Shown here: piece by piece, positions 1 to 64,000 of the stretch
How the letters are laid out: every line of letters begins with the position of its first letter
Position numbering within the stretch: the stretch's first letter is position 1
Assembly (NCBI GenBank): GCA_026770705.1
Contig: JANJGN010000041.1
Location: forward strand, 6,510,001-6,574,000
Direction: 5' to 3'
From: Isurus oxyrinchus
Lineage: Eukaryota
Length of the DNA stretch: 64,000 nt
The notes under the pieces: model-generated
What the model saw: only the letters and a program-made list of their open reading frames with translations
The model's database searches: none
What the model was told of the DNA's origin: nothing
Program-made: the position numbers and the translations under genes

Positions 1-32
1 AGGACCAGCGGTTATAAGACAGGGAGGGAGGA

Positions 33-158
33 TATCAGAATCTGAGAACAGTACATTGGAATGTTCCAACAGTGGATCAGATTCTGAGAACAATGGATTG
101 GAATGTTACAACAATGGATCAGAATCTGAGGACAATAGATCAGAATGTTACAACAATC
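33..158 (+). repeat. Three 42-bp coding tandem units (MDQNLRTIDWNVTT type)
   Basis: Units resemble atggatcagaatctgagaacaatagattggaatgttacaaca, the same unit as at 2024-2314. Confidence 0.9.
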
Positions 159-1060
159 AATAGGAGTTTATTGGGGGCGGTTTATGAATTTATTACATTT
201 TATGATTGGATGTCAGTGGAAAGCTGGATATTTCGGGGCTCCGTGTGAATCAGGCTGATTACGATCCCGATCTCGCTATTATTTGCATCCCTGGAAAGTC
301 TCACTCTATATGGCTATTAATTCTATAAGCGATGCTGAACCGAATTATTTCTTCTTCATCAAAATTACAATTGTTTTGGGGATTGAAAATTTTTTATGCC
401 AGTTAAACAATCCAGGTAGCTTGGATTATCATTAACATCCGAGTTCAGCAATTTCAGTAACATATTTAGTGCCATTTATTCTCTACTGTCTTCCACCATA
501 TCAGTGAAATCACAGTCTATTATTGGCATTTACAATTGTCTCAATACGGCCATGAATGCAGCAACAGATTGGAAGATTTCAGCGCCTTTTGGCAAACGGA
601 TACTTGTTATTTACAAGCATTCTGATTGTTTATTGGGAATGGTTTCATTTCCTGTGGGCCAGGCGTCTGTGTCTTAACCATGCCGTCTTGCTTTATGCAG
701 CCACTGGCCGTTGTATCTGGTTCAGTGACATTCAAAATGGATCGATTTGTGGCCATGTATTTCCAGAAACTGAAAAGTAAATATTGCACCGTGAAAATGG
801 CTCTGAGAAGAATGACTGCTGTGCCTTTTCAAGAATATTTTCTGATATTTCATATTACCAGATTCATCACTTGGAATGCAAGTAAGGTCAATCTCAGGCT
901 GGATTGCATGAGGAAAAATAATCTGGAACATTTTCTGGTTTGAAAATGAAAAACAAAATCGACAGTGCTGCTCATTGAGCCTTCTGACAAAATATAGCCA
1001 ATCGTGGATGAACATGGAAATATTGAAGAGAAAAGACCACAAGGGAATGAGTCGCCTAAA
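33..1060 (+). pseudogene. GPR139-like GPCR pseudogene 1 (exon 1 ~33-293, exon 2 ~505-1060), heavily decayed
   Basis: Exon 1 reads YQNLRTVHWNVPT-VDQILRTMDWNVTT-MDQNLRTIDQNVTT...WMSVESWIFR, then a frameshift, then YDPDLAIICIP-G. The donor is mutated (GA at 294-295). Acceptor AG is at 503-504. Exon 2 fragments: NHAVLLYAAT (TM3) and MDRFVAMYFQKLKSKYCTVKMA. The 3' end is approximate. Confidence 0.8.
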
Positions 1061-2023
1061 TATATGCTAATTCAAAGTCTTAAGGTTGAGGATGGCTGGA
1101 ACAGAGAAGATATAAAGCAAACGACATAGCACTGTCTTTCAGTGTGATCCCTGAAGCAGTACATGGCTTCAAACGTTCTTTTTTAAGTTCTAAGATAAAT
1201 GTCTGGGGAAAGGAGCATATTTTAGCGTGTAGCATCTCTGTTTATAAACTGTAGCATTCAGGCAATTGTGCTTGAGTTGCTGAACCATCTGTTATTGTTT
1301 CCCAACAAAAACGATAATTGGCACTTGGTCATTCTTAGTCCGTATAGTTAACGAAAAACATACTTTCATCATCAACTCTACCAGGTACTTCATTAACTTA
1401 TGGCAATCGAGTTTGTCAGAGGCATTTGCTTTCATTAATGTGTCTCCTCTGGCTTCTACTTAGAAACCCATGTTTTCTAATCAACAAACTTATTTTGCCC
1501 CAGATTATTGAGTCTCTCTCATAACAATACGTTTCACTAACAGCTCTTTGATTCCTTGGCAGATACAACTTTATCCATCTGCCCTACGATAAACAGGGAG
1601 CAATATTGACAACAGTTTGGAAATAGTCCGATATGCAAGGAGCATTGAAGGATAGTGGTTAGTGTGTCCAGGATTTCCGCCATTCCTTCCCTCGTAAAAC
1701 CTCAGACATCCACATAAAAGCTGTAAAAAAGCTGCTTCATTAGGGTAAAATAGAAAGGGGTTAAGTTAATATTTCATATTATGGCATAATGATAACAGTC
1801 TCCATAGACCACAATTGTGCCAATAGAGCTAACACCTCTTCAATTAAAATGCTAATTCTTCCAATAAGCCATCTCATCTTAAAACATGGATAATCAGTGT
1901 GGCACTGTCAGGGGGCAGCAGCTCCAATGCGAAGGAGTGTTTATTTTAAAAACTGAGGACAATACATTGGGCCATTATAATGATCTGTCCGAACCAAGAG
2001 CCGCAGCTTGGAAACTTTCCACA

Positions 2024-2314
2024 ATGGATCAGGATCTGAGAACAATAGATTGGAATGTAACAACAATGGATCAGAATATGAGAACAATAGTTCAGAATGT
2101 AACAACAATGGATCAGAAACTGAGAACAATAGATTGGAATATTACAAAAATTGTGCAGAATCTGACAACAAAACTTTGGGATATTTCAAAAATGGATCAG
2201 AATCTTGGAACAATACTTTGGAATTTTACAACAATGGATCAGTATCTGAAAACAGTAGGTTGGAAAGTTTGAACAATGGATCTGGACCTGAGAACAGTCG
2301 ACTGGCATCATACA
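2024..2314 (+). repeat. Coding tandem array, about 7 x 42 bp (two 21-bp halves per unit), N-terminal ectodomain of pseudogene 2
   Basis: Units start at 2024, 2066, 2108, 2150, 2192, 2234 and 2276. Degenerate units lie upstream near 1940 and 1982. Confidence 0.95.
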
Positions 2315-2639
2315 AGAGGCAGGAGGTTACCCTGGTAAGTTCATTATATGTTGACGATTTATTGTGGAACCGCATTCAAATATGGGGTCCCAATGCTCCT
2401 TCAGGTTATTCAATGTTCTTGCTATCCAATGCTCGCTTTTGTTGGTGTGCATCGTAAGTCTTCCTCTCTCCAGTTTTTAAGTATGTAAAGAATGTTCAAT
2501 TCTAATGCTGTGCTTGAAATTCACATTCGTATCTTCAGTTCAGTTGATATCGCTGGATGTCTCTCTATCTAGCTGTTATATCTGGAAGGCACATTTCACT
2601 GATTAGCTGCACTATGTTCTTATTTTTCAGTTGAGCCTT

Positions 2640-3200
2640 GTATGGATCGAAGCCAGTGTCACCTGACTGCATCCGAAAATGTGTCCTCAGTCCACACATC
2701 CTGCACCAGCCACAGACCCCACCCCCTCCTCATATCGCGACACAGCCCAATGCCTTAAGTTCATTAAGAACGTTTGCTGATGGCCTGAGCTCAGTTCATA
2801 CCCAATACAAAACTTTCCGAAAGACTTTCCAAGACCACCGTCCTAATAACACATATCTCCAATCATACGTCGACCCATCTGCTGCATAAATACACAATCA
2901 GGGCATTTGTTTTCAAGTTGAGACCCATCTACTCATCTAATACCATGGCATCCGAGCCACAATCGCCTTCTGCAACGCACCACCCACCAGCTGCACTCTC
3001 TCCACCGCCCCACAACACCACCTTGCTCAAAATTCACCTCTTGGTTGCAAACCTTGATAAAACTAAACAGATACCAGGTTCTGCTGCCTGTAACCTGAGT
3101 GGAATCAAATTCCACTTAAAGACCGTTCTTGCGCTCAGAGAGTTACATGGGCTGACAGGCCGAAAGAGAATATTTTCATTCTTATATTGCTGCCCCTCAC
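2640..3200 (+). mobile_element. Old L2-like LINE remnant in the intron of pseudogene 2
   Basis: Decayed match to the L2 ORF2 C-terminal QNSAAR...ITPVL..LHWLP motif. A homologous copy lies at 6860-7400. Confidence 0.5.
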
Positions 3201-3739
3201 CACTTTAGAGAGTTTTTCGCCATCGAATGTTTAACAAATGCATGTTTGAAATGCAATATCAGAACAGGCAGCAACGCATTAGTGGCCAATGTTTATCAAA
3301 TGAGACGTCTGCTCCTTCTGCCAATCAGGTTATATCAGAGCCACCTGTTTACCACCCATTCAGCAAACGGAAAAAGAACTGCATCTTTCATCAATTTCCC
3401 CAAACTAGTCAAAATGTTGAACACCTTAATGTTAGTTTCTCAGCACACAATTCTGACAATGGTACAGAGTGATCAGTAGGTACATGCCTGTGAATCCGTG
3501 AAGTTGGGAGGATGGCTTGAGACAGTGGTCATTAATCTTCCCGCATCCTGGACATTTTGAGGAGACACATAGTGTAAGAAAGGAAGATAGAGATGTTAAA
3601 CCTCCATAAAACGCAATTTCATCCTCAGCTGGAGCATTTTGCGGAGCTCTGGAAATCACATATTAACCAGAATTTTAAGGCACCAAAGATGTTACTGAAA
3701 AGTTAGATTACAATTTTAACTAAGATCATTAATCCAAGT

Positions 3740-4160
3740 TGTGTAGATGATTTGCAAAAGTTGTGGCTGTTCTCCTAGGAAAACACAAGGTTGAGGGGCA
3801 GCATGAAGAAATATTTAAAATTATAAACGGTGTGGAAAAAGTACGCATGTAGAAACACTTTCATTGTTGGAAAAATCGAGAATCAGAGGGCACGGATATC
3901 AGGTAATTGGGAAAAAAATTCGATGACCCCTGGAGGAAAACATTTATTACAAAACTTAATGTGGAATATGGTGGTTGAGAGTATGGTGGAGCCAGGCCCA
4001 ACCGAAGACAATGGGCATTGGTTTAGTACCTGAAAAGGAGATAAGTGTAGAAGAAGGGGGAGATGGCTGTGGAAGTGACGCCAGCGAATTGCTCCATCAG
4101 TGGACCACCATGCATAAGATGTGCTGAATATCTTCCCTCCATGCTGCACACATTCTGTGA
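3740..4160 (+). mobile_element. CR1 LINE 3' fragment
   Basis: Decayed LFSLEKRRLRGD...FKII-type C-terminus followed by 3' UTR-like sequence. Confidence 0.6.
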
Positions 4161-6597
4161 TTGCACTCTTCATGATAATAAATAAGGTCCTCCAATCTAT
4201 CCATGTCATTGTAAGCACTCACCTGCGGTGCCATTCTTGCCTGTTTCCTCTCTACCCTTTAGACATTATTCACATTATTTGTAACGTGAGCTGCACATTA
4301 TTCAGCACAATGCAATATGTTTAGAACCTTTACCCAATCTAATGTTTTCAACAGTTGTAGAGTAGCTTCCTGAGGTTTGCATCCATTCATCAAGCTGAAG
4401 GTCTTTGCTGCTTTATTAACTACTTTTCTTAACTTCTCCTGACGTGTTCAAATATTGGGAACAGTCACCCAGTGTCGCTGTGCTCCTGCACCTCCAATAA
4501 AATTGCGCTCTACGTTATAAGTATTGTACTTAGAAAAATTAATCTATCCAGACATACAACATTTCAAACATCCACCATTTGTTATTTCAGATAAAATCAA
4601 TTTAATATACTTACGGTGACAGTGGCACAATCAGAAATGACAATAAGTTATCAACTAAACATTTCTGCTAACCTAATGTATTATTTTCCTGTTTATTTCC
4701 ATTGCTCGCAGTTATATCGCTGACAATTCTGATCATTTCCCGGGCAAAGTGTAGTCTGTCCAAATGTGTAACTTACTGCCTGTTGGCTATGGCATCGGCG
4801 GATTTAGTGGTGATTATATTCGACATGGTATCGAGGCATATTCCAATTGTTCATCCGGAGCAGTTTCGTTTCCTGTGGTTCCTACGTATCTGTAATATCC
4901 ATGCTGTGCTGCTTTATGCAGACACTGATTGCTCAGTCTGGTTCACCGTCACTTTCACTTTCGACCGATTTGTAGCCATATCTTGCCGAATTCTGAAATG
5001 TAGATATTGTACCGAAAAGACAGCAGCTGTGGTTCTTGGAACAGTGACTGTGCTGAGCTTTTTAAATAACCTTTTCTGGTATTTCATGTTCACAGGACAG
5101 TATCAATAGAGGATCCTGCCCTGGGTTTGTTCTGTAATGCTACATGTTTACTACTCTAAGGTTTGGGTAACAATCGAGTTTGTCCATTACATTCTTACTG
5201 CCTGTTTCCCATTTGTCCTGATTCTGCTGCTTAATGTTTTCACGGTCAGACAAATTTTAGTGAGCAGCAGATCCCGCAGGAGACTCTGTGCTCAGAGCAG
5301 TGGAGAGGGGCTCAGAGATCCGGAGGTGGAGAGTCGAAGGAAATCCATGATTCTACTGTTTACTATCTCGCAAATTTCCTGCTGTTGTGGGCAACGATTA
5401 TGGTATATTCTGTATGGATCTGCATGCAAAGTTTGGGTTCTGAATCCATGTTACTGCATCTTTATGTTCAGGAACTGAGCTTCATGATGCAGCTCCTGAG
5501 CTGCTCCACAAATTCTTGTATTTATGCCCTGACCTTAACAAAATTCAGGGAGCAATTTAAGTATTTACTGCAATGTCCCTTTGCACCAATCGTGGAATCC
5601 ATTCAAAAAAGAGAGAAGAAATGATTCAGGGAAGGTCCAGCCATTTTCTCATTTAATTCACATTCCCAGTGGGTGGGGGTACTGTGCCGTTCGACAGAGT
5701 GACTGGAGGAGTTGGATAGCAACTGGAGGAGTTGGATAGATGTGAAACATCTGGTCCGCAGAGTTCCCAGGGAGCAGGTGGGTGGTGGGGGAGGGGTGGG
5801 GGGGATGTGGTGGGGTGTATTGGTGCTGTTTCCCTTGATGAGGGCATTATTGGAGTTGCGGCACCTGTGACTGCACAATGACTAGGGGGTGAGATCTGTT
5901 CCCCATGACCACTGCATAATATCGCAAGTTGGCCAGTGTCGGCAAAATGGAGAGGGGTGGGACTGTTCTTCATAATGACTTCATGATACAAAGCACAGGA
6001 ACTGTGGCGGCATCATAAGAAGCGCCTGCTTGCATTGTTGACAGCTTAATTTGAAGGATGGTTCCTCTGGCACAGCGGATATCGGGGCAGGACCAATCAC
6101 ATGATGACGTCATAACAAAGTTTGGATGGCCCTGGGATTGTTCAATGAACGGGGGAGTGATCTTGGCCCATTGATGACGGCACAATGGAAAGGGCCTTGT
6201 CCTGCTTCATTTGTCGGACACAATGACCAGGTTTAGAGCGAAGGACCCCGCCAGTTCCGCCCATTACGCTCACCCATTGACACAGGGAAAAAGTGTGAGA
6301 GTGCAAAGGTTCAACGCCATGTCCCTCCACATGCACTCTCCTGAACATCAAAGGGAACAGCAACAATATGAAAAAATCTAGCTTTTCAACTTCGTGCGAA
6401 ACATTTCTCCTGCACCGCCTTTAATTTTACCATTTAGTACTTGAATAATCCTGAGGACAATCAATAAATAGTAACATGATTAAAGCAAATCTAAATGTTC
6501 GCCAGTAAAAGCACAACAATGTCTCTGAAACCCCTCCGTCATTTACACCGACAAACACTAACCAACATCAGACGGTTGCAAGTTATAAACCACATTC

Positions 6598-6673
6598 GAA
6601 CATCGAGTTAGAAGAATGCCTCAGATTATTCAATACTTTTACTATCCCATCTTCGCAATTGTTGGTGTACCTT
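6598..6673 (+). pseudogene. Orphan exon 1 of a GPR139-like gene
   Basis: Reads EHRVRRMPQIIQYFYYPIFAIVGVP-T|GTATGC. The following sequence is homologous to the intron after 2454. In-frame stops lie upstream and no same-strand exon 2 was found. Confidence 0.8.
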
Positions 6674-8011
6674 GTATGCCTCTCAAATTATTAATTACAG
6701 AAATAATGCTCAATTGCAATGTTGTTTTTCAATTTCACTTACGTACCTTTATTTCATTTGGTATTGCTTGAATGCCTCTGTGTCCAGCTATTCGATCTGG
6801 AAGCCACATTTCACTGAACAGCTGATCCCTTTACTTATTATACAGATGAACCTCGTGAGGATTGAAGCCAGTGTCTTCAGTCTGCATCATAAAGTCTGTC
6901 CTCCATCCACACACAGTCCATAATGACACACCCCACACCATCGCTACCCTGCGACCCCATCCATTGTCTCAGGTTCATCCCGAGAGTTTGCTGATTGACC
7001 TGAGCTGGGTCCCACCCCAGATGCCCCCTTTCCGAAACCCTGCCAATTATCACCGCTTTGATATTACCTATCTCCGAAGGTGCCTCGTTTCAGCAGCTAC
7101 ATAAACCCACAATCTGGCCATGTGTTCAATTTTAGACCTATCTAAATGCAGACCCAACTACTCATCTGTAGAAATCTCATCCCAGCCGGACTCTGCTCCG
7201 CGCACCTGCCCCCCTTGTTCATGCTCCAGCTCCTAGTTATACACTTTAATAAATTTCATCAGGTACAACATCCCGCTGCCTGTAACGGACTTGAAACCAA
7301 ATCCCACTTAGCCATCGTCCCTGTGCTCAGTAGTTGACAAGGGCTGGCAGCACGAAAGTGAAAATTTTCATTATTCCATTGGTGGCACGAACTGATCTCT
7401 CACTTCAAGTGTGTCCAATTATCCTTCTCCTTCCCTATATTTATGCGATCGATTTCTCCCCTTCTGATTTTATTGAATTCCATTGTTAAACTGCTTTTCT
7501 TTGCCTCTGTATCTCTCCCTCGATTCACTGTTGCCAATCCAGGGAAACCTGTTTTCAAAGAATAAAAGTGCAAACCAGCTTTCTGATACTGGAAACAGTT
7601 TCACATTGCCGGCTCTATCATAGATCTTCAGGATTTGAAATCTCTCCTTGACCTTTACTGCTCGAAAGAGAACAAAACCCTGGTTTTCCACAACCCTCCA
7701 ATCTCTGGTAGCCTTACGGAAAATCAGCTCTAACTTTTTACCAAGTCTTTGCCAAAGTGTGGCTCTCGGAATTAGACCCCATACTCCATACTCAACCGCG
7801 TTGTTGCTGGCCCTCTTGAAGTTCCACATCTAATCCACTTGGTAGCCATGGTGCTTCCAGATCATAATGGTTCTCTGAAAGAGGCTGAGGATGCTCAGTC
7901 TATGTCAGTCAGAGTCTAATTATTAACCTCTATCACTGAGCATGCTGTGGATAGTGGTTGGGCAGATTATGAGGAGTGTGTGTGTTCTGTTTATGATTCA
8001 TTCGGTTCAGC

Positions 8012-8797
8012 TCAGCATTCAATCAGTTTTACAATCGTAGGAAAAGAGTATTTCATCAAAGCCTTCAGCTGCTCTCTGAAATTAATCTAGGTCACTTCAT
8101 ACAAACCAGTGTTTGGGCAGCAGCTCAGTAACAGCAGCATGAAGCATATTTCTCGAATATAAAGAGGGGATTGTAGCCTAACACTCCCATTCCCCACCAT
8201 ATACAAAACTCTGTTAATTCAGCCCATAAAAGGATGCAATTTCCTTAGATAACCAACAGTAAAATTATGGACTTCTTTCAACTCTCCAGCTCTGGGTCTC
8301 TAGCACTCTTAACTGCCGTGAGCCCCGAGTCTCCTGCGGGCTCCGCTCACCATGAAAAGAGACCTGACCGATAAAGTTTTGAGCACTAGAATAAGGCAAA
8401 ATGTGACACCCGGCGTAACAATGTAATGAAGAAACTCGATTGCTGCCCAAGCCCATGAATTCTGAGCATCCAATGTCACAACACAAGATCGGGGGTAATT
8501 GAATGGCCAATACGGAGCCATATACTTAAAATGCCAGAAAAGGTTCCTCAAACAGCTCAACAAAATGTCCTTTCCCAAAACCTCAGATGCACGTTTTCTC
8601 GGTGCAGCATTTTGTTCTCAACTTACTGTCTCAAATAGCCACAAATCCACCGAATGTAATAGTGACAGTGAACCAGACAGAACAATTTGTGACTGTATAA
8701 AGCAGAACAGCATAGTTATAACTCACGGGAATAAAAAACAGGAACATAAGTTCGATTTTATAATGAATGGAAGATGCCTCTGTATAAGGTCGATGCG
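8012..8797 (-). pseudogene. GPR139-like pseudogene 3, 5'-truncated exon 2
   Basis: Fragments with frameshifts and stops: IDLIQRHLP, LLYTVTNCSVWFTVT, KCCTEK, LSCLRNLFWHF, WAAIEFLHYIVTPGVTFCLIL, LLLSCCPNTGLY, FREQLKALMKY. Confidence 0.88.
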
Positions 8798-9749
8798 TCA
8801 TTTCACAACATTTCTATTGATGGTCGTCAGTGAAAGGGTAAACAAAAACCATTACTTTTCACCTCCTCATGAATATAACTTCGTGTAAGGAATCCACCTT
8901 TTATCAGTCACTTCTCTTAATTCAGCTGCTCCCCTTACATTTTCTTTCTGTCACACCAATATCATCGTAAGTTTCTACAGCAGAACTAACACAGCTATTG
9001 TCAAACAAAATTACCCTTACATGCAATATAATCTTGACCTTTGAGCCTATCTTTGATTCTGCAAAGCCCAGCGCCAAATTATTCCCCCATTCTACAGAAA
9101 TATTGATTAAAAACATCATAACTTCCCAGAGGCTGTCCATCAACAAGCGACTACCTGTTGTCCCTGTGCTCATTCTCAGTGTTGATAGTTCAATGAAACT
9201 TTAAGGCCTGTGAAAATTTTGAGATCTTTAAAGGAGAACCTTCATTAAACTGGAGATCACTTCAATCATGAAACGAGCATGAACCAGAGGGTCAGTCTGC
9301 TTTCAGTCTGACGAGAGATTACTAATCTAAAAGAGGGTCCTCATTTTATATTTTACAAAGCAAAGGTTGAAGAACTCCCCCACTCTTGCAGTGTGGAGCT
9401 GAATCAATAGCGGTATCAGAATCAGACATGTCTATTAGATGATCACGTTGTTGACAGATTCATTGAGTTAAGCTGAAGGTAAAGCAGAGCCGTCATCGAG
9501 CGGATTTGTAAAGCACAAGCAGATGGGGTCATGGCGGCTTGGTGACACTTTACATATCTTTCCCTGTTCCGGATGGTGCACACCGGAGTACTGAATGTCT
9601 TTGCGCTTCAAACCGATTACACGTTGATTCTTCTGGAGCTGCCAGAAACAGAAGAAATGATGGATGAGTGGCATAATCAAGGGAGGGATTGGGCAAGATG
9701 ACTGGACGTGAGAGAAGTGGATTGATCATGAGAAATATCTCATTTTTAA

Positions 9750-10195
9750 AAAAATCATTCGTGGGATGTGGGCTTCTAAGTGGTGGTGTTCTCCTTTGTC
9801 TACTGCCCTTGTCCTTCTAGATGGTAGCGGTCGTGAGTTTGGCAGGTGCTATCTAAGGAGCCTCGGTGATTCATGCAGTGTATCCTGTAGATGGTACACA
9901 TACTGCTACTATGTGAAAGTGGTGGAGGGAGTGAATTATTGTAGCTGGTGAGGGGAAATCAAGGGGGGCTGCTTTGCCCTGAACTTTGTCAAACTTCTTG
10001 AGTGTTGTGGGAGCTGCAGTTACCCAGGCAACTCGAGAGGAAACCCTCACACGCCTCACATTTGCGTTGTAGATAGTGGACAGGTTTGGTGGGGTCAGGA
10101 GGTGTGTTGCTCGCCACACAATTCCCAGCCTCTGACCGGCTCTTGTAGCCACAGTATTTCTTCGCGAGTCCAGTTCAGTTTCTGATCAATGGACA
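9750..10195 (-). mobile_element. LINE family A (CR1/L2 group), 3' portion
   Basis: Encodes VATRAGQRLGI..R.THLLTP.NLSTIY and has the same tail as 44220-44290. Confidence 0.8.
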
Positions 10196-10869
10196 GTAAA
10201 ATAACCAGACTGGAAATTGTAACAGTTATCTGAGGGGGGATCTCCCGATCGGTGAATGCTGAGTGTGAAAGGGAGGATCAGGTTTATGTCATGTTTGTCC
10301 TGAGTGCAGTGCAGTCTATCACCTGATCCATAACGATGTCCCTCGCGCACTCTTCCGTGAGCCCTAATACTGAAATGACCTTCATGTGGATGGTCTTTAA
10401 CTTACCACCTAACACAATAGTCACAACATCAGCAGGTTAGACACAGCCTGAATTTCAAAATACGGCACTTTTTGTATTTAGAAAAATCACTTCTGTTTAA
10501 GATCTGCTTCCTCCAATCCAACTTATCATCCCCTTTTACAGTTTTCCCTCTCCATATACCTTTTCATCTCACTCCATCTTATCTCAATTCTATGCTTTTT
10601 GTATTACCGTTCGGTATACTTCCTCTTCAATGTCAGCCCCTTGTTACCTCTTCTTATATCAATTTCATCCCATGTTTACGTCTTGTCAGAGAAAATAAGA
10701 AAGAGACAGAGATGGAGAGGCAGACAGAGAGATGAAGCCACAAGTGACACATGGACAGAAAATTGAGATAGAAACTCAGTAAATGTTTACAAAGCTAGAG
10801 GCCATCTTTCCATCGATTTGACACAAAGCGAATACATTGTTTTGTTGTGTTTTAATTTGTTGTGTGGCT

Positions 10870-11150
10870 GCATCACGACAAGGTGACATTTACTAGTTAC
10901 CCATAACTGAACTTGAGAAGATGATGGGCAGGCATCTTATGTAACTGCTGCAGTCCGTGCGTTCTCCCTTCTCTGTAGCGGCCTGGTACAACCGCGTGGC
11001 TTTCTGGGCCATTTCAGAGGGCAATTAGGAGTCAGTAACATTGCTGTGGAACTGGAGTCACATAGCATCCAGATCTGGGAAGGACGGCAGATTGCCTTTC
11101 TTAAAGAGACATTCCAGAATGACAGGGGTTTGACATCGATTCGGAATTCT
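10870..11150 (-). mobile_element. SINE fragment, same family as 58670-59002
   Basis: Shared core tgctgtgg..ctggagtcaca...ggcagatt..cttaaag.gacatt. Confidence 0.7.
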
Positions 11151-11189
11151 TCATCCGTGCAAGGAATCGCTTTCTAAAAATATTTCTAA

Positions 11190-11350
11190 TACTGAGATAG
11201 ACAAGGTTTTGATGTCTCAAGGCATAAATGAATCTGGGGAGCGAGGAGGAAAGTTTCGGTAAATCCCAAGATCAGCCACGATCGTATTGAATGGTGGAAC
11301 ATGCTCGAAGGGTCGAGTGGTTTACTTACACTCGTATTACTTCTGATCTT
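11190..11350 (+). mobile_element. CR1 3' tail
   Basis: gagatagac...gatcagcca.gatc.tattgaatggtggaaca.gctcgaaggg, typical of a CR1 3' end. Confidence 0.65.
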
Positions 11351-12699
11351 CTATTCTGGAAATCATCACTTCCTATTTAACCTGATATCACTGATTCACC
11401 ACAGCGAATCATTCATTAACATCGCTCACCAAGGGATTTGTCAGAAATCCTCAGCTGCAGAATTATCTACATTTCAACTGTGAAATAAACTCACCTGGCC
11501 CATACTCTCCAACTACTGGGAGAAACCAGGCACACAAAACCTTCAGCATGGAGCGGGGAACAGGAGTGAGAGGACAAGCGACAAACAATTGAAGTAAGCC
11601 ATGAGAGATTGAAACAAGAGTGAGAGTGAAGAGATGTGACTGGAAAATGGTGGAAGAGAGAAAAAGGGCTGGATTAGGGTAATTTTACAAAATACCCTCA
11701 ATTACAAAATTCCAATGTGCTGATTCACTGCGTCCAACTCTCTTTATTTACTGCATCCCACTCCCCACACTGACTACGTCCAACACCCCTCAGTCATTAC
11801 CTCCTGCTCTCGTCACTCACTGCGCCCCACTCCCCTCAGTCACTGCATCCCACTCCCTAAAGTCACTGCATCCCACTCCTCTTAGTCCGTGTCCCACTCG
11901 CCTCAGCAAATACACACTTCGCCCTCAGTCAACACATCCAAATATCACCACTGAATAAATCCCACTCCCTCGGTGAATAAATCCCACTGCCCCCGCTGAC
12001 TACATGTCACTCCCCTTAGTCACAGCATCCCACTCCCCTCAGTCAGCACACCCCACAATCTTCAGTTTCAGTTCGCAGTGATCACATTGTGTGAAGATTT
12101 TCTGTAGAATATCCTCTCCAAACTGATACCTAATATTTCACATCCTTTTGGGCTGGAGGTTCAGGAAAATGACTTTTCGAGTCTAGTGTTCCTGAGATTC
12201 CAGAGTTAGTGTTATCCCTGGATCTGAAATGAAGATAGGAGACATGGGAGATTGCAAAGCGCATATCAGCTCAACAGATCATGCAACTAGTATTAAAGTT
12301 GAGAAAATGTTTGAATTCTTAATTATAGAATTTGGAGCATATCAATGTTATGGTTGTCAGCCAATACGCATTGCACCCCAGTAACTAACTCCCAGTCCCC
12401 TGAGTCACTACGCGTCACTGACCTCACTCACCAAATCACACTACCTCCACTCATTTTAGCCTTATCTCCTCATTCGCTCTATCCCACCATCCTCAGTAAG
12501 GAGAAACCTCTCCCCTCAGTCACTAAATCTTACACCCATCACTGACTGATTCCCATTCCCCTCGCTGATTGCTTTCCGTTCCCATCACTCACTCCATCTC
12601 ACTTCCGTCATTCATTGCATCCCACGCCCTCAGTAAATCCATCCCACAGCCCTCAATCAGTGCATCCCAACCCCGGAATCAGTACATCAGACTCCCTTC

Positions 12700-15460
12700 C
12701 ATCTCTGCCTCTCACTCCTCTCCTTCACTATATAACTAATCCTGTTAGTCACTGCATGCAACTCCGCTAATTACTACATATCACTCCAGTCAATATATCT
12801 CATTACATTAAGCAACTACATCACACTACCCTCAGTCACTACATCTGACTCCCTTTAATTACTAAATACTATTCCCCTCAGTCACCACAGTCCACTCTGC
12901 AAAGATATTACACCCCACTCTATCAGTCAACGAAATCCATTTTAATGGAATATTACATATTATTTTCCTCTGGAAATCTTTCACTTCCCGTTTGTAAGAA
13001 ATTGAATAATGTAATTGTTGAGAACAAGTCCTGCATTGACACTTGCACATTCTGGCCCCATTAATCGCCCTCATATATATATTTATTTTTTATCTCAAAG
13101 GGGACCTGTGAGTGAGCTTATTCTGGGAACAAAGAGTCCACTTAGAAACATATGTGATATGAACAACAAATTAAGTGAAGGACCTATTTTGAAACAACCC
13201 ACTGTGCAGATACCTGAGCTTGAAGACTTGGCTAATACAGAAGGAGAAATATCAACGGCTTCTGTCATCGATTGTTCCCTTGGTTCTGGAATTCGGAAGG
13301 TCCCTGCATGTGGTATAAAGTAGGAGGGAGATGAGGGAGGGAGGAGTGGGGGAAAAGGAAATTTCACCTGTTTGACATGAAGCTTCAGTAAACGTCACAA
13401 ATGTTAGCAAATATATATAGTTTAAATAGGTTACATTGGTGCTTGTAGGTTTCAGGAGTGAGTGTTCGCTTTAAAGTTTATGTTTGATTAGTATTTCTGT
13501 ACTTGTGTGATAAGAAAGGTAAAACTGAATTTTTGTTTCAGTTTGAAAAGAAACTTGCATTTCTAATGAGCGTTTAGAACTTGTTCATTAACCAACACAA
13601 GTGTAGAATGAAATAATGCTGTCGACTAGCAAAAGGGGTCCAGGCAGGCACGTATCTCCCACAGACACACACGGAGGAAGAGAGACAGCAGCTGATGTGG
13701 GAAGCTGTTGGAGCTCAGTAGCGTTCAAGGATGTTGACAGATGAAGCCACTGAAAAGAGGCAGATAGCTAGTCCGAAGCTAAAATTCGTTGAAAATATCT
13801 GCCAGACAAATTGGAGCGAAGGCATCAGATAACCAATCCCAAACTGAAGAAATTAGCACAAAATCTCTGGGTGTAGAACAGGACAAAGTCTCACACAGGA
13901 CATGTTAATTAAGGTAAGGGTGAGGGGAAGAGAGCAATGCAGCATGCTTCAGATTTAAAGAGTCAAAAGCTGCATAAAGCACATTTAAAGAGAGCACAGA
14001 TTACAAGAAGTGAGAATGTGAAATAAAGGTAGGGCAAATCCAAGTTAGGATTCCACTGCTGAGTCGGTACTTCCCACTCAGTCAGTTGCTACCTCTCTCT
14101 CCCCTCCGTCACTGCATCCCACTACTTTCCTTCACTACACAACTAATCATCTCAGTCACTGCATCCCACTCCGCTAAGTCACTATATCTCACTTCACTAC
14201 GTCAATGCATCTCACTCGAATAAGTCATGACATGACACTGTGCTCCGTCACTACAGCTCACTCCCTTAATCACTAAATTCTACTCCCCTCAGTCACCACA
14301 CTCCACTCTGCACAGATATTACACACCACTCCCTCAGTTGTCGCAGTCTAGTTTTATGATATATTACATGTTGTTTTCCTCTTGAAATATTTCTCTTGTC
14401 GTCTGTAAGAGATTGAATAGTGCATTTGATTGAGAACGATCCTGCATTCACACTTGCACTTTCTGGCCCCATGAATCGCCCTGATATTTGTGTTTCTTTT
14501 TCCCATGGTGTCCTGTGAGTGAGCTCATTTCGGAAGCAGATTGTCCACAAGGAACAATTCTAACGGGAAGAACAAATTAAGTGAGGAATCCACTTTGAAA
14601 CAAACCCATTGTGCAGATACCTGATCTAGAAGATTTTTCTGTTACTTACGGAGAATTATCAACAGATTCTCCAGTGGATTACTCCCTTGGTTCTGGAGTT
14701 GGGATGGTCCCAGGATCTGGTATAAAGGAGGAGGGAGATCAGGGACGGAGAAGGATGTGAACAAGGAAATTTCACCTGTTTGACATGAAGCTTCAGAAAA
14801 CGTCATACATGTTAGGAAATATATTACAGTTTAAGCAGGTTGCATTAGTATTTGTAGGTATTCGGAGTGAGTGTACGCTTTAAAGTTTGTCTGATTTGTA
14901 TTTCTGTACTTGTGTGATAAGAAATGTCAAAATGAATGTTGGCTTCAGTTTAAACAGTTCTTTGCATTTGTAGTGAGAGTTCACAACATTTTTCGTTAAG
15001 CAAACACAAGTGGAGAAAAGATTGTGTTGTTTCCTAGCAATAGGGGTCCAGGCAATCTTGTGTCTCCCATAGACACACACGGAGAAAGAAATACAGCATC
15101 TTGTGTGGGAAGCTGATGGAGGCCAGCTCGCTTTCAAGAATGTTGCCAAAAGAGGTCACTGAAAACGGGCAGAAAGCAAGTCCCAAGCTAAAATTGGTTG
15201 AAAGTAGCTGTGAGAGAGAATGGAGCAAAGGCAACAGATAACCAGTCCCAAACTGAAGAAAATAAAACAAAATTTACTGGTGTAGAACAGGTTAAAGTCT
15301 CAAGCAGGTCAATATAATTAAGTTACGATTGAGGACAAGAGAGAAAAGCAACATGCTTCAGATTTAAAGAGTCAAAAGCTACATAAAGCACATTTAAAGA
15401 GAGAGCAGATTGCAAGAGGGATGAATGTGAAATAAAGGTGGGGAAAATAAAAGTTAGGAA
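12700..15460. repeat. Tandem duplication of a ~1.4-kb unit (minisatellite + exon + unique tail), with a partial third copy at ~16015-16320
   Basis: Colinear matches at an offset of ~1407 bp, e.g. aggaaatttcacctgtttgacatgaagcttcag near 13357 and 14764. Confidence 0.9.
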
Positions 15461-16804
15461 CGGCCCCTCAGACGCTACATCCCTGTTACTCTGTCACTAC
15501 ATCCCATACACCTCAGTCATTGCATCCAAATCCACTCACTCACCACATCGCACTCCCTTCACACAATGCATCCCAATCCACTCACACACTACATCCCACA
15601 CGAACTCAATGACAAAATCCCTATCCACTCAGTCACAACATCCCAAACACTTCAGACAAAACCTCCCACTCACCTCAGTCACAATACTCACTCCCCTCAC
15701 TCAGTACTCCCTTCTCGCATCAGTCACTAAATCCCTTTCCCCTCACTGACTCCATCGCCTTCCGATTAGACACTATATCACATTCCCAAGTCACTTGATC
15801 CCATTCCACTCACTCAGCATATCGCACTCCACCCCATTACTGCATACCAACTCCCACAGTACATCGATTCCATCCCTCAATCATTATGTCCCACTCTCCT
15901 CAGTAACTACATCCTACTCCACTCAGTCACTGCATACCAATCCTTTCAGTCAGTGGACTAACATGTGTTCAGTCAATTCATCTCGCTCCATTCAGTCACC
16001 TAATCCAATTGCACTCAGTCACCACACCACACTCTGCTCAGAGGATGCGCCCCGCTCCCAGGCTAAAATTGGCTCAAGTGGCCGCTACAGTGACGGGTGG
16101 AAAGGGAACAGATAAATAAAGCTAAAGTGCACACCACAACATCCAGGACAATGGAACAGAATAAATTCCCATGAAGACCTTCTGGGCGAAGGAAGGGCAG
16201 GAAACTGGAATGGATTATGTTAATGAAGATAAGGGTGAGGGGCAGAGCGATTGTCTCCAAGCTTCATAATTAAAGGGACAAGAGCTGCAGAAATCAGATT
16301 TAAAGCCAGAAGTGCTTACATGGGCGATAATGACTGAAAACATGGCTGAAGGTCTGTAACTCTTTGCTAGGACCTCTGAAGTTACTGTACTGTCATAGCT
16401 GATTCGGTGAGAGAGAGCATATCGTAGGCAACTTGGATTCATGTGGCGGCTCTGTGAAGAAGAACATCAGGAAGAGATTTTGAAACCCACAGCTGAAGCA
16501 ACGTGAAAGGCGCCTGAGAGTAAGCGCCCATTTGGGAGACGATTCCAAGGTGAGGACTTGGAGAGTGGAGAATGGAATTCCTCATGTGAAAGACACAGTG
16601 TGGTTAGCCGAGTAGGCCCCGATGTGACAGGTGTCTTGAAGGAGTTGATGAGAAATCTATAGCATCTGGTTGAGGTGGCAACTGTCACTTGATGCCAAAG
16701 TGTGGCTTACATGATCACAGGGTGTCATAATTTTGCATGAAATGTAAACGTACTGTGAAAATTCGCGTATAGGATAGCTTTGAACCTTGTGTTATCCTTT
16801 CAAA

Positions 16805-16814
16805 TCTATATATG

Positions 16815-16846
<32 letters not shown>
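16805..16846. repeat. (TA)n microsatellite
   Basis: Directly visible. Confidence 0.95.
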
Positions 16847-17699
16847 AGAAACATATTATTCTGTCGCTAAAAAATCATCAGTTCACTCCTGTGACTCTAC
16901 TCAAAATCACGCAGCCTACATTCCTTGCATCCCACACTGTCAGTATGATATAGGGACTAAGTCATTGTGCAGTCACAATGAATGAAGGATCAGCTTATAA
17001 AGAACGCCACAGAGAAGATACCTGAGGCTGGTGACACTGGTGAGATAGAGGATAGTCTCCCAATGGATTCTCTGGTAGATTCTTCCTCAGGTTCCTTAGT
17101 TGTCAATGTCCCTGGATATGGAATAAAGGGTGAGAGGAAAGGGGCAATATGGGGATCTCATTGAACAACTCAACCTTATTCGGCAGAAGTGTCCAGAGAA
17201 TGTCACACAGCAGTGTTTATAATACATGTTTCTACCTGAGTAATCTTCTGCCTGTGAACACAGACTGTGAACTAAGTAGAGGCTATAACTTCAATCAACA
17301 CATTCCACTTCCCAAAATGACTCATTGTGAAACTTCAAAAACTCAACATCCTACTCCCTTCAATACTGCAATCCTCTCCCCTCAGTTACTGCACCCCAAC
17401 CCCCTCAGTCACTGCATCCCACTCCTCTCAGTCACTGCATCCTTCTCCCTTTAGTTACTTCATCCTACTCCCCTCAATCACATACTCCCACTCCCTTGAG
17501 CAGCCATATCCCACTCCAACCAGTCACTACATCCCACTCCATTCGGTTACAACATCCCACTCCTCTCAATCACTGCATCCCACTCGCCTTAGTCACTTCA
17601 ACCCACTATCCTCAGTTACGACATCCAACACTCCTCAATCACTGTATCGCACTCCCCTCAGTAACTGCATACATGTTACTACAGTGTTACAACATTTTA

Positions 17700-18235
17700 A
17701 ATCATCAACGAATTCAACAACAACTTCAACATTGAAATAATCCAGCAAATTCATAAACAACCTCGCCATTGAAAATGAACAACAATCAGAAGTACAACCT
17801 CAACATTGAAAAAACACATAACATGCAACAACTTTAGCATTGAACAACACCAACAAATTGAGCAAACAACCCTGAGAAACACCAAGTTCAGCAAAAACAG
17901 CATTAAATAAAAATGCCAAAATTTTCAAACTTAAGCTCAATATTTAACAAACCAACAAACTAAACAACATCCTCAACATTCCAAAAAGGTAACAAGTTTA
18001 ACAACTTCAGCATTCAAATTCAATAACAAGTTCAAAAGCAACTTCTACATTGAAAACACCAATAACCTCACCAATTACCTTAACGTTGAAAAACAGCAAT
18101 AATTTGGACAATGTTGTCGTTGAAAAAAACACACACAAGACTCAACCTATAAAAGCACCAACAAATACAGCAACACTAAGCTGCTTAATCAGAAACAAAT
18201 TCAACAACGTCCTCAACATTGATAAACGCAAATGA
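17700..18235. repeat. A/C-rich degenerate repeat (caacaacctcaacattgaaaa-like)
   Basis: Recurrent tcaacattgaaa motifs. Confidence 0.7.
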
Positions 18236-18309
18236 TTTTTTTTTAAAAAGGATCCATGAAAGGAAAAACAAGTTTAACAGGAACCACGACACTGAAATTC
18301 GCTCTTAGA

Positions 18310-19600
18310 AAATCACAAGGTAATGGGAAAGTGTCCGCATAATTTTATGAAAAGGAAATCATGTCTAACCAACTCATTGGAGTTCTTTGAAGGGCTAAAT
18401 TGTGCCATGGATACAAAAAAGCCTGTAGATGCTCTGTACTAGGAAGGCTAGGAGGTATTTGATTAGGTTCCACCTCAAAGCTTATTGCGGAAAATGAAAA
18501 CCCGTGGCACAGGGGATAGTATTTGAGCTGGATAGAAGATTGCCTGGCTGGCAGAAAAAAGAGGTTTCAGAAATGGGACATTTTCTGATTGGCAAGATGG
18601 AACGAGAGGAGTCCCGCAGGAGTTGGTGCTCTGGCCTAAACCTTTTAAAATTCATATCAATGAGTTACAAGAGGGTAGCAAAGATTGCAGTAAAAATGTA
18701 GATGACACGATGGTAGGTAGGAAAGTTTGTTGTGAAGAGGACAAAAGGTAATTGTAGAAGGAGAGAGATTGGCTGAGTGATTGGAAAAAAAAAAACTCGA
18801 TGTTGGAGTTTACTGCGAGAAAATGTGAATTTGCTCACTTTGGCAGGAACATTATTAGAGCAGAGCGTTACGTAAACGGAGAAGGACTGCGGAATTCCGA
18901 GGTTTAGAGGGATCTAGTTGTTCCAGTGCATGAGTCGCAAAATGTTGGTATACACGTAGTACAATTAATTAAGAACGCTGTTGGAATGCTATCATCGATT
19001 ACGGGACAAATTGAACATAAGAATAGGAATGTTATGCTTCAGTTAGACGGGCCCTTATTAAGACCACATCTAGAATATTGTTTGCAGTTTTGATCTGCTT
19101 ATTTAAGGAAGGGTGTCCATGCATTAGATACTGTTCAAAGGAGGTTCACATGATTTATACCTGGAATGAATGGGTTCTCTTCTGAGTGTAGGATGGAAAG
19201 GTCAGGTTTGTTTCTATTGAAGTTGAGAAGATTACGTGTTGACTTCATTGAGGTGTGCAAGACCCTGAATGGCTTTGACAAGGTGGACGTGCAAATGGTG
19301 TTTCATCCTGGCGGGGTGGGGGAGGGGGTGGGGGTGGGGGAAGGGTGAGTCCAGAACTAGAGAGAACTGTTTTTAAATTAGTCCTCGCACATTTGGACAG
19401 GTGTGTGGAGATTATTTTTCTCTCTCAGTGGGATGTGCCATTTTGGAACTGTCAGCCTCAGGTGGTGGTGGAGGATGGATCACTGAATATCTTTGATAAG
19501 GAGAAAGAAAGTTTATTGCTTGGCAAAATATTTGCTGTGTAATAGGATTGACAGAGGCTGAATGCGTTATGCCTCCTCGTCTGTAGCAAACACAAGACAG
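18310..19600 (+). mobile_element. CR1 LINE, RT domain to 3' end, decayed
   Basis: KGKSCLTNSLEFFE, RPHLEYCLQF and LLKLRRLRVDFIEV motifs. A second short RT fragment lies at ~19740-20060. Confidence 0.9.
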
Positions 19601-20389
19601 ACTGAATAGCCTTCATATATTTCTCTTAAACTGGCTCAAGACATTGAATGCCTAATCTATTTCAATTTAAAAATCCGGACGTTCAGTATTACCTTTTCCT
19701 GTTCCTGTGTAAAAAGCTGAAACTTGCTGAATGGCTCTTAAAATCAATCTTAATGACTCGAGAGAAGGGACAAAAAATTATGTATCTACGTTTGCTGACG
19801 ATAGAGACCTGCACAGAAAATTAAGCTGAGGGGGAGAAACGAAAGGTTGCAGATAAATATAGAATGATCAATTGCGCTGTCAGTGTGATGTTAGATGAAA
19901 TATCACGTGTCGAAATGTGAAGTCATTGACATCCGCCCTAATATTATGAAAGCAGATTATAATATTTAAAATGTGTGAAACGTGAGGGCTTGTGTGTAAA
20001 GAAATCAATTAAGAGGGCAGATGAAACTTTGAGATTATTTGTAAGATGATTGAATTTCAGGAGTAAATAATTAGATATATTGTTTACAATTATAGAAAAT
20101 GTAAGATTTAAATATAGCGCCTAGCTGGTGGAGTAGATCAATCGGCACTTCTACCTTGCTCCACTACTCATTAAGATTATAACTGACCTGCAAGTTCTCT
20201 GTATGCCATATTTCGCCAAAGTCCATAACTCTTAGCTCCCTGCTCTACCAAAGATTTTTCTATCTCTACATTGAATAAATTCCATGACATAGCCTTTATT
20301 GTTCACTACCAGAATGTCACATAGTGACGAAAAGTTGGAAAAAATACTCACCTCATTAACATGTCACTATTGTTATTACTCTGTTGCGG

Positions 20390-21850
20390 GATGTTTGCAT
20401 TGCTGGCGAGCCAAGCAATTTCTGGCCGTCCTTACTGCCCTTGAGAAGCTGATGGGGAGCAACATTCTTGAGCCATGTCTGTGCATGTGGTGCAGATAAA
20501 CCAACAGTTCAGTTGGGGAGGTAGCTGCAGAGTCTGAACTAGTGACAATGAAGGAATGGTGATAGCCCCAAGCGAGGATGGTGAGTGGCGGGGAGAAAAA
20601 CCTGCAAATGCTGGTTTTCCCATGTGCCTGCTATTCTTGTCCTTCTGGATGGCAGCTGCTCTGGATTTGGGATGGACTGTCTGAGGTATAGTGATGTGCT
20701 CCTGAGCAAAATATTGTAGCTGCTGTGCAGTGCTGTTGCAGATCGTCAGTGGTGGATGGAGAGCACATTTATTGAAGGGCTGCCAATCAAACTTAATCGT
20801 GGGTGATTTTGAGGTTCCTGATTGCTGTTCAAACAGCATTGATCTGGGACCTCCTGTTTTGTGCATTTTAGGTGGTGGCCAAGCCTTGAGAAGTCAGGTC
20901 GTGAGTTACTCGCCCCAGATTTCCTATTCCCTGGCATGCTGTTGTAGCCACAGTATTTGTATGGCTACGCCAGTCCAGTTACTGGTCAGTGGTTGTTCCT
21001 AGGATGAGGATAGCCGGGAGTTCAAAAATCAAAATATCATTGAGTGCCAAGGGACAATGGTTATATTATTTTTTGGAGATAGACATTGCTTATTACTTAT
21101 TTGGGGTGACCGTTACTTGATACTTCTCTCCCCAAGCCTGGATAATGTCCACACATTCCTATATTTGGGCACGGACGGCTCTGTATTTGAGGATTTGCAA
21201 ATGTTCTGTCCATTAAGCAATCCTCATAGAACATCCCCACTTCCGACCTTATGGTGGAAGAAAGGTGAAAGATGAAGCAACTGAAGGTGCTGAAGACTAA
21301 CCATAACCCTGAGCATCCTCTGCAGTGACATCCTTGAACTGAAATAAATGACTTGCAACTACTGCTACCATACTCATTTGTATCAGAGATGACTCCATCT
21401 GACGGAGAGTTTTCCTGTTGATTTCAATTGACTCCAATTATTTGAGGGCGCCTTGATGCCACATCGGATCATATACTACCTTGGTATTAAGTGTGGTCAC
21501 TGTCACATCACATCTCGAGTTCAGCTCTTGACTCCATGTTTGGACCATGGATGTGATGCTATTGGGAACAGAGTGAACCTTCTGGAATCCATACGGCATC
21601 TCAGTGAGCAGAGTACTGCTGATCAGATGCCGCATGATGAACCCTTCCATTACATTCCTGATGATGAAATGTTGGCTGATGCGACTGGTTTGAGTTTGTG
21701 TTGCGTTTTTTTTTGTATCACGTCCCTGGGTGATTTTTCACATATTTGGGTAGATGCCTGTGTTGAATCTGTACTGGAGCAGCCCGGGTATGGTACAGGG
21801 CGCTATCGGGTTCACAATTGCTGGAATATTCTCGGTAACCATCGTCTTGC
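20390..21850 (-). mobile_element. LINE family A, RT to 3' end
   Basis: MEG..MRHL.S.TLLT...YGFQK.HS.P..IT.MVQTW...LNSR and D.MWHQGAL motifs, plus the family tail. Confidence 0.85.
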
Positions 21851-21859
21851 TGAAACCAA

Positions 21860-23060
21860 AGGTTCAGCGGCTTCCATCTGGGACTTCATTGAAAGGATAA
21901 GACAGGCCTTGCCAAATTTTCTCTTCAATCAGCAGAAAATGAATCAAATCCTCCCTTTGATTCACATCTTCAGAATTCAGATCAACCAACTGAAGCACAA
22001 GGAATATCTCATCTTCATCGCTCAGACCAAGCGTACTGTCAAGACAAAGTTCAAAGTTTATTGCAGCCTTCACCTTTACAATAACGTTTAATTACTTCAC
22101 TTGAAACGCCAGAATCGAAATTAGGTCAATTTGAATACGAGATGCAAGTAAATTGTCAGGAGTGTATTGGTTTTTGATGCATGGGACTTATCCTTGCATC
22201 AAAGGGTCGATTTTAGCTCTAACGCCAATTACTCTAAGAAAGGATTCATTATTCTGTTCATATAGTCTTGCAGGAGTTAACGATATTCTGAGTTATGATC
22301 AACTGAATCTGACCGACTGCAATAATGCCTCTCAAAGTTGCTTGTAATTTTTTTCTTAACTTTGTTTATATATCTCTGTACTTACTCATCCTGTGCCTTC
22401 ATTTCTGGGAACCTTCGCTTTGTATCAATCCATTTTGTTGCGTTTTTAATATGCTCCTTTGATAATTCGATGACTTTGCAATCATGCATTGCGTTGTTTC
22501 CAGGCTTTGCAACATTTCTTTCATAATCTCCGTGCGTTTTCTGAGCAGCACAATTTGCAGCACTATCAAAAAGCCGCATAAGCGTTTTTGTCGTGGACAC
22601 CAGGCAATTTGCTTCAACCCTTTCCCCGTTTGGCATTTCCCGTGAGCCTAACTCTCCTGAAAAGTTTCGTCCTCATCATCATTTGGAAAGATACTGGCAC
22701 TTCCCATTTTTTTGTCACAGGCCCTCTCCCCACTGGAATGCCTATGTTCTTCTTGTTGAATAAATCTGGCCAATTTGCTGGATCATATATTACTTCTTCA
22801 GTGGGAAGCAGGTCGGATGAATTCGCTATTTCATAAACCTGTGCACGTTTTGCATTAATGTCCAATCTCTCGGCCTCGGTGATACATTCGCTGGCTTGGA
22901 TTAATTTAATATTTTGCAGATTTGCTGCAAACCGTTTAACAGCCTTCTAGTTTTCTGGAGAACATTTCAGAGTCTTGTTATTCTCTCGTTTTTTCTTCTT
23001 TTCTTCAAACCCAAACAATATTTCCACCATTTTCTATGGTTCTGCTCGTCCCAGCCATTG
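21860..23060 (-). mobile_element. Decayed hAT transposase (ZMYM1/TTF-zinc-finger type)
   Basis: DPANWP...GRGPV, MPNGERVE...CCKL, HIKNATKWID and LDSTLGLSDEDEI (first catalytic Asp region). Frameshifted, no TIRs seen. Confidence 0.75.
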
Positions 23061-24339
23061 AATCCTAAATACGAATAGGGCCGCTCATTTGTGTCTCTTA
23101 GACAGACACTTTCAAACTTTCTCGGAAATGTAAGGTCGCCCGCATTCACAGTCCATATCCCACCCTCAACGCGCGATGCTAAGTGCGGTCGCGACAAATT
23201 TCCATACCCGAGGCACGGCTCTGACTACCACACTCTAAAATCGAAACACCTGCACTTTGCCCCCTCCATCCTATCATATTATTTAGGACAGTGACATTCT
23301 GTTTCTATTTCCCATCGCTAAACCTTCTGCGAAATTGTATTATTTTACATTGGAATGCAATAAATTGCACCTGCTAATCCACTCCCTAGTCTGCTCGCCA
23401 CTCCATGTCCTATTGCAACGGCATCGAATTATACTGACTGGTTAATTCCAGCCCACCATGTGTGCAATACTTCTACATTTTGAGACGTCATGTGGTATTC
23501 CAAGATACAACTGGTTTATATGGAGCAAAAATATAACGAACGCAGATTCATGAGGAACAGTACTCGTTACTATAATACAGACTGAAACAAAACGATAACA
23601 AACTGTTTCCGTTTTCAGTGCTTTACCGAAATTTATGCAATTGGAAAGCAACCCCTCCCCCTCCCACAACCCGTGCCTCTGTCCTCTTTAATGAGGCTAA
23701 ATGTTCATAGCAACCTTATCTGCGATAAGTTGTCAATTAATATCTCAAAATCCAATTCGCCGTGTATTCTCTTCATTAATTTTCTCTGTTGTAATATCAA
23801 AATGCAACTATTTTGTACAAAAAGCTTCTTATTTTAAGGCATGGTGTAAGAAACCAGTGATCATTCTTAATTAACGTCAACAGTCTCCTATTCCTGGCTA
23901 GACTCTTGGCTGTCAGAGCGGCTTTAATTCCTCTTTTACAGCAGCAGCTGACTAGTGAGAAGAGAGAATTAGAGAGAGCGAGAGCTGAGCACGAACAGGT
24001 GATATTATCAAAAAGAAGGGGGTTTGATGCACCAGGGCAGAAAGTTATAAAGAGCGGGAGCCGAGCTGCCAGAGAAGAGATTTAAAAAGAGCTACAGCGA
24101 GATATTCAAAGCACGGAATAGAATAGTGGGAGCCAGATAATCAAATCACAGATTGCCAAGTAAAAGGCGATCTTCTCCCAAAGCAGAGAAGCATAAAAAT
24201 GCAGGAACTAAATAGCTAGATCAAAGTTGTGTAAGAAGCAGGAATTATTATCTAAGAAAGTGATCTGGCGATAGTAGAACAGAGCTGTCAGACTGGAGAA
24301 GTGGGAAGCGCAATAGCTTTGCAGCCACAGAGACAAGGA

Positions 24340-25310
24340 TATTTCATTATTATTCATTAACGGGGTTTTGGCGTCAATCGCTCGCACAGCAGTTATTGCC
24401 CAGACTCAGGTACCCTTGAAAAGGTGGTGGTGAGCTGCCTTCTTGAATCGCAACAGGTAACCCTACACACATAGAGCTCATAGGGAGGGAGCACCTGAAA
24501 TTTGACCCAACGTCAATGATGGAACAGGGATATATTTTCAAATCAGGCTGGTGAGTAGCTTGGAGTGGAACTTACAGATCGTTGTGGTCCCTTGCAGCAG
24601 CTGCCCACTACCCTTCTAGATGGTTGCGGTCGTGCTTTTGGATTGTAATGCCTAAGATGACTTCGAGAATTCATGCAATTCACCTTGCAGGTAGCACACA
24701 CTGCTGCTATTGTTCGTCGGTAGTGGAGGGAGTCAATGTTTATTGACCTGTTGTCAATCAATGGCTGATTTGCCCCAGATGCTTCGTGACTGCTATTTGA
24801 GCTGCAAGCACCCAGGAAAGTGGAGAGTATACCATCATATTGCTATATTGTGCCTTGTTTATGGTGGAAAGGAATTGGGGAGTCAGGAGGTGTGTTACTC
24901 ACTGCAGGATTCCTTGAATCTGAACTGCAATGTAAGACGTTATGTGTGTATGGCTATTCCAGTTCTGCTTCTGGTCAATGATAACCATTACAATGTTGAT
25001 AGTGCCAATTTCGGCAATAGTATAACCATTGAATGTTAACGGAACATGCTTTGATCTTCTCTTCTGGAGATAGACATTGCCTGGTATTTTTATGTTCTGA
25101 ATGTCCTTTTCCAACTGTCAGCAAGAGCCTGAACATGCTGCATTTGGCCGTTGGCAACCTGAATACCTCAGGAGGCACGGATTGGGTTGAACATTGTGCA
25201 ATCATCAGGGCACATCCCCATTTCTGACCTTCAACTAGAGAGAAAGGCATTGATGAGGGAGCTAGACATCATTTAGCTTTGGATGCTACACTGAGGAACT
25301 CAGGTTCCCT
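24340..25310 (-). mobile_element. LINE family A, 3' portion
   Basis: SEVGMC.DD-like RT motif, VPLTFNG.TI.E...INI, and the family tail. Confidence 0.8.
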
Positions 25311-26869
25311 CATGAGCTACAAGGACTGGGAGCTCAGCAGTCGAGGTGTATACCGAGAAAGTGCAGGTGCCGAAATCCAGAGGAAACATTTAGATAAAGT
25401 GCTTGCTGAGCCGGCGGTGTGGGCAATTAGTAATTCAGGCCATAAGCAGCCAGAGTCAAGACATCAGAAACACTGTAGATGCTCGACAAGACGGGTCATG
25501 TATGCTTTGCTGTGAGAGCAATTAAAGATTGGCAATAATTGTTTCTCTTGCCAACTATGCCCCTCATGCCATCAGCGAATCTGGCTTATTTTTACCGTGA
25601 ATTTATTCAAGGACAGCTGTTGTAGTTTTCAATTTAATGCCACTTTGATTGACTTTAATTCTGGCCCATCATATTAGCGGGTGATTAGAGTCGTTAATTA
25701 GAGATTGTCAAGATAATTTTGGATTAATATCTGAGAAAAGCGAATGACGCAGATAAGAGACTGAAGCTGGAGGAGTGCCTGCCGGCTGCACCTTCTTTCC
25801 AAGAGACAATAAGGAAATGAAAGGACAAATGGCCTGCTTCTGTGCTGCAACCCGACTATGGTTGCATTCAACAAATGGCATTTAAGTTAAGTAAATTATA
25901 CGAATATGCGACGAGAGGAATTACATTACATATTTTCACATTCAATATGTGTAGCTATACAAAGACGGAAGTTGACGGTAGGCCAATGTGTGATCAGAGG
26001 TTAGTTGGCTGGGAACTCAGATAACTAGTTGAAGGGTCACTCGCTTGATGAGTGGATATCAAGTGAAACATTTTAAAACATTGAAGAATTATGATAACAG
26101 CCATTTGGTGGCCGTGTGTGTGAAAGGACCAGATAACATGAAAAACACAGTTTTGTGAATGAGCATGTGGGGAGGAAGTAGCCCCATTAATCGTGAAAAA
26201 AACAAGTATGAGCTATTTGCGTTCAAATGAATCGTAGGGAAATCGGATTTAAGCGTTCTGAATCCAATATTTGGAGTCGTCTCTCAGCCTGATGGATCAT
26301 GGGAATGAGTGATCAATTGCGCCAATGCCCGTTCTTTCACAAAACACATGATGACCAAACCTTCCTTCTTTTAATCATGTGACGTATATGGAACTCTGAG
26401 AAGCAGCATATTGTGCAACTGTCCGGTATCTGGAGGGTGCCACACATCATGCAACTTGTACTGTAAATTTATGACATTTTTGTCTATGTTACATTTGTCG
26501 ATTTATCGTGATCCAGCTGGTGCTGTTTGGAGTGTTCTCTTGTTGATAAGAACAACTGTTCCAATGAACATAAGCCTGTCAAAACCTGGCATCACATTTC
26601 ACCTTTTCAAACTCTGCAACCCAAACAGGGGCTGTTCAGTATTTTTATAAGTATTTATTATTATTGTTATCACCATTTAGAATTCACCATTGATTACAGT
26701 ACAACGAGAAAAGGAGTTCAATTTGACATTATATTATAAATGAACATTTTTAGTAAAGATATTATTTTATCCAGAGTGTTTAAACATTGTTACAGGCATT
26801 TTCGTTACATGAGGGCTTTCAGGGAATAAATCTTATCTCCTCCTGTAAATGTCAATGGGATTTCAGCTG

Positions 26870-29800
26870 TCATTTGCCTGATTTTACGCACAGTTTCACA
26901 AGATACTGCATTCCGCTCTGCAGCTCCCCCCTAAACTTAGCCTGTGTCAGAACATAGATGAATGTATTTGTGCAGCAACTGAGGACCCCAAGCATAGATC
27001 CAACTGACTCTAGCTCATGTGGGACAGATTTTGATATGGTTGTTACACGCAGAGAGATACAATATATAACCGAAGTTGTCCAGAGAAGTATAAAGCTGCT
27101 GGTTATACTGAAGAGTAAAATAATGGACTTTCTTCGGCTTTCTATTTCAGAGTCCTTGTGATGCTCTCCATTGCTGCAACCACGGAGACCCCTGCGAACT
27201 TTACTGGCAAAAAAAACACATCTTCCCGTCAAAACATTTAGCAACAAAATTAGAATAAAGGGAACACATGGGGTCAAGATAATGGTAAACAGGTCAAATG
27301 CAGCCCATTCAGCAGAAAGGAAAAATGTCTGTTTTGGGACACAACCATGATTTACATTGTCTATTATATACGCAGGTTCATGCGCAAAGTACCAGGGAAT
27401 GTTTATCAAACAACTCAAAACACTCACCACTGAAATGACAGCTACTGCGGTAATCTCCGTGCAATATTTTTTTCGAAGTTTCTTACAACATATGACCACA
27501 AAACGATCGAAGGTGAACAACACTGTTAACCAGACAGAGGCGGATGTGACGACATAAGTGAATGTCACAGTTAGTTGGCACACTGTGCTCATGGTCAAGA
27601 ATGAAGCAGGGAAATAATTATTCAGCATATTGTTAAAAATGACTTCAGCACAAACAACCAGGAGATCCGCCATGGCCATGGCGATCATATAGAGGGTAAT
27701 ACATTTTGAGAGGCCACACTTTCCTCGGAAAAGAATCACAATAGCAGCAACATTAACTGTAAGAGAGGGATAGAGAGAGCAAGTGGTAGAAGGCACAAAT
27801 GAACATGATTAATTTTCTTCCTGTTGCAGCAAAGGTTCATCCATTTGACCCAAATATGCACAGTCTGCATTCCGAGGTGAGCAGGTTCTAAATGTAAACT
27901 GGAACTACTGAAATTGGAACCATCAGTTGATAATTCGCTTTTTGGAAGCAACAGCTTCAACTTAGACTGGACAATTATTGTTCAATAACGATTGATAATG
28001 CTGAGGGCGAATGTGTCCTGGACAATTTGAAAGCACACAAACGTCTGGGCATGGTGAATATTAAAAGGTAAATGAGAGGTGAAAAGTATCAATTCATGTG
28101 TGTTTGTGCAATGTGAAGTTGGAAATGAATGCAGAAAAAAATATCTGGGCCAATTCGAGACCTACTCTGGAAGAGGTAGTGGTGCAATGTGTGCTGGGTC
28201 ATCTCCAGATGTGATAAGTACTGGGAAGGATCACTGTGCTACAGGACTTACAGCTTGAAGGTAAACTATTGCCCAGGGGCACCAACTTACTCTGAACGCT
28301 TCTGGGGGTAAAGATGGGATGGTAAATACACAGGAACAGAAAATGGTCACTGAGCTATTTGAAAGACCAGAATCAATCAGGCCGAATGCCAGTTTACACC
28401 GGAGTTATCACAGTGGCAGTACAATGACAATCAGTACAAGGTAAAAATCTTATGCAGGTCCCCAGGGAGAAGTTTTATTTGGGGATGAGAGCTAATCAGT
28501 CATGTGTTTTAAGTCAGCCTGAGTAATGTGAGATTGTTATGCTGGCTGAGCGTTGTGCAGGATTATTTCAACTGAATGCATCGCTAAAACATTGCAGAAA
28601 GACGGAAGCAACATTGCTCTGCAGAATGGGTGCACTTGGTGCTGATCAAACGGCCAGTTAATGGCTGACTCGGACCAGTGACACGGCTGTCAGTTTGAAT
28701 GGGCAATATTTATTCGCCATAGGGGCACATTTCTTTCAAAACATAGTCAATGAGCAATTTGATGATGTGATTCTTTTGAGGTCATAACTAGCGTTTTGCT
28801 TCCGAGTGACAGGACAGAGTTCCCATTAATTAATGAGCTTCAAAACAATCACTTTGTTGCCTAAAGGGCAGAATGGTGTCGCTTGCATCTTAAGTACAGC
28901 ATCCGTGCAAAGTGAATTGAAATGTGAAGCTGACAATTAACTTTTGCATGGCACCAATTGCAGAAGAGCGCAGTAAAAATTCACCATAATGGGCACATCA
29001 ATTTGAGTCTATAGACTAATATTTGTTCAGAAAAGTCAAATTACGAATTGTCGATTACCTGAATAAAGACCTAGCACCTAACACACCCATGTTTAAATTA
29101 TTATCCTCTACTGCTTATTTCATTTCATATTGGCCAGCCTCATACAACCCAGGAACCTTAGCTTTTTTTGTTAAAAAGCATATTTCTTTTTTTCAAAATG
29201 CAGGAACACCTTTAGAGAATTAGCGAAGTTATTCAATGTTGCCTTATTTTACAAAGATTAACCTCAGATATTTATACTGATTACTGAAGGAATTATATGA
29301 TCTATATAAATCAAGCTAAATTTGTGTGAGCCTCAGATATTCACGGTTGCATTATGATTTCTGTTGTTTACTTAGTAAATGTCCATTTTAATTTTGTAGA
29401 ATATATTTTCTAAGTGAATCTCAGTGAAATAATTTGTAGCTGCCAGATATGTAATAATTTGACGCGCACGTTTATTAGATTAGTTTCGGCATTTCAAAGC
29501 AAGTTAAATATCTACAGACTGAATTATTATCGAAAGTACGCAATCGGCTCGCTACTGATATTTTGTTTGCCGTTCTGGTGGTGATGCTATCGGACAGGAT
29601 GTCTTGGCTCTGCAAAGGAGCAGAATAGCTTTCCAACTGAAATCTGCAGTCAGATTGGGGAGGCACAGATTAGTAAATGGATAGTGAACATTCTCACAAT
29701 AATGGGATGAGTGGATAGAAAGTTATTTCAAGTACGAACTGGTTTCATGCCTGTGCAACATGATGCAGACTGAACGTAGATTTTCCGCAAACTTGAACTC

Positions 29801-32800
29801 AGGGAAACAATAATGCATTGAACGTCTATAAACGGGGTGGTGAAGTAACAATTTGGATCATATTATTTCAGTAAGTTGTTGGTTAATGATTCAGATGAAC
29901 TTTGAATGAAGTAAGGCGAATTAGTCGGATAAAGCTTTTTATATTTTTGAATCAGATTCCAAGTTGGCAAGCTTTGAGCATACAAACGAAAAATGAAGAA
30001 AATCTATTCGTGTTACATACACAGTCCAGTTGGCAGCCTCCGATTCACAATTCCCTAACTGGAATGCAAGCATCAAACATTGATTGACTTAATGGAGCTG
30101 TCAAAGATAATCACAAACAGCCTTGAAAACGCCAGGCAATGGATAAAAATTAAAGTTTGAACTTCTCTTGACCATGTAGGATGCAGTGGTAAAGTTGGAA
30201 AGATTAGAATTCAAAGCTTTTTTGACACAATTGCAGCTTAAAATAAATGTCGAAAATGAAAATTGACCTTCATTTACCCGATACCTATTATTATTTGAGC
30301 AAACCTAATACTTATGTTCCTTCAATGACATGCATTTAAAATGAGAGACATAATTTTCCGTGCACTATTATGAATTATACAAAGACTGTAGATAAATTAT
30401 CAGCACTTGAAACAGTACTGATGACCACTGTAAATAAGGAAACAGCTTTAAAAATATAGTAATTTAAATGATTATATAATGAATCAGCCAATGCTTGAAC
30501 AAAATAATTATCAATACTATTATCCAATAAATTATCAGTATATTTCCAGAAATTGTCTCGGAGAGTAAACGTTGAAATGCCAGAGGAATGAACTACCAAT
30601 TATCTACCTAATTAAATAGTGACATATCCAAACCATTATCCACTATTTCGCTAGCAAATTAAGTATACAGGCAACAAATATATTATCAACATTATTCACT
30701 GCTAACTAAACTAAAGAAATGAACATTTATATATGCTACAGAATTACCCTTTGCTCTCTGCAACTGCAAGCTGCTTCTGGCCTGTTATTAATTGCTGTTT
30801 GGGAAGAGTAACATGGAGCAGGTTTGGCTTATGTGCCTATTGGTGTCCTTTCTGCAACCACCCGAGTCTGAAGAACTGCAGAGCGAAGGAGGTTCCTCCA
30901 GCGTCCCAAATCCATATCACTTTAACAGCAATGTTATATTCGCAATGTATGTACACAATAACAATTTTCTATGCCATATTTTGCATGCAAAACAGATCCT
31001 TAATGGGTAATTCATTTGTGAATGTTGTTGCGAACGCACAACCGAGTGTGATCCACTGGGTTGTGATTGTAGTTATGACCCATTGCTGCAGGCTCCATAG
31101 CAGCAGTTACACAGGAGAAGTGACACAAATCCTCCGGTGCAGGTACAAAACGCTAATCGTGATTTAAAATCATAAAGAAACATTACAATAAGTGGAGAGC
31201 GGCTTGGATTTTACGTTTTTCGGCAGCGTGAGATTAGTGAAATGCAAAACCAACCCTTTTCCTACTCACCCGCTCTTAGACCACTTCCCGCTCCACAATT
31301 CGTTAAATTCCTACGGCGAGCACGCATTGAGTGATGCAAAATGGGGTCCGCATCCAATCGGCAGTGAAAGCCTGAACATTGTTATTCAGAGTGTAATGCG
31401 GTGAACAGAAAGTTGGTATGGCTGCAAGCTCAAGTCCACCTGCTCTTAGAAACTGTTTTTCCAAAAATGTTTTTCGTTGAAAGCTCAAGCAAGAAACAAA
31501 AAAAGTGATATGTTAACCTGAAGGCGCTACCACCTTCCCTAGCAGAATCTGTTGCTACATTTAATCATGGTCCCGGAGGCAGAACATCTCTTCCGCACGA
31601 TTCTCGCCTGGTGGTAGCTGTCCAGGATCATTCCCTCTCCTCTGTGCCACCACAAGTGCAAATCTCGAATCAAGAAAACGTACAATTGAGTCGTTCACAA
31701 ACTCAATAAGTTGCTAATTAGTAACTTGTAAAAGGAGGGCCCGCCCGTTCTCCAACTGCAACTGGGAGATTCATGTACCTGACGGCATGAGACCCGATTC
31801 ACGTCATTGATCTTCGTGCAGATTCGGCATTTCTGTGGGAGGTGGGGGGTGGGGAATCGGCCTTCTGAGAGATGAGTGAAGGGTGGGGGGGGGGGGGGGG
31901 GGGGCGGCGGTGGGGGGGAACGTGATTTGCAGACAAATTTCCAGCCAATCATTTTGGTAAAATTTTTAGCTACTCAGAATTGAATTCAAAATGTACGTTT
32001 TCAGTTAGGGGCCAGTGTTCTCCGAAATGATTTACATTTAAACATGCATTTTGGATTTAATCTTTGTTGAGTTGGAAAAAAAACAGCCAGGGCCGTCACT
32101 TCAATGCAAAAAGGCCATCAATATTCATAGATTCGTCATTGTGCAGCATTTTCATTTTTTTGGATATTTTGACAAGATTAGCACCTTCACTAATTCTTCT
32201 TGAAAGTAAGGGTTTTCTGGTGCTGCTGTCCATGTGAATGGGGTGCAGAGAGAATGCTGCGAGCAATGGATTTCCAGGTTGTCGATCCAGTGACAGTCAT
32301 GGAACGGTGATCGAAATCCAAGTCATTTTGGTATGTGATTTGGAAAGGGTTTTGTAATTAAGAGTGTTCCCATGCCTCGTCTGCTCTTGTCCTTCCTGGC
32401 TCCCGAGGTTAAGTTCAGAAACGACGGAACATTGCAGGCATCTGGCATATGTCCACAGCAGCAACGATCATACCTAACAACTCGGATTAACTTGGTGAAA
32501 TGCACGACAGGGCTACTTGAAAGCAAAACAGCATGAGAGAGACAGGGCTCATTCATCCCCCTTTCGAATTTCGATAGCTGAGCTCTGAATTCCTGTCACA
32601 TTGCCTTGAATGTTGCTGAAATATTCTGCAACTCACTGCAGAATTGCTCCCACCAATATCCCCATTGGCAATGATTGTGGAGCGCAGCACACCTTTGCAT
32701 ATACATGGCTGAAGAATTTGCAGCCATATTCACCCTGAAGTGACGGGTGGATGAACCATCCCGGCCTGCTCCTACGGATGACAAGTATCACAGATGCCAG

Positions 32801-35800
32801 ACTTCATACAATGTGATTCTCGGCACTCGAAGTTAAGGACTGACTAAAGGAACTGGATGATGCAGATAATATGCGTCCTTTTAGATAGTGTCAGTATTAC
32901 TGGTATTCAGTGCTCCAAACTAAGCCTTCCTATCCTAGCTGGTATCGTGCTTTTAAAGAGCTGGCATATACACAAAACTGTGAACATTTTCACAGGCACG
33001 CCTATCCACAAAAAATAAGGACAAATCCAAACAATATCATTACAGCCCCACCTGCCAACACATCATCATGATCAACTGAAGAAAAGTATCATGGAAAATT
33101 CTTTTAATCGCCACGTACTCGGCAGTAAACTGCTCACTGATGCTCACTTTTTGCTTTGTGTGAGCTCCAGCTCGCAGTTCGGCCGTGGTCCAAACATGGC
33201 CAAATGTTTTGCACTGATAAGGTGAGGAGAGAGGGGCTGTGTTTTATATCAATACAGCTGTTTTCACACTGTGGTATCAACGAGGGCTATGATAACTGTA
33301 GTCAATAAGAATAGGGAGCACCTTCCCCACTGCTTGAAGTCAAACCAAGCATAAACGATTTATTTTTTTTAATTTATAGCCAGACTTGTGCTGAATAATG
33401 ACAAGTAATATTCGCCCCACAATATTGACAGGTAATGACCACCTGCACCAAATTAATATCCAACATAACACGCTTGAGCTTTAATGACATTACCATCGCT
33501 TAAGCCCACATTTTCAGAATCATTGGACAAGCCATTGACAAGAAACTGTGAGTAGAAGGACAGGTCAAAATCTGAGAATGCTGTGGTGAGCAATGCACCC
33601 ACTGACTCTCCAAAACCTTTCCTCCATCTAAAATGCATAAATCAGGGATGTGATTGGTTCCGCTACACCTGCCTGGATGATTTACGCTCCAATTGAATTC
33701 AAAGGTATTAACTGAATCCAGGACAAAACAGGCTGCTTGATTTGGAATCATTCCATAAATTTAATGATTCATACTGCTTATCCTTATCTGAATAAGTCCT
33801 CTTACTGCGTTTAAAGTTCATATGAATCTGCAGCAAACATCTGATTGAAATTATATTATCCAAAATGGGGAGTATCCACCCAATTTGTCGGTATCACTCA
33901 AATGTATTACTGCTTTCCTAAATATCATTTTGCAAAACTTTCAGTGTGCACCATTTATCATATCCTTGAGTACACGTGGTTCTTAAGTGAAATCTCATGA
34001 TATCACGTATTACATTGGCAAAGAATGTCTCCTCCTGCTGACCACCTCCCGTTTCCCTCAGCGGATGAAACAATGATCATCAATGGCCGACGTTTTGGGG
34101 AGTGAGAAGAAAAAAAAAACGCTTTACATCGGGGACCTCGATGTCTGTGAGCAAGAGAGGATCAGGGGCACCACTAATGACCGAGCTGGCCGACTCATAA
34201 AGATAACTGCTAGACTGGGTCTTTGGCAGGTGGTCAGGGAACAAACCAGTTGCAAAACTCTAAGTGAATTCGCTGAACCAAACTACCCAACACAGGGGCA
34301 TCTGTCCATTGAAGGATTGATAGTATTGACCACCGCACGGTCCTTGTGCAGACGAATTCTGTCTTCAGACTGGTGCTTCCCTCCATTGTATTGTGTGAGA
34401 CAAGCATTGTGCTAAATGGGGTAGATTTCACGTTGATCAAGAACTAAAAATTGCGCATTCACGAGGCACTGTCGACCATTGGAACGAGCTGATTTGTGCA
34501 CAACCATAATTTGTAACCCCAAGTCTAGCGTGTCCCCAAATCTGTAGTTTTCATGTGGTCTGGTATTGGTGATGTTTCTGATGCCAGTTAAGCACTCTAC
34601 CTTGCTCCTTTGGTGTAGATTTCATTACGTTTTGTTGTAGCTCTGCGACAAGGAATGTTCAACAGATCACTTATTGGATTACTGTTAATTAACTGGGATT
34701 GTCCTAATAGAGACATTGACGAGGCTCCCCCTCTGCTTTCTGGAGCATTGGCAAATGAGAAGTGATCTCACGGAAGCAGTCACCCCTCTTATAAGTTTCG
34801 GTGGTGTACATCTTGGATGGATGATTCCACTGGCTGGTGTGTCTAAAACCAGGAAAAGCAACAAGGTCTGCATTTAGAACTGAGATGAGGAAGAATTGCA
34901 TCACTCAAGAAGAGGTAAATGTTCGAAATTATGTACCACAACCTCGGCAGATGGGCAGTCATTGAGTATGTTGAAGCTGCCGATGAACCTAATGTGCAAT
35001 AATAAATGCATCCAAAGATAGGGGATAGTGCATGGAATGTCGTGGAGAAATACTTTCAGTCATGATAGACTTGAATAGTGGAGCACCATCGTGCAGTCAA
35101 ATGGTCAACTTCTACTCGTATTTCCTGTGCTGCTATATCCTTCTATCAGCGCCACCATGTAACATGACAATGTTTGTTTCCCAAAGCCAAAGGCAAGTGC
35201 GACAATGCCTATTATCAATCTATTGCAATTCTCAATTTAGGTTAGTTAGATTTGGAAGCAGGTTTGCAACAGCAAGAAGTAAAGGGCTAGACATTTAAAT
35301 GAGCAGAATAATGAGAACCAGATAACTACTCGGGGAGCATAGGTGTTCCACAATCGGACCATTTATGTCTCAGTTAGCAATCTTTGTGCTAAGATAGATG
35401 TTTCATTACTTACGTCCTGGCGTCAGTACTGGTGAACAAAATTGTCAGCCAATGCGCCATTGCCATAGTGAAGTAGTTCTGCACTATAGGATGCAGTAAC
35501 TTTCAAAACAGATGTCAGTTCGTTCTACAGGGAAAACATCAAAGATTCCTTGTCTCTATTTCAAACATCGACATTGTCGTAGCCCCTTAGGTCCTGACTA
35601 CCATTTAAACTTCTGCTAAATCCCACAAAACGGATCATCTGGTCATTGTCAACTTGCTGCTTGTCGAATCTTCCCGACCGTTTGCATCACTTCAGTGACT
35701 ACACTTCATAAGAATCTATTAAGCTGGTCGATAATTGAGGTTGTAGAAATGCATGTATTTCAATAGACAAGTGACTAAGACATCGGAATATCTTCTGCAC

Positions 35801-36366
35801 ACACAGCAATCTGTTTCAGCCAGACTACGAGATATCCTCTCTGCATACAGATTTGTAAAAATATCGCTATCGTAATAAGTATCTGATCTGACAGGGATCC
35901 CGGTATTGAAGTATTGGAAACTGGACGATAACCATTAGCGACGGCTGCAAGTATTTCAAGCATAATTTTGTAGAATGCGAATTAGCCTCTGCACAGATAT
36001 TCACAGATTGTGTTTTCTCCAAGTTGAAACTCGGTTTGCACCTGATTATGATAATTATTGCAGAGCCTGCACGGTTACATGACATTCCGTAAAGCAACAA
36101 TAAGGTGTCAGCAGTGGAGACCATGGAATGAATGATATAGCAACAGGTAGAAATCTATTAACGTTATGGTTAAACGTACATCCCTTCTATGATGATTTCC
36201 CAAAATTAAAGAAATGATTTCATGTTATCGGAACGGGCGTTTGAGAAGAAGATCAACATCCATTTATATGTGCAATGATTGTATTTAGGCTCTTACCAGG
36301 AACACCAATAGCCGCAAGAATAGGATAGAAAATGGCTTCTATCTGGCGAAGTATCTTTAATCCCAT
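26870..36366 (-). CDS. Apparently intact GPR139/GPR142-like class A GPCR, join(36366..36297, 27756..26870), 318 aa
   Basis: Exon 1 (70 nt) is MGLKILRQIEAIFYPILAAIGVP-G|GTAAG. Acceptor is ctctcttacAG|TT, giving V-N-V-A-A. Exon 2 is open for 887 nt and has MAMADLL, a TM3 Cys, FDRF, an ECL2 Cys, TPCVPF, ESRRKSIILLF and SCCTNTFIY. The exon pairing across the 8.5-kb intron is inferred from phase and homology. A candidate AATAAA lies at 26659-26654. Confidence 0.9.
30748..31152 (-). pseudogene. Decayed B7/PD-L1-like IgV exon inside the GPCR intron
   Basis: Pieces across frames: ITLGCAF, ELPIKDL, KIVIVYIHCEY, SAVLQTRVV and KDTNRHISQTCSM...ARSSLQLQRAK-G|GTAATT (phase-1 donor). Confidence 0.45.
32600..33750 (+). 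mobile_element. LINE family A ORF2 fragments
   Basis: Homologous to the reverse complement of 20390-21850 and to 43000-44290. Confidence 0.65.
34080..34545 (+). mobile_element. LINE family A endonuclease fragment
   Basis: LYIGDLDV...GTTNDRAGR...ARLGLWQVVREQT (APE GDFN region). Confidence 0.75.
34820..35140 (+). mobile_element. CR1 3' fragment
   Basis: tttagaactgagatgaggaagaatt...cactca motif and a CR1-like tail. Confidence 0.65.
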
Positions 36367-38399
36367 CTTTATTAGGAGGCGTCTTTCCTGCAGAGATTGA
36401 TGCACAAGGTGAAATGAACGTTTGACCTGAAACGTAGAGATCATCTTTTTCTTTAAATTCAGCTCAGGAAATTAAAAGAAACACGTTTAAATCACAGGAG
36501 ATTTGGAAGTAGATGCCACGTTAATTAATCTAGAGCATCAGGGTAAAACTAGAGTGACAGGATTCCCATCATGGAACAGAGAAAAGCTGTTACCTTTACC
36601 TAACATGAAGCCCTTTATTTAACTAATCAAACCCATGACCACTACAATCTCGAAAGACAAAGGCAACATGAACATGGGAACGCCACTCGCTGAACGTTGC
36701 TCTCCAAGACACTCATCGTCTGATCTGGACAAATATCGCCGTTCCTTCATAGTCTCTCTGTCAAATTAATGGATCCCCCCTGACGATACCGTGGATGTAA
36801 CTACACAACAAAGACCGCAGCAGGTTAGCACACACTTCACAAGTGGAATTAGAGATGGGCAATAAAGGCTGGCCTTGTCAGCGTTGCCTTCATCCACGAA
36901 TGAAAAGAAGGAGAAAAATTTATATTGTTAGTCCGAGGTCATGTTAATAAACGTACATTGGAAAACGAGAGCTTTGAGAATGGATTTGTAAATGGCTCGT
37001 ATCTGATGAAGTACAACAAATGATATCCACTGCGAGAGGAGCTAACTCCTGTTGAAAGCGATACACGGAGCCTGTTGGAAAACATGAAATATGGCAGTCA
37101 GAGAAGTTGTTATATAGGCAGCAGATAAATCCCCATAAGGGCATGTCCCCTAAAGAAAACAATTAGTTTCAGTCAATGAACAAACAGGTTACGTTAGTCA
37201 CTCTCCTTTTGAAAGGAACTGTTTCAAAATGAAACGTCGAACAATCGAATGATGTGCGAGGTCAATAACATTGAAGGGGCTATTTTAGCGAGCAACTGGT
37301 CGAACCCATCGTGGATAGTTCTGTCGGGAAATGATTGACACACACAGCGATATCAAGAATCAAATTGATACTAATTTAGATCAAAGTGATTCGAGGGAAC
37401 TCAATCGACCTGAACTGCCCTGAGAGGTGATGGGGGAAATTTCAGATGTTCACCACTGCCATGTGTTTCGGGTCACATTCTTTGTTCCAACAGGGCATAT
37501 GTGTGATGTATTTCTTCGAAATTTAAGCTTCCAGAAGGAACTCATACGGTCCCCAGATCTTTCCGTGGATTCTTCTGGCACTGACACTTCCGTCAGTGAC
37601 TTGACCTACATTCTCTGCGTCGCCCATAAATTTGCACCATTCTGGCTGGAAATTATAAATGCAACCGTTGGACCTGGGAGGTTGGCGTTGTTGGTGCCTT
37701 GATGTGCAATAGTGCAGAGTGATGCTTGAACTGAATGAAAAAAAAAATGTTTTTGAAAAATTAATGGTATATATAGAGTACATCGCTGGGAAGACAATCC
37801 AATCTGAACTTAAAACTCTTGGCCCTCAAATCTATTCTGGTCAGAATCATTAGCAGATGTATTCACTGATTATAATCAACCCAAATCGACGGGGCCTGCA
37901 GCTTTGGTGTGGGCTGCATTTCAAACAAACACCAAAACCAGAATAGTTAAGGTCAGTAGGTTATTTCGCCACTTGAGCCTGTTCTGCAACTCGGAAAATT
38001 CATGTTTTATCTGATCCTGGTCTCATCTACACTCTCCTGCCTGCTCTCCCCGAACCAACATCTTCCGCCAGACCCTTCCGCCACCTCCCTCACAGCACAC
38101 TCATACAGGCTCATGAACCTAGTCTCCCTTATTAGTCAATAAACAATCCAGCTCATGGATATGCGACAGCCCAAAACAGATGTTCAGTGCCATTCAATCT
38201 ATGACAATGACGTCATAATTAGAGGGATGCAAAGTGGTTCGGCAATATGAATCCATTTCCTGCCACTTGTGTCACCAATTAAGGCTTGTTAATGTGTCCA
38301 GTTCTGTTTGTCACATATTTGCCGGTATTTGTCCAAGCATGCACTCCAAGAGCTTGACACATTCATTTCAGCACCACCGGCAGCCTTTTCAAAGATGCA

Positions 38400-39200
38400 A
38401 GAATAAAACCTTTCATAGAGGATGCTGGGAAGCTACAGAGAGAAGTCATATTCTCGGACCAATGTGCTCTCATACGTTAGTATCCGGAGGCATTCAGCTG
38501 CGTCCTGAGCATTATTTTGCAAACTCAGAATGCTTTTCATTGGCAATATAACTGAGGATAGAGATGCTGTATCAAACAGTTGCTGATCACGTGCTCCAAG
38601 ATACCACAGCTGCTTTGAATAACGCACCACTCTCTTCAGTACGGAAGTTTTGTTATCTTGGCAGCATGCATTCCTGGGGCACTAACTGGATGGGCAAATT
38701 ACCCACCGCCTGACAAAAACAAGCTCGGCACGTGGCAGGATTGTCTCACTGACTTCTGCAAAAAGAACATGGATTTGCCCTCAGATAGAAGATCAAGATC
38801 TGCCAGGCAGTGTTTCTTATATCACTTCCATATCAGTGCGAATCTTGTATAACCTATCGGCCTGGTAGATACCTAACGAAAACTTTCCAACTTAACTGTC
38901 TGTGAACTATTTACAACGGTTGTTAGCAGGAGAAAATCCGCAAAGCCAATGATCTTGCAAAGTGCAGCATGCCTGACATCGAGAAAATGTTCATTAGAGC
39001 CCCGCTGGCTGGGTCAGTCAGGCCCGTTCATCCAGAAAATTCCTGCGTACAAACAAGCCACACTCAGTGAGCACGGGAAGCTCCACTACAGGATACCTGA
39101 AATCTCAAAGCCAAACTCAGATGTTACAAGCTCGATCCCAATACATGGGATCCTGACACTACCTTACTAAAAGCAACGCGGTGTGCCTGCGCCACATGAA
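38400..39200 (+). mobile_element. Very decayed RTE-like LINE fragment
   Basis: F.YLGS-like (ttttgttatcttggcagc) and RWLG motifs in the expected order. Confidence 0.4.
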
Positions 39201-39229
39201 GCAGACAGATGGTGCACCAGAATCCTTAT

Positions 39230-39700
39230 ACTAAAATAGGGGTTCACAGTTCTGCTTCAGGCGACAAGCCCTGTGGGGATGGAGGATTGGGTACAGGGGC
39301 AAGGCTGTGATTCCTGGAGGCCCCCAGCCAATGTCCTCTACAAATGCCTCCGATATGTGGCGGTCGTCGGGTACATTTTTCGGGAAAAATTTGCCTTTCC
39401 ATACCTGCTTCTGCCACTTAGCAGTCCACGTCCAAATGGGCGGCCATATAATATGTTGTAAGAATATTCTCCAGGTCACCCTAATGCACCGAAGCCTTAA
39501 CACCAGGGAGAGGGAGGAGAATGCTGCTAATCACTCAGCTTGGCATCACCCGGTCCATCCAATCAAAAACCGCTTCCGGTCTCAGCAGCTCAACAGAGTC
39601 GTGGAAAGGCTGAGCCAGAACAAGGAGAAGTGAAACAATCTGTGACTTTGATTTCAACTCCTCAGTGGTAAAAACGGTGGAAGAAAATGTAGGTCCAGAA
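39230..39700 (-). mobile_element. Tx1/L1-like ORF2 C-terminal fragment
   Basis: AHLDVDC*VAE, resembling the HLL.EC zinc-knuckle region. Confidence 0.4.
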
Positions 39701-40184
39701 TGTGACTCCTCAGTCATCTGAAATCGCACTGAGCCTAACGGACTTCATTCTAGGTACTGAGGGAATGCCACTGACATCAAAGAGATGAAATGCACAATTT
39801 CAGGAAGGTAGGGCATCTCCACATTTTCAAGGGCAATTTGGATCGAACATTAACTTGGCCCATCTAACCACATCCCCGCCACATGAAAGGATATATTTGA
39901 AAATATGATTGTGAACAAACATTCAGCACAACTAAATGTAGGAATCATCCAGTGATTTCAGCCTTTGTGGAGAACAGAGTCAAGCGCCTTAAGGAGAAGG
40001 AAAGGCGGGCAAGGTTAGTTTATTCCCCCTGAATGTACTTTTTATGCAGAAATTGGCAATCGATTGTGCAAGTATAGACCTGATCTAATCTCACTCGTGA
40101 TATCACACTGACATTTTTTGCAGCGGACTCACTTGTCGAAGGGCCGGGAAAAATAATCATCAAGATAGTTATACGGACTGACCA

Positions 40185-40268
40185 AAAGACAGACAGACAG
40201 ACACATAGATGCACAGACAGACAAACATTCCAATGGATAGACTGATTAGAACAGAAAGTTTCATGCGG

Positions 40269-40300
<32 letters not shown>

Positions 40301-40420
40301 ACGAGCAACAAATTGAGCTTGCGAGTGAAAAAGCAAGGGAATGTGAGACCGAGATGGATGGATAGATAGATATATATGGAGTTGGATAGATAGTTAGATG
40401 GATGGATAGATAGATTGAAA
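40185..40420. repeat. Compound microsatellite (GACA)n/(GA)n/(GATA,GATG)n
   Basis: Directly visible. Confidence 0.9.
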
Positions 40421-41179
40421 GATAAGAACATGAAGGGCTGAAATATAAGTCCTTCTTGCAACAAATAACCCCTGTGGATCATTGACAAAGACGACCTTGA
40501 AGCAAAAAAGGTGATTGTGATTTTAAAAAAACACAAAAACGCAATGAATGTATACGTACGAATATTGAACACGAATAAAATTGGGAATTTTGCCTGACAA
40601 ATCCCCCTTAATATCAAATCAGATATGACGTCCAGGAATTCGGTCTCTGACATTCGAACCTAGTAGCAAATAAAACAATTTGAAGGATAGCAATTGCCTC
40701 GTGACCTTTATCATTTATGTTCATCAGTAAAGCGATTGCTATTTTTTCTACAAGAACAGGCCGACGTCTGGGAACACTGTTTAACTCAACTCATCACTCC
40801 CCAAAATATGTGCAGTATCTGCAAGGGACAATTGTGGAATGCGTTAGGTTGGAAACATGGGCTGGCCAAATGGAGTTGGGGGTTGGTGGGTGGGGGTGCT
40901 GGGTTTTGCGGGTGATGCTGCTGGGAGGGGTCCTTGTACAATTGGTGTGAAGGGAAAGGGAATTCGACCAGTGGATTGCCCAATGCAAGTTTGCTTATTC
41001 TGAGTACTATGATGTCTAATCAGTGAGAGGAACCTTCATGTTGTAAATGCCAATTCTTCAACAGACAATGATACCATTTGCGACCAGCCCCACGATTCTT
41101 CATTTTCCTTGCTGTCATGCCCCTCCAAACGCTGAAAACCTGAAGTAGCAGTGGACAATGCTGCACACGAACTCTGTTT

Positions 41180-42014
41180 CAGTTATTTTAATCATATCCG
41201 AGTACATTCTTCAAATGCAATCGCAACATATTCGGTAACATAATATACATGCAGATCATTGTGCATAACTGAGGAGCTCCAGAAGGATGTCAATAACTTG
41301 GCTAAATTGTCTGCATGCGTTAAACTGGACAACACATCCAACATCTGCTACCACAGAGAATAAACCATAAATGCTGACAATAACTAGCTGCATTTTATTG
41401 AGAGGACAAAAAATTAAATGTTGCATTCCCTTCGATTTTCCATCTCCCTGAAAGCCCGGAGTCTCCTGCAGCTTCTGCTGGTCAGTAACCTGTGCCTGAC
41501 AGTGAAACCACTGACCAGCAGAAGCAGGACAAGTGTTCTCTCCCTGGTTAGAATGTGATTGAGGAACTCGATTATTCTCCAGGACAGAGATTGCGGGTCA
41601 TTTATTGCCTCATCACAGAGCGGGTTTTTATTGGTAGCCAATACTCATTTGCCAACAATAAATATCAGGAAAGGTTCCTAGAACAGCCCAAAAAATTTGA
41701 GTATGACCTGAAGCTTAGCCGCTGTTTGTCCAGCACAATACTTACATTTCAGATTTTGCCAACAAAAGGCTACAAAGCTTTCAATGGGTGCGAGTGACTG
41801 TGAACCAGTCAGAAAAGTCAGTGGCTGATAGCGTTGGCATTACACACGGGGTTGGAGTTCAAGAAACGAAACTCTTTTTAGAAAACAATCAGAAAGTGTC
41901 GAAATGTCAGGCTGAGGAAAGCAGGTTTGCCACTGTCATAGTCACCACTTGCTGAGTGTCACATTTGGAGAGACCACACTTCCTGCAAATGTGTCCGAAT
42001 CATCACTATGTTAG
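41180..42014 (-). pseudogene. GPR139-like pseudogene 4 (exon 2 only)
   Basis: Acceptor cttacgctcAG|CT-AAC. Fragments RKCGLSKCDTQQVVTMTVANLL and WRIIEFLNHILT...GFTVRHRLLTSRSCRRLRA...EMENRR. Frameshifts and deletions; exon 1 not found. Confidence 0.85.
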
Positions 42015-42999
42015 CTGAGCGTAAGGGGACTATACAATACCAAACTTACAAGCTTCAGTCAGGACTTACTGAATATTTCAGAATCATTCTATCTTACTGA
42101 TCAGATGGTTAATGATACGCGGGAAGGCACAAAGAATTAATGGAAATTATTGGAGAAGCAAAGACGCTTTGAGGGAGGAAGTCAGAAGTTATGGGGTAAG
42201 CAGGGATTTTCGCTTGGGATGGCTGAGGGAGGAGCTAGTGTTCATGGGGGAAGCTGAGGCTATTGAGGCAAAACTTTTCACGAGCGAAGATATGTGTTGA
42301 TGGATGTACCCGGGCAGTCAGCCTAAGAATGACGGTGTGGACAAAAGTAAAGCAGGGTTGAAGGGGGAAAATTGCATACGGTGAGACATCATGGAGGAAT
42401 GGGGAAATTAGGGTTGATGGTGTGAACAGGAGTATTACGGAGAGCTAGGGTGCCATGGGAGTTTTGGGAGACGCGTTGTAGTGGTGTCACTGATTGAGGA
42501 AAAGCTGGTGTAACATGGGGGGAGAAGATCTAATGTTGTTTGAGTGCAGGATGGGACGGGAGCGCGGTAAGGCAGAGTTCTTGGCAGAGCAATGCTTTAA
42601 GGGTCTGTTCTCCCGAGCAGCCTCTCAATATGATAGGAGCCACCCGCAATAAAAACAAAGAATGATTTTACATACGTCCTGAGCAATCAGCTCAACATCT
42701 TGATGGAAGATTTGCTTGCACATGATACAACTCCTCGCTTTTTTTCTTAGGTGAGCTCAACAGCATATTTGCATCATTGCAGGCTGCAGAGAGGTTACAT
42801 TCAGAGATTTCACCACTACAAGCACTGCAAGGTACGGGCCACGAACACTCTTTTTCTCTCCATGGTATCTGTCAGGCCTGGCATGTACATCCACAACAGC
42901 CAGAAGTCATATTGAATTAAATATAACGTTTAGAGGTGTTTTGGTTAATCATTATCAAACAAAGTATGAAAAAATTGTGCAAGCACGCTATTTCTAGCG

Positions 43000-44292
43000 G
43001 TGAGATGAGTACGAGTGCTCTTGACATAAAGGCAGCATTTGACCGAGTGTGGCATCAAGGAGCCGGAACAAAAATGGGGCCAACTGGAAACTCACCTTAG
43101 GCGCAAAGGAAGAGGGCACACTGCAGGATTTCCTCAGGTTAATTCCCGAGTGCCAACCAGCGTCTGTTGCTTCATCAATGTGTATCCATCTATCATATGG
43201 TCAGAAGTGGGGATGTTCAATGATGTTTGCACAATGTTCAGGAGCATTTGCGATTCCTCAGGTAATGAAGCAGCCCAGGTTCAAATGCAGCACGAACTGG
43301 TCAGGACGTTGCGGCCTCTCCCAACCGGCGGGGCATTACGTGCCTGCCGCACTTGTAGTGAATAACATAGCTCTTCTCATCCTCCAAGGAGTGTGGTGAT
43401 GGGCGTGGAGTGTGGGTTGGATGGTTAGTCGCGAGAAACACCGTGTCAGGAAAAACAAATAATGGCTCTGGAAAATATGCAGCCTGTCGCTGAATAGCTG
43501 CAAGGAAAAACTACTTCATAAAAGTGCCTGGCAATGACAATTTACAGCAAGAGAGAATCTAACCATTGTCCCTGACTAACAAAGGCATCACCATCACCAT
43601 CAATAGCAACATCCAGGAGGCCACCATTTACCAGAAACTGATCTGGACTAGTCTCACATTTACTGTGGCTACAAAAGCAGATCAGAAGCCAGGAATCACC
43701 CGGGGAATTACTTATTTCCTGATTCGCCAAAGGGTGTCCACTACCTATAAGGCACAAGTCAGGAGTTGGACTGAATACTCTCCACTGTCAAAGATGAAGG
43801 CAGCTCCAAAATCACTCCAGCAACTCCTCACAATCCAGGACAAAACAGCCCCCTTGATTATGATACCAAACCAAACATACACTCCCTCTACCAACGATGC
43901 ACAGCAGGAGTGTGTACCATCTATAAGATGCATTGCACCAAATCACGAAGACCTCTTCGGCTGCACCTTCTAATTCTGCGGCCAATTCCCTGTCGAAGGG
44001 CAAGGTCAGCAGATGGATGGGAACAAGACAATATTTAATCTCCTCCCCAAGACACGGACCATCCAAGTTTGGAAAGACAACGGTGTTCCCTAACTGTCGC
44101 TGGGTCAATATCCTTTGATACGACAATACCTCCCTCTACCACCACCTAACCACACTGTGGGTGTAGGTATACCACAGAGACCAGAACTTTTCAATCGGCT
44201 GCTCACCACCACCTTCACAAGGGCAACTAGGGATGGGCAATACATTTCCGCCAGCCATCAAGGCCTCCATCCCATGAATGAATAAAAAAAAA
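43000..44292 (+). mobile_element. LINE family A, RT to complete 3' end with short A tail
   Basis: ALDIKAAFDRVWHQG, SEVGMFNDVCT and VATKADQKPGI...STTYKAQVRS.TEYSPL. Ends gggcaactagggatgggcaata...catcccatgaatgaataaaaaaaa. An unrelated insert is likely at ~43300-43480. Confidence 0.9.
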
Positions 44293-47200
44293 CCCCTCAA
44301 ATGATGATTTATTGGCCCATATGATAAACTGGGTTGCAAAAAGCCTGGTTCAGGAGGCTCCAAACTAATCGAATCAATTGTCTCGCACAGGACTGGGAGC
44401 AATGCCCTCATCGGGAGAGATCAGGTCAGTTGGTGGAACTCAAAGTGGCTGGTGAGTGGATGCTGACGATGGTCCACTGTAGACAAGGCTGAACCTTGAC
44501 ACAAAACCGCAACTTAGCATGACACATTGCCTTTTGCTAACCGTGATGAAGACACTGCCTCGTAAAACATCGCCTAAGACAGAGACAGTTCTGCAATAAT
44601 CAATTATGTTGTACCAGGAGCAAGAGATTTCTTAGTCAGGGGCTTCCTCATGAAGTGGGGGACATGGGCTGGGGAGTTTTTCCATTATTCTTTCGGGGGA
44701 ACGAGAAAATGGGGCGAGGCCAAACAGCACCAGCTAAAGAGGGAGACAGGGGCAACAGGGTGATTTGGTGCCTTCACTCCCCTCCCCCACTTACCCTGAG
44801 GCAGACGCTCCGGAAAAGCTAGACCCCCGTCGGAAAAGGCGCTTTATTAAAAAATCGCCCAGGTAGCAGCTCCCTTCAAACGTTGGTTAAAAGCTACCCG
44901 TATTATTTTACGATTGAACCCAGTGATATTTGACACTCAGCAATGGACAGCCTGTCCATTCAAAGCATAACCAGATAGGGTGTCTGTCCATTTCTGTCCC
45001 TGGAATATGCCTGAATAGTTTTCACTGAAATGGAGCTAATTTATACACCACAGCACCCCCTATGGTTGTGACTTCCACGTTCTCACCTCTCCCCAGGGAA
45101 GTAAGCATTGTTGAATTCCCTATGAGTTTTCTTGGCGATTGTCTTCTATTTAAGACCTCCAGATATAAGCATCGTCTCTAGAGCAAACATGCGCTCTGCA
45201 TCCAACTTTTTAAAATCTTTCATAATTTTAAATATATAGATATGAGGAGCCCATTCAGTTCATTCAGCCTTTCTTGTCTCGCTCCTTCTATCTCTATTTC
45301 TTTCACGTAGTTTCCAACACGTGGCGCAGTCACTTCACTGAACACACCTCTTGTGTCCCGGCATGCATACATGATGGCGTGCATGGGGGCAAGCGAGAGT
45401 GTTTTTGGCTTTCACTAGTGACTAATGAATAACATTTGGTCAGACTGATTTGTAATTGACGATGTTCACCGAGTGAACATCTACATTTTAAGCAGGACTC
45501 CAGGTTAGGACTCGTTTTGCCTGAGGCGACATCTTGGGTCAGGCATTTCGAGACAGTGCCTCCTATGGACATCAACTAAAAATAGTGAGTGCAGTGCTCC
45601 TTGAGCATGCTGGACACCTCCTAGATTTCACCGCGGGGAAGGGAGCTCTTGGTTATTGGCATCTTGCAAGGTGTCCCCTTGGAGGTCGAATGGTGGGGGA
45701 GGAAGCAGGATCTGTTTTAGGGAGAAAGTGACAGGAGGGTGAAGTGTCATCAATCACCCCTGCTGCAGTGAGAACCTTTCTTTCTCTGTTATATTTCCTT
45801 TCGAATCCCTCTGAGCTGTTCCTACAGACTGTGCTCCGTCAACCTAAGCAGGAGAGTCACCGGGCAGGCTCATGCTGTATGCCAGCCAGTCCACTACACA
45901 CAGAGAACGTGCAAGGTGCCCACAGATAATCTGAGAAGAATATTGTGCTTAATCGGGAATTGGGTGCAAGTGAGTGCAACTGTTTCCGTGTTAACCGTAA
46001 CTGGCAAGTTTAAATTAATTTCATTGCCAGCCAGGAACAAAAATAGGAAAAATACTTTCAGGGCCAGTTTCAAACCTCACACTGAAGCGCACCGTTCAGT
46101 GTTTTTCAATTCTAATGAGCGGTTTTGTTATGTGGACGCACGGCAATGGACAGCCTGGTTGCTCAACAAACTGACCAGCAATGGGCTGTTGGATCATACC
46201 CTGTGATGATTCATGATTTTCCCATCTACATGCCTTCGTGCCAAGCGATCAGCCTGGATTGCAAATAGCCGCCGGTCAGCCCTGTACCCAGGCAAATTCT
46301 TATCAGACTCATAAGCTTCCGAACACGACACATATGCTTTCAAGTCAGTTGAAGGGCATTTAGCACAGAGCATCCAAACTGCATAGCGCACACACGACCA
46401 GGGTTTTTATCATGCACTGCCATTCCTGAGTGCAGTTTAGACTCCAACCAATGCCCACCTTTGGAATACAACTAAAGACGAACAAAAGTGAGAGACATTA
46501 AGGACCAGGAAGCCATTCAGCCCAACGAGTTCCCACAGCTGCAAGGCAGTGTGGGATCAATGGGAAAAGCGGACATGGGAAGAAGGGGTGGATAATGGAG
46601 AGCCGGGAAGATAGCAAGTTGGGGGTTGTGGTTTTGAGTGGGGTCGTACAAGGGGCCGGAGCAACCGGAGTGGCAGGGAAATTCGGCTGTGCAGTTGTCA
46701 GGGAGGGGGGAGACAAAGTGTCCAATGTAGGTGCAGCTGCAGGACGTTGCCCCCGCTAATCAGTAACTCCAGGGAAAAGGAAACGTTTCTCTGGACTCAC
46801 TGATTAAATCACTGATTCTGAAACAAAGAGCTCAGTTCACGACTTTCAACCGTGTCCCAGGGGATAGCAGTGCAGGAATATTGTATTCCACCGTAGGCAA
46901 ACGCTTAGGAAGGACATACGCTTACCAAACCATTCTGTGGTACTGTTCGGATACTAACCATGGTGCCTTCCTTCTGGGGCATCACATCAGCAAATAGGTA
47001 CCTGGTCCCTGAAATAGTTCCGCTTAATAGATGTTAATTGTCAGAAGAGAATGCTGAGCTAGCTGGTGAGTCATTAGTTGTCCTATAACAACACAGGCTT
47101 ATTCAACGTGCATATCGAAATGGACGTGTAGATACGCAGCTACGTCTGACACAGATCTAGATTGATTAAGCAGTTGAGATTTTGCATCAGATGAGAATTT

Positions 47201-47399
47201 GGGAAAGTGAGGTCAAGACGTGTTTCTTTTCCCACTTACGTCAGCATCCGGTCATTGCACAGTTTTCCTCCTCATCTCCAAAATAGCTGAGTGCAACATT
47301 CTGGGAACGTATCTCTGTAAAGTATTAATTAATTGGTTAATTAAATTGAGCGTCAGTGACAGCAGTGGCAGGCTGGTGGTGGCCATTTTAGCAGAATGT

Positions 47400-50180
47400 A
47401 TGTATCGATGAAATACATTGAGCGGGATTATGATTTGTGGAAATTTTCAGGCATTTCTGGGGAGGCAATGGGGGCAAATGTTGTTTGGACACTTTGCCCC
47501 AGAAGGCAGTCATTCCCCATACGTTAGAGAGAACTTCACACTGGTGAATAGTCAGAAGCTGGACTGTGAGTGCATGTCTGCCGGAGAAGTGGACCCAAAA
47601 CTGAGTCCTCAAGGAGCCTTCGTACATGACCTTTTCAGCAGGTATGACGTGCCTGCAACCTGTGCAAATGGGGAGCACTGCAAGGTAGATGAGCGGACTG
47701 ATCATGACACAATGGTGAGGAATGTGTTTCGAATGAGTGGAACGAAGAGGAATAGTAGTGATAGGCTACAGTGTAGCCATTTTGTGTTCGCTGCAATTGG
47801 AAACATGAGTCCAGGCTGCTGGGTTACCTAAAAGCTATTAGCTTTTCAGAGACCTGCTCAGGCTGGAGAGGAGCTTCATATTGTAGGGACAGGATTCACT
47901 GTGTAGTTGACCATGTGAGTACAAAAAGCACTGGAACAACTAGGAAGTAATTTCTGCATAGCGATTGGGGGAGAAAGGCACGAGGTTAAACAGCAGAAAA
48001 AAACGATAGCAATTTATGCCTATGACCGGTGTGATATAAAAATTGGTGTAACGTGAATGCCCTTAGGAAGATGAATACGTGTCTCAAAGAATAATGTAGG
48101 AGAAATTTATGCTGATCTACGTGCACTGGCACCAGTACTATGAAAGCGGGAGTTTTGCCATTAGGGCCGTCTAGACTTTAATCCCCAGATTCCGAGTGGG
48201 ATGCAGTGTAAGGAAGAAGAGATGGTTTCAAAATAACCAGAGGGTAAAGAGATCATCTCGGGCAGTTGGAATAAATAAAATGGAAATAGCAAGAAAATAT
48301 ATCTTTGAAGGTATAAAGGTGTAGGTAATCAGGAAATGGAAGGAAGGAGAAGTAACTGCAAGCTTAGGAGTGTGCTAGCAGGAAGGGGCGGTGTTTGCAA
48401 AAACGGTAATAAAACAATGAATTAATGACTGTAATTTTGAATGGCTGCAACATTTGCATGAAAACAAGTGAATTCTATTCTCAAATATAACTTGATATGG
48501 CTGATCTGATAGACATTGTGGAGACGGGGCTACAAGCAAACCAAAGCAGGGAACTGAATATCCTCGGCCCTGTGACATTCTGGAAGGAGAAGAAGCTGGG
48601 AAAAATTATTTGGGTAGCTTTGGTGATCAAAGAGGGCTTTGGTACTGTGCTGAGAAATGACTGGTGAAAAATGTCAAAATGTAGAATCAGTTTGTGTGCA
48701 AATAAGCGAATGCAGGGAGCAGAAAATATTGCCGTGAGTTGTTTATATTGCACCAACTTGCAGTAATCTAAGAATATCTCATTACATTAGAGATTCTTGT
48801 ATGAAGTACAGAACTCTAACCATGGGGGATATCTCTGTACATACAGAGTTGGTAAAACTAATTGCTTCTAATGTTTTGGGGAACGAGTTATTAGAACAGT
48901 TGGAAGATCGTTTTCTAGAGCAGCACGTTGATCAGCCAAATAGTGCATGTTTTATTTCAGATCAAGTCTTGTGCAACTGAACATTGCACATTGATACTCT
49001 TGATGTAAAGCAGCCGATAGGAAACAGTGAGCATTATATGCTTTAATGTTTCAGTAAGTTTCTATGTGCTGTTTTCCAATCAGAAATAAGGATCTTAATA
49101 TAAACAATGAGCCTGTTTAGGAATTCGGGTGGTCGGGGCGGGTGAGTGATTGGCTATGATAGATTGGAAAAATTTGCTAACGGATGGAGTTGGACAAGCA
49201 ATGGTTAACATTTAAGCAACGAATACATAGTTTACAACGGAAACACATTCCTTTAATGACCAGAAGTCCGACAAGGAAAGTCTTCAAACCGCGGGGGGAG
49301 GGCGGTGGGGGGTACGAGGCCTATATGATAAACAGTAAATCTGAAATGTGGGAGCATTTTAGAATTCTCCTAAGGAGGACCAAGAAAAATAATAAGAAAG
49401 AGAACATACAAGGAGTGAGTAAACCAGCGAGAAATATAAAATAAATCTCTGAAATGCTCCTCTGTGTAAAATAAAGGAAAAAAGATTACCAAAAATAAAT
49501 GTATGTTCAATGGCAAACAGAGTCAGAATAATGTACTTCATGTAGTAAAGAAATGATATATCAAATTAACAAATACTTTGTGTCTATCATCATGGAGAAA
49601 AATACAAAACCATCCCAGAAATGATTGACAAGCAGAGGGCTAGATTAAAAGAGGATCTGCTAGATTTAATTCAAGTGATAAAGAAAGTATTCGGGAAATT
49701 AATGGTGCTTAAAGTGCATAATAACACTGGGCCTAATGATCCTTAAGCAGGAGGGCTGAAGAAAGGTGATGGTCGAGATAGCAGATGCATTGGTGACGAC
49801 CATTCAAAATTCTCAGGAAGCTGTAGAGATTGGAAACTGTCACACGTAACCCTACTATTTAGGAAAGGAGTTAGAGAGTAAATGGAACACGACAGGCCTT
49901 TCATATTTGCACCACTACTAGGAAAGATGCTCGAATCTATAAGAAAGGATGTGATAACTGGATATCTCGATAAAAATGGTTGGATTTAGAAAAGGCAACA
50001 TGGATTTAGGAAAAGGAAATCATGTTTAACCAATCTGATGGTACATGTTGAGTATATAACTACTCAAATAGATAAATGGGAATCGGTTGATGTGGTATCT
50101 TTAGATTGTTTTGTAAGCTTTATATAAAGACACATAAAAAACGGTTAGTAAGCAAAATTAGAGCTCATGGGTTGGCGGCT
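47400..50180 (+). mobile_element. CR1 LINE, decayed ORF1 + endonuclease + start of RT
   Basis: VVDHVST (esterase VVHVGTND-like) near 47905, endonuclease remnants, and RQHGFRKRKSCLTNL at ~49990-50040. Confidence 0.8.
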
Positions 50181-51469
50181 GTCAACAAGCTGTTCAAATT
50201 CTCTCTTACCGTGACCCTACAAATGCCTCCCTTCAGATGATGATCAAATTCTCTTTTGAAAGCCACGATGGAATTTTCCCACCCTCACTATCAGACAATG
50301 CGTCCGAAATTCTAAAGTTTCTCTGTGTAAAATTATTTATATTTCCTCACATTACCATTTTCTTCTTTCCATTGCCAATCTGCTTGCACTGCATTCGATC
50401 TTCCTTCCAGCACCTTCTCTTTCATTCTTTCGTGGTGTCTTTCGTGGTCTCTCTCAGGCTTGAAAACAACTCTGCCTAGATAGGTAAACATTTCATTGTT
50501 CAACCAGTTGTGTTTTGTTAAATATTCAGATCAGTCATTTTTAAACCGTCTGACAGAGGTTGTGCCTCAGATGGAAATGTAACTGAAAGGTGCCAATCAA
50601 AAACCTTGATGTGAAGGAGCCCTTAGGAAAGAGTGAGCATAATATGTAGGAATGTTGCATTAAGTTTCAATGTGCTGTGTTCTAATCAGAGACAATGTTC
50701 TTAAATCAAAACAAAGGGGTGTTAACATATCTGGGCTAGAAGTTCTGGTTGTGATCCCTACTACAGAAGATGTGAGTATTTGGAGGACCATACATGATGA
50801 AGGTCGCACAATTTGATATCAAAACTTCTAAACCTTCCAACGTTTGCACGGTACCTTACAATGTGTGGTTGAGTCGTGGGGGTGGGAAGCATTTTCAGGA
50901 AGATATGAAGCAATGAGACAATCCTACGCAACACACTTCAGCAAGGTGTGAGCAATGAGCTGTTATTCTGAGAGGACATTATACACATTATACTCAGGAT
51001 GCTGTACCCAGATCTTTCAGGCCTTAGGTGCCATCCCGTGGAGAGAAAGCTAAATATTGGGATCCATGATTTTTTTGGAGAGCTCCGCAGACACGATGGA
51101 CCTTGTCATTTCAGGTTGGAGGTAATTAGTGACTGGCCTCCCGGCCTGCACTATTTAAAACTGGGACAGTTGTATAGCACTACTCCTTCGTTTTTATTAA
51201 ATGTTGGACACAGTTAGATCTGGCTGAGTTGAAGAGCTTTGAACTAAACTAAGCTGTTGTTTATTGGAATACATACCTCAGTCTATTGCATCTGCTTGAA
51301 TTAATTTATCATTATTTAATTCATAGCGAGGATTTATTGCCTCGGACTGTTCCTGGGGCAGTTCAGTCGACTACAAATTGCTGTGGTTGTGTATTCACAT
51401 TAGAACAGCATAGCTTAGGACACACTTGTGAACCCAGAAAGAATGGTTGTTCCAAGAATCGACAATGGT

Positions 51470-51625
51470 GCCATGTTCACCATTAAAATTTTAATTCCAG
51501 ATATTCTGTATTTCATTGAATTCATTCATCTGCTGGGGCAGTATTCAAACTCAGGCCACCAGCTCATTACTCTGCCTCGCTAGATCAGTAGCTCAGTGAC
51601 AATGCCACTACACCATCTCCTCCTC
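51470..51625 (-). mobile_element. SINE 5' part (tRNA-like head), inserted in a LINE
   Basis: ggaggagatggtgtagtggcattgtcactg head, as at 59002. Confidence 0.6.
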
Positions 51626-51960
51626 CTGATATACATGCCACGGTTTTTTGGGCAACAGCTGAGCTCCTCGACCTTGCGGCATACCTGCTGTTGATTCTGA
51701 CATTGGCTCCTGCATTCTGCATTGAGCCAAGTATGCACTCTTGATTTGGTGGTTATGGTGGGTTGTGGGATATGCCGGTCCATGATTGGTGATTGTGGTT
51801 GTGACACAGTTCTGCTGCTGCTAATGGCACACAGTGCCTCAAATATGCCCAGTCTAGCGCTGTTAGGTCCGTTCTGAATATAACACATCTGACACAGTGG
51901 GAGTGATGCTCAACACGATGGAATGATTCCTCGATGTGAAGATAACATATATCAGCCCTG
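51626..51960 (-). mobile_element. LINE family A linker between endonuclease and RT
   Basis: AAAEL...MDRHIPQPTITTK...WLNAECRSQCQNQQQ. Confidence 0.75.
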
Positions 51961-52549
51961 CACCAATTCAGTGACAGTACAGGATTGAGTGGTAGAATGG
52001 ACTCCTGTTCCAATGAATATTGCTCAAGAATCACTAATGAAAGACGCAGTCACCTCTCAATTTCACAATCTCTTGGAGCGAGATAGAGAGAGTCTCTCCC
52101 AGCAACAGGAATCCAAATACCAACAACAGAGCTTTCAAAATCTTCTCCTGAGCTCCTGAGAGTCACAAGGAGATACCAGAGCACAGATGGTCTTTATAGG
52201 AACTGAGCGACTGTTCACTACACTACACAATGCGGATTGGCTCCATTTTAAGAGTGATGACAAGGCACTAAAAATCCCAAGCCGGATTGGTGGTAATGAA
52301 CAGGGAGACAGGTCTGTGTAATGATCGAACTGGCGAAGTTTTAATAGAAAACGTCACTGTGTTTGAAGTAAGAATCATTCTAAACAAAATAAAGCCATTT
52401 TGGCCATTGAGCCTCAGTTGGTGCTTTGCCAGAGCTACCAAATTCTGCCAACTCGATATCTTCTCATCCTCCATAGCTCTGTATTTTTTCTCTAATTCAA
52501 TCATTTCAACATTTGCATCATCTTCAATTATCCTTCCAGGATGCACTGC

Positions 52550-54640
52550 TGGTGCATTTATTCTTCATGCCAAAGCGCATTCAGTAACTGGCATTGATGT
52601 AGTTCATCCAGTTTCTGAAAAGCTGACGCCCATTCACATAAGTGTACTTGTCGATATCCTCGCATCAAGTCAATTTATGTGGTAGGTCCGACTTTCTTGA
52701 TATGCTCATCAATTCATCGCCTGTGATATGAATCTGTCTTTGTTGTCGTGTTCATTTTTCGGTAATTAATACATAGTGCTAGTCACCCATCTGGTTTCCG
52801 CACCATTACAGTGGCTGAACTCTAATTAGTGTGTCTAGGCCCTATCATGTCATTTTGAAGGATAAATTCAGCTTCCTCCCGCACTTTTGTTAATTTTAGT
52901 AGTTTTCATCTCTATCCGTGTTTGCTTATTGAAGGTCAATTCCCCACCTCAGTATCATCTACAGAAAATATGCATTCCCCAATGTATTTCCAATAATTGC
53001 TTTGTATGAATGATAAAGCTCTTTTGAATGACTCTGACGCTTTCTTGGAAGGATACCTAAACAGAAATTTACGTTCCTCAGTACTTCCTCATTTTGCAAC
53101 TAAATCAGACATAGGTCAGTTTCAGAATCCTTACCCTTTACCCCTGTTCCCTTAAATACAAATGCCTGTAACTCTTCCTGTTTATTCTGTCGATTAAAAT
53201 ATATGTAAGCATATTTATATGGTGCACTGGCCGGCTCTTCCTTCTACGTTGGGTTCTTTATCACATAGTTTACCACATTCCGTCCCCTTTCAACCTGGTA
53301 AGGCCCACAAAACATTGTCCTCACATGTTCACCTGACACTACCAACAAAACGAAGACTTTGTCCATAGCCAAAAAACTAAGAGCCGTTGCGCTTTTAGCT
53401 GTATTTGCCTTCTTTACTTGCTGAGCTATAATGGACTGTTTCCTGGTGTGCTCACATGCCTTCCTCAATCCTTCTCGGAATTTAGCCACATAGTCGAAAA
53501 GTGTAGTTTCTGAAGTTTGACTCATTGAGTTCTCCGGACTCAGTTTGAACTTTCCCGACACATCATGACCAGAAATTAAATCATAAGGACTGTACCCTGT
53601 TGATACATTAATGATATCTCCAATGGAAAACCACACGTGTATAATCCCTCGAAAACAAGCATGTGGATAATCTAGATCACGTACGCTAATTATAGTCTTT
53701 GTGCACAGTTACCAACTTTGTAAGGCACACTGTGAGTTAGGGTGATCCGCTGTCGTCCTAAATTGTTTTATTCCTAGGCTGTCCATAACTTATTTGAACA
53801 GCTGTGAGATGAAATTCGAATCCTGATCCGACTCCATTCCTTTTGGTAATCCATATCTTGTAATGGAAAATGATTTACTCCACTACAATGAACTTTGCTG
53901 CACTTTTCCTTAAAGGCAAGCTTCTGGAAATCTCGTAGACAAATATATGATTGGCAGTATGTACTGATTCCCGCTTTTAGTCCAAGGGGGGTGTCCTAAA
54001 CAATCAATCAGGACACTGTTAAATTGTTCCATAAACACTGGAATTTGAATTAAATGTGAAGATTTAACTGATGCTTGAGGTTTTCCTTTCACCTGACGTG
54101 TGCGACATGTTTGACAGAATTTGGCTGCATCTTTATGTAGTCAAGTCCAATATTTTCCCCGTTGTAATTAGTTTGGAACTTCCTAATTCCCAAATATAGA
54201 GCGATTGGAATTTTATGAGGCGCTCTCAAAATTTAATCCCATTCCAAACATGTTATCACTACTTCGTGCTTTGCTGTACAATTGTTCGGAATGTAATTAC
54301 ACTCGGTAATGCATTTTGTTTTTGCTTCAGAATAAACTGTCTTGTTTACCTGCGGTAGGACTGGACACTGCAAATTTTGCTCCACTAATGAACTGAATGC
54401 TTCAGTCTCATCCACTTCGACCCTCTCGTCCTAAGCAATATTTTCAAGGATTTATACAGCTAAATAAATTTCAGCATGTCTGCCTGTCTTTTAGATTATT
54501 CCACATCTTGTTTAAACTGGTACACCTGTGGTTCAATCACCACATAATCTGGAAACATGCCATTATTCTCTTTCTGTACAAACTCTGCTGATTGTACTTC
54601 AACGGGCTGTTCAACTACAATAGGTTATTACGACACAGCA
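52550..54640 (-). mobile_element. Decayed Gypsy LTR retrotransposon pol, Gmr1-type domain order (IN upstream of RT)
   Basis: 5'->3' order: CQTC zinc finger, LIDCLG..TKSGNQYIL..TRFPEA, SDQ.SNF, GPYQV...NYVI, then the RT start VMVRKPDG*LALCINYRKMN, IDLMRGYRQV, FGMKN. Confidence 0.88.
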
Positions 54641-55569
54641 GTTGATAAAGGCTCAGTTGTTTAAAAGCAAAAAGGGAAAATTGAACAACTGTCTTAACCT
54701 ACACTGGTATGTTTGAGATGCAACTCTGAATTCAGAAATAAAACTACCAATCTCCACAAGGTTTTTTACTTAAAAATAAAGTAAACATTTATTAATTTAA
54801 CAACAATTTTTAACGTGCACACATGACTACAAATTATTAACATAATACAATTTAAACAAGTTCTCAAATTAATTACTCCCAGGTAAACATTCACCAAGGA
54901 ACCATTAACTAATAGACTTTGAATAGACACCAGGCAAAGCACAATTAACCTTAAGAATTTAAATTGCGGTTTATTTCAATTTGTTTCTTTTGCAGAAACA
55001 GTTCCAGGCTGACAGGCTGGTTTGCTCTTAGCTGTCACTGACTCGTATGTACACATTAACTTCTGTTTAAATCTAGCTTTCTCTTTGAATGAAAATTTTC
55101 AATTGCATTACTTTTTTTAAAATTTCACCTCTCCTTACATTAATATTTTCAATCCACCAATTTTTTCTGCAATAAAAACTCATGGGTTGGTGTCGTCTAT
55201 CTAGGAACAATATTTTAACCATTCTTTTGAATGGTTTATTCAACAAATATGCATTCCATTTTACTTTTTACTGCTTCTAATTATCTAATTAATATCACAA
55301 ACTACTATACATCAAATCACCCAGCCTAGCTGGCTTTCATCCAGCTAAGATACACAGACACAAACCTGGACACAAACAAACATATAATCAGGCCTCAAAT
55401 TCAAGTTATGCACTTTATTTTAGGACATTTAACGCTTTCTTTGGCAATTTCACTTTCATTGCGGACATGGGTCGACCATCTTTACTTCTGCAAATTTGGA
55501 GAAATGTCCCCAACATTGAGCTTACGGGTGCTGCAACATTTGGTAAAAAAGAGGTTTTTTTATCAATTC

Positions 55570-55855
55570 TTTCATGAGACGCGGACTTCGCTGGCTGGAC
55601 CAGCATTTATTGTCCATCCCTAATTTACCCATGAGAAGGGAGTTGTGAGCTGCCTCCTTGAACAGCCTGATGCATTTGGTGTAGCTGCAACCACAGTCCT
55701 GTTAGAAAGGGAGATCCAGGATTTTGACCCAGCGACAGTGAAGGAACAGCTGATAAATTTCCACATCATGATGGTGAGTTACTTGGAAGGGGACCTGCAG
55801 ATGGTGGTGTTGTGGGTTTGGAAAGTGCCATCTAAGGAGCCTGGGTTAATTTAAG
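55570..55855 (-). mobile_element. LINE family A 3' tail
   Basis: cagcatttattgtccatccctaatt tail motif. Confidence 0.7.
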
Positions 55856-58029
55856 GGGCGTACGTGACTGTGTTAACTAATCCATCAATCAACAAGACAC
55901 AACACTTAGTTAATTAATGCATGAATAAATATAGGAAGGAATGAATAAATGAACGTATGCATGAATGTTTCTGGCCATTGAAGAAACAGCGTCGAAAAAA
56001 AGTAGTCTTGCTCTCGGGCATATTCATAATATTATTTCACAAGGTCCTAATTTGGGGAATAGTTTCATATGAGCTGCATCGTCCATGTGCCAGTGCCGGC
56101 AGGCTTCAAGGCGAATGGGGCTTTTGAAATGGGCGGGACTTAACTTTGGGATGGGTCCCCCTCACACTGCCACCAGGAGCGACTTTTCCAGGGACGAATG
56201 AGAATGAGGATTAGATGCTTGGATCACCGTGTCGAATAGATCATTTTCATAATGAACCGCCCCTCCCCTACCCCCCAAAAATGCAGTGTGATTTTACAGC
56301 TGTGCGGAGTCCAACTCAGCCTCAATACGTTCTCCAGATCTGTGAAGGCTGCCCCCTTGTGGCAATTCTGTGGTCCAGCAACGACGGAGAAGCAATTTCC
56401 CCAAAGCATTTTGTACAGCAGGAATGGGCTCCTCTGTGGGCGCAAAGTACCAAATGCAAATATTTCCCAGCGCATAAAGGGGATTTTTCCTCCCTTCCTT
56501 AACATTTTGTACTGTTGCGTGGTCATACCTGCTCAGAGTTGCCTCAGTGGCGCCCATCTCGTCCCTTGGAGCTGCCAATGATCTGCAGCTGACAGCATTG
56601 TACGAAGGGAGGTAATGCCATCATCCTTGTTGGGATGGTGATCTTTGAAGCGCCCCATTCGGAGGCCACCTTCTGGAAAATTGCTCCGCTGGACAGGCTT
56701 CCAGCAACTCTGGCTCGCATATTGTCCCATCCTCATGGTGCTGAATCCACAGGGAAATTCTGCCCAAAATGTCAAAGACTGCAGCTCATCCAGAAATGGA
56801 AATGTAGGAAACATTAAGAGGGAAATTCATGTCGGAAGTGTAAAGAACATATTTTTGTTTTGTTTTTTTTTTCTCTCCTGGACTGTGGCATTAAGATTGG
56901 ACTTTGGCTTCAAATGCTACCATGTCCGCATTCTAATAGAGATGTTCACTCGAGCAGGAGAAGAAGAAATCATACATAATTGCTATCTCCTGGAACAGTG
57001 TCTGCCAGCCTGAAAAGAATGGTGCTGGAAAGGAGACCTGGTTTAAGAGTGAGCTCGCTGCTGACGGTTTCTGATGACCCATGAGCAATAAGCCATGTTT
57101 TGTGTTTTGATATTGCAGTAGATCATCTGCTAGCCTGCGATCAAAAAAATAAAAATAAAGACCTGGAATCTCTCTCTCTGCTATGTTTTGCAAAACTCGA
57201 ATAATCCTGCCATTGTAGCTACCTGGCTAGTCCTCACATAGTTGTATCCTGCGTTCTTTGCTAAACCCCAGTTAGGAGGAAAATGGGGAAAAACAGTAGT
57301 GGCGACTTTTAAAGCAAGTTTGAACCAGAGAGCCACAGACTGCTAGTGCTCAGTGCTCTGGTCGGCGATAACAACCTACAAAAAATTTGGAATAACAGAG
57401 CCAAATTAAAAGAATCTAGTCCCAAAGTACGGATTGGTTCAATTGAACTGTTTAATCTCACCTTTAAAATCTGTGTTTTTTATGTCATGTGTCTGTTTGT
57501 ATATAGGAGCTTTGAAGGGGTAGAGTTATGTTGTAGAATTTAAACTGGTCATGTTTCTTCCTGTTGCCACTGGGTACAGGCAAATTGTTTAATGAAGTGT
57601 TATTTACATTTGAAGTTTGCAAACATGGTGCTCGTCTGCTGTGAAACTAAATGGAACAGTTGTGTTGAATTGGGGCAATCCACTGGCCTAATCAATCTTT
57701 TCACATTTGCCACTGTTCGGGGAACAATGGTGATTAATGTGGCAAAGTACTAACCACGTTGAGTCCTGGCAAAGGGGAACATGCCAGATGATTTTTCTTG
57801 TATGCACCTGTGCAGTGATGAAATTAGAGTGGATTAGCTGGGGCAACGTAAATAATATGGTCCTAATTTTAAAATGAGTCAGTGTCACTTATTTGTTGTT
57901 TCACTTGCAAAAAGCCCTGAAATGCACAAACTTCATACAAAACGAACTGGATAAGAGATAACACTTGGTTCCTTTTGCACTAATATAATATTTTTTCTTT
58001 CTAAATTTTGGGATGTCACACTTCACATA

Positions 58030-58480
58030 ACAACATAGGAAAAGTAGCACATGACTTAGGAGCTGGTGAAGGGCATTCTGCCCTTCAAGCCTGCTCCGCC
58101 TTTGAAGAAAGCCTGGCTGATCTGGTTGTGGCCTCAACTCAAATTTAATCTTTTCGCGTTTGTCTATAAGATATCTATCTAACTCTGCCTTGAAAGATGT
58201 CAATGACATAACATCCATTGCTTTCTGGTGAAGGGTATTCCACATTTAAACAGCCATTTGAGAAAGAGAGAAAACAAAATCCCCACATCTGCCTTAAAAC
58301 GCAGAACACATTCATAAATTGTGCTACATAGTTCTACTCCTTCCTATGAGTTCAAATATCATCCCGTTATCTATGCTGTCAATTCTCATCGGCATCTTAT
58401 TTGTTACAATAAGATAACCTCATGTTCCACAAAATTCAAATGAGTGTAATTCGACCCTCATTGACCTTTCAGCTCACATT
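58030..58480 (-). mobile_element. CR1 3' end
   Basis: MWNTLHQKAMD..SL.SFKAELDRYL followed by a 3' UTR-like tail. Confidence 0.8.
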
Positions 58481-58669
58481 TAGGCAATTCGGCCAAACGT
58501 ATCGGCGCCAGACAAGATAGATCTGAGTACAAACATCCCATTTTCCAGCGCTTGGCTGATAGTTCTGGAGGCTATGGCAACCCAAGTCAATATCTAAATA
58601 CTTCTTAAATGTTCTGAGGATTTCTGACTCAGCTTCCCATGCTGTTGAAGTATTCAGATTTTTACTCCC

Positions 58670-59002
58670 TCATGGGATGTGGGCTTCGATTGGAAGGCCA
58701 TCATTTATTGCTCATGCTTAATTGTGCCCTAGTTCTGAGGTCAGTAAAGAGTCAACCTCATTGCTATGTGTCTGGAGTCACATGTAGGGCAGATCAGTAA
58801 GAACAGCAGATTTCCCTGCCTAAGGGACGTTAGTGAACCAGATTCCTTTTTATAACAATCGACAACGGTCATCTTTAGACTTTTCAATTCAGATTTCTGT
58901 TGCATTCAAGTTCCATGATCTGCTGAATCCGGGTGTCCAGACAATTACTCTGGGTCTCTGGAATACCAATTCAATGACGATACAAAAATGCCACCGCCTC
59001 CC
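58670..59002 (-). mobile_element. Near-full-length SINE with tRNA-like head and LINE-A-derived tail
   Basis: Head gggaggcggtggc, core ctggttcactaacgtcccttaggcagggaaatctg, tail gcaataaatgatggcc...gcccacatcccatg. Confidence 0.8.
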
Positions 59003-59599
59003 ACTTCATAAAACAAGCCTCCTCATTCCAAAAATGAGATGAGAGAATGTTCACTGATCTGCTGCTAACGTAATTATAGATTTAATTTTCTTCTAATACG
59101 GAGACCAGAACTGGACACAGAAATTCAGATGTGTTTTCACGAGGCCAAGTGCAGCTGCATCAGGTGGTGATGGAATCACATTCGGGGTGAATCAATTTTG
59201 AAAGTAATCGGTATACCCTTAGACATTAGGGTGAAACATCAGTTGAAAGGGAGTAATTGGTTAATATTCAATGATCCTATTGTTAGAGGTGCGATTGGTC
59301 TATTTGTCTCTTTCTGTGAGGAGTGAGGAATGTTCAATTCCAATTACAAACACCAGGTTGTGATCAAGCAGAGCTATTGCCACCTTGTGAGCTCGTATTC
59401 AATGTGTCTTCTGCACCCCCTATGCTATTAAATGTTGTTCTTTAATGAAGTTAGTGTGCATCAATCCTGTTAGTTACGAGGTGAAAATGGTTGACAGGAT
59501 CAACAACTGTGTTGATCAGAGATGGTACCGCTACCATGCTGTATGTGGCTGCTTGCGGCCATGGATGTTTCACCGATTGCTCTTCACAAGGTGCTGTAG

Positions 59600-59812
59600 A
59601 GCTTTCTCGTTGCCTTCTGCAGTAGGGCTGACCAGGTAAGTCCCCCACTCTTACCGCTGCCATGAAATGCATTGGAAGAGTCGCAGGAGGATAGGTGAAC
59701 CGCTCGACAAAGTTATCAACATAGCTTCTGCGGCCATCAAGTCCTGAATAGGAATTCGAAGCCAGGTGTTCTGGATCGAGGTAGGGACATTAACACTGCT
59801 CTACAGGACCTG
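59600..59812 (-). mobile_element. Possible second tRNA-derived SINE family
   Basis: A-box-like tagagcagtg and B-box-like gcttcgaattcc at tRNA-like spacing. Confidence 0.4.
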
Positions 59813-60535
59813 CGGATCTGTTGTAGAATTTCCAGTTGTTGCTGCTACGGCAGCATTCTCTGTGTTAACTGTCATGAATGGCAGATGGTGTTTGCTGCAC
59901 TAAACCTTTGCTACTTTCACTGTAACACTTTTGAGTAACATAGGAAAAGTGTAGGCAAATTCAGGTACCCCACTGAATTGCTAATAGGGGTAGCTTTTTT
60001 GATAGCTCCTTTTTTATTCCCCTAAATTGTCAATCTGCATGTTTCGATGATATATTTCAAATTTTGTCTGCACTCATCAGTCTGTTAACAACAGAGGCAT
60101 CATGAAGGTACCCTGCAAAACACCCGCTGTCTCTTACAGCAACATCACCATGTCTTAGTGCCATAGCGTGAAAGTGGAAAGGACTGATTAGGCACTTGTG
60201 GCCCGACCGCTGTGGCTGCATATTCGAGATGGTGAGGGACTTTGCAGAGGCCACTCGCTTCAGCCTTGTTGACCATATTCTCGTCAGCTTCACTTCACGG
60301 TAATAATTGACATGTTTATAACATAGATCGACAGTTATTTTTTTTCACCTTTGTACGTTTATTTTCGTTCACATCTATCAAAACTGTGACACTCAAACAG
60401 AATTTAAAAAAAAAAACAGGCAAATCTTCTAATCAGTGCTCTGTGCAGTAAAATAAAACACAGGTTCTTATTTCAATTGCTTGGAAGATTGGCAGCATAG
60501 AGACGTGTTTGGATGGGCATGTCTAAATTTGGACA

Positions 60536-61300
60536 ATTTTATTTTTTAGAAAAATATACTTTATTAATAAAATTGCTGAAAGCTCATGACAATAAATTTC
60601 AAAATGGGCATCACAAAAAGTACAATCGCATACAACTTTACCACATAGCTCATGAGGTGCTTCAACACAACTAAATGAATATTACAGGCATTTCAATGTG
60701 GTCGTTACAGGCAGTCAGAAAGTGCAATTGGATTTATGCTATCGACGTAGACCATGTTGCCCTCCGAGGTGCGCCAATACAATGGTGATATGTTTGGTAT
60801 TTGAAGCATACCTTTAATGTGAGCCAGAAATTTGGACGTTTCAAACCATGAAATGAGTGTCACGCTCATTCTCTCTCTGTCTATCCTTCGCTCGCAACAT
60901 TTTGTTACAATGCAAACATCCAGGACACTGCAATATCCTGCTCTCTTCCTGGAAACGTGCACCTTCTCTGGAACATGGCTCGACAATATTGGTGGTGGCT
61001 CTCTGTCTCATTGTTGCATCTTTAGCTCTTCCAGACATTGCACGAGGGGAAATTGACAGCTGGGTGAAAACTCAGCTCGGAAGAAGCAAATAGCTAATTC
61101 TGCTCAACAGTAGATTGTCAATGGAAGCACAGTGATGCCCAAAACCACCAGCTGCCTTTCTCACCTACCCCAAATTCTCGACAATATCACCCCTGACTGC
61201 CTCACCCTGCCCCACAGGACTGTAATGGGAATGTTCAAGTGTTTGATTTGCAGGAACTGCATTATTTCAAATGGGCAGCTGCTACGGTGCTACAGCAGCT
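60536..61300 (-). mobile_element. Tx1/L1-like LINE 3' end
   Basis: Ends aataaagtatattttctaaaaaataaaa on the minus strand. Decayed ORF2 C-terminus lies upstream. Confidence 0.5.
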
Positions 61301-62084
61301 TCAATTCCAGGCACGGACTCATGAAGTGATGCACTTTTGGAGCAAAACAGATGGGGAGCAGTCAGAATTAAATAACGCAAATTTGAAGGCATTTCGCGCA
61401 CTTTAGAGTTCACCTCCTGCATTGTGAATGTCTTCGGCAGGGCTGGAGTGTTAGGGAGCGGTGGTAATGCGGTCTGGGATGGGGAGTGGCACAACCAGGC
61501 TGATTGAAACCAAAAGGAATGCAGAAAGACGTTTGTTTGCAAAGAGGTGCAATATAAATAACAGAAGCAAGGATCATAGGAAAAGAAATCAGTATGCTGT
61601 GGAACCCGGAGATTTCAAGTTATCTGAAACAAAAACAACATTGAAACTGTTAATAAAAATCATCAGGCAGCATCTGTCGAGAGAAACAAAGTAAACATGT
61701 GTGAACTGAAAATTTAACATTGCTTCTCTTCACTGTTGCTAACATTACCTGTTGAGTTAATCACCCGCAGCATTTCCTTCTCTTTTTTTGTTTGTGTGAC
61801 TTATCTTTGCCTATCATGCCCTGAGAACAATTTGCCATCCTGTTGCAAATGAGGAACAGTATTTTACTAAGGGAGTCAAGTACCTCGAAATGATGCGGAG
61901 ATATTTGTGAATACATTACGAGGAATAAGGGACATTAGTTATGTATAGGTATCAAATGGTTATGAAAATGATTTTCTGAGGCTAAATAAAGTTTAAGTAT
62001 GTTTGATTATTCTGAGCATAATTAAGATCCGACCTGTAACCAGGGAGCATCAATGTGCTATGTGTATTTCTGGATGGTTCTCTG

Positions 62085-64000
62085 AATGTCTACCTATCTA
62101 TCCGTCTATCAGCCTGTCGATGTATCAATCTATCTCTATTAGCCTGCCTGTCTACCTATTTGTCTATCGGCCTGTCTGGCTATGTGCCTGCCAGCCTCTC
62201 TGTTCATGAGGCCGTCCGTCCATCCGTCCGTCCGAACACCNNNNNNNNNNNNNNNNNNNNNNNNNNNNNNNNNNNNNNNNNNNNNNNNNNNNNNNNNNNN
62301 NNNNNNNNNNNNNNNNNNNNNNNNNNNNNNNNNNNNNNNNNNNNNNNNNNNNNNNNNNNNNNNNNNNNNNNNNNNNNNNNNNNNNNNNNNNNNNNNNNNN
62401 NNNCCGTCCATCGATCCATCCAACCAAGCATCCATCCATGCAACCATACANNNNNNNNNNNNNNNNNNNNNNNNNNNNNNNNNNNNNNNNNNNNNNNNNN
62501 NNNNNNNNNNNNNNNNNNNNNNNNNNNNNNNNNNNNNNNNNNNNNNNNNNNNNNNNNNNNNNNNNNNNNNNNNNNNNNNNNNNNNNNNNNNNNNNNNNNN
62601 NNNNNNNNNNNNNNNNNNNNNNNNNNNNNNNNNNNNNNNNNNNNNNNNNNNNNNNNNNNNNNNNNNNNNNNNNNNNNNNNNNNNNNNNNNNNNNNNNNNN
62701 NNNNNNNNNNNNNNNNNNNNNNNNNNNNNNNNNNNNNNNNNNNNNNNNNNNNNNNNNNNNNNNNNNNNNNNNNNNNNNNNNNNNNNNNNNNNNNNNNNNN
62801 NNNNNNNNNNNNNNNNNNNNNNNNNNNNNNNNNTCCTTCTATCCATTCATCCTNNNNNNNNNNNNNNNNNNNNNNNNNNNNNNNNNNNNNNNNNNNNNNN
62901 NNNNNNNNNNNNNNNNNNNNNNNNNNNNNNNNNNNNNNNNNNNNNNNNNNNNNNNNNNNNNNNNNNNNNNNNNNNNNNNNNNNCGTCCTTGCTTCCTTCC
63001 TTCCATCCATCCTAACATGCATTGATCCTTCCATCCATCCATCCTTCCATCCTTCCATTCATCCAACCTTCAATCCATCCTTCCATCCAACCATCCATCA
63101 ATCCTTCCTTCAATCCATCCATTCTTCCATCCATTCATCAGTCTATCCATCNNNNNNNNNNNNNNNNNNNNNNNNNNNNNNNNNNNNNNNNNNNNNNNNN
63201 NNNNNNNNNNNNNNNNNNNNNNNNNNNNNNNNNNNNNNNNNNNNNNNNNNNNNNNNNNNNNNNNNNNNNNNNNNNNNNNNNNNNNNNNNNNNNNNNNNCC
63301 TCCAAACCATCCATACTTCCATCCATCCATGCATCATTCTATCCATCAATTATTCCAATCATCCGTCCATCCTTCCATCCATCCATACATCCGTCCATCA
63401 ATCCATTCATCCATCCTTCAACCCATTCATCCTTCTATACATCCATCCTTCCAACCAGCCATTAATTCATCCAAACATCCATCTATCCTTCCATCCATCC
63501 ATCCATCCATCCATCCTTCCATGCATGCATCCATCCATCCATGCATCCATTCCTTCTTCCTTCCATCCATCCATCCAACGTCCAATCCATCAATCCATCC
63601 TTCCATCCATCCTTCCATCCATTCAACCATCCATCCGGCCTTCAATCCATTACTCCATCCATCCATCCTACTATCCATCCATCCTATTAGCCATCCATCC
63701 GTCCAGCGTTCCTTCCATCCATCAATCCATCCATCCATTCTTATATCCATCCATCCTTCCATCCAGCCATCCATCCGTCCATCCATTCATCCATCCATCC
63801 TTCAACCTTTTCATCCTTCTATCCATTCATCCTNNNNNNNNNNNNNNNNNNNNNNNNNNNNNNNNNNNNNNNNNNNNNNNNNNNNNNNNNNNNNNNNNNN
63901 NNNNNNNNNNNNNNNNNNNNNNNNNNNNNNNNNNNNNNNNNNNNNNNNNNNNNNNNNNNNNNNNNNNNNNNNNNNNNNNNNNNNNNNNNNCCATCCTTCC
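62085..64000. repeat. (TCTA/TCTG)n grading into a long (TCCA/TTCC)n array with five N runs
   Basis: Directly visible. Confidence 0.97.

What the first reader, a model, noticed from the sequence alone, without database searches (positions are those of the whole stretch)
33..42014. Birth-and-death cluster of divergent GPR139-like receptors: candidate lineage-expanded sensory receptor family
Seen: six related units in 42 kb on both strands, comprising one intact gene, pseudogenes ranging from 4 lesions to heavily eroded, and an orphan exon. They share KCxLSKC, FDRFVAI, KYCTE and E(M/I/V)E(S/N)RR motifs. A phase-1 intron in TM1 is present wherever a junction survives. Extracellular loops and N-termini differ widely. 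Known: GPR139 and GPR142 are single-copy aromatic amino acid sensors in mammals, and clustered birth-and-death evolution is the hallmark of chemosensory and immune receptor families. Inference: this is part of a large repertoire that could sense amino acids or peptides. Expansion of such genes may already be visible in shark annotations; I know of no established function.
Basis: partly seen in the sequence, partly recalled or inferred. Interest (0 to 1): 0.8.

Follow-up and report, generated by a model that had tools for sequence, protein, structure and literature searches.

The report
Expanded shark receptor family, possibly chemosensory
This stretch of shark DNA holds one intact and several broken copies of a cell-surface receptor that sharks and rays have multiplied many times over, and because its binding pocket differs from copy to copy, as in smell and taste receptors, it may be an overlooked way these animals sense chemicals.

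Summary
Confirmed, with corrections. The 'orphan exon' may be the first exon of an inverted neighbour.

The family is large: 2,117 protein clusters matched. The 120 shown come from 11 shark and ray genera (one unnamed), with at least 45-49 distinct members each in two species, more than the ~35-40 V2Rs thought to dominate shark chemosensation.

It is not GPR139 itself. It groups (99.9/100) with a conserved, apparently single-copy amphibian and sturgeon gene, apart from a second GPR139-like orphan that sharks also keep. The four GPR139 Trp/Phe-binding residues occur together in 1 of 174 members.

Pocket positions are the most variable helix sites among shark paralogs (p=0.005) but the most conserved in the single-copy relatives, while activation motifs are near invariant. 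That fits a repertoire tuned to many ligands.

A chemosensory role is the best guess (0.55). No expression data were found. Ten literature searches found no description.

The parts
26870..27756 (-). Intact gene, exon 2 (end of TM1 to C-terminus, stop included)
   Evidence: Open frame; Pfam 7tm_1 E 2.4e-21; AG acceptor; seven-helix model, mean pLDDT 77.6; 79% identical to Cetorhinus and Carcharodon proteins
36297..36366 (-). Intact gene, exon 1 (ATG, short N-terminus, most of TM1), phase-1 GTAAG donor
   Evidence: 83% match to residues 1-23 of P0001; exon-1 profile 25 bits against control maximum 5.7
33..293 (+). Unit 1 exon-1 relic: 42-bp repeats coding N-glycosylated N-terminal repeats; donor reads GA
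   Evidence: tandem repeat 34-157; match to P0237, E 8e-16; junction read by eye
505..861 (+). Unit 1 exon-2 relic (TM1 end to start of TM4), frameshifted and truncated
   Evidence: profile E 4.9e-9
2024..2453 (+). Unit 2 exon 1: glycosylated 14-residue repeats and TM1; two stops; phase-1 donor at 2454
   Evidence: (match to P0248, E 2e-25)
4712..5624 (+). Unit 2 exon 2, young pseudogene: one stop (5107-5109) and one -1 frameshift (~5372)
   Evidence: 59% identical to Stegostoma P0145 over the alignment
6588..6673 (+). Unit 3, exon-1 relic with phase-1 GT at 6674; intron homology runs to 7384; may belong to unit 4
8018..8794 (-). Unit 4, exon-2 pseudogene (5 stops and 4 frameshifts in the alignment to P0147); no exon 1 found upstream on this strand
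40452..40704 (-).
   Evidence: profile E 2e-7
41194..41984 (-). Unit 6, heavily eroded exon-2 pseudogene (6 stops and 8 frameshifts in the alignment to P0145)

Best explanation
The cluster is one outpost of an elasmobranch expansion of an old jawed-vertebrate orphan class A GPCR from the GPR139/GPR142-related branch. Copies arise by local duplication and spread over many chromosomes, and many die (shown). Survivors keep the activation and G-protein-facing machinery and the TM3-ECL2 disulphide but re-tune the pocket, so each paralog likely binds a different ligand (pattern shown, binding inferred). The most likely use is a chemosensory repertoire for water-borne or luminal small polar molecules and short peptides, read in sparse cells of the nose, mouth, gill, skin or gut epithelium (inferred; tissue and ligands untested).
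For: Size: 2,117 clusters at 90% identity with E<=1e-5 among 3,268 candidates. Of the 120 shown, 46 are Heterodontus, 45 Heptranchias, 28 nine other shark and ray genera, 1 unnamed. The 46 Heterodontus entries lie on 27 contigs, 13 of them over 15 Mb, up to 8 on one. Turnover: 1 intact gene among 7 segments here. Constraint over 174 members: R3.50 and N5.58 100%, D2.50 99%, W6.48, N7.49, Y7.53 98%, P5.50 97%, C3.25 96%; ECL2 Cys in 171 of 174. Pocket entropy 2.19 bits (35 sites) against 1.68 for other outer-half helix sites (67) and 0.91 for inner halves (94), permutation p=0.005. The same sites are the more conserved ones in 20 amphibian orthologs (0.11 against 0.49) and 46 orphan orthologs (0.59 against 1.06). 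The pattern holds within one species: Heptranchias p=0.008 (n=45), Heterodontus p=0.002 (n=49). Pocket net charge ranges from -5 to +6 over 172 members, against +3 in 20 of 20 amphibian proteins. Known shark chemoreceptor families are small: OR 8, TAAR 5, ORA 6, V2R 35 (PMC6368271, passages). The wider clade binds aromatic amino acids and aromatic-ended peptides (PMC8557429, passages).
Against: No expression evidence was found for any member. A variable pocket with births and deaths also describes immune and irritant receptor families such as FPR and MRGPR (recalled). The catshark nose appears to consist of Go- and TRPC2-positive microvillous neurons with robust V2R expression (PMC10116579, passages), so it needs no new family. 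The 50 most nose-specific genes included no GPCR, though no V2R either (PMC11979771, passage). The pocket-site list is recalled, not taken from this model. Many database members are unverified gene models, some fused to neighbours. In pairwise tests the pocket excess was significant for window against Cetorhinus (14 of 35 against 11 of 67, p=0.014), but not against Carcharodon (p=0.22) or between those two (p=0.76). No dN/dS could be run.
Confidence: 0.55

Rival explanations
1. Innate-immune or tissue-damage sensors on granulocytes, mast-like cells or barrier epithelium, diversified against microbial or parasite peptides, as FPR and MRGPR families are in mammals.
For: Same evolutionary signature. 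MAS1-type receptors are reported missing in cartilaginous fishes (PMC8455134, passage), which leaves the role open. One catshark model is fused to an integrin alpha-X-like gene, so they are probably neighbours.
Against: No 'receptor 139' or 'GPR139' row in the held supplements of a bamboo shark immune atlas. None of the 11 'coupled receptor' rows of its shark sheet is of this family (30 of 46 places seen). This is weak: the file was cut, aliases would be missed, and sparse expression would not make a cluster marker.
Confidence: 0.18
2. Receptors for conspecific or reproductive signals (peptide pheromones, seminal or uterine factors, gamete or kin recognition).
For: The protostome sister clade includes the MIP/sex-peptide and RFamide receptors (PMC8557429; PMC12208981). 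The model has an ECL2 hairpin, and the top fold matches are peptide receptors, though E-values barely separate them. One subfamily has glycosylated N-terminal repeats.
Against: No expression data. Some sub-lineages span distant sharks and rays (window gene + P0001, P0002, P0004, P0007: 99.2/100), slower than expected for species-specific signals.
Confidence: 0.12
3. Mostly neutral amplification in repeat-rich shark genomes; a few copies keep one ancestral job and the rest are decaying passengers.
For: Six of seven segments here are broken and lie among retroelement relics and minisatellites. Many of the 150 representatives are fragments.
Against: Full-length members with near-invariant switches but a selectively variable pocket. 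44 of 45 and 48 of 49 distinct 14-site pocket signatures within species (these 14 sites were chosen). The intact gene has open-frame relatives in two other lamniform sharks (100/100).
Confidence: 0.1
4. Ordinary GPR139-like brain or gut sensors of tryptophan and phenylalanine, multiplied for dosage.
For: GPR139 is the best solved match for the gene (E 7.5e-8) and for the profile (E 2.3e-19, next 1.1e-12). W6.48 is kept; F or Y at 3.33 in 48% and H at 5.42 in 39%.
Against: All four residues needed for Trp/Phe activation (PMC5430874, results part 1) occur in 1 of 174 members; the window gene has Y, T, W, S. P6.50 is kept in 4%.
Confidence: 0.05

Closest known systems
Amphibian/sturgeon orphan annotated 'probable GPR139' (for example Pleurodeles XP_069092602; Xenopus tropicalis P0399; sterlet P0415)
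   Same: Sister or parent lineage: joined with the shark family at SH-aLRT 99.9 / UFBoot 100 and FastTree 0.999; 28% identical to exon 2; shares ICL2 and ICL3 layout.
   Different: One cluster per species in 20 amphibian genera, 66-74% identical; fixed basic pocket; keeps P6.50. No function known to me.
Conserved jawed-vertebrate GPR139-like orphan (coelacanth XP_005988539; possibly the 'GPR210' of PMC6504862, identity not verified)
   Same: Same branch; 113 bits to the query; also auto-named GPR139.
   Different: A separate clade (99.8/100) with its own shark orthologs (P0278, P0281, P0285; 60-66% to coelacanth) and a conserved pocket.
Human GPR139 (PDB 7vug, 9m42) and GPR142
   Same: Nearest solved receptor by sequence; W6.48; TM7 without the usual proline; similar TM1-TM3 motifs.
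   Different: Only 35 bits. The family has C3.25 and an ECL2 Cys where the aligned GPR139 chain shows none, a longer ICL3, loss of P6.50 and a replaced Trp/Phe site. GPR142 was not compared.
Vertebrate chemoreceptor repertoires (OR, TAAR, V1R/ORA, V2R, T2R; rodent vomeronasal FPRs, recalled)
   Same: Clustered copies, pseudogenes, and a pocket that is variable among paralogs but conserved among orthologs.
   Different: Different ancestry: Pfam gives only 7tm_1; a coding intron in TM1; sensory expression not shown.
Nematode srw-type and other invertebrate expansions from FMRFamide/MIP-receptor relatives (recalled)
   Same: Same deep branch; some relatives carry precomputed PF10324 or PF10328 labels.
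   Different: An independent vertebrate expansion; no direct relationship tested.

Membership tests
Class A (rhodopsin-like) GPCR | 7tm_1 domain, seven helices, DRY-like and TM7 motifs | tested here: met
   Pfam E 2.4e-21 above cut-off; model and fold search; motif columns
GPR139/GPR142-related branch | GPR139 nearest among characterised receptors | tested here: met
   Best PDB hit for gene, profile and both sister clades; amphioxus 'GPR139' among next relatives. PDB lacks many orphans, so this ranks solved receptors only.
GPR139 proper (ortholog) | Closer to GPR139 than to other vertebrate genes | tested here: not met
   35.3 bits to human GPR139 against 114.5 and 113.1 to two other vertebrate orphans (both phmmer). 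No true GPR139 or GPR142 sequence was available for the trees.
GPR139 proper (ortholog) | Trp/Phe site F3x33, H5x43, W6x48, N7x38 | tested here: not met
   All four in 1 of 174; window gene Y, T, W, S. Positions were mapped by eye from the alignment.
GPR139 proper (ortholog) | Single conserved copy | tested here: not met
   45 and 49 distinct clusters in two species; mean helix identity 58%, minimum 32%
GPR139 proper (ortholog) | Habenula and brain expression; Trp/Phe activation | not testable with these tools
   No expression or assay data
GPR139 proper (ortholog) | Shared TM1 intron position | not tested
   The GPR139 gene structure is recalled only; no genomic GPR139 sequence was fetched
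OR / TAAR / V1R / V2R / T2R | Family-specific profile or ancestry | tested here: not met
   Only 7tm_1 at E<=0.1; nearest relatives are GPR139-like orphans
Chemosensory repertoire (works like) | Birth-and-death multigene clusters | tested here: met
Chemosensory repertoire (works like) | Pocket variable among paralogs, conserved among orthologs | tested here: met
   contrast reached by 0 of 20,000 permutations
Chemosensory repertoire (works like) | Positive selection at pocket codons | not testable with these tools
   No coding DNA of relatives was available; only protein-level proxies
Chemosensory repertoire (works like) | Sparse expression in sensory cells; response to external chemicals | not testable with these tools
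   Catshark multi-tissue supplement unreadable; other supplements negative or nearly empty

The most novel reading that the evidence does not exclude
This is an unrecognised vertebrate chemoreceptor family, recruited independently of OR, TAAR, V1R, V2R, T1R and T2R from a neuropeptide-receptor branch, and the largest sensory receptor repertoire of sharks and rays. It would answer why animals famed for chemical sensing seem to have only about 60 chemoreceptor genes.
Probability: 0.4. Interest if true: 0.92.

Novelty: new variant of a known kind. Interest (0 to 1): 0.72.

Why it matters
Papers describe shark chemoreceptor repertoires as small and V2R-dominated (PMC6368271; PMC10116579; PMC11979771), and GPCRs as relatively scarce in cartilaginous fishes (PMC8455134). 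A class A family with at least 45-49 distinct members per genome in two species, hidden under the automatic name 'probable GPR139', already exceeds the V2R count. The total per genome is probably much larger, since only 120 of 2,117 matches were shown. If sensory, it makes the small-repertoire puzzle testable with existing shark RNA-seq. If immune, it is a new shark innate receptor family. The conserved Xenopus and axolotl relative offers a tractable route to the ancestral ligand and cell type.

Tried and rejected
Literature: ten searches found no paper on this family. 'GPR139' with 'chondrichthy' gave 0 papers, and 'coupled receptor 139' with 'shark' gave one snail genome paper. The library lacks most subscription journals and bioRxiv supplements were closed, so prior description is not excluded.

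Expression hunts failed. The catshark multi-tissue supplement was unreadable. The nurse shark spleen and catshark retina supplements held only 4-5 thousand characters. The whale shark supplements had no GPR139 entry and one GPR142 orthogroup (one file cut). The GPR210 Ensembl ids were not in the held supplement, so that identity stays open.

Fold search confirmed class A but did not discriminate among receptors, and GPR139 was not in the 50 rows shown. Support values printed were shifted by re-rooting and were recomputed; shark-only monophyly is weak (FastTree 0.86; not recovered by IQ-TREE). The AU test against joining sharks with the other orphan gave p=0.029, with a warning of too few replicates and a fast constrained search.

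No other gene was found in the window: 81 of 94 frames of 88 aa or more were scanned and gave one sub-threshold hit, seven frames were scanned, and Rfam gave 0. No chimaera, lamprey, teleost, lungfish or amniote member of this lineage appeared among named hits, but those searches cannot show absence. Three distant unnamed hits (P0261, P0265, P0266) stayed unidentified. No complex prediction was run, as no partner is known.
Full report
OBSERVATION. The window is shark DNA: the closest proteins are from basking shark and white shark at 79%. A profile of 119 named relatives finds six exon-2 segments, with E from 5e-135 to 2e-7, against a best E of 1.1 in the reversed window. An exon-1 profile finds three first exons at 25.0, 16.4 and 11.4 bits against a control maximum of 5.7; a fourth, eroded one at 33-293 is found by tblastn. 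One gene is intact: exon 1 at 36366-36297 and exon 2 at 27756-26870 on the minus strand, joined by an 8,540-bp phase-1 GT-AG intron, give 318 aa. The rest are broken: unit 2 has four lesions, unit 4 about nine and unit 6 about fourteen, the counts depending on the alignment. The orphan exon and unit 4 match the two halves of unit 2 at the same level (66% and 64%) on opposite strands, which suggests one gene with an inverted second exon; this is not proven.

WHAT IT IS. Exon 2 is a class A GPCR (Pfam 7tm_1). The model has seven helices, an ECL2 hairpin and helix 8. The word-index search returned 2,117 clusters at 90% identity among 3,268 candidates. Of the 120 shown, 119 are named shark or ray proteins, mostly 'probable G-protein coupled receptor 139': 46 from Heterodontus and 45 from Heptranchias. 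Look-ups added five more genera, 16 in all. The Heterodontus entries lie on 27 contigs, 13 of them over 15 Mb, so the family is spread in many clusters. These counts are lower bounds from the 120 closest matches. The 2,117 total spans many genomes and may include broken models and a few non-members.

ANCESTRY. The unfiltered profile search (647 hits at E<=0.001, best 150 shown) gave two nearest non-shark relatives. One is a salamander protein (114.5 bits). A search from it returned 25 proteins: 20 amphibian clusters, one per genus, one sturgeon and four elasmobranch members. The other is a coelacanth protein (113.1 bits) that belongs to a conserved orphan of fishes, amphibians and reptiles, with its own shark orthologs; this may be the GPR210 of PMC6504862 (passage), unverified. 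Trees of 131 and 68 sequences, rooted on a bedbug receptor, join the shark family with the amphibian and sturgeon gene at 0.999 and 99.9/100; monophyly of the shark copies alone is weak. Human GPR139 is the best solved match but scores only 35 bits, and true GPR139 and GPR142 were not in the trees. So the lineage goes back to the jawed-vertebrate ancestor, stayed apparently single-copy in amphibians and expanded in elasmobranchs. The annotation name marks a branch, not orthology.

HOW IT PROBABLY WORKS. Across 174 members (the window gene, 119 named hits, 49 representatives, 5 further named proteins; three unnamed rows dropped), the activation residues and the TM3-ECL2 cysteines are near invariant and the inner loops are conserved (ICL1 0.59, ICL2 0.93 bits), while ECL3 (3.04), the N-terminus (2.61) and ECL2 (2.17) vary. 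At 35 generic pocket positions (list recalled, fixed before the test) entropy is 2.19 bits, against 1.68 at 67 other outer-half helix sites (p=0.005). In the two single-copy clades the same sites are the more conserved ones. The result holds within single species and with within-helix permutation (p=0.002 to 0.008). Of the 25 most variable helix positions, 17 are pocket sites. The four residues needed for Trp and Phe responses in GPR139 (PMC5430874, abstract and results part 1) occur together in 1 of 174 members. Pocket charge runs from -5 to +6. Shown: duplication, loss, conserved signalling core, diversified pocket. Inferred: each copy binds a different ligand, probably small polar molecules or short peptides, given the clade's known ligands (PMC8557429, passages). 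Not shown: tissue, cell type, G protein, ligand.

A SUBFAMILY. Units 1, 2, 4 and 6 match best to one sub-lineage (five members form a 100/100 clade), and the unit 3 exon matches N-termini of the same type. Some members carry tandem N-terminal repeats with glycosylation sites, also in catshark and zebra shark models. By contrast, 0 of 92 short N-termini carry such a site. The intact gene belongs to another sub-lineage, shared with Heptranchias and Heterodontus proteins (99.2/100).

RIVALS. An immune role fits the evolutionary pattern equally well. The bamboo shark immune atlas lists no member among its markers, a weak negative (PMC11372145, supplements only). A reproductive role is possible. 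Neutral amplification does not explain the selective pocket variation. A plain Trp/Phe sensor is unlikely. Against a nasal role specifically, the catshark olfactory neurons appear all microvillous with robust V2R expression (PMC10116579, passages), but that study tested only the four known families.

WHAT IS KNOWN. The expansion is visible in database annotations, but ten searches of the library found no paper describing it. A 2025 GPR139 review does not mention sharks (PMC12208981, passages). The catshark sensory genome paper has no 'GPR1' string in its main text (PMC11979771, passages and section 13; supplement unreadable, and it may bear on expression). The whale shark paper speaks of a paucity of GPCRs in cartilaginous fishes (PMC8455134, passages and supplements). 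PMC10529500 and PMC11806052 were seen only as listings and small supplements. Subscription journals are mostly not covered.

VERDICT. A real and large birth-and-death GPCR family with the sequence signature of a many-ligand repertoire. It is a new variant of a known kind, apparently undescribed, and its sensory role is likely but unproven. Interest 0.72.

Noticed in passing
window 6588-7384 (+) and 8793-8018 (-): The orphan first exon and the inverted second-exon relic have equal divergence from unit 2 and may be one gene broken by an inversion.
   Followed up: partly
window 37026-36967 (-): Weak echo of a first exon about 600 bp upstream of the intact one (8.2 bits against control maximum 5.7).
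   Followed up: partly
window 34-157 and 2021-2296 (+): 42-bp tandem repeats code 14-residue N-terminal repeats with glycosylation sites; also in catshark and zebra shark members. Possible stalk of variable length.
   Followed up: partly
proteins P0222, P0396-P0415: A conserved amphibian and sturgeon orphan GPCR with N at 2.50, S at 1.50 and a fixed basic pocket; no teleost or amniote member appeared. Worth deorphanising in Xenopus or axolotl.
   Followed up: partly
proteins P0205, P0192, P0214, P0281: Database models fuse family members to integrin alpha-X-like (catshark), sodium channel (Mustelus) and trypsin-like (skate) genes, and the other orphan carries a TMEM183A name; probably neighbours or mis-joins, useful for synteny.
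   Followed up: no
window 12692-15599: A 1.5-kb direct duplication at 78% identity inside a 23-bp minisatellite region spanning about 11.7-17.7 kb.
   Followed up: no
window 18482-18718, 21513-21665, 9.8-10.2 kb, 24.5-25.3 kb, 43.0-44.3 kb: Decayed repeat copies, some with reverse-transcriptase-like similarity, probably LINE relics.
   Followed up: no
window 62241-63990: CCAT-type microsatellite array with five N runs, 980 bases in all.
   Followed up: no
window 26870-36366 (intact gene): Its pocket differs from the basking shark relative at 14 of 35 sites, while basking and white shark differ at 6 of 35; possible recent re-tuning, significant in one of two comparisons.
   Followed up: partly

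Follow-up and report, generated by a model that had tools for sequence, protein, structure and literature searches.

Coding tandem repeats of variable unit number (VNTRs) are known from several membrane receptors, including the 13-residue mucin repeat of GPIb-alpha, the neck repeat of DC-SIGNR, MUC1, and the 16-residue repeat of DRD4. The repeats of GPIb-alpha and MUC1 are extracellular and glycosylated, and these four VNTRs are O-glycosylated stalks, a coiled-coil neck or an intracellular loop. N-terminal glycans help class A G-protein-coupled receptors (GPCRs) to arrive at the cell surface, and long N-terminal tails without a signal peptide are translocated poorly. GPR139 and GPR142 are class A orphan receptors that sense aromatic amino acids. 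According to the sections of PMC7318219 drawn on here, GPR139 is a two-exon gene, its zebrafish ortholog is 70% identical to the human protein, its Trp/Phe pocket is assigned to E108, F109, H187, W241, R244 and N271, and a repeat tail is not reported there.

The window analysed here is a stretch of 64,000 nucleotides from Isurus oxyrinchus (contig JANJGN010000041.1), numbered from its first nucleotide. It contains a class A GPCR gene of two exons, the first of which carries a coding minisatellite; the locus has the following features.

about 1950–2023, plus strand: two degenerate units upstream of the main array, with a frameshift between them (self-blastn and translations)
2024–2317, plus strand: coding minisatellite of seven in-register 42-bp units of 14 residues each, read from the ATG at 2024
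2270–2272, plus strand: premature in-frame TGA within unit 6
2318–2453, plus strand: remainder of exon 1, with the spacer and the first half of TM1 (YP motif) up to a GT donor, laid out as in relatives
2336–2338, plus strand: premature in-frame TAA in the spacer before TM1
2454–4711, plus strand: phase-1 GT-AG intron inside TM1, placed by homology rather than RNA
4712–5624, plus strand: exon 2 with the 7tm_1 body, disrupted by a TAG at 5107–5109 and a frameshift near 5370–5390

Tandem Repeats Finder places the 42-bp array at 2021–2296 (6.6 copies, 79% matches, score 307), and in self-blastn positions 1950–2147 align to 2117–2315 at 73.5%. The two 21-bp halves of the unit are identical at 15 of 21 bases, so the 14-residue unit is a dimer of 7-residue halves, as the original prediction had read it. 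The same prediction counted about seven units at this locus, three in pseudogene 1 and none in the intact gene, and both Tandem Repeats Finder and the unit register agree. The five sequons that it listed are present (NVT, NVT, NIT, NLT and NFT, at residues 11, 25, 39, 46 and 67), but their supposed recurrence every 14 residues or so does not hold: the successive distances are 14, 14, 7 and 21, units 6 and 7 carry no sequon, and unit 4 carries one only in its unusual half. Five sequons exceed the expectation for shuffled sequence (mean 1.26; five are reached in 0.19% of 20,000 shuffles of the same 98 residues). The proposed 4-3 heptad spacing of hydrophobic residues can likewise be seen, but this reading omits the well-kept W10. 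In-frame ATG codons open units 1, 2, 3, 5, 6 and 7 in an ACAATGG-like context (A at -3, G at +4). A chance origin of the repeat was ruled out, as was a bacterial or viral one. Upstream of the array, positions 1902–1925 of the plus strand are similar to an upstream stretch of the Heptranchias and Stegostoma models, which would make the segment a 5' UTR or promoter element conserved within the clade. Array-upstream sequence is common to several species and is usually out of frame.

The locus at 2024–5624 is a pseudogene, a point on which the original prediction was silent. The segment 4714–5106 still matches Pfam 7tm_1 (E = 3.5e-7). Three stop codons (TGA, TAA and TAG) and a frameshift interrupt the gene, so that no open frame joins the array to TM1 at this locus. 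At 2338 and 5108, related contigs from three public DNA runs mostly have different nucleotides, and the stops are therefore not shared by the whole family. Compared with the unit consensus, the two arrays of the window together have 49 non-synonymous and 7 synonymous differences (pN/pS 1.7); protein-level constraint leaves no trace in them, a pattern that fits decay. Both arrays stand on broken genes, and the window taken alone would overturn the in-frame reading.

At least five copies or remnants of this GPCR family lie in the window. Those that bear on the comparison of unit numbers are as follows.

30–860, plus strand: pseudogene 1, of the same clade, with three units (30–155), a decayed spacer and TM1, and an exon 2 remnant at about 619–856
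36297–36366, minus strand: exon 1 of the intact paralog, with a 12-residue N-terminus that has neither repeat nor sequon; putatively paired with the exon 2 given next
26870–27756, minus strand: exon 2 of the intact paralog, an open 7tm_1 frame (Pfam 7tm_1, E = 4.3e-19)

The array of pseudogene 1 is placed at 34–157 by Tandem Repeats Finder (3.0 copies, 86%). The paralog at 26870–36366 is the sole intact gene of the window, and its exon 1 matches at 79% a protein of the basking shark that starts in the same way. An orphan segment (6588–7384, plus strand; 67% to 2368–3192) that corresponds to the 3' portion of exon 1 and the start of the intron has no array, and further decayed exon-2 remnants of the family are found at 8027–8753 and 41399–41981, both on the minus strand. 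Elsewhere, positions 11725–17670 hold dispersed 23-bp minisatellite arrays and a 1.4-kb tandem duplication (12692–15599, 78%), and positions 62140–63990 hold a degenerate microsatellite tract of 4-bp period that includes five runs of N and in which long ORFs are artefacts.

The introns and flanks of the 5.7-kb cassette (positions 1–5700) are also matched by many contigs, 80–95% alike, from three DNA runs; the gene therefore spreads as a whole multi-kilobase cassette. Read depth on the repeat is several-fold higher than on exon 2 in two runs; summed depth does not equal copy number, and contigs of multi-copy loci cannot be assigned to alleles. In run X21, which is only guessed to be RNA, three contigs of low depth cover the repeat and several cover exon 2. 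Because these two parts have the greatest depth in the DNA runs as well, the X21 coverage was not used as evidence of expression. Some public contigs have 41-bp, frame-breaking periods at high depth.

Relatives with the array were gathered by repeat-seeded searches (8 and 50 proteins), cluster look-ups and, for distant ones, a profile search. Among the 73 repeat-clade proteins assigned to species (nine further fragments were excluded from the count), 64 gene predictions carry the array in frame upstream of TM1 and match the exon-2 profile end to end, that is, over a complete 7TM; this fraction, like the sequon and conservation figures below, is biased upward because the searches were seeded with the repeat, and a database entry presupposes an open frame. 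The intact models come from Heptranchias perlo (32), Heterodontus francisci (26), Pristiophorus japonicus (4) and Stegostoma tigrinum (2), and several of them have extra N-terminal sequence that is probably mis-modelled. The other nine proteins are truncated or chimeric models, including two from Scyliorhinus canicula and one from Hypanus sabinus. In these predictions the repeat is thus not confined to pseudogenes or 5' UTRs and is in frame with TM1, and the sequon-bearing N-terminal extension of variable unit number that had been proposed from the window is a variable-number in-frame coding VNTR among these predicted intact paralogs.

The intact models have one (10 models), two (21), three (23), four (7), five (2) or eight units (1); the unit pattern counts one too many in a few of them, and the range is about 1–8, mostly 2–3. 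Unit number changes between near-identical paralogs: P0007 and P0019, with cores 99.6% identical, have two and four units, and P0022 and P0332, with cores 98.9% identical, have eight and three. All 140 unit-to-unit spacings are in frame (7, 13, 14 or 21 residues), as gene models must be. A catshark model (P0236) has a homogenised 13-residue unit, one codon shorter, in which frame and sequon are kept. At the C-terminus of the same model a second 39-bp array is read in a different frame, so a neighbouring copy also has the shortened unit. The longest arrays are those of P0001 (10 units), P0236 (8) and the window (7), all on broken or truncated models, and of the intact P0022 (8). That long arrays are mostly on broken models hints at an upper limit to array length, in a sample that is small and biased. 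The drift of a minisatellite fits the copy-number data as well as the functional 'length-tunable' ectodomain of the original prediction.

The sequon is confined to the W-half of the unit (present in 153 of 216 W-halves and in 5 of 199 Q-halves), which sets its density at one site per 14 residues. Each of the 64 intact models has at least one sequon in the N-tail, on the luminal side, and no significant difference in sequon retention was found between single-unit (11/12 units) and multi-unit models (99/127 units; p = 0.46). Between species, in 33 proteins whose spacer is of the standard form, identity is 44–66% in the TM1-proximal unit, 22–45% in the 23 residues next to it in the same exon and 62–71% in the 7TM core; the unit thus exceeds the same-exon spacer in conservation 1.3 to 2.8 times. 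The mean frequency of the top residue in 35 aligned members is 0.82 in the unit, 0.56 in the spacer, 0.69 in ECL1, 0.60 in ECL2 and 0.61 in the outer TM6-ECL3 region, and on the intracellular side it is 0.97 in ICL1, 0.95 in TM3 and 0.93 in TM7. The unit is extracellular yet conserved in the manner of the 7TM core and better kept than the remaining, variable face, so the repeat behaves as a constant part and not as a diversifying recognition surface. W10, which formed part of the search anchor, is retained in 93% of 212 half-units; D9, W10 and N11 are kept at about 90% against 58% for I8, with D and W inside the anchor and N outside it. Some clade members have no array or sequon (P0086, P0108, P0195 and the ray proteins P0229 and P0312, the latter two with a degenerate sequon-free unit), so the glycan is not required throughout the clade.

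An AlphaFold2 model built with 117 sequences has a mean pLDDT of 79.5 and a confident 7TM with helices at about 90; its array is at 42–62, and six of the eight units each contain a single short beta strand. A shallower model is poor throughout (mean pLDDT 43.6, array 26–31). Neither model has a helix along the array, and the helical ectodomain suggested earlier found no further backing than sub-threshold Pfam matches. These are to DUF1664, FlaC, DUF7491 and V-SNARE for a 10-unit array and number nine for the window array, all below the curated cut-offs; being coiled-coil-like, they reflect the 7-residue period and are the sole support for a helix. The strands are not evidence of a fold either, since AlphaFold2 builds unrealistic beta-solenoids for perfect repeats, according to the part of PMC11795689 used here. 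Complex prediction with two copies of the 8-unit tail scored 0.01 and is uninformative either way. An adhesion-GPCR-like stalk was ruled out: nothing lies distal to the array, which is therefore no stalk carrying a binding domain. The spacer that separates the array from TM1 opens with a degenerate half-unit, and the 117-sequence model gives it a short helix before TM1. It is one of the most variable parts of the protein and could cap the ligand pocket.

With the intact window gene as query, 3095 candidates were retrieved, of which 2101 clusters reach E <= 1e-20; among the best 120 of the 2101, 119 are named sharks or rays, and the matches listed include at least 13 named species. A loose unit pattern gave false matches outside the clade and a strict one was used instead, with which the repeat is found in 0 of the best 120 of the 2101 relatives. 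In 72 of these 120, 12–14 sequon-free residues precede the TM1 YYP motif, and the tail is thus as unusual for a short-N-terminus receptor as had been supposed. FastTree analysis of 254 exon-2 cores places the repeat-bearing proteins in one clade of 73 tips (support 1.0, stem 0.41), which includes the window pseudogene; seven tips have no recognisable array: in some the first exon is mis-modelled, and in two the N-terminus is short. Like the rest of the family, relatives from coelacanth, salamander and teleosts (about 25–34% identity) have short, sequon-free N-termini, and the tail is therefore derived. Proteins P0300, P0297, P0305 and P0329 from coelacanth, salamander and teleosts, named 'probable GPR139' and with short N-termini, may represent GPR139-related lineages apart from true GPR139 and low-copy kin of the shark expansion.

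The receptors have the features of class A: Pfam 7tm_1 is above cut-off in P0022, P0002 and the intact window gene, and there are a DRF motif and the confident 7TM model. The nearest solved structure is human GPR139 (sequence E = 4.4e-15; fold match to 7vug, E = 4.6e-10, 23% identity). The window genes belong to the elasmobranch models named 'probable G-protein coupled receptor 139', with spacer and array confined to one clade. As in GPR139, the window gene has two exons (GT-AG intron by homology). In an alignment whose pocket numbering offset was set by hand, F109, H187 and W241 correspond to Y, H and W in the shark profile, whereas E108, R244 and N271 correspond to L, L and F. GPR139 orthology was ruled out by the 23–25% identity in fold alignments and the only partly matching pocket; judged from sequence, the automatic NCBI name is a label of resemblance, not of orthology. 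Unlike GPR139 and GPR142, the shark genes form multi-copy clusters with many pseudogenes. Clusters, many pseudogenes and a short N-terminus are shared with the OR, TAAR, T2R and nematode Srw receptors, as are a variable extracellular and a conserved intracellular face, and Srw matches occur in relatives. Pfam gave no OR, TAAR or V1R family match above cut-off in the window genes and relatives. ESM Atlas searches with the full protein returned only GPR139-like, FMRFamide-receptor-like and Srw-type clusters, and those with the array alone gave no usable match.

The tail is a dead copy in the window and real in predicted intact paralogs, where its function is putative. We propose, with moderate confidence, that a coding minisatellite provides a glycosylated flexible tail for folding and surface delivery, in which one sequon is enough and copy number drifts by unequal crossover. 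Exon 1 of the shark clade would have gained a spacer of about 35 residues and a 21-bp motif, and doubling of this motif would have produced the 42-bp coding minisatellite. Intact genes would start at the AUG of the first unit, and the resulting tail of about 50–150 residues would enter the ER lumen with no signal peptide and receive one N-glycan per unit at D-W-N-V-T. It would form a constant glycan brush, probably unstructured, and would not be the part that recognises the ligand. From the biology of class A GPCRs, its likeliest role would be to give at least one glycan to an otherwise sequon-free receptor, in support of folding, ER exit and surface stability. Selection would hold the unit sequence and at least one sequon; unequal crossover or slippage would alter copy number, mostly tolerated between 1 and 5 units, and difficult translocation of a long tail could perhaps cap it.

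Several other explanations were weighed against the glycosylated flexible tail. Unit number itself could be functional, if a longer glycan brush screened the pocket from large ligands or set membrane spacing or surface density, with paralogs or alleles tuned accordingly. The spread of about 1–8 units in intact models, its shifts between near-identical paralogs and the conservation of the unit despite its extracellular position are all compatible with such tuning, but an unselected minisatellite also changes fast between near-identical copies, an array without a distal domain is not a stalk, and broken or truncated models account for three of the four longest arrays, in a small and biased sample; we consider this explanation unlikely. 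It is similarly doubtful that sharks and rays possess an undescribed huge GPR139-related repertoire of chemosensory type in which the N-glycan tail of one branch forms a second axis of variation, the pocket loops determining specificity and the unit number determining ligand access or surface density, switched by unequal crossover or by in-frame AUG choice. Alternatively, the array could act as nucleic acid, either through the strong AUG in each unit (alternative starts, rescue after upstream lesions) or through promoter-proximal transcription-factor sites, with the peptide as a by-product and the array partly 5' UTR. Six of the seven window units open with the ATG described above. The motif AACAATRG, which we take to be a SOX-type core, has 14 occurrences in the window against 7.0 expected, and nine of the 14 lie in the two arrays; the D-W codons contain ATTGG, presumably a reversed CCAAT; and the upstream sequence common between species is usually not in frame. 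The motif match is post hoc, however, and amounts to one site per unit and not nine independent ones, a scanning ribosome would take the first strong AUG and the whole array would be translated, and both the 13-residue variant and all of the spacings keep the frame, as models must. A role of this kind has, in our judgement, a small chance of being the right one.

The remaining two explanations appear less probable still. The units could form a folded repeat, either a heptad helix or coiled coil with a core of L5/V12 and I8/M1, or a 14-residue beta-solenoid with I8, W10 and V12 facing inward, possibly for receptor association. The weak sub-cut-off Pfam matches of the 10-unit array and the strands of the 117-sequence model point in this direction; against it are the array pLDDT in both models, far below that of the transmembrane helices, the lack of a long helix, and the solenoid artefact reported for perfect repeats. 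One-unit receptors and the 13-residue unit moreover break the heptad register and leave no solenoid, and stacked glycans would be expected to crowd a helix or solenoid. Finally, the minisatellite could be a neutral passenger that landed in frame and is carried along as the cassette duplicates in genomes that evolve slowly, neither unit nor sequon being under selection. That contigs also cover the introns and flanks of the cassette, that pN/pS of the window units is not below 1 and that the clade has array-less members would all be expected of a passenger. The higher conservation of the unit than of the same-exon spacer between species speaks against it, as does the difference between D9, W10, N11 and I8 under equal homogenisation, with the reservation on the anchor residues D and W; we regard it as quite improbable, to the same degree as the folded repeat.

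We found no paper on the repeat or on a GPR139-like elasmobranch expansion in a search that covered main texts, with most subscription papers and supplements outside it. The main texts of PMC11979771, PMC12294341, PMC10620051, PMC8455134, PMC12208981 and bioRxiv 10.1101/2025.06.08.657570 do not mention the family, which the tandem-cluster tables of the preprint may list. A relative paucity of GPCRs in cartilaginous fishes is stated in the main text of PMC8455134, in contrast with the 2101 clusters retrieved from one window gene, and the host family may matter more than the repeat. Expression in sensory tissue, if it occurs, would make this family relevant to the chemical sensing of sharks, which have so few olfactory receptors. 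Near-identical cores with 0–8 units offer a natural series for the effect of tail length and glycan number on GPCR translocation and surface delivery.

Coding VNTRs in receptors are known; a variable array of N-sequon units as the free N-terminus of a class A GPCR, present in several shark orders, was not found in print and appears to be new. The shark tail has in common with GPIb-alpha, DC-SIGNR, MUC1 and DRD4 the in-frame units of variable number in a membrane receptor. It differs from all four in that its units carry N-sequons and make up the free N-terminus of a class A GPCR, and in that their number varies across many paralogs.
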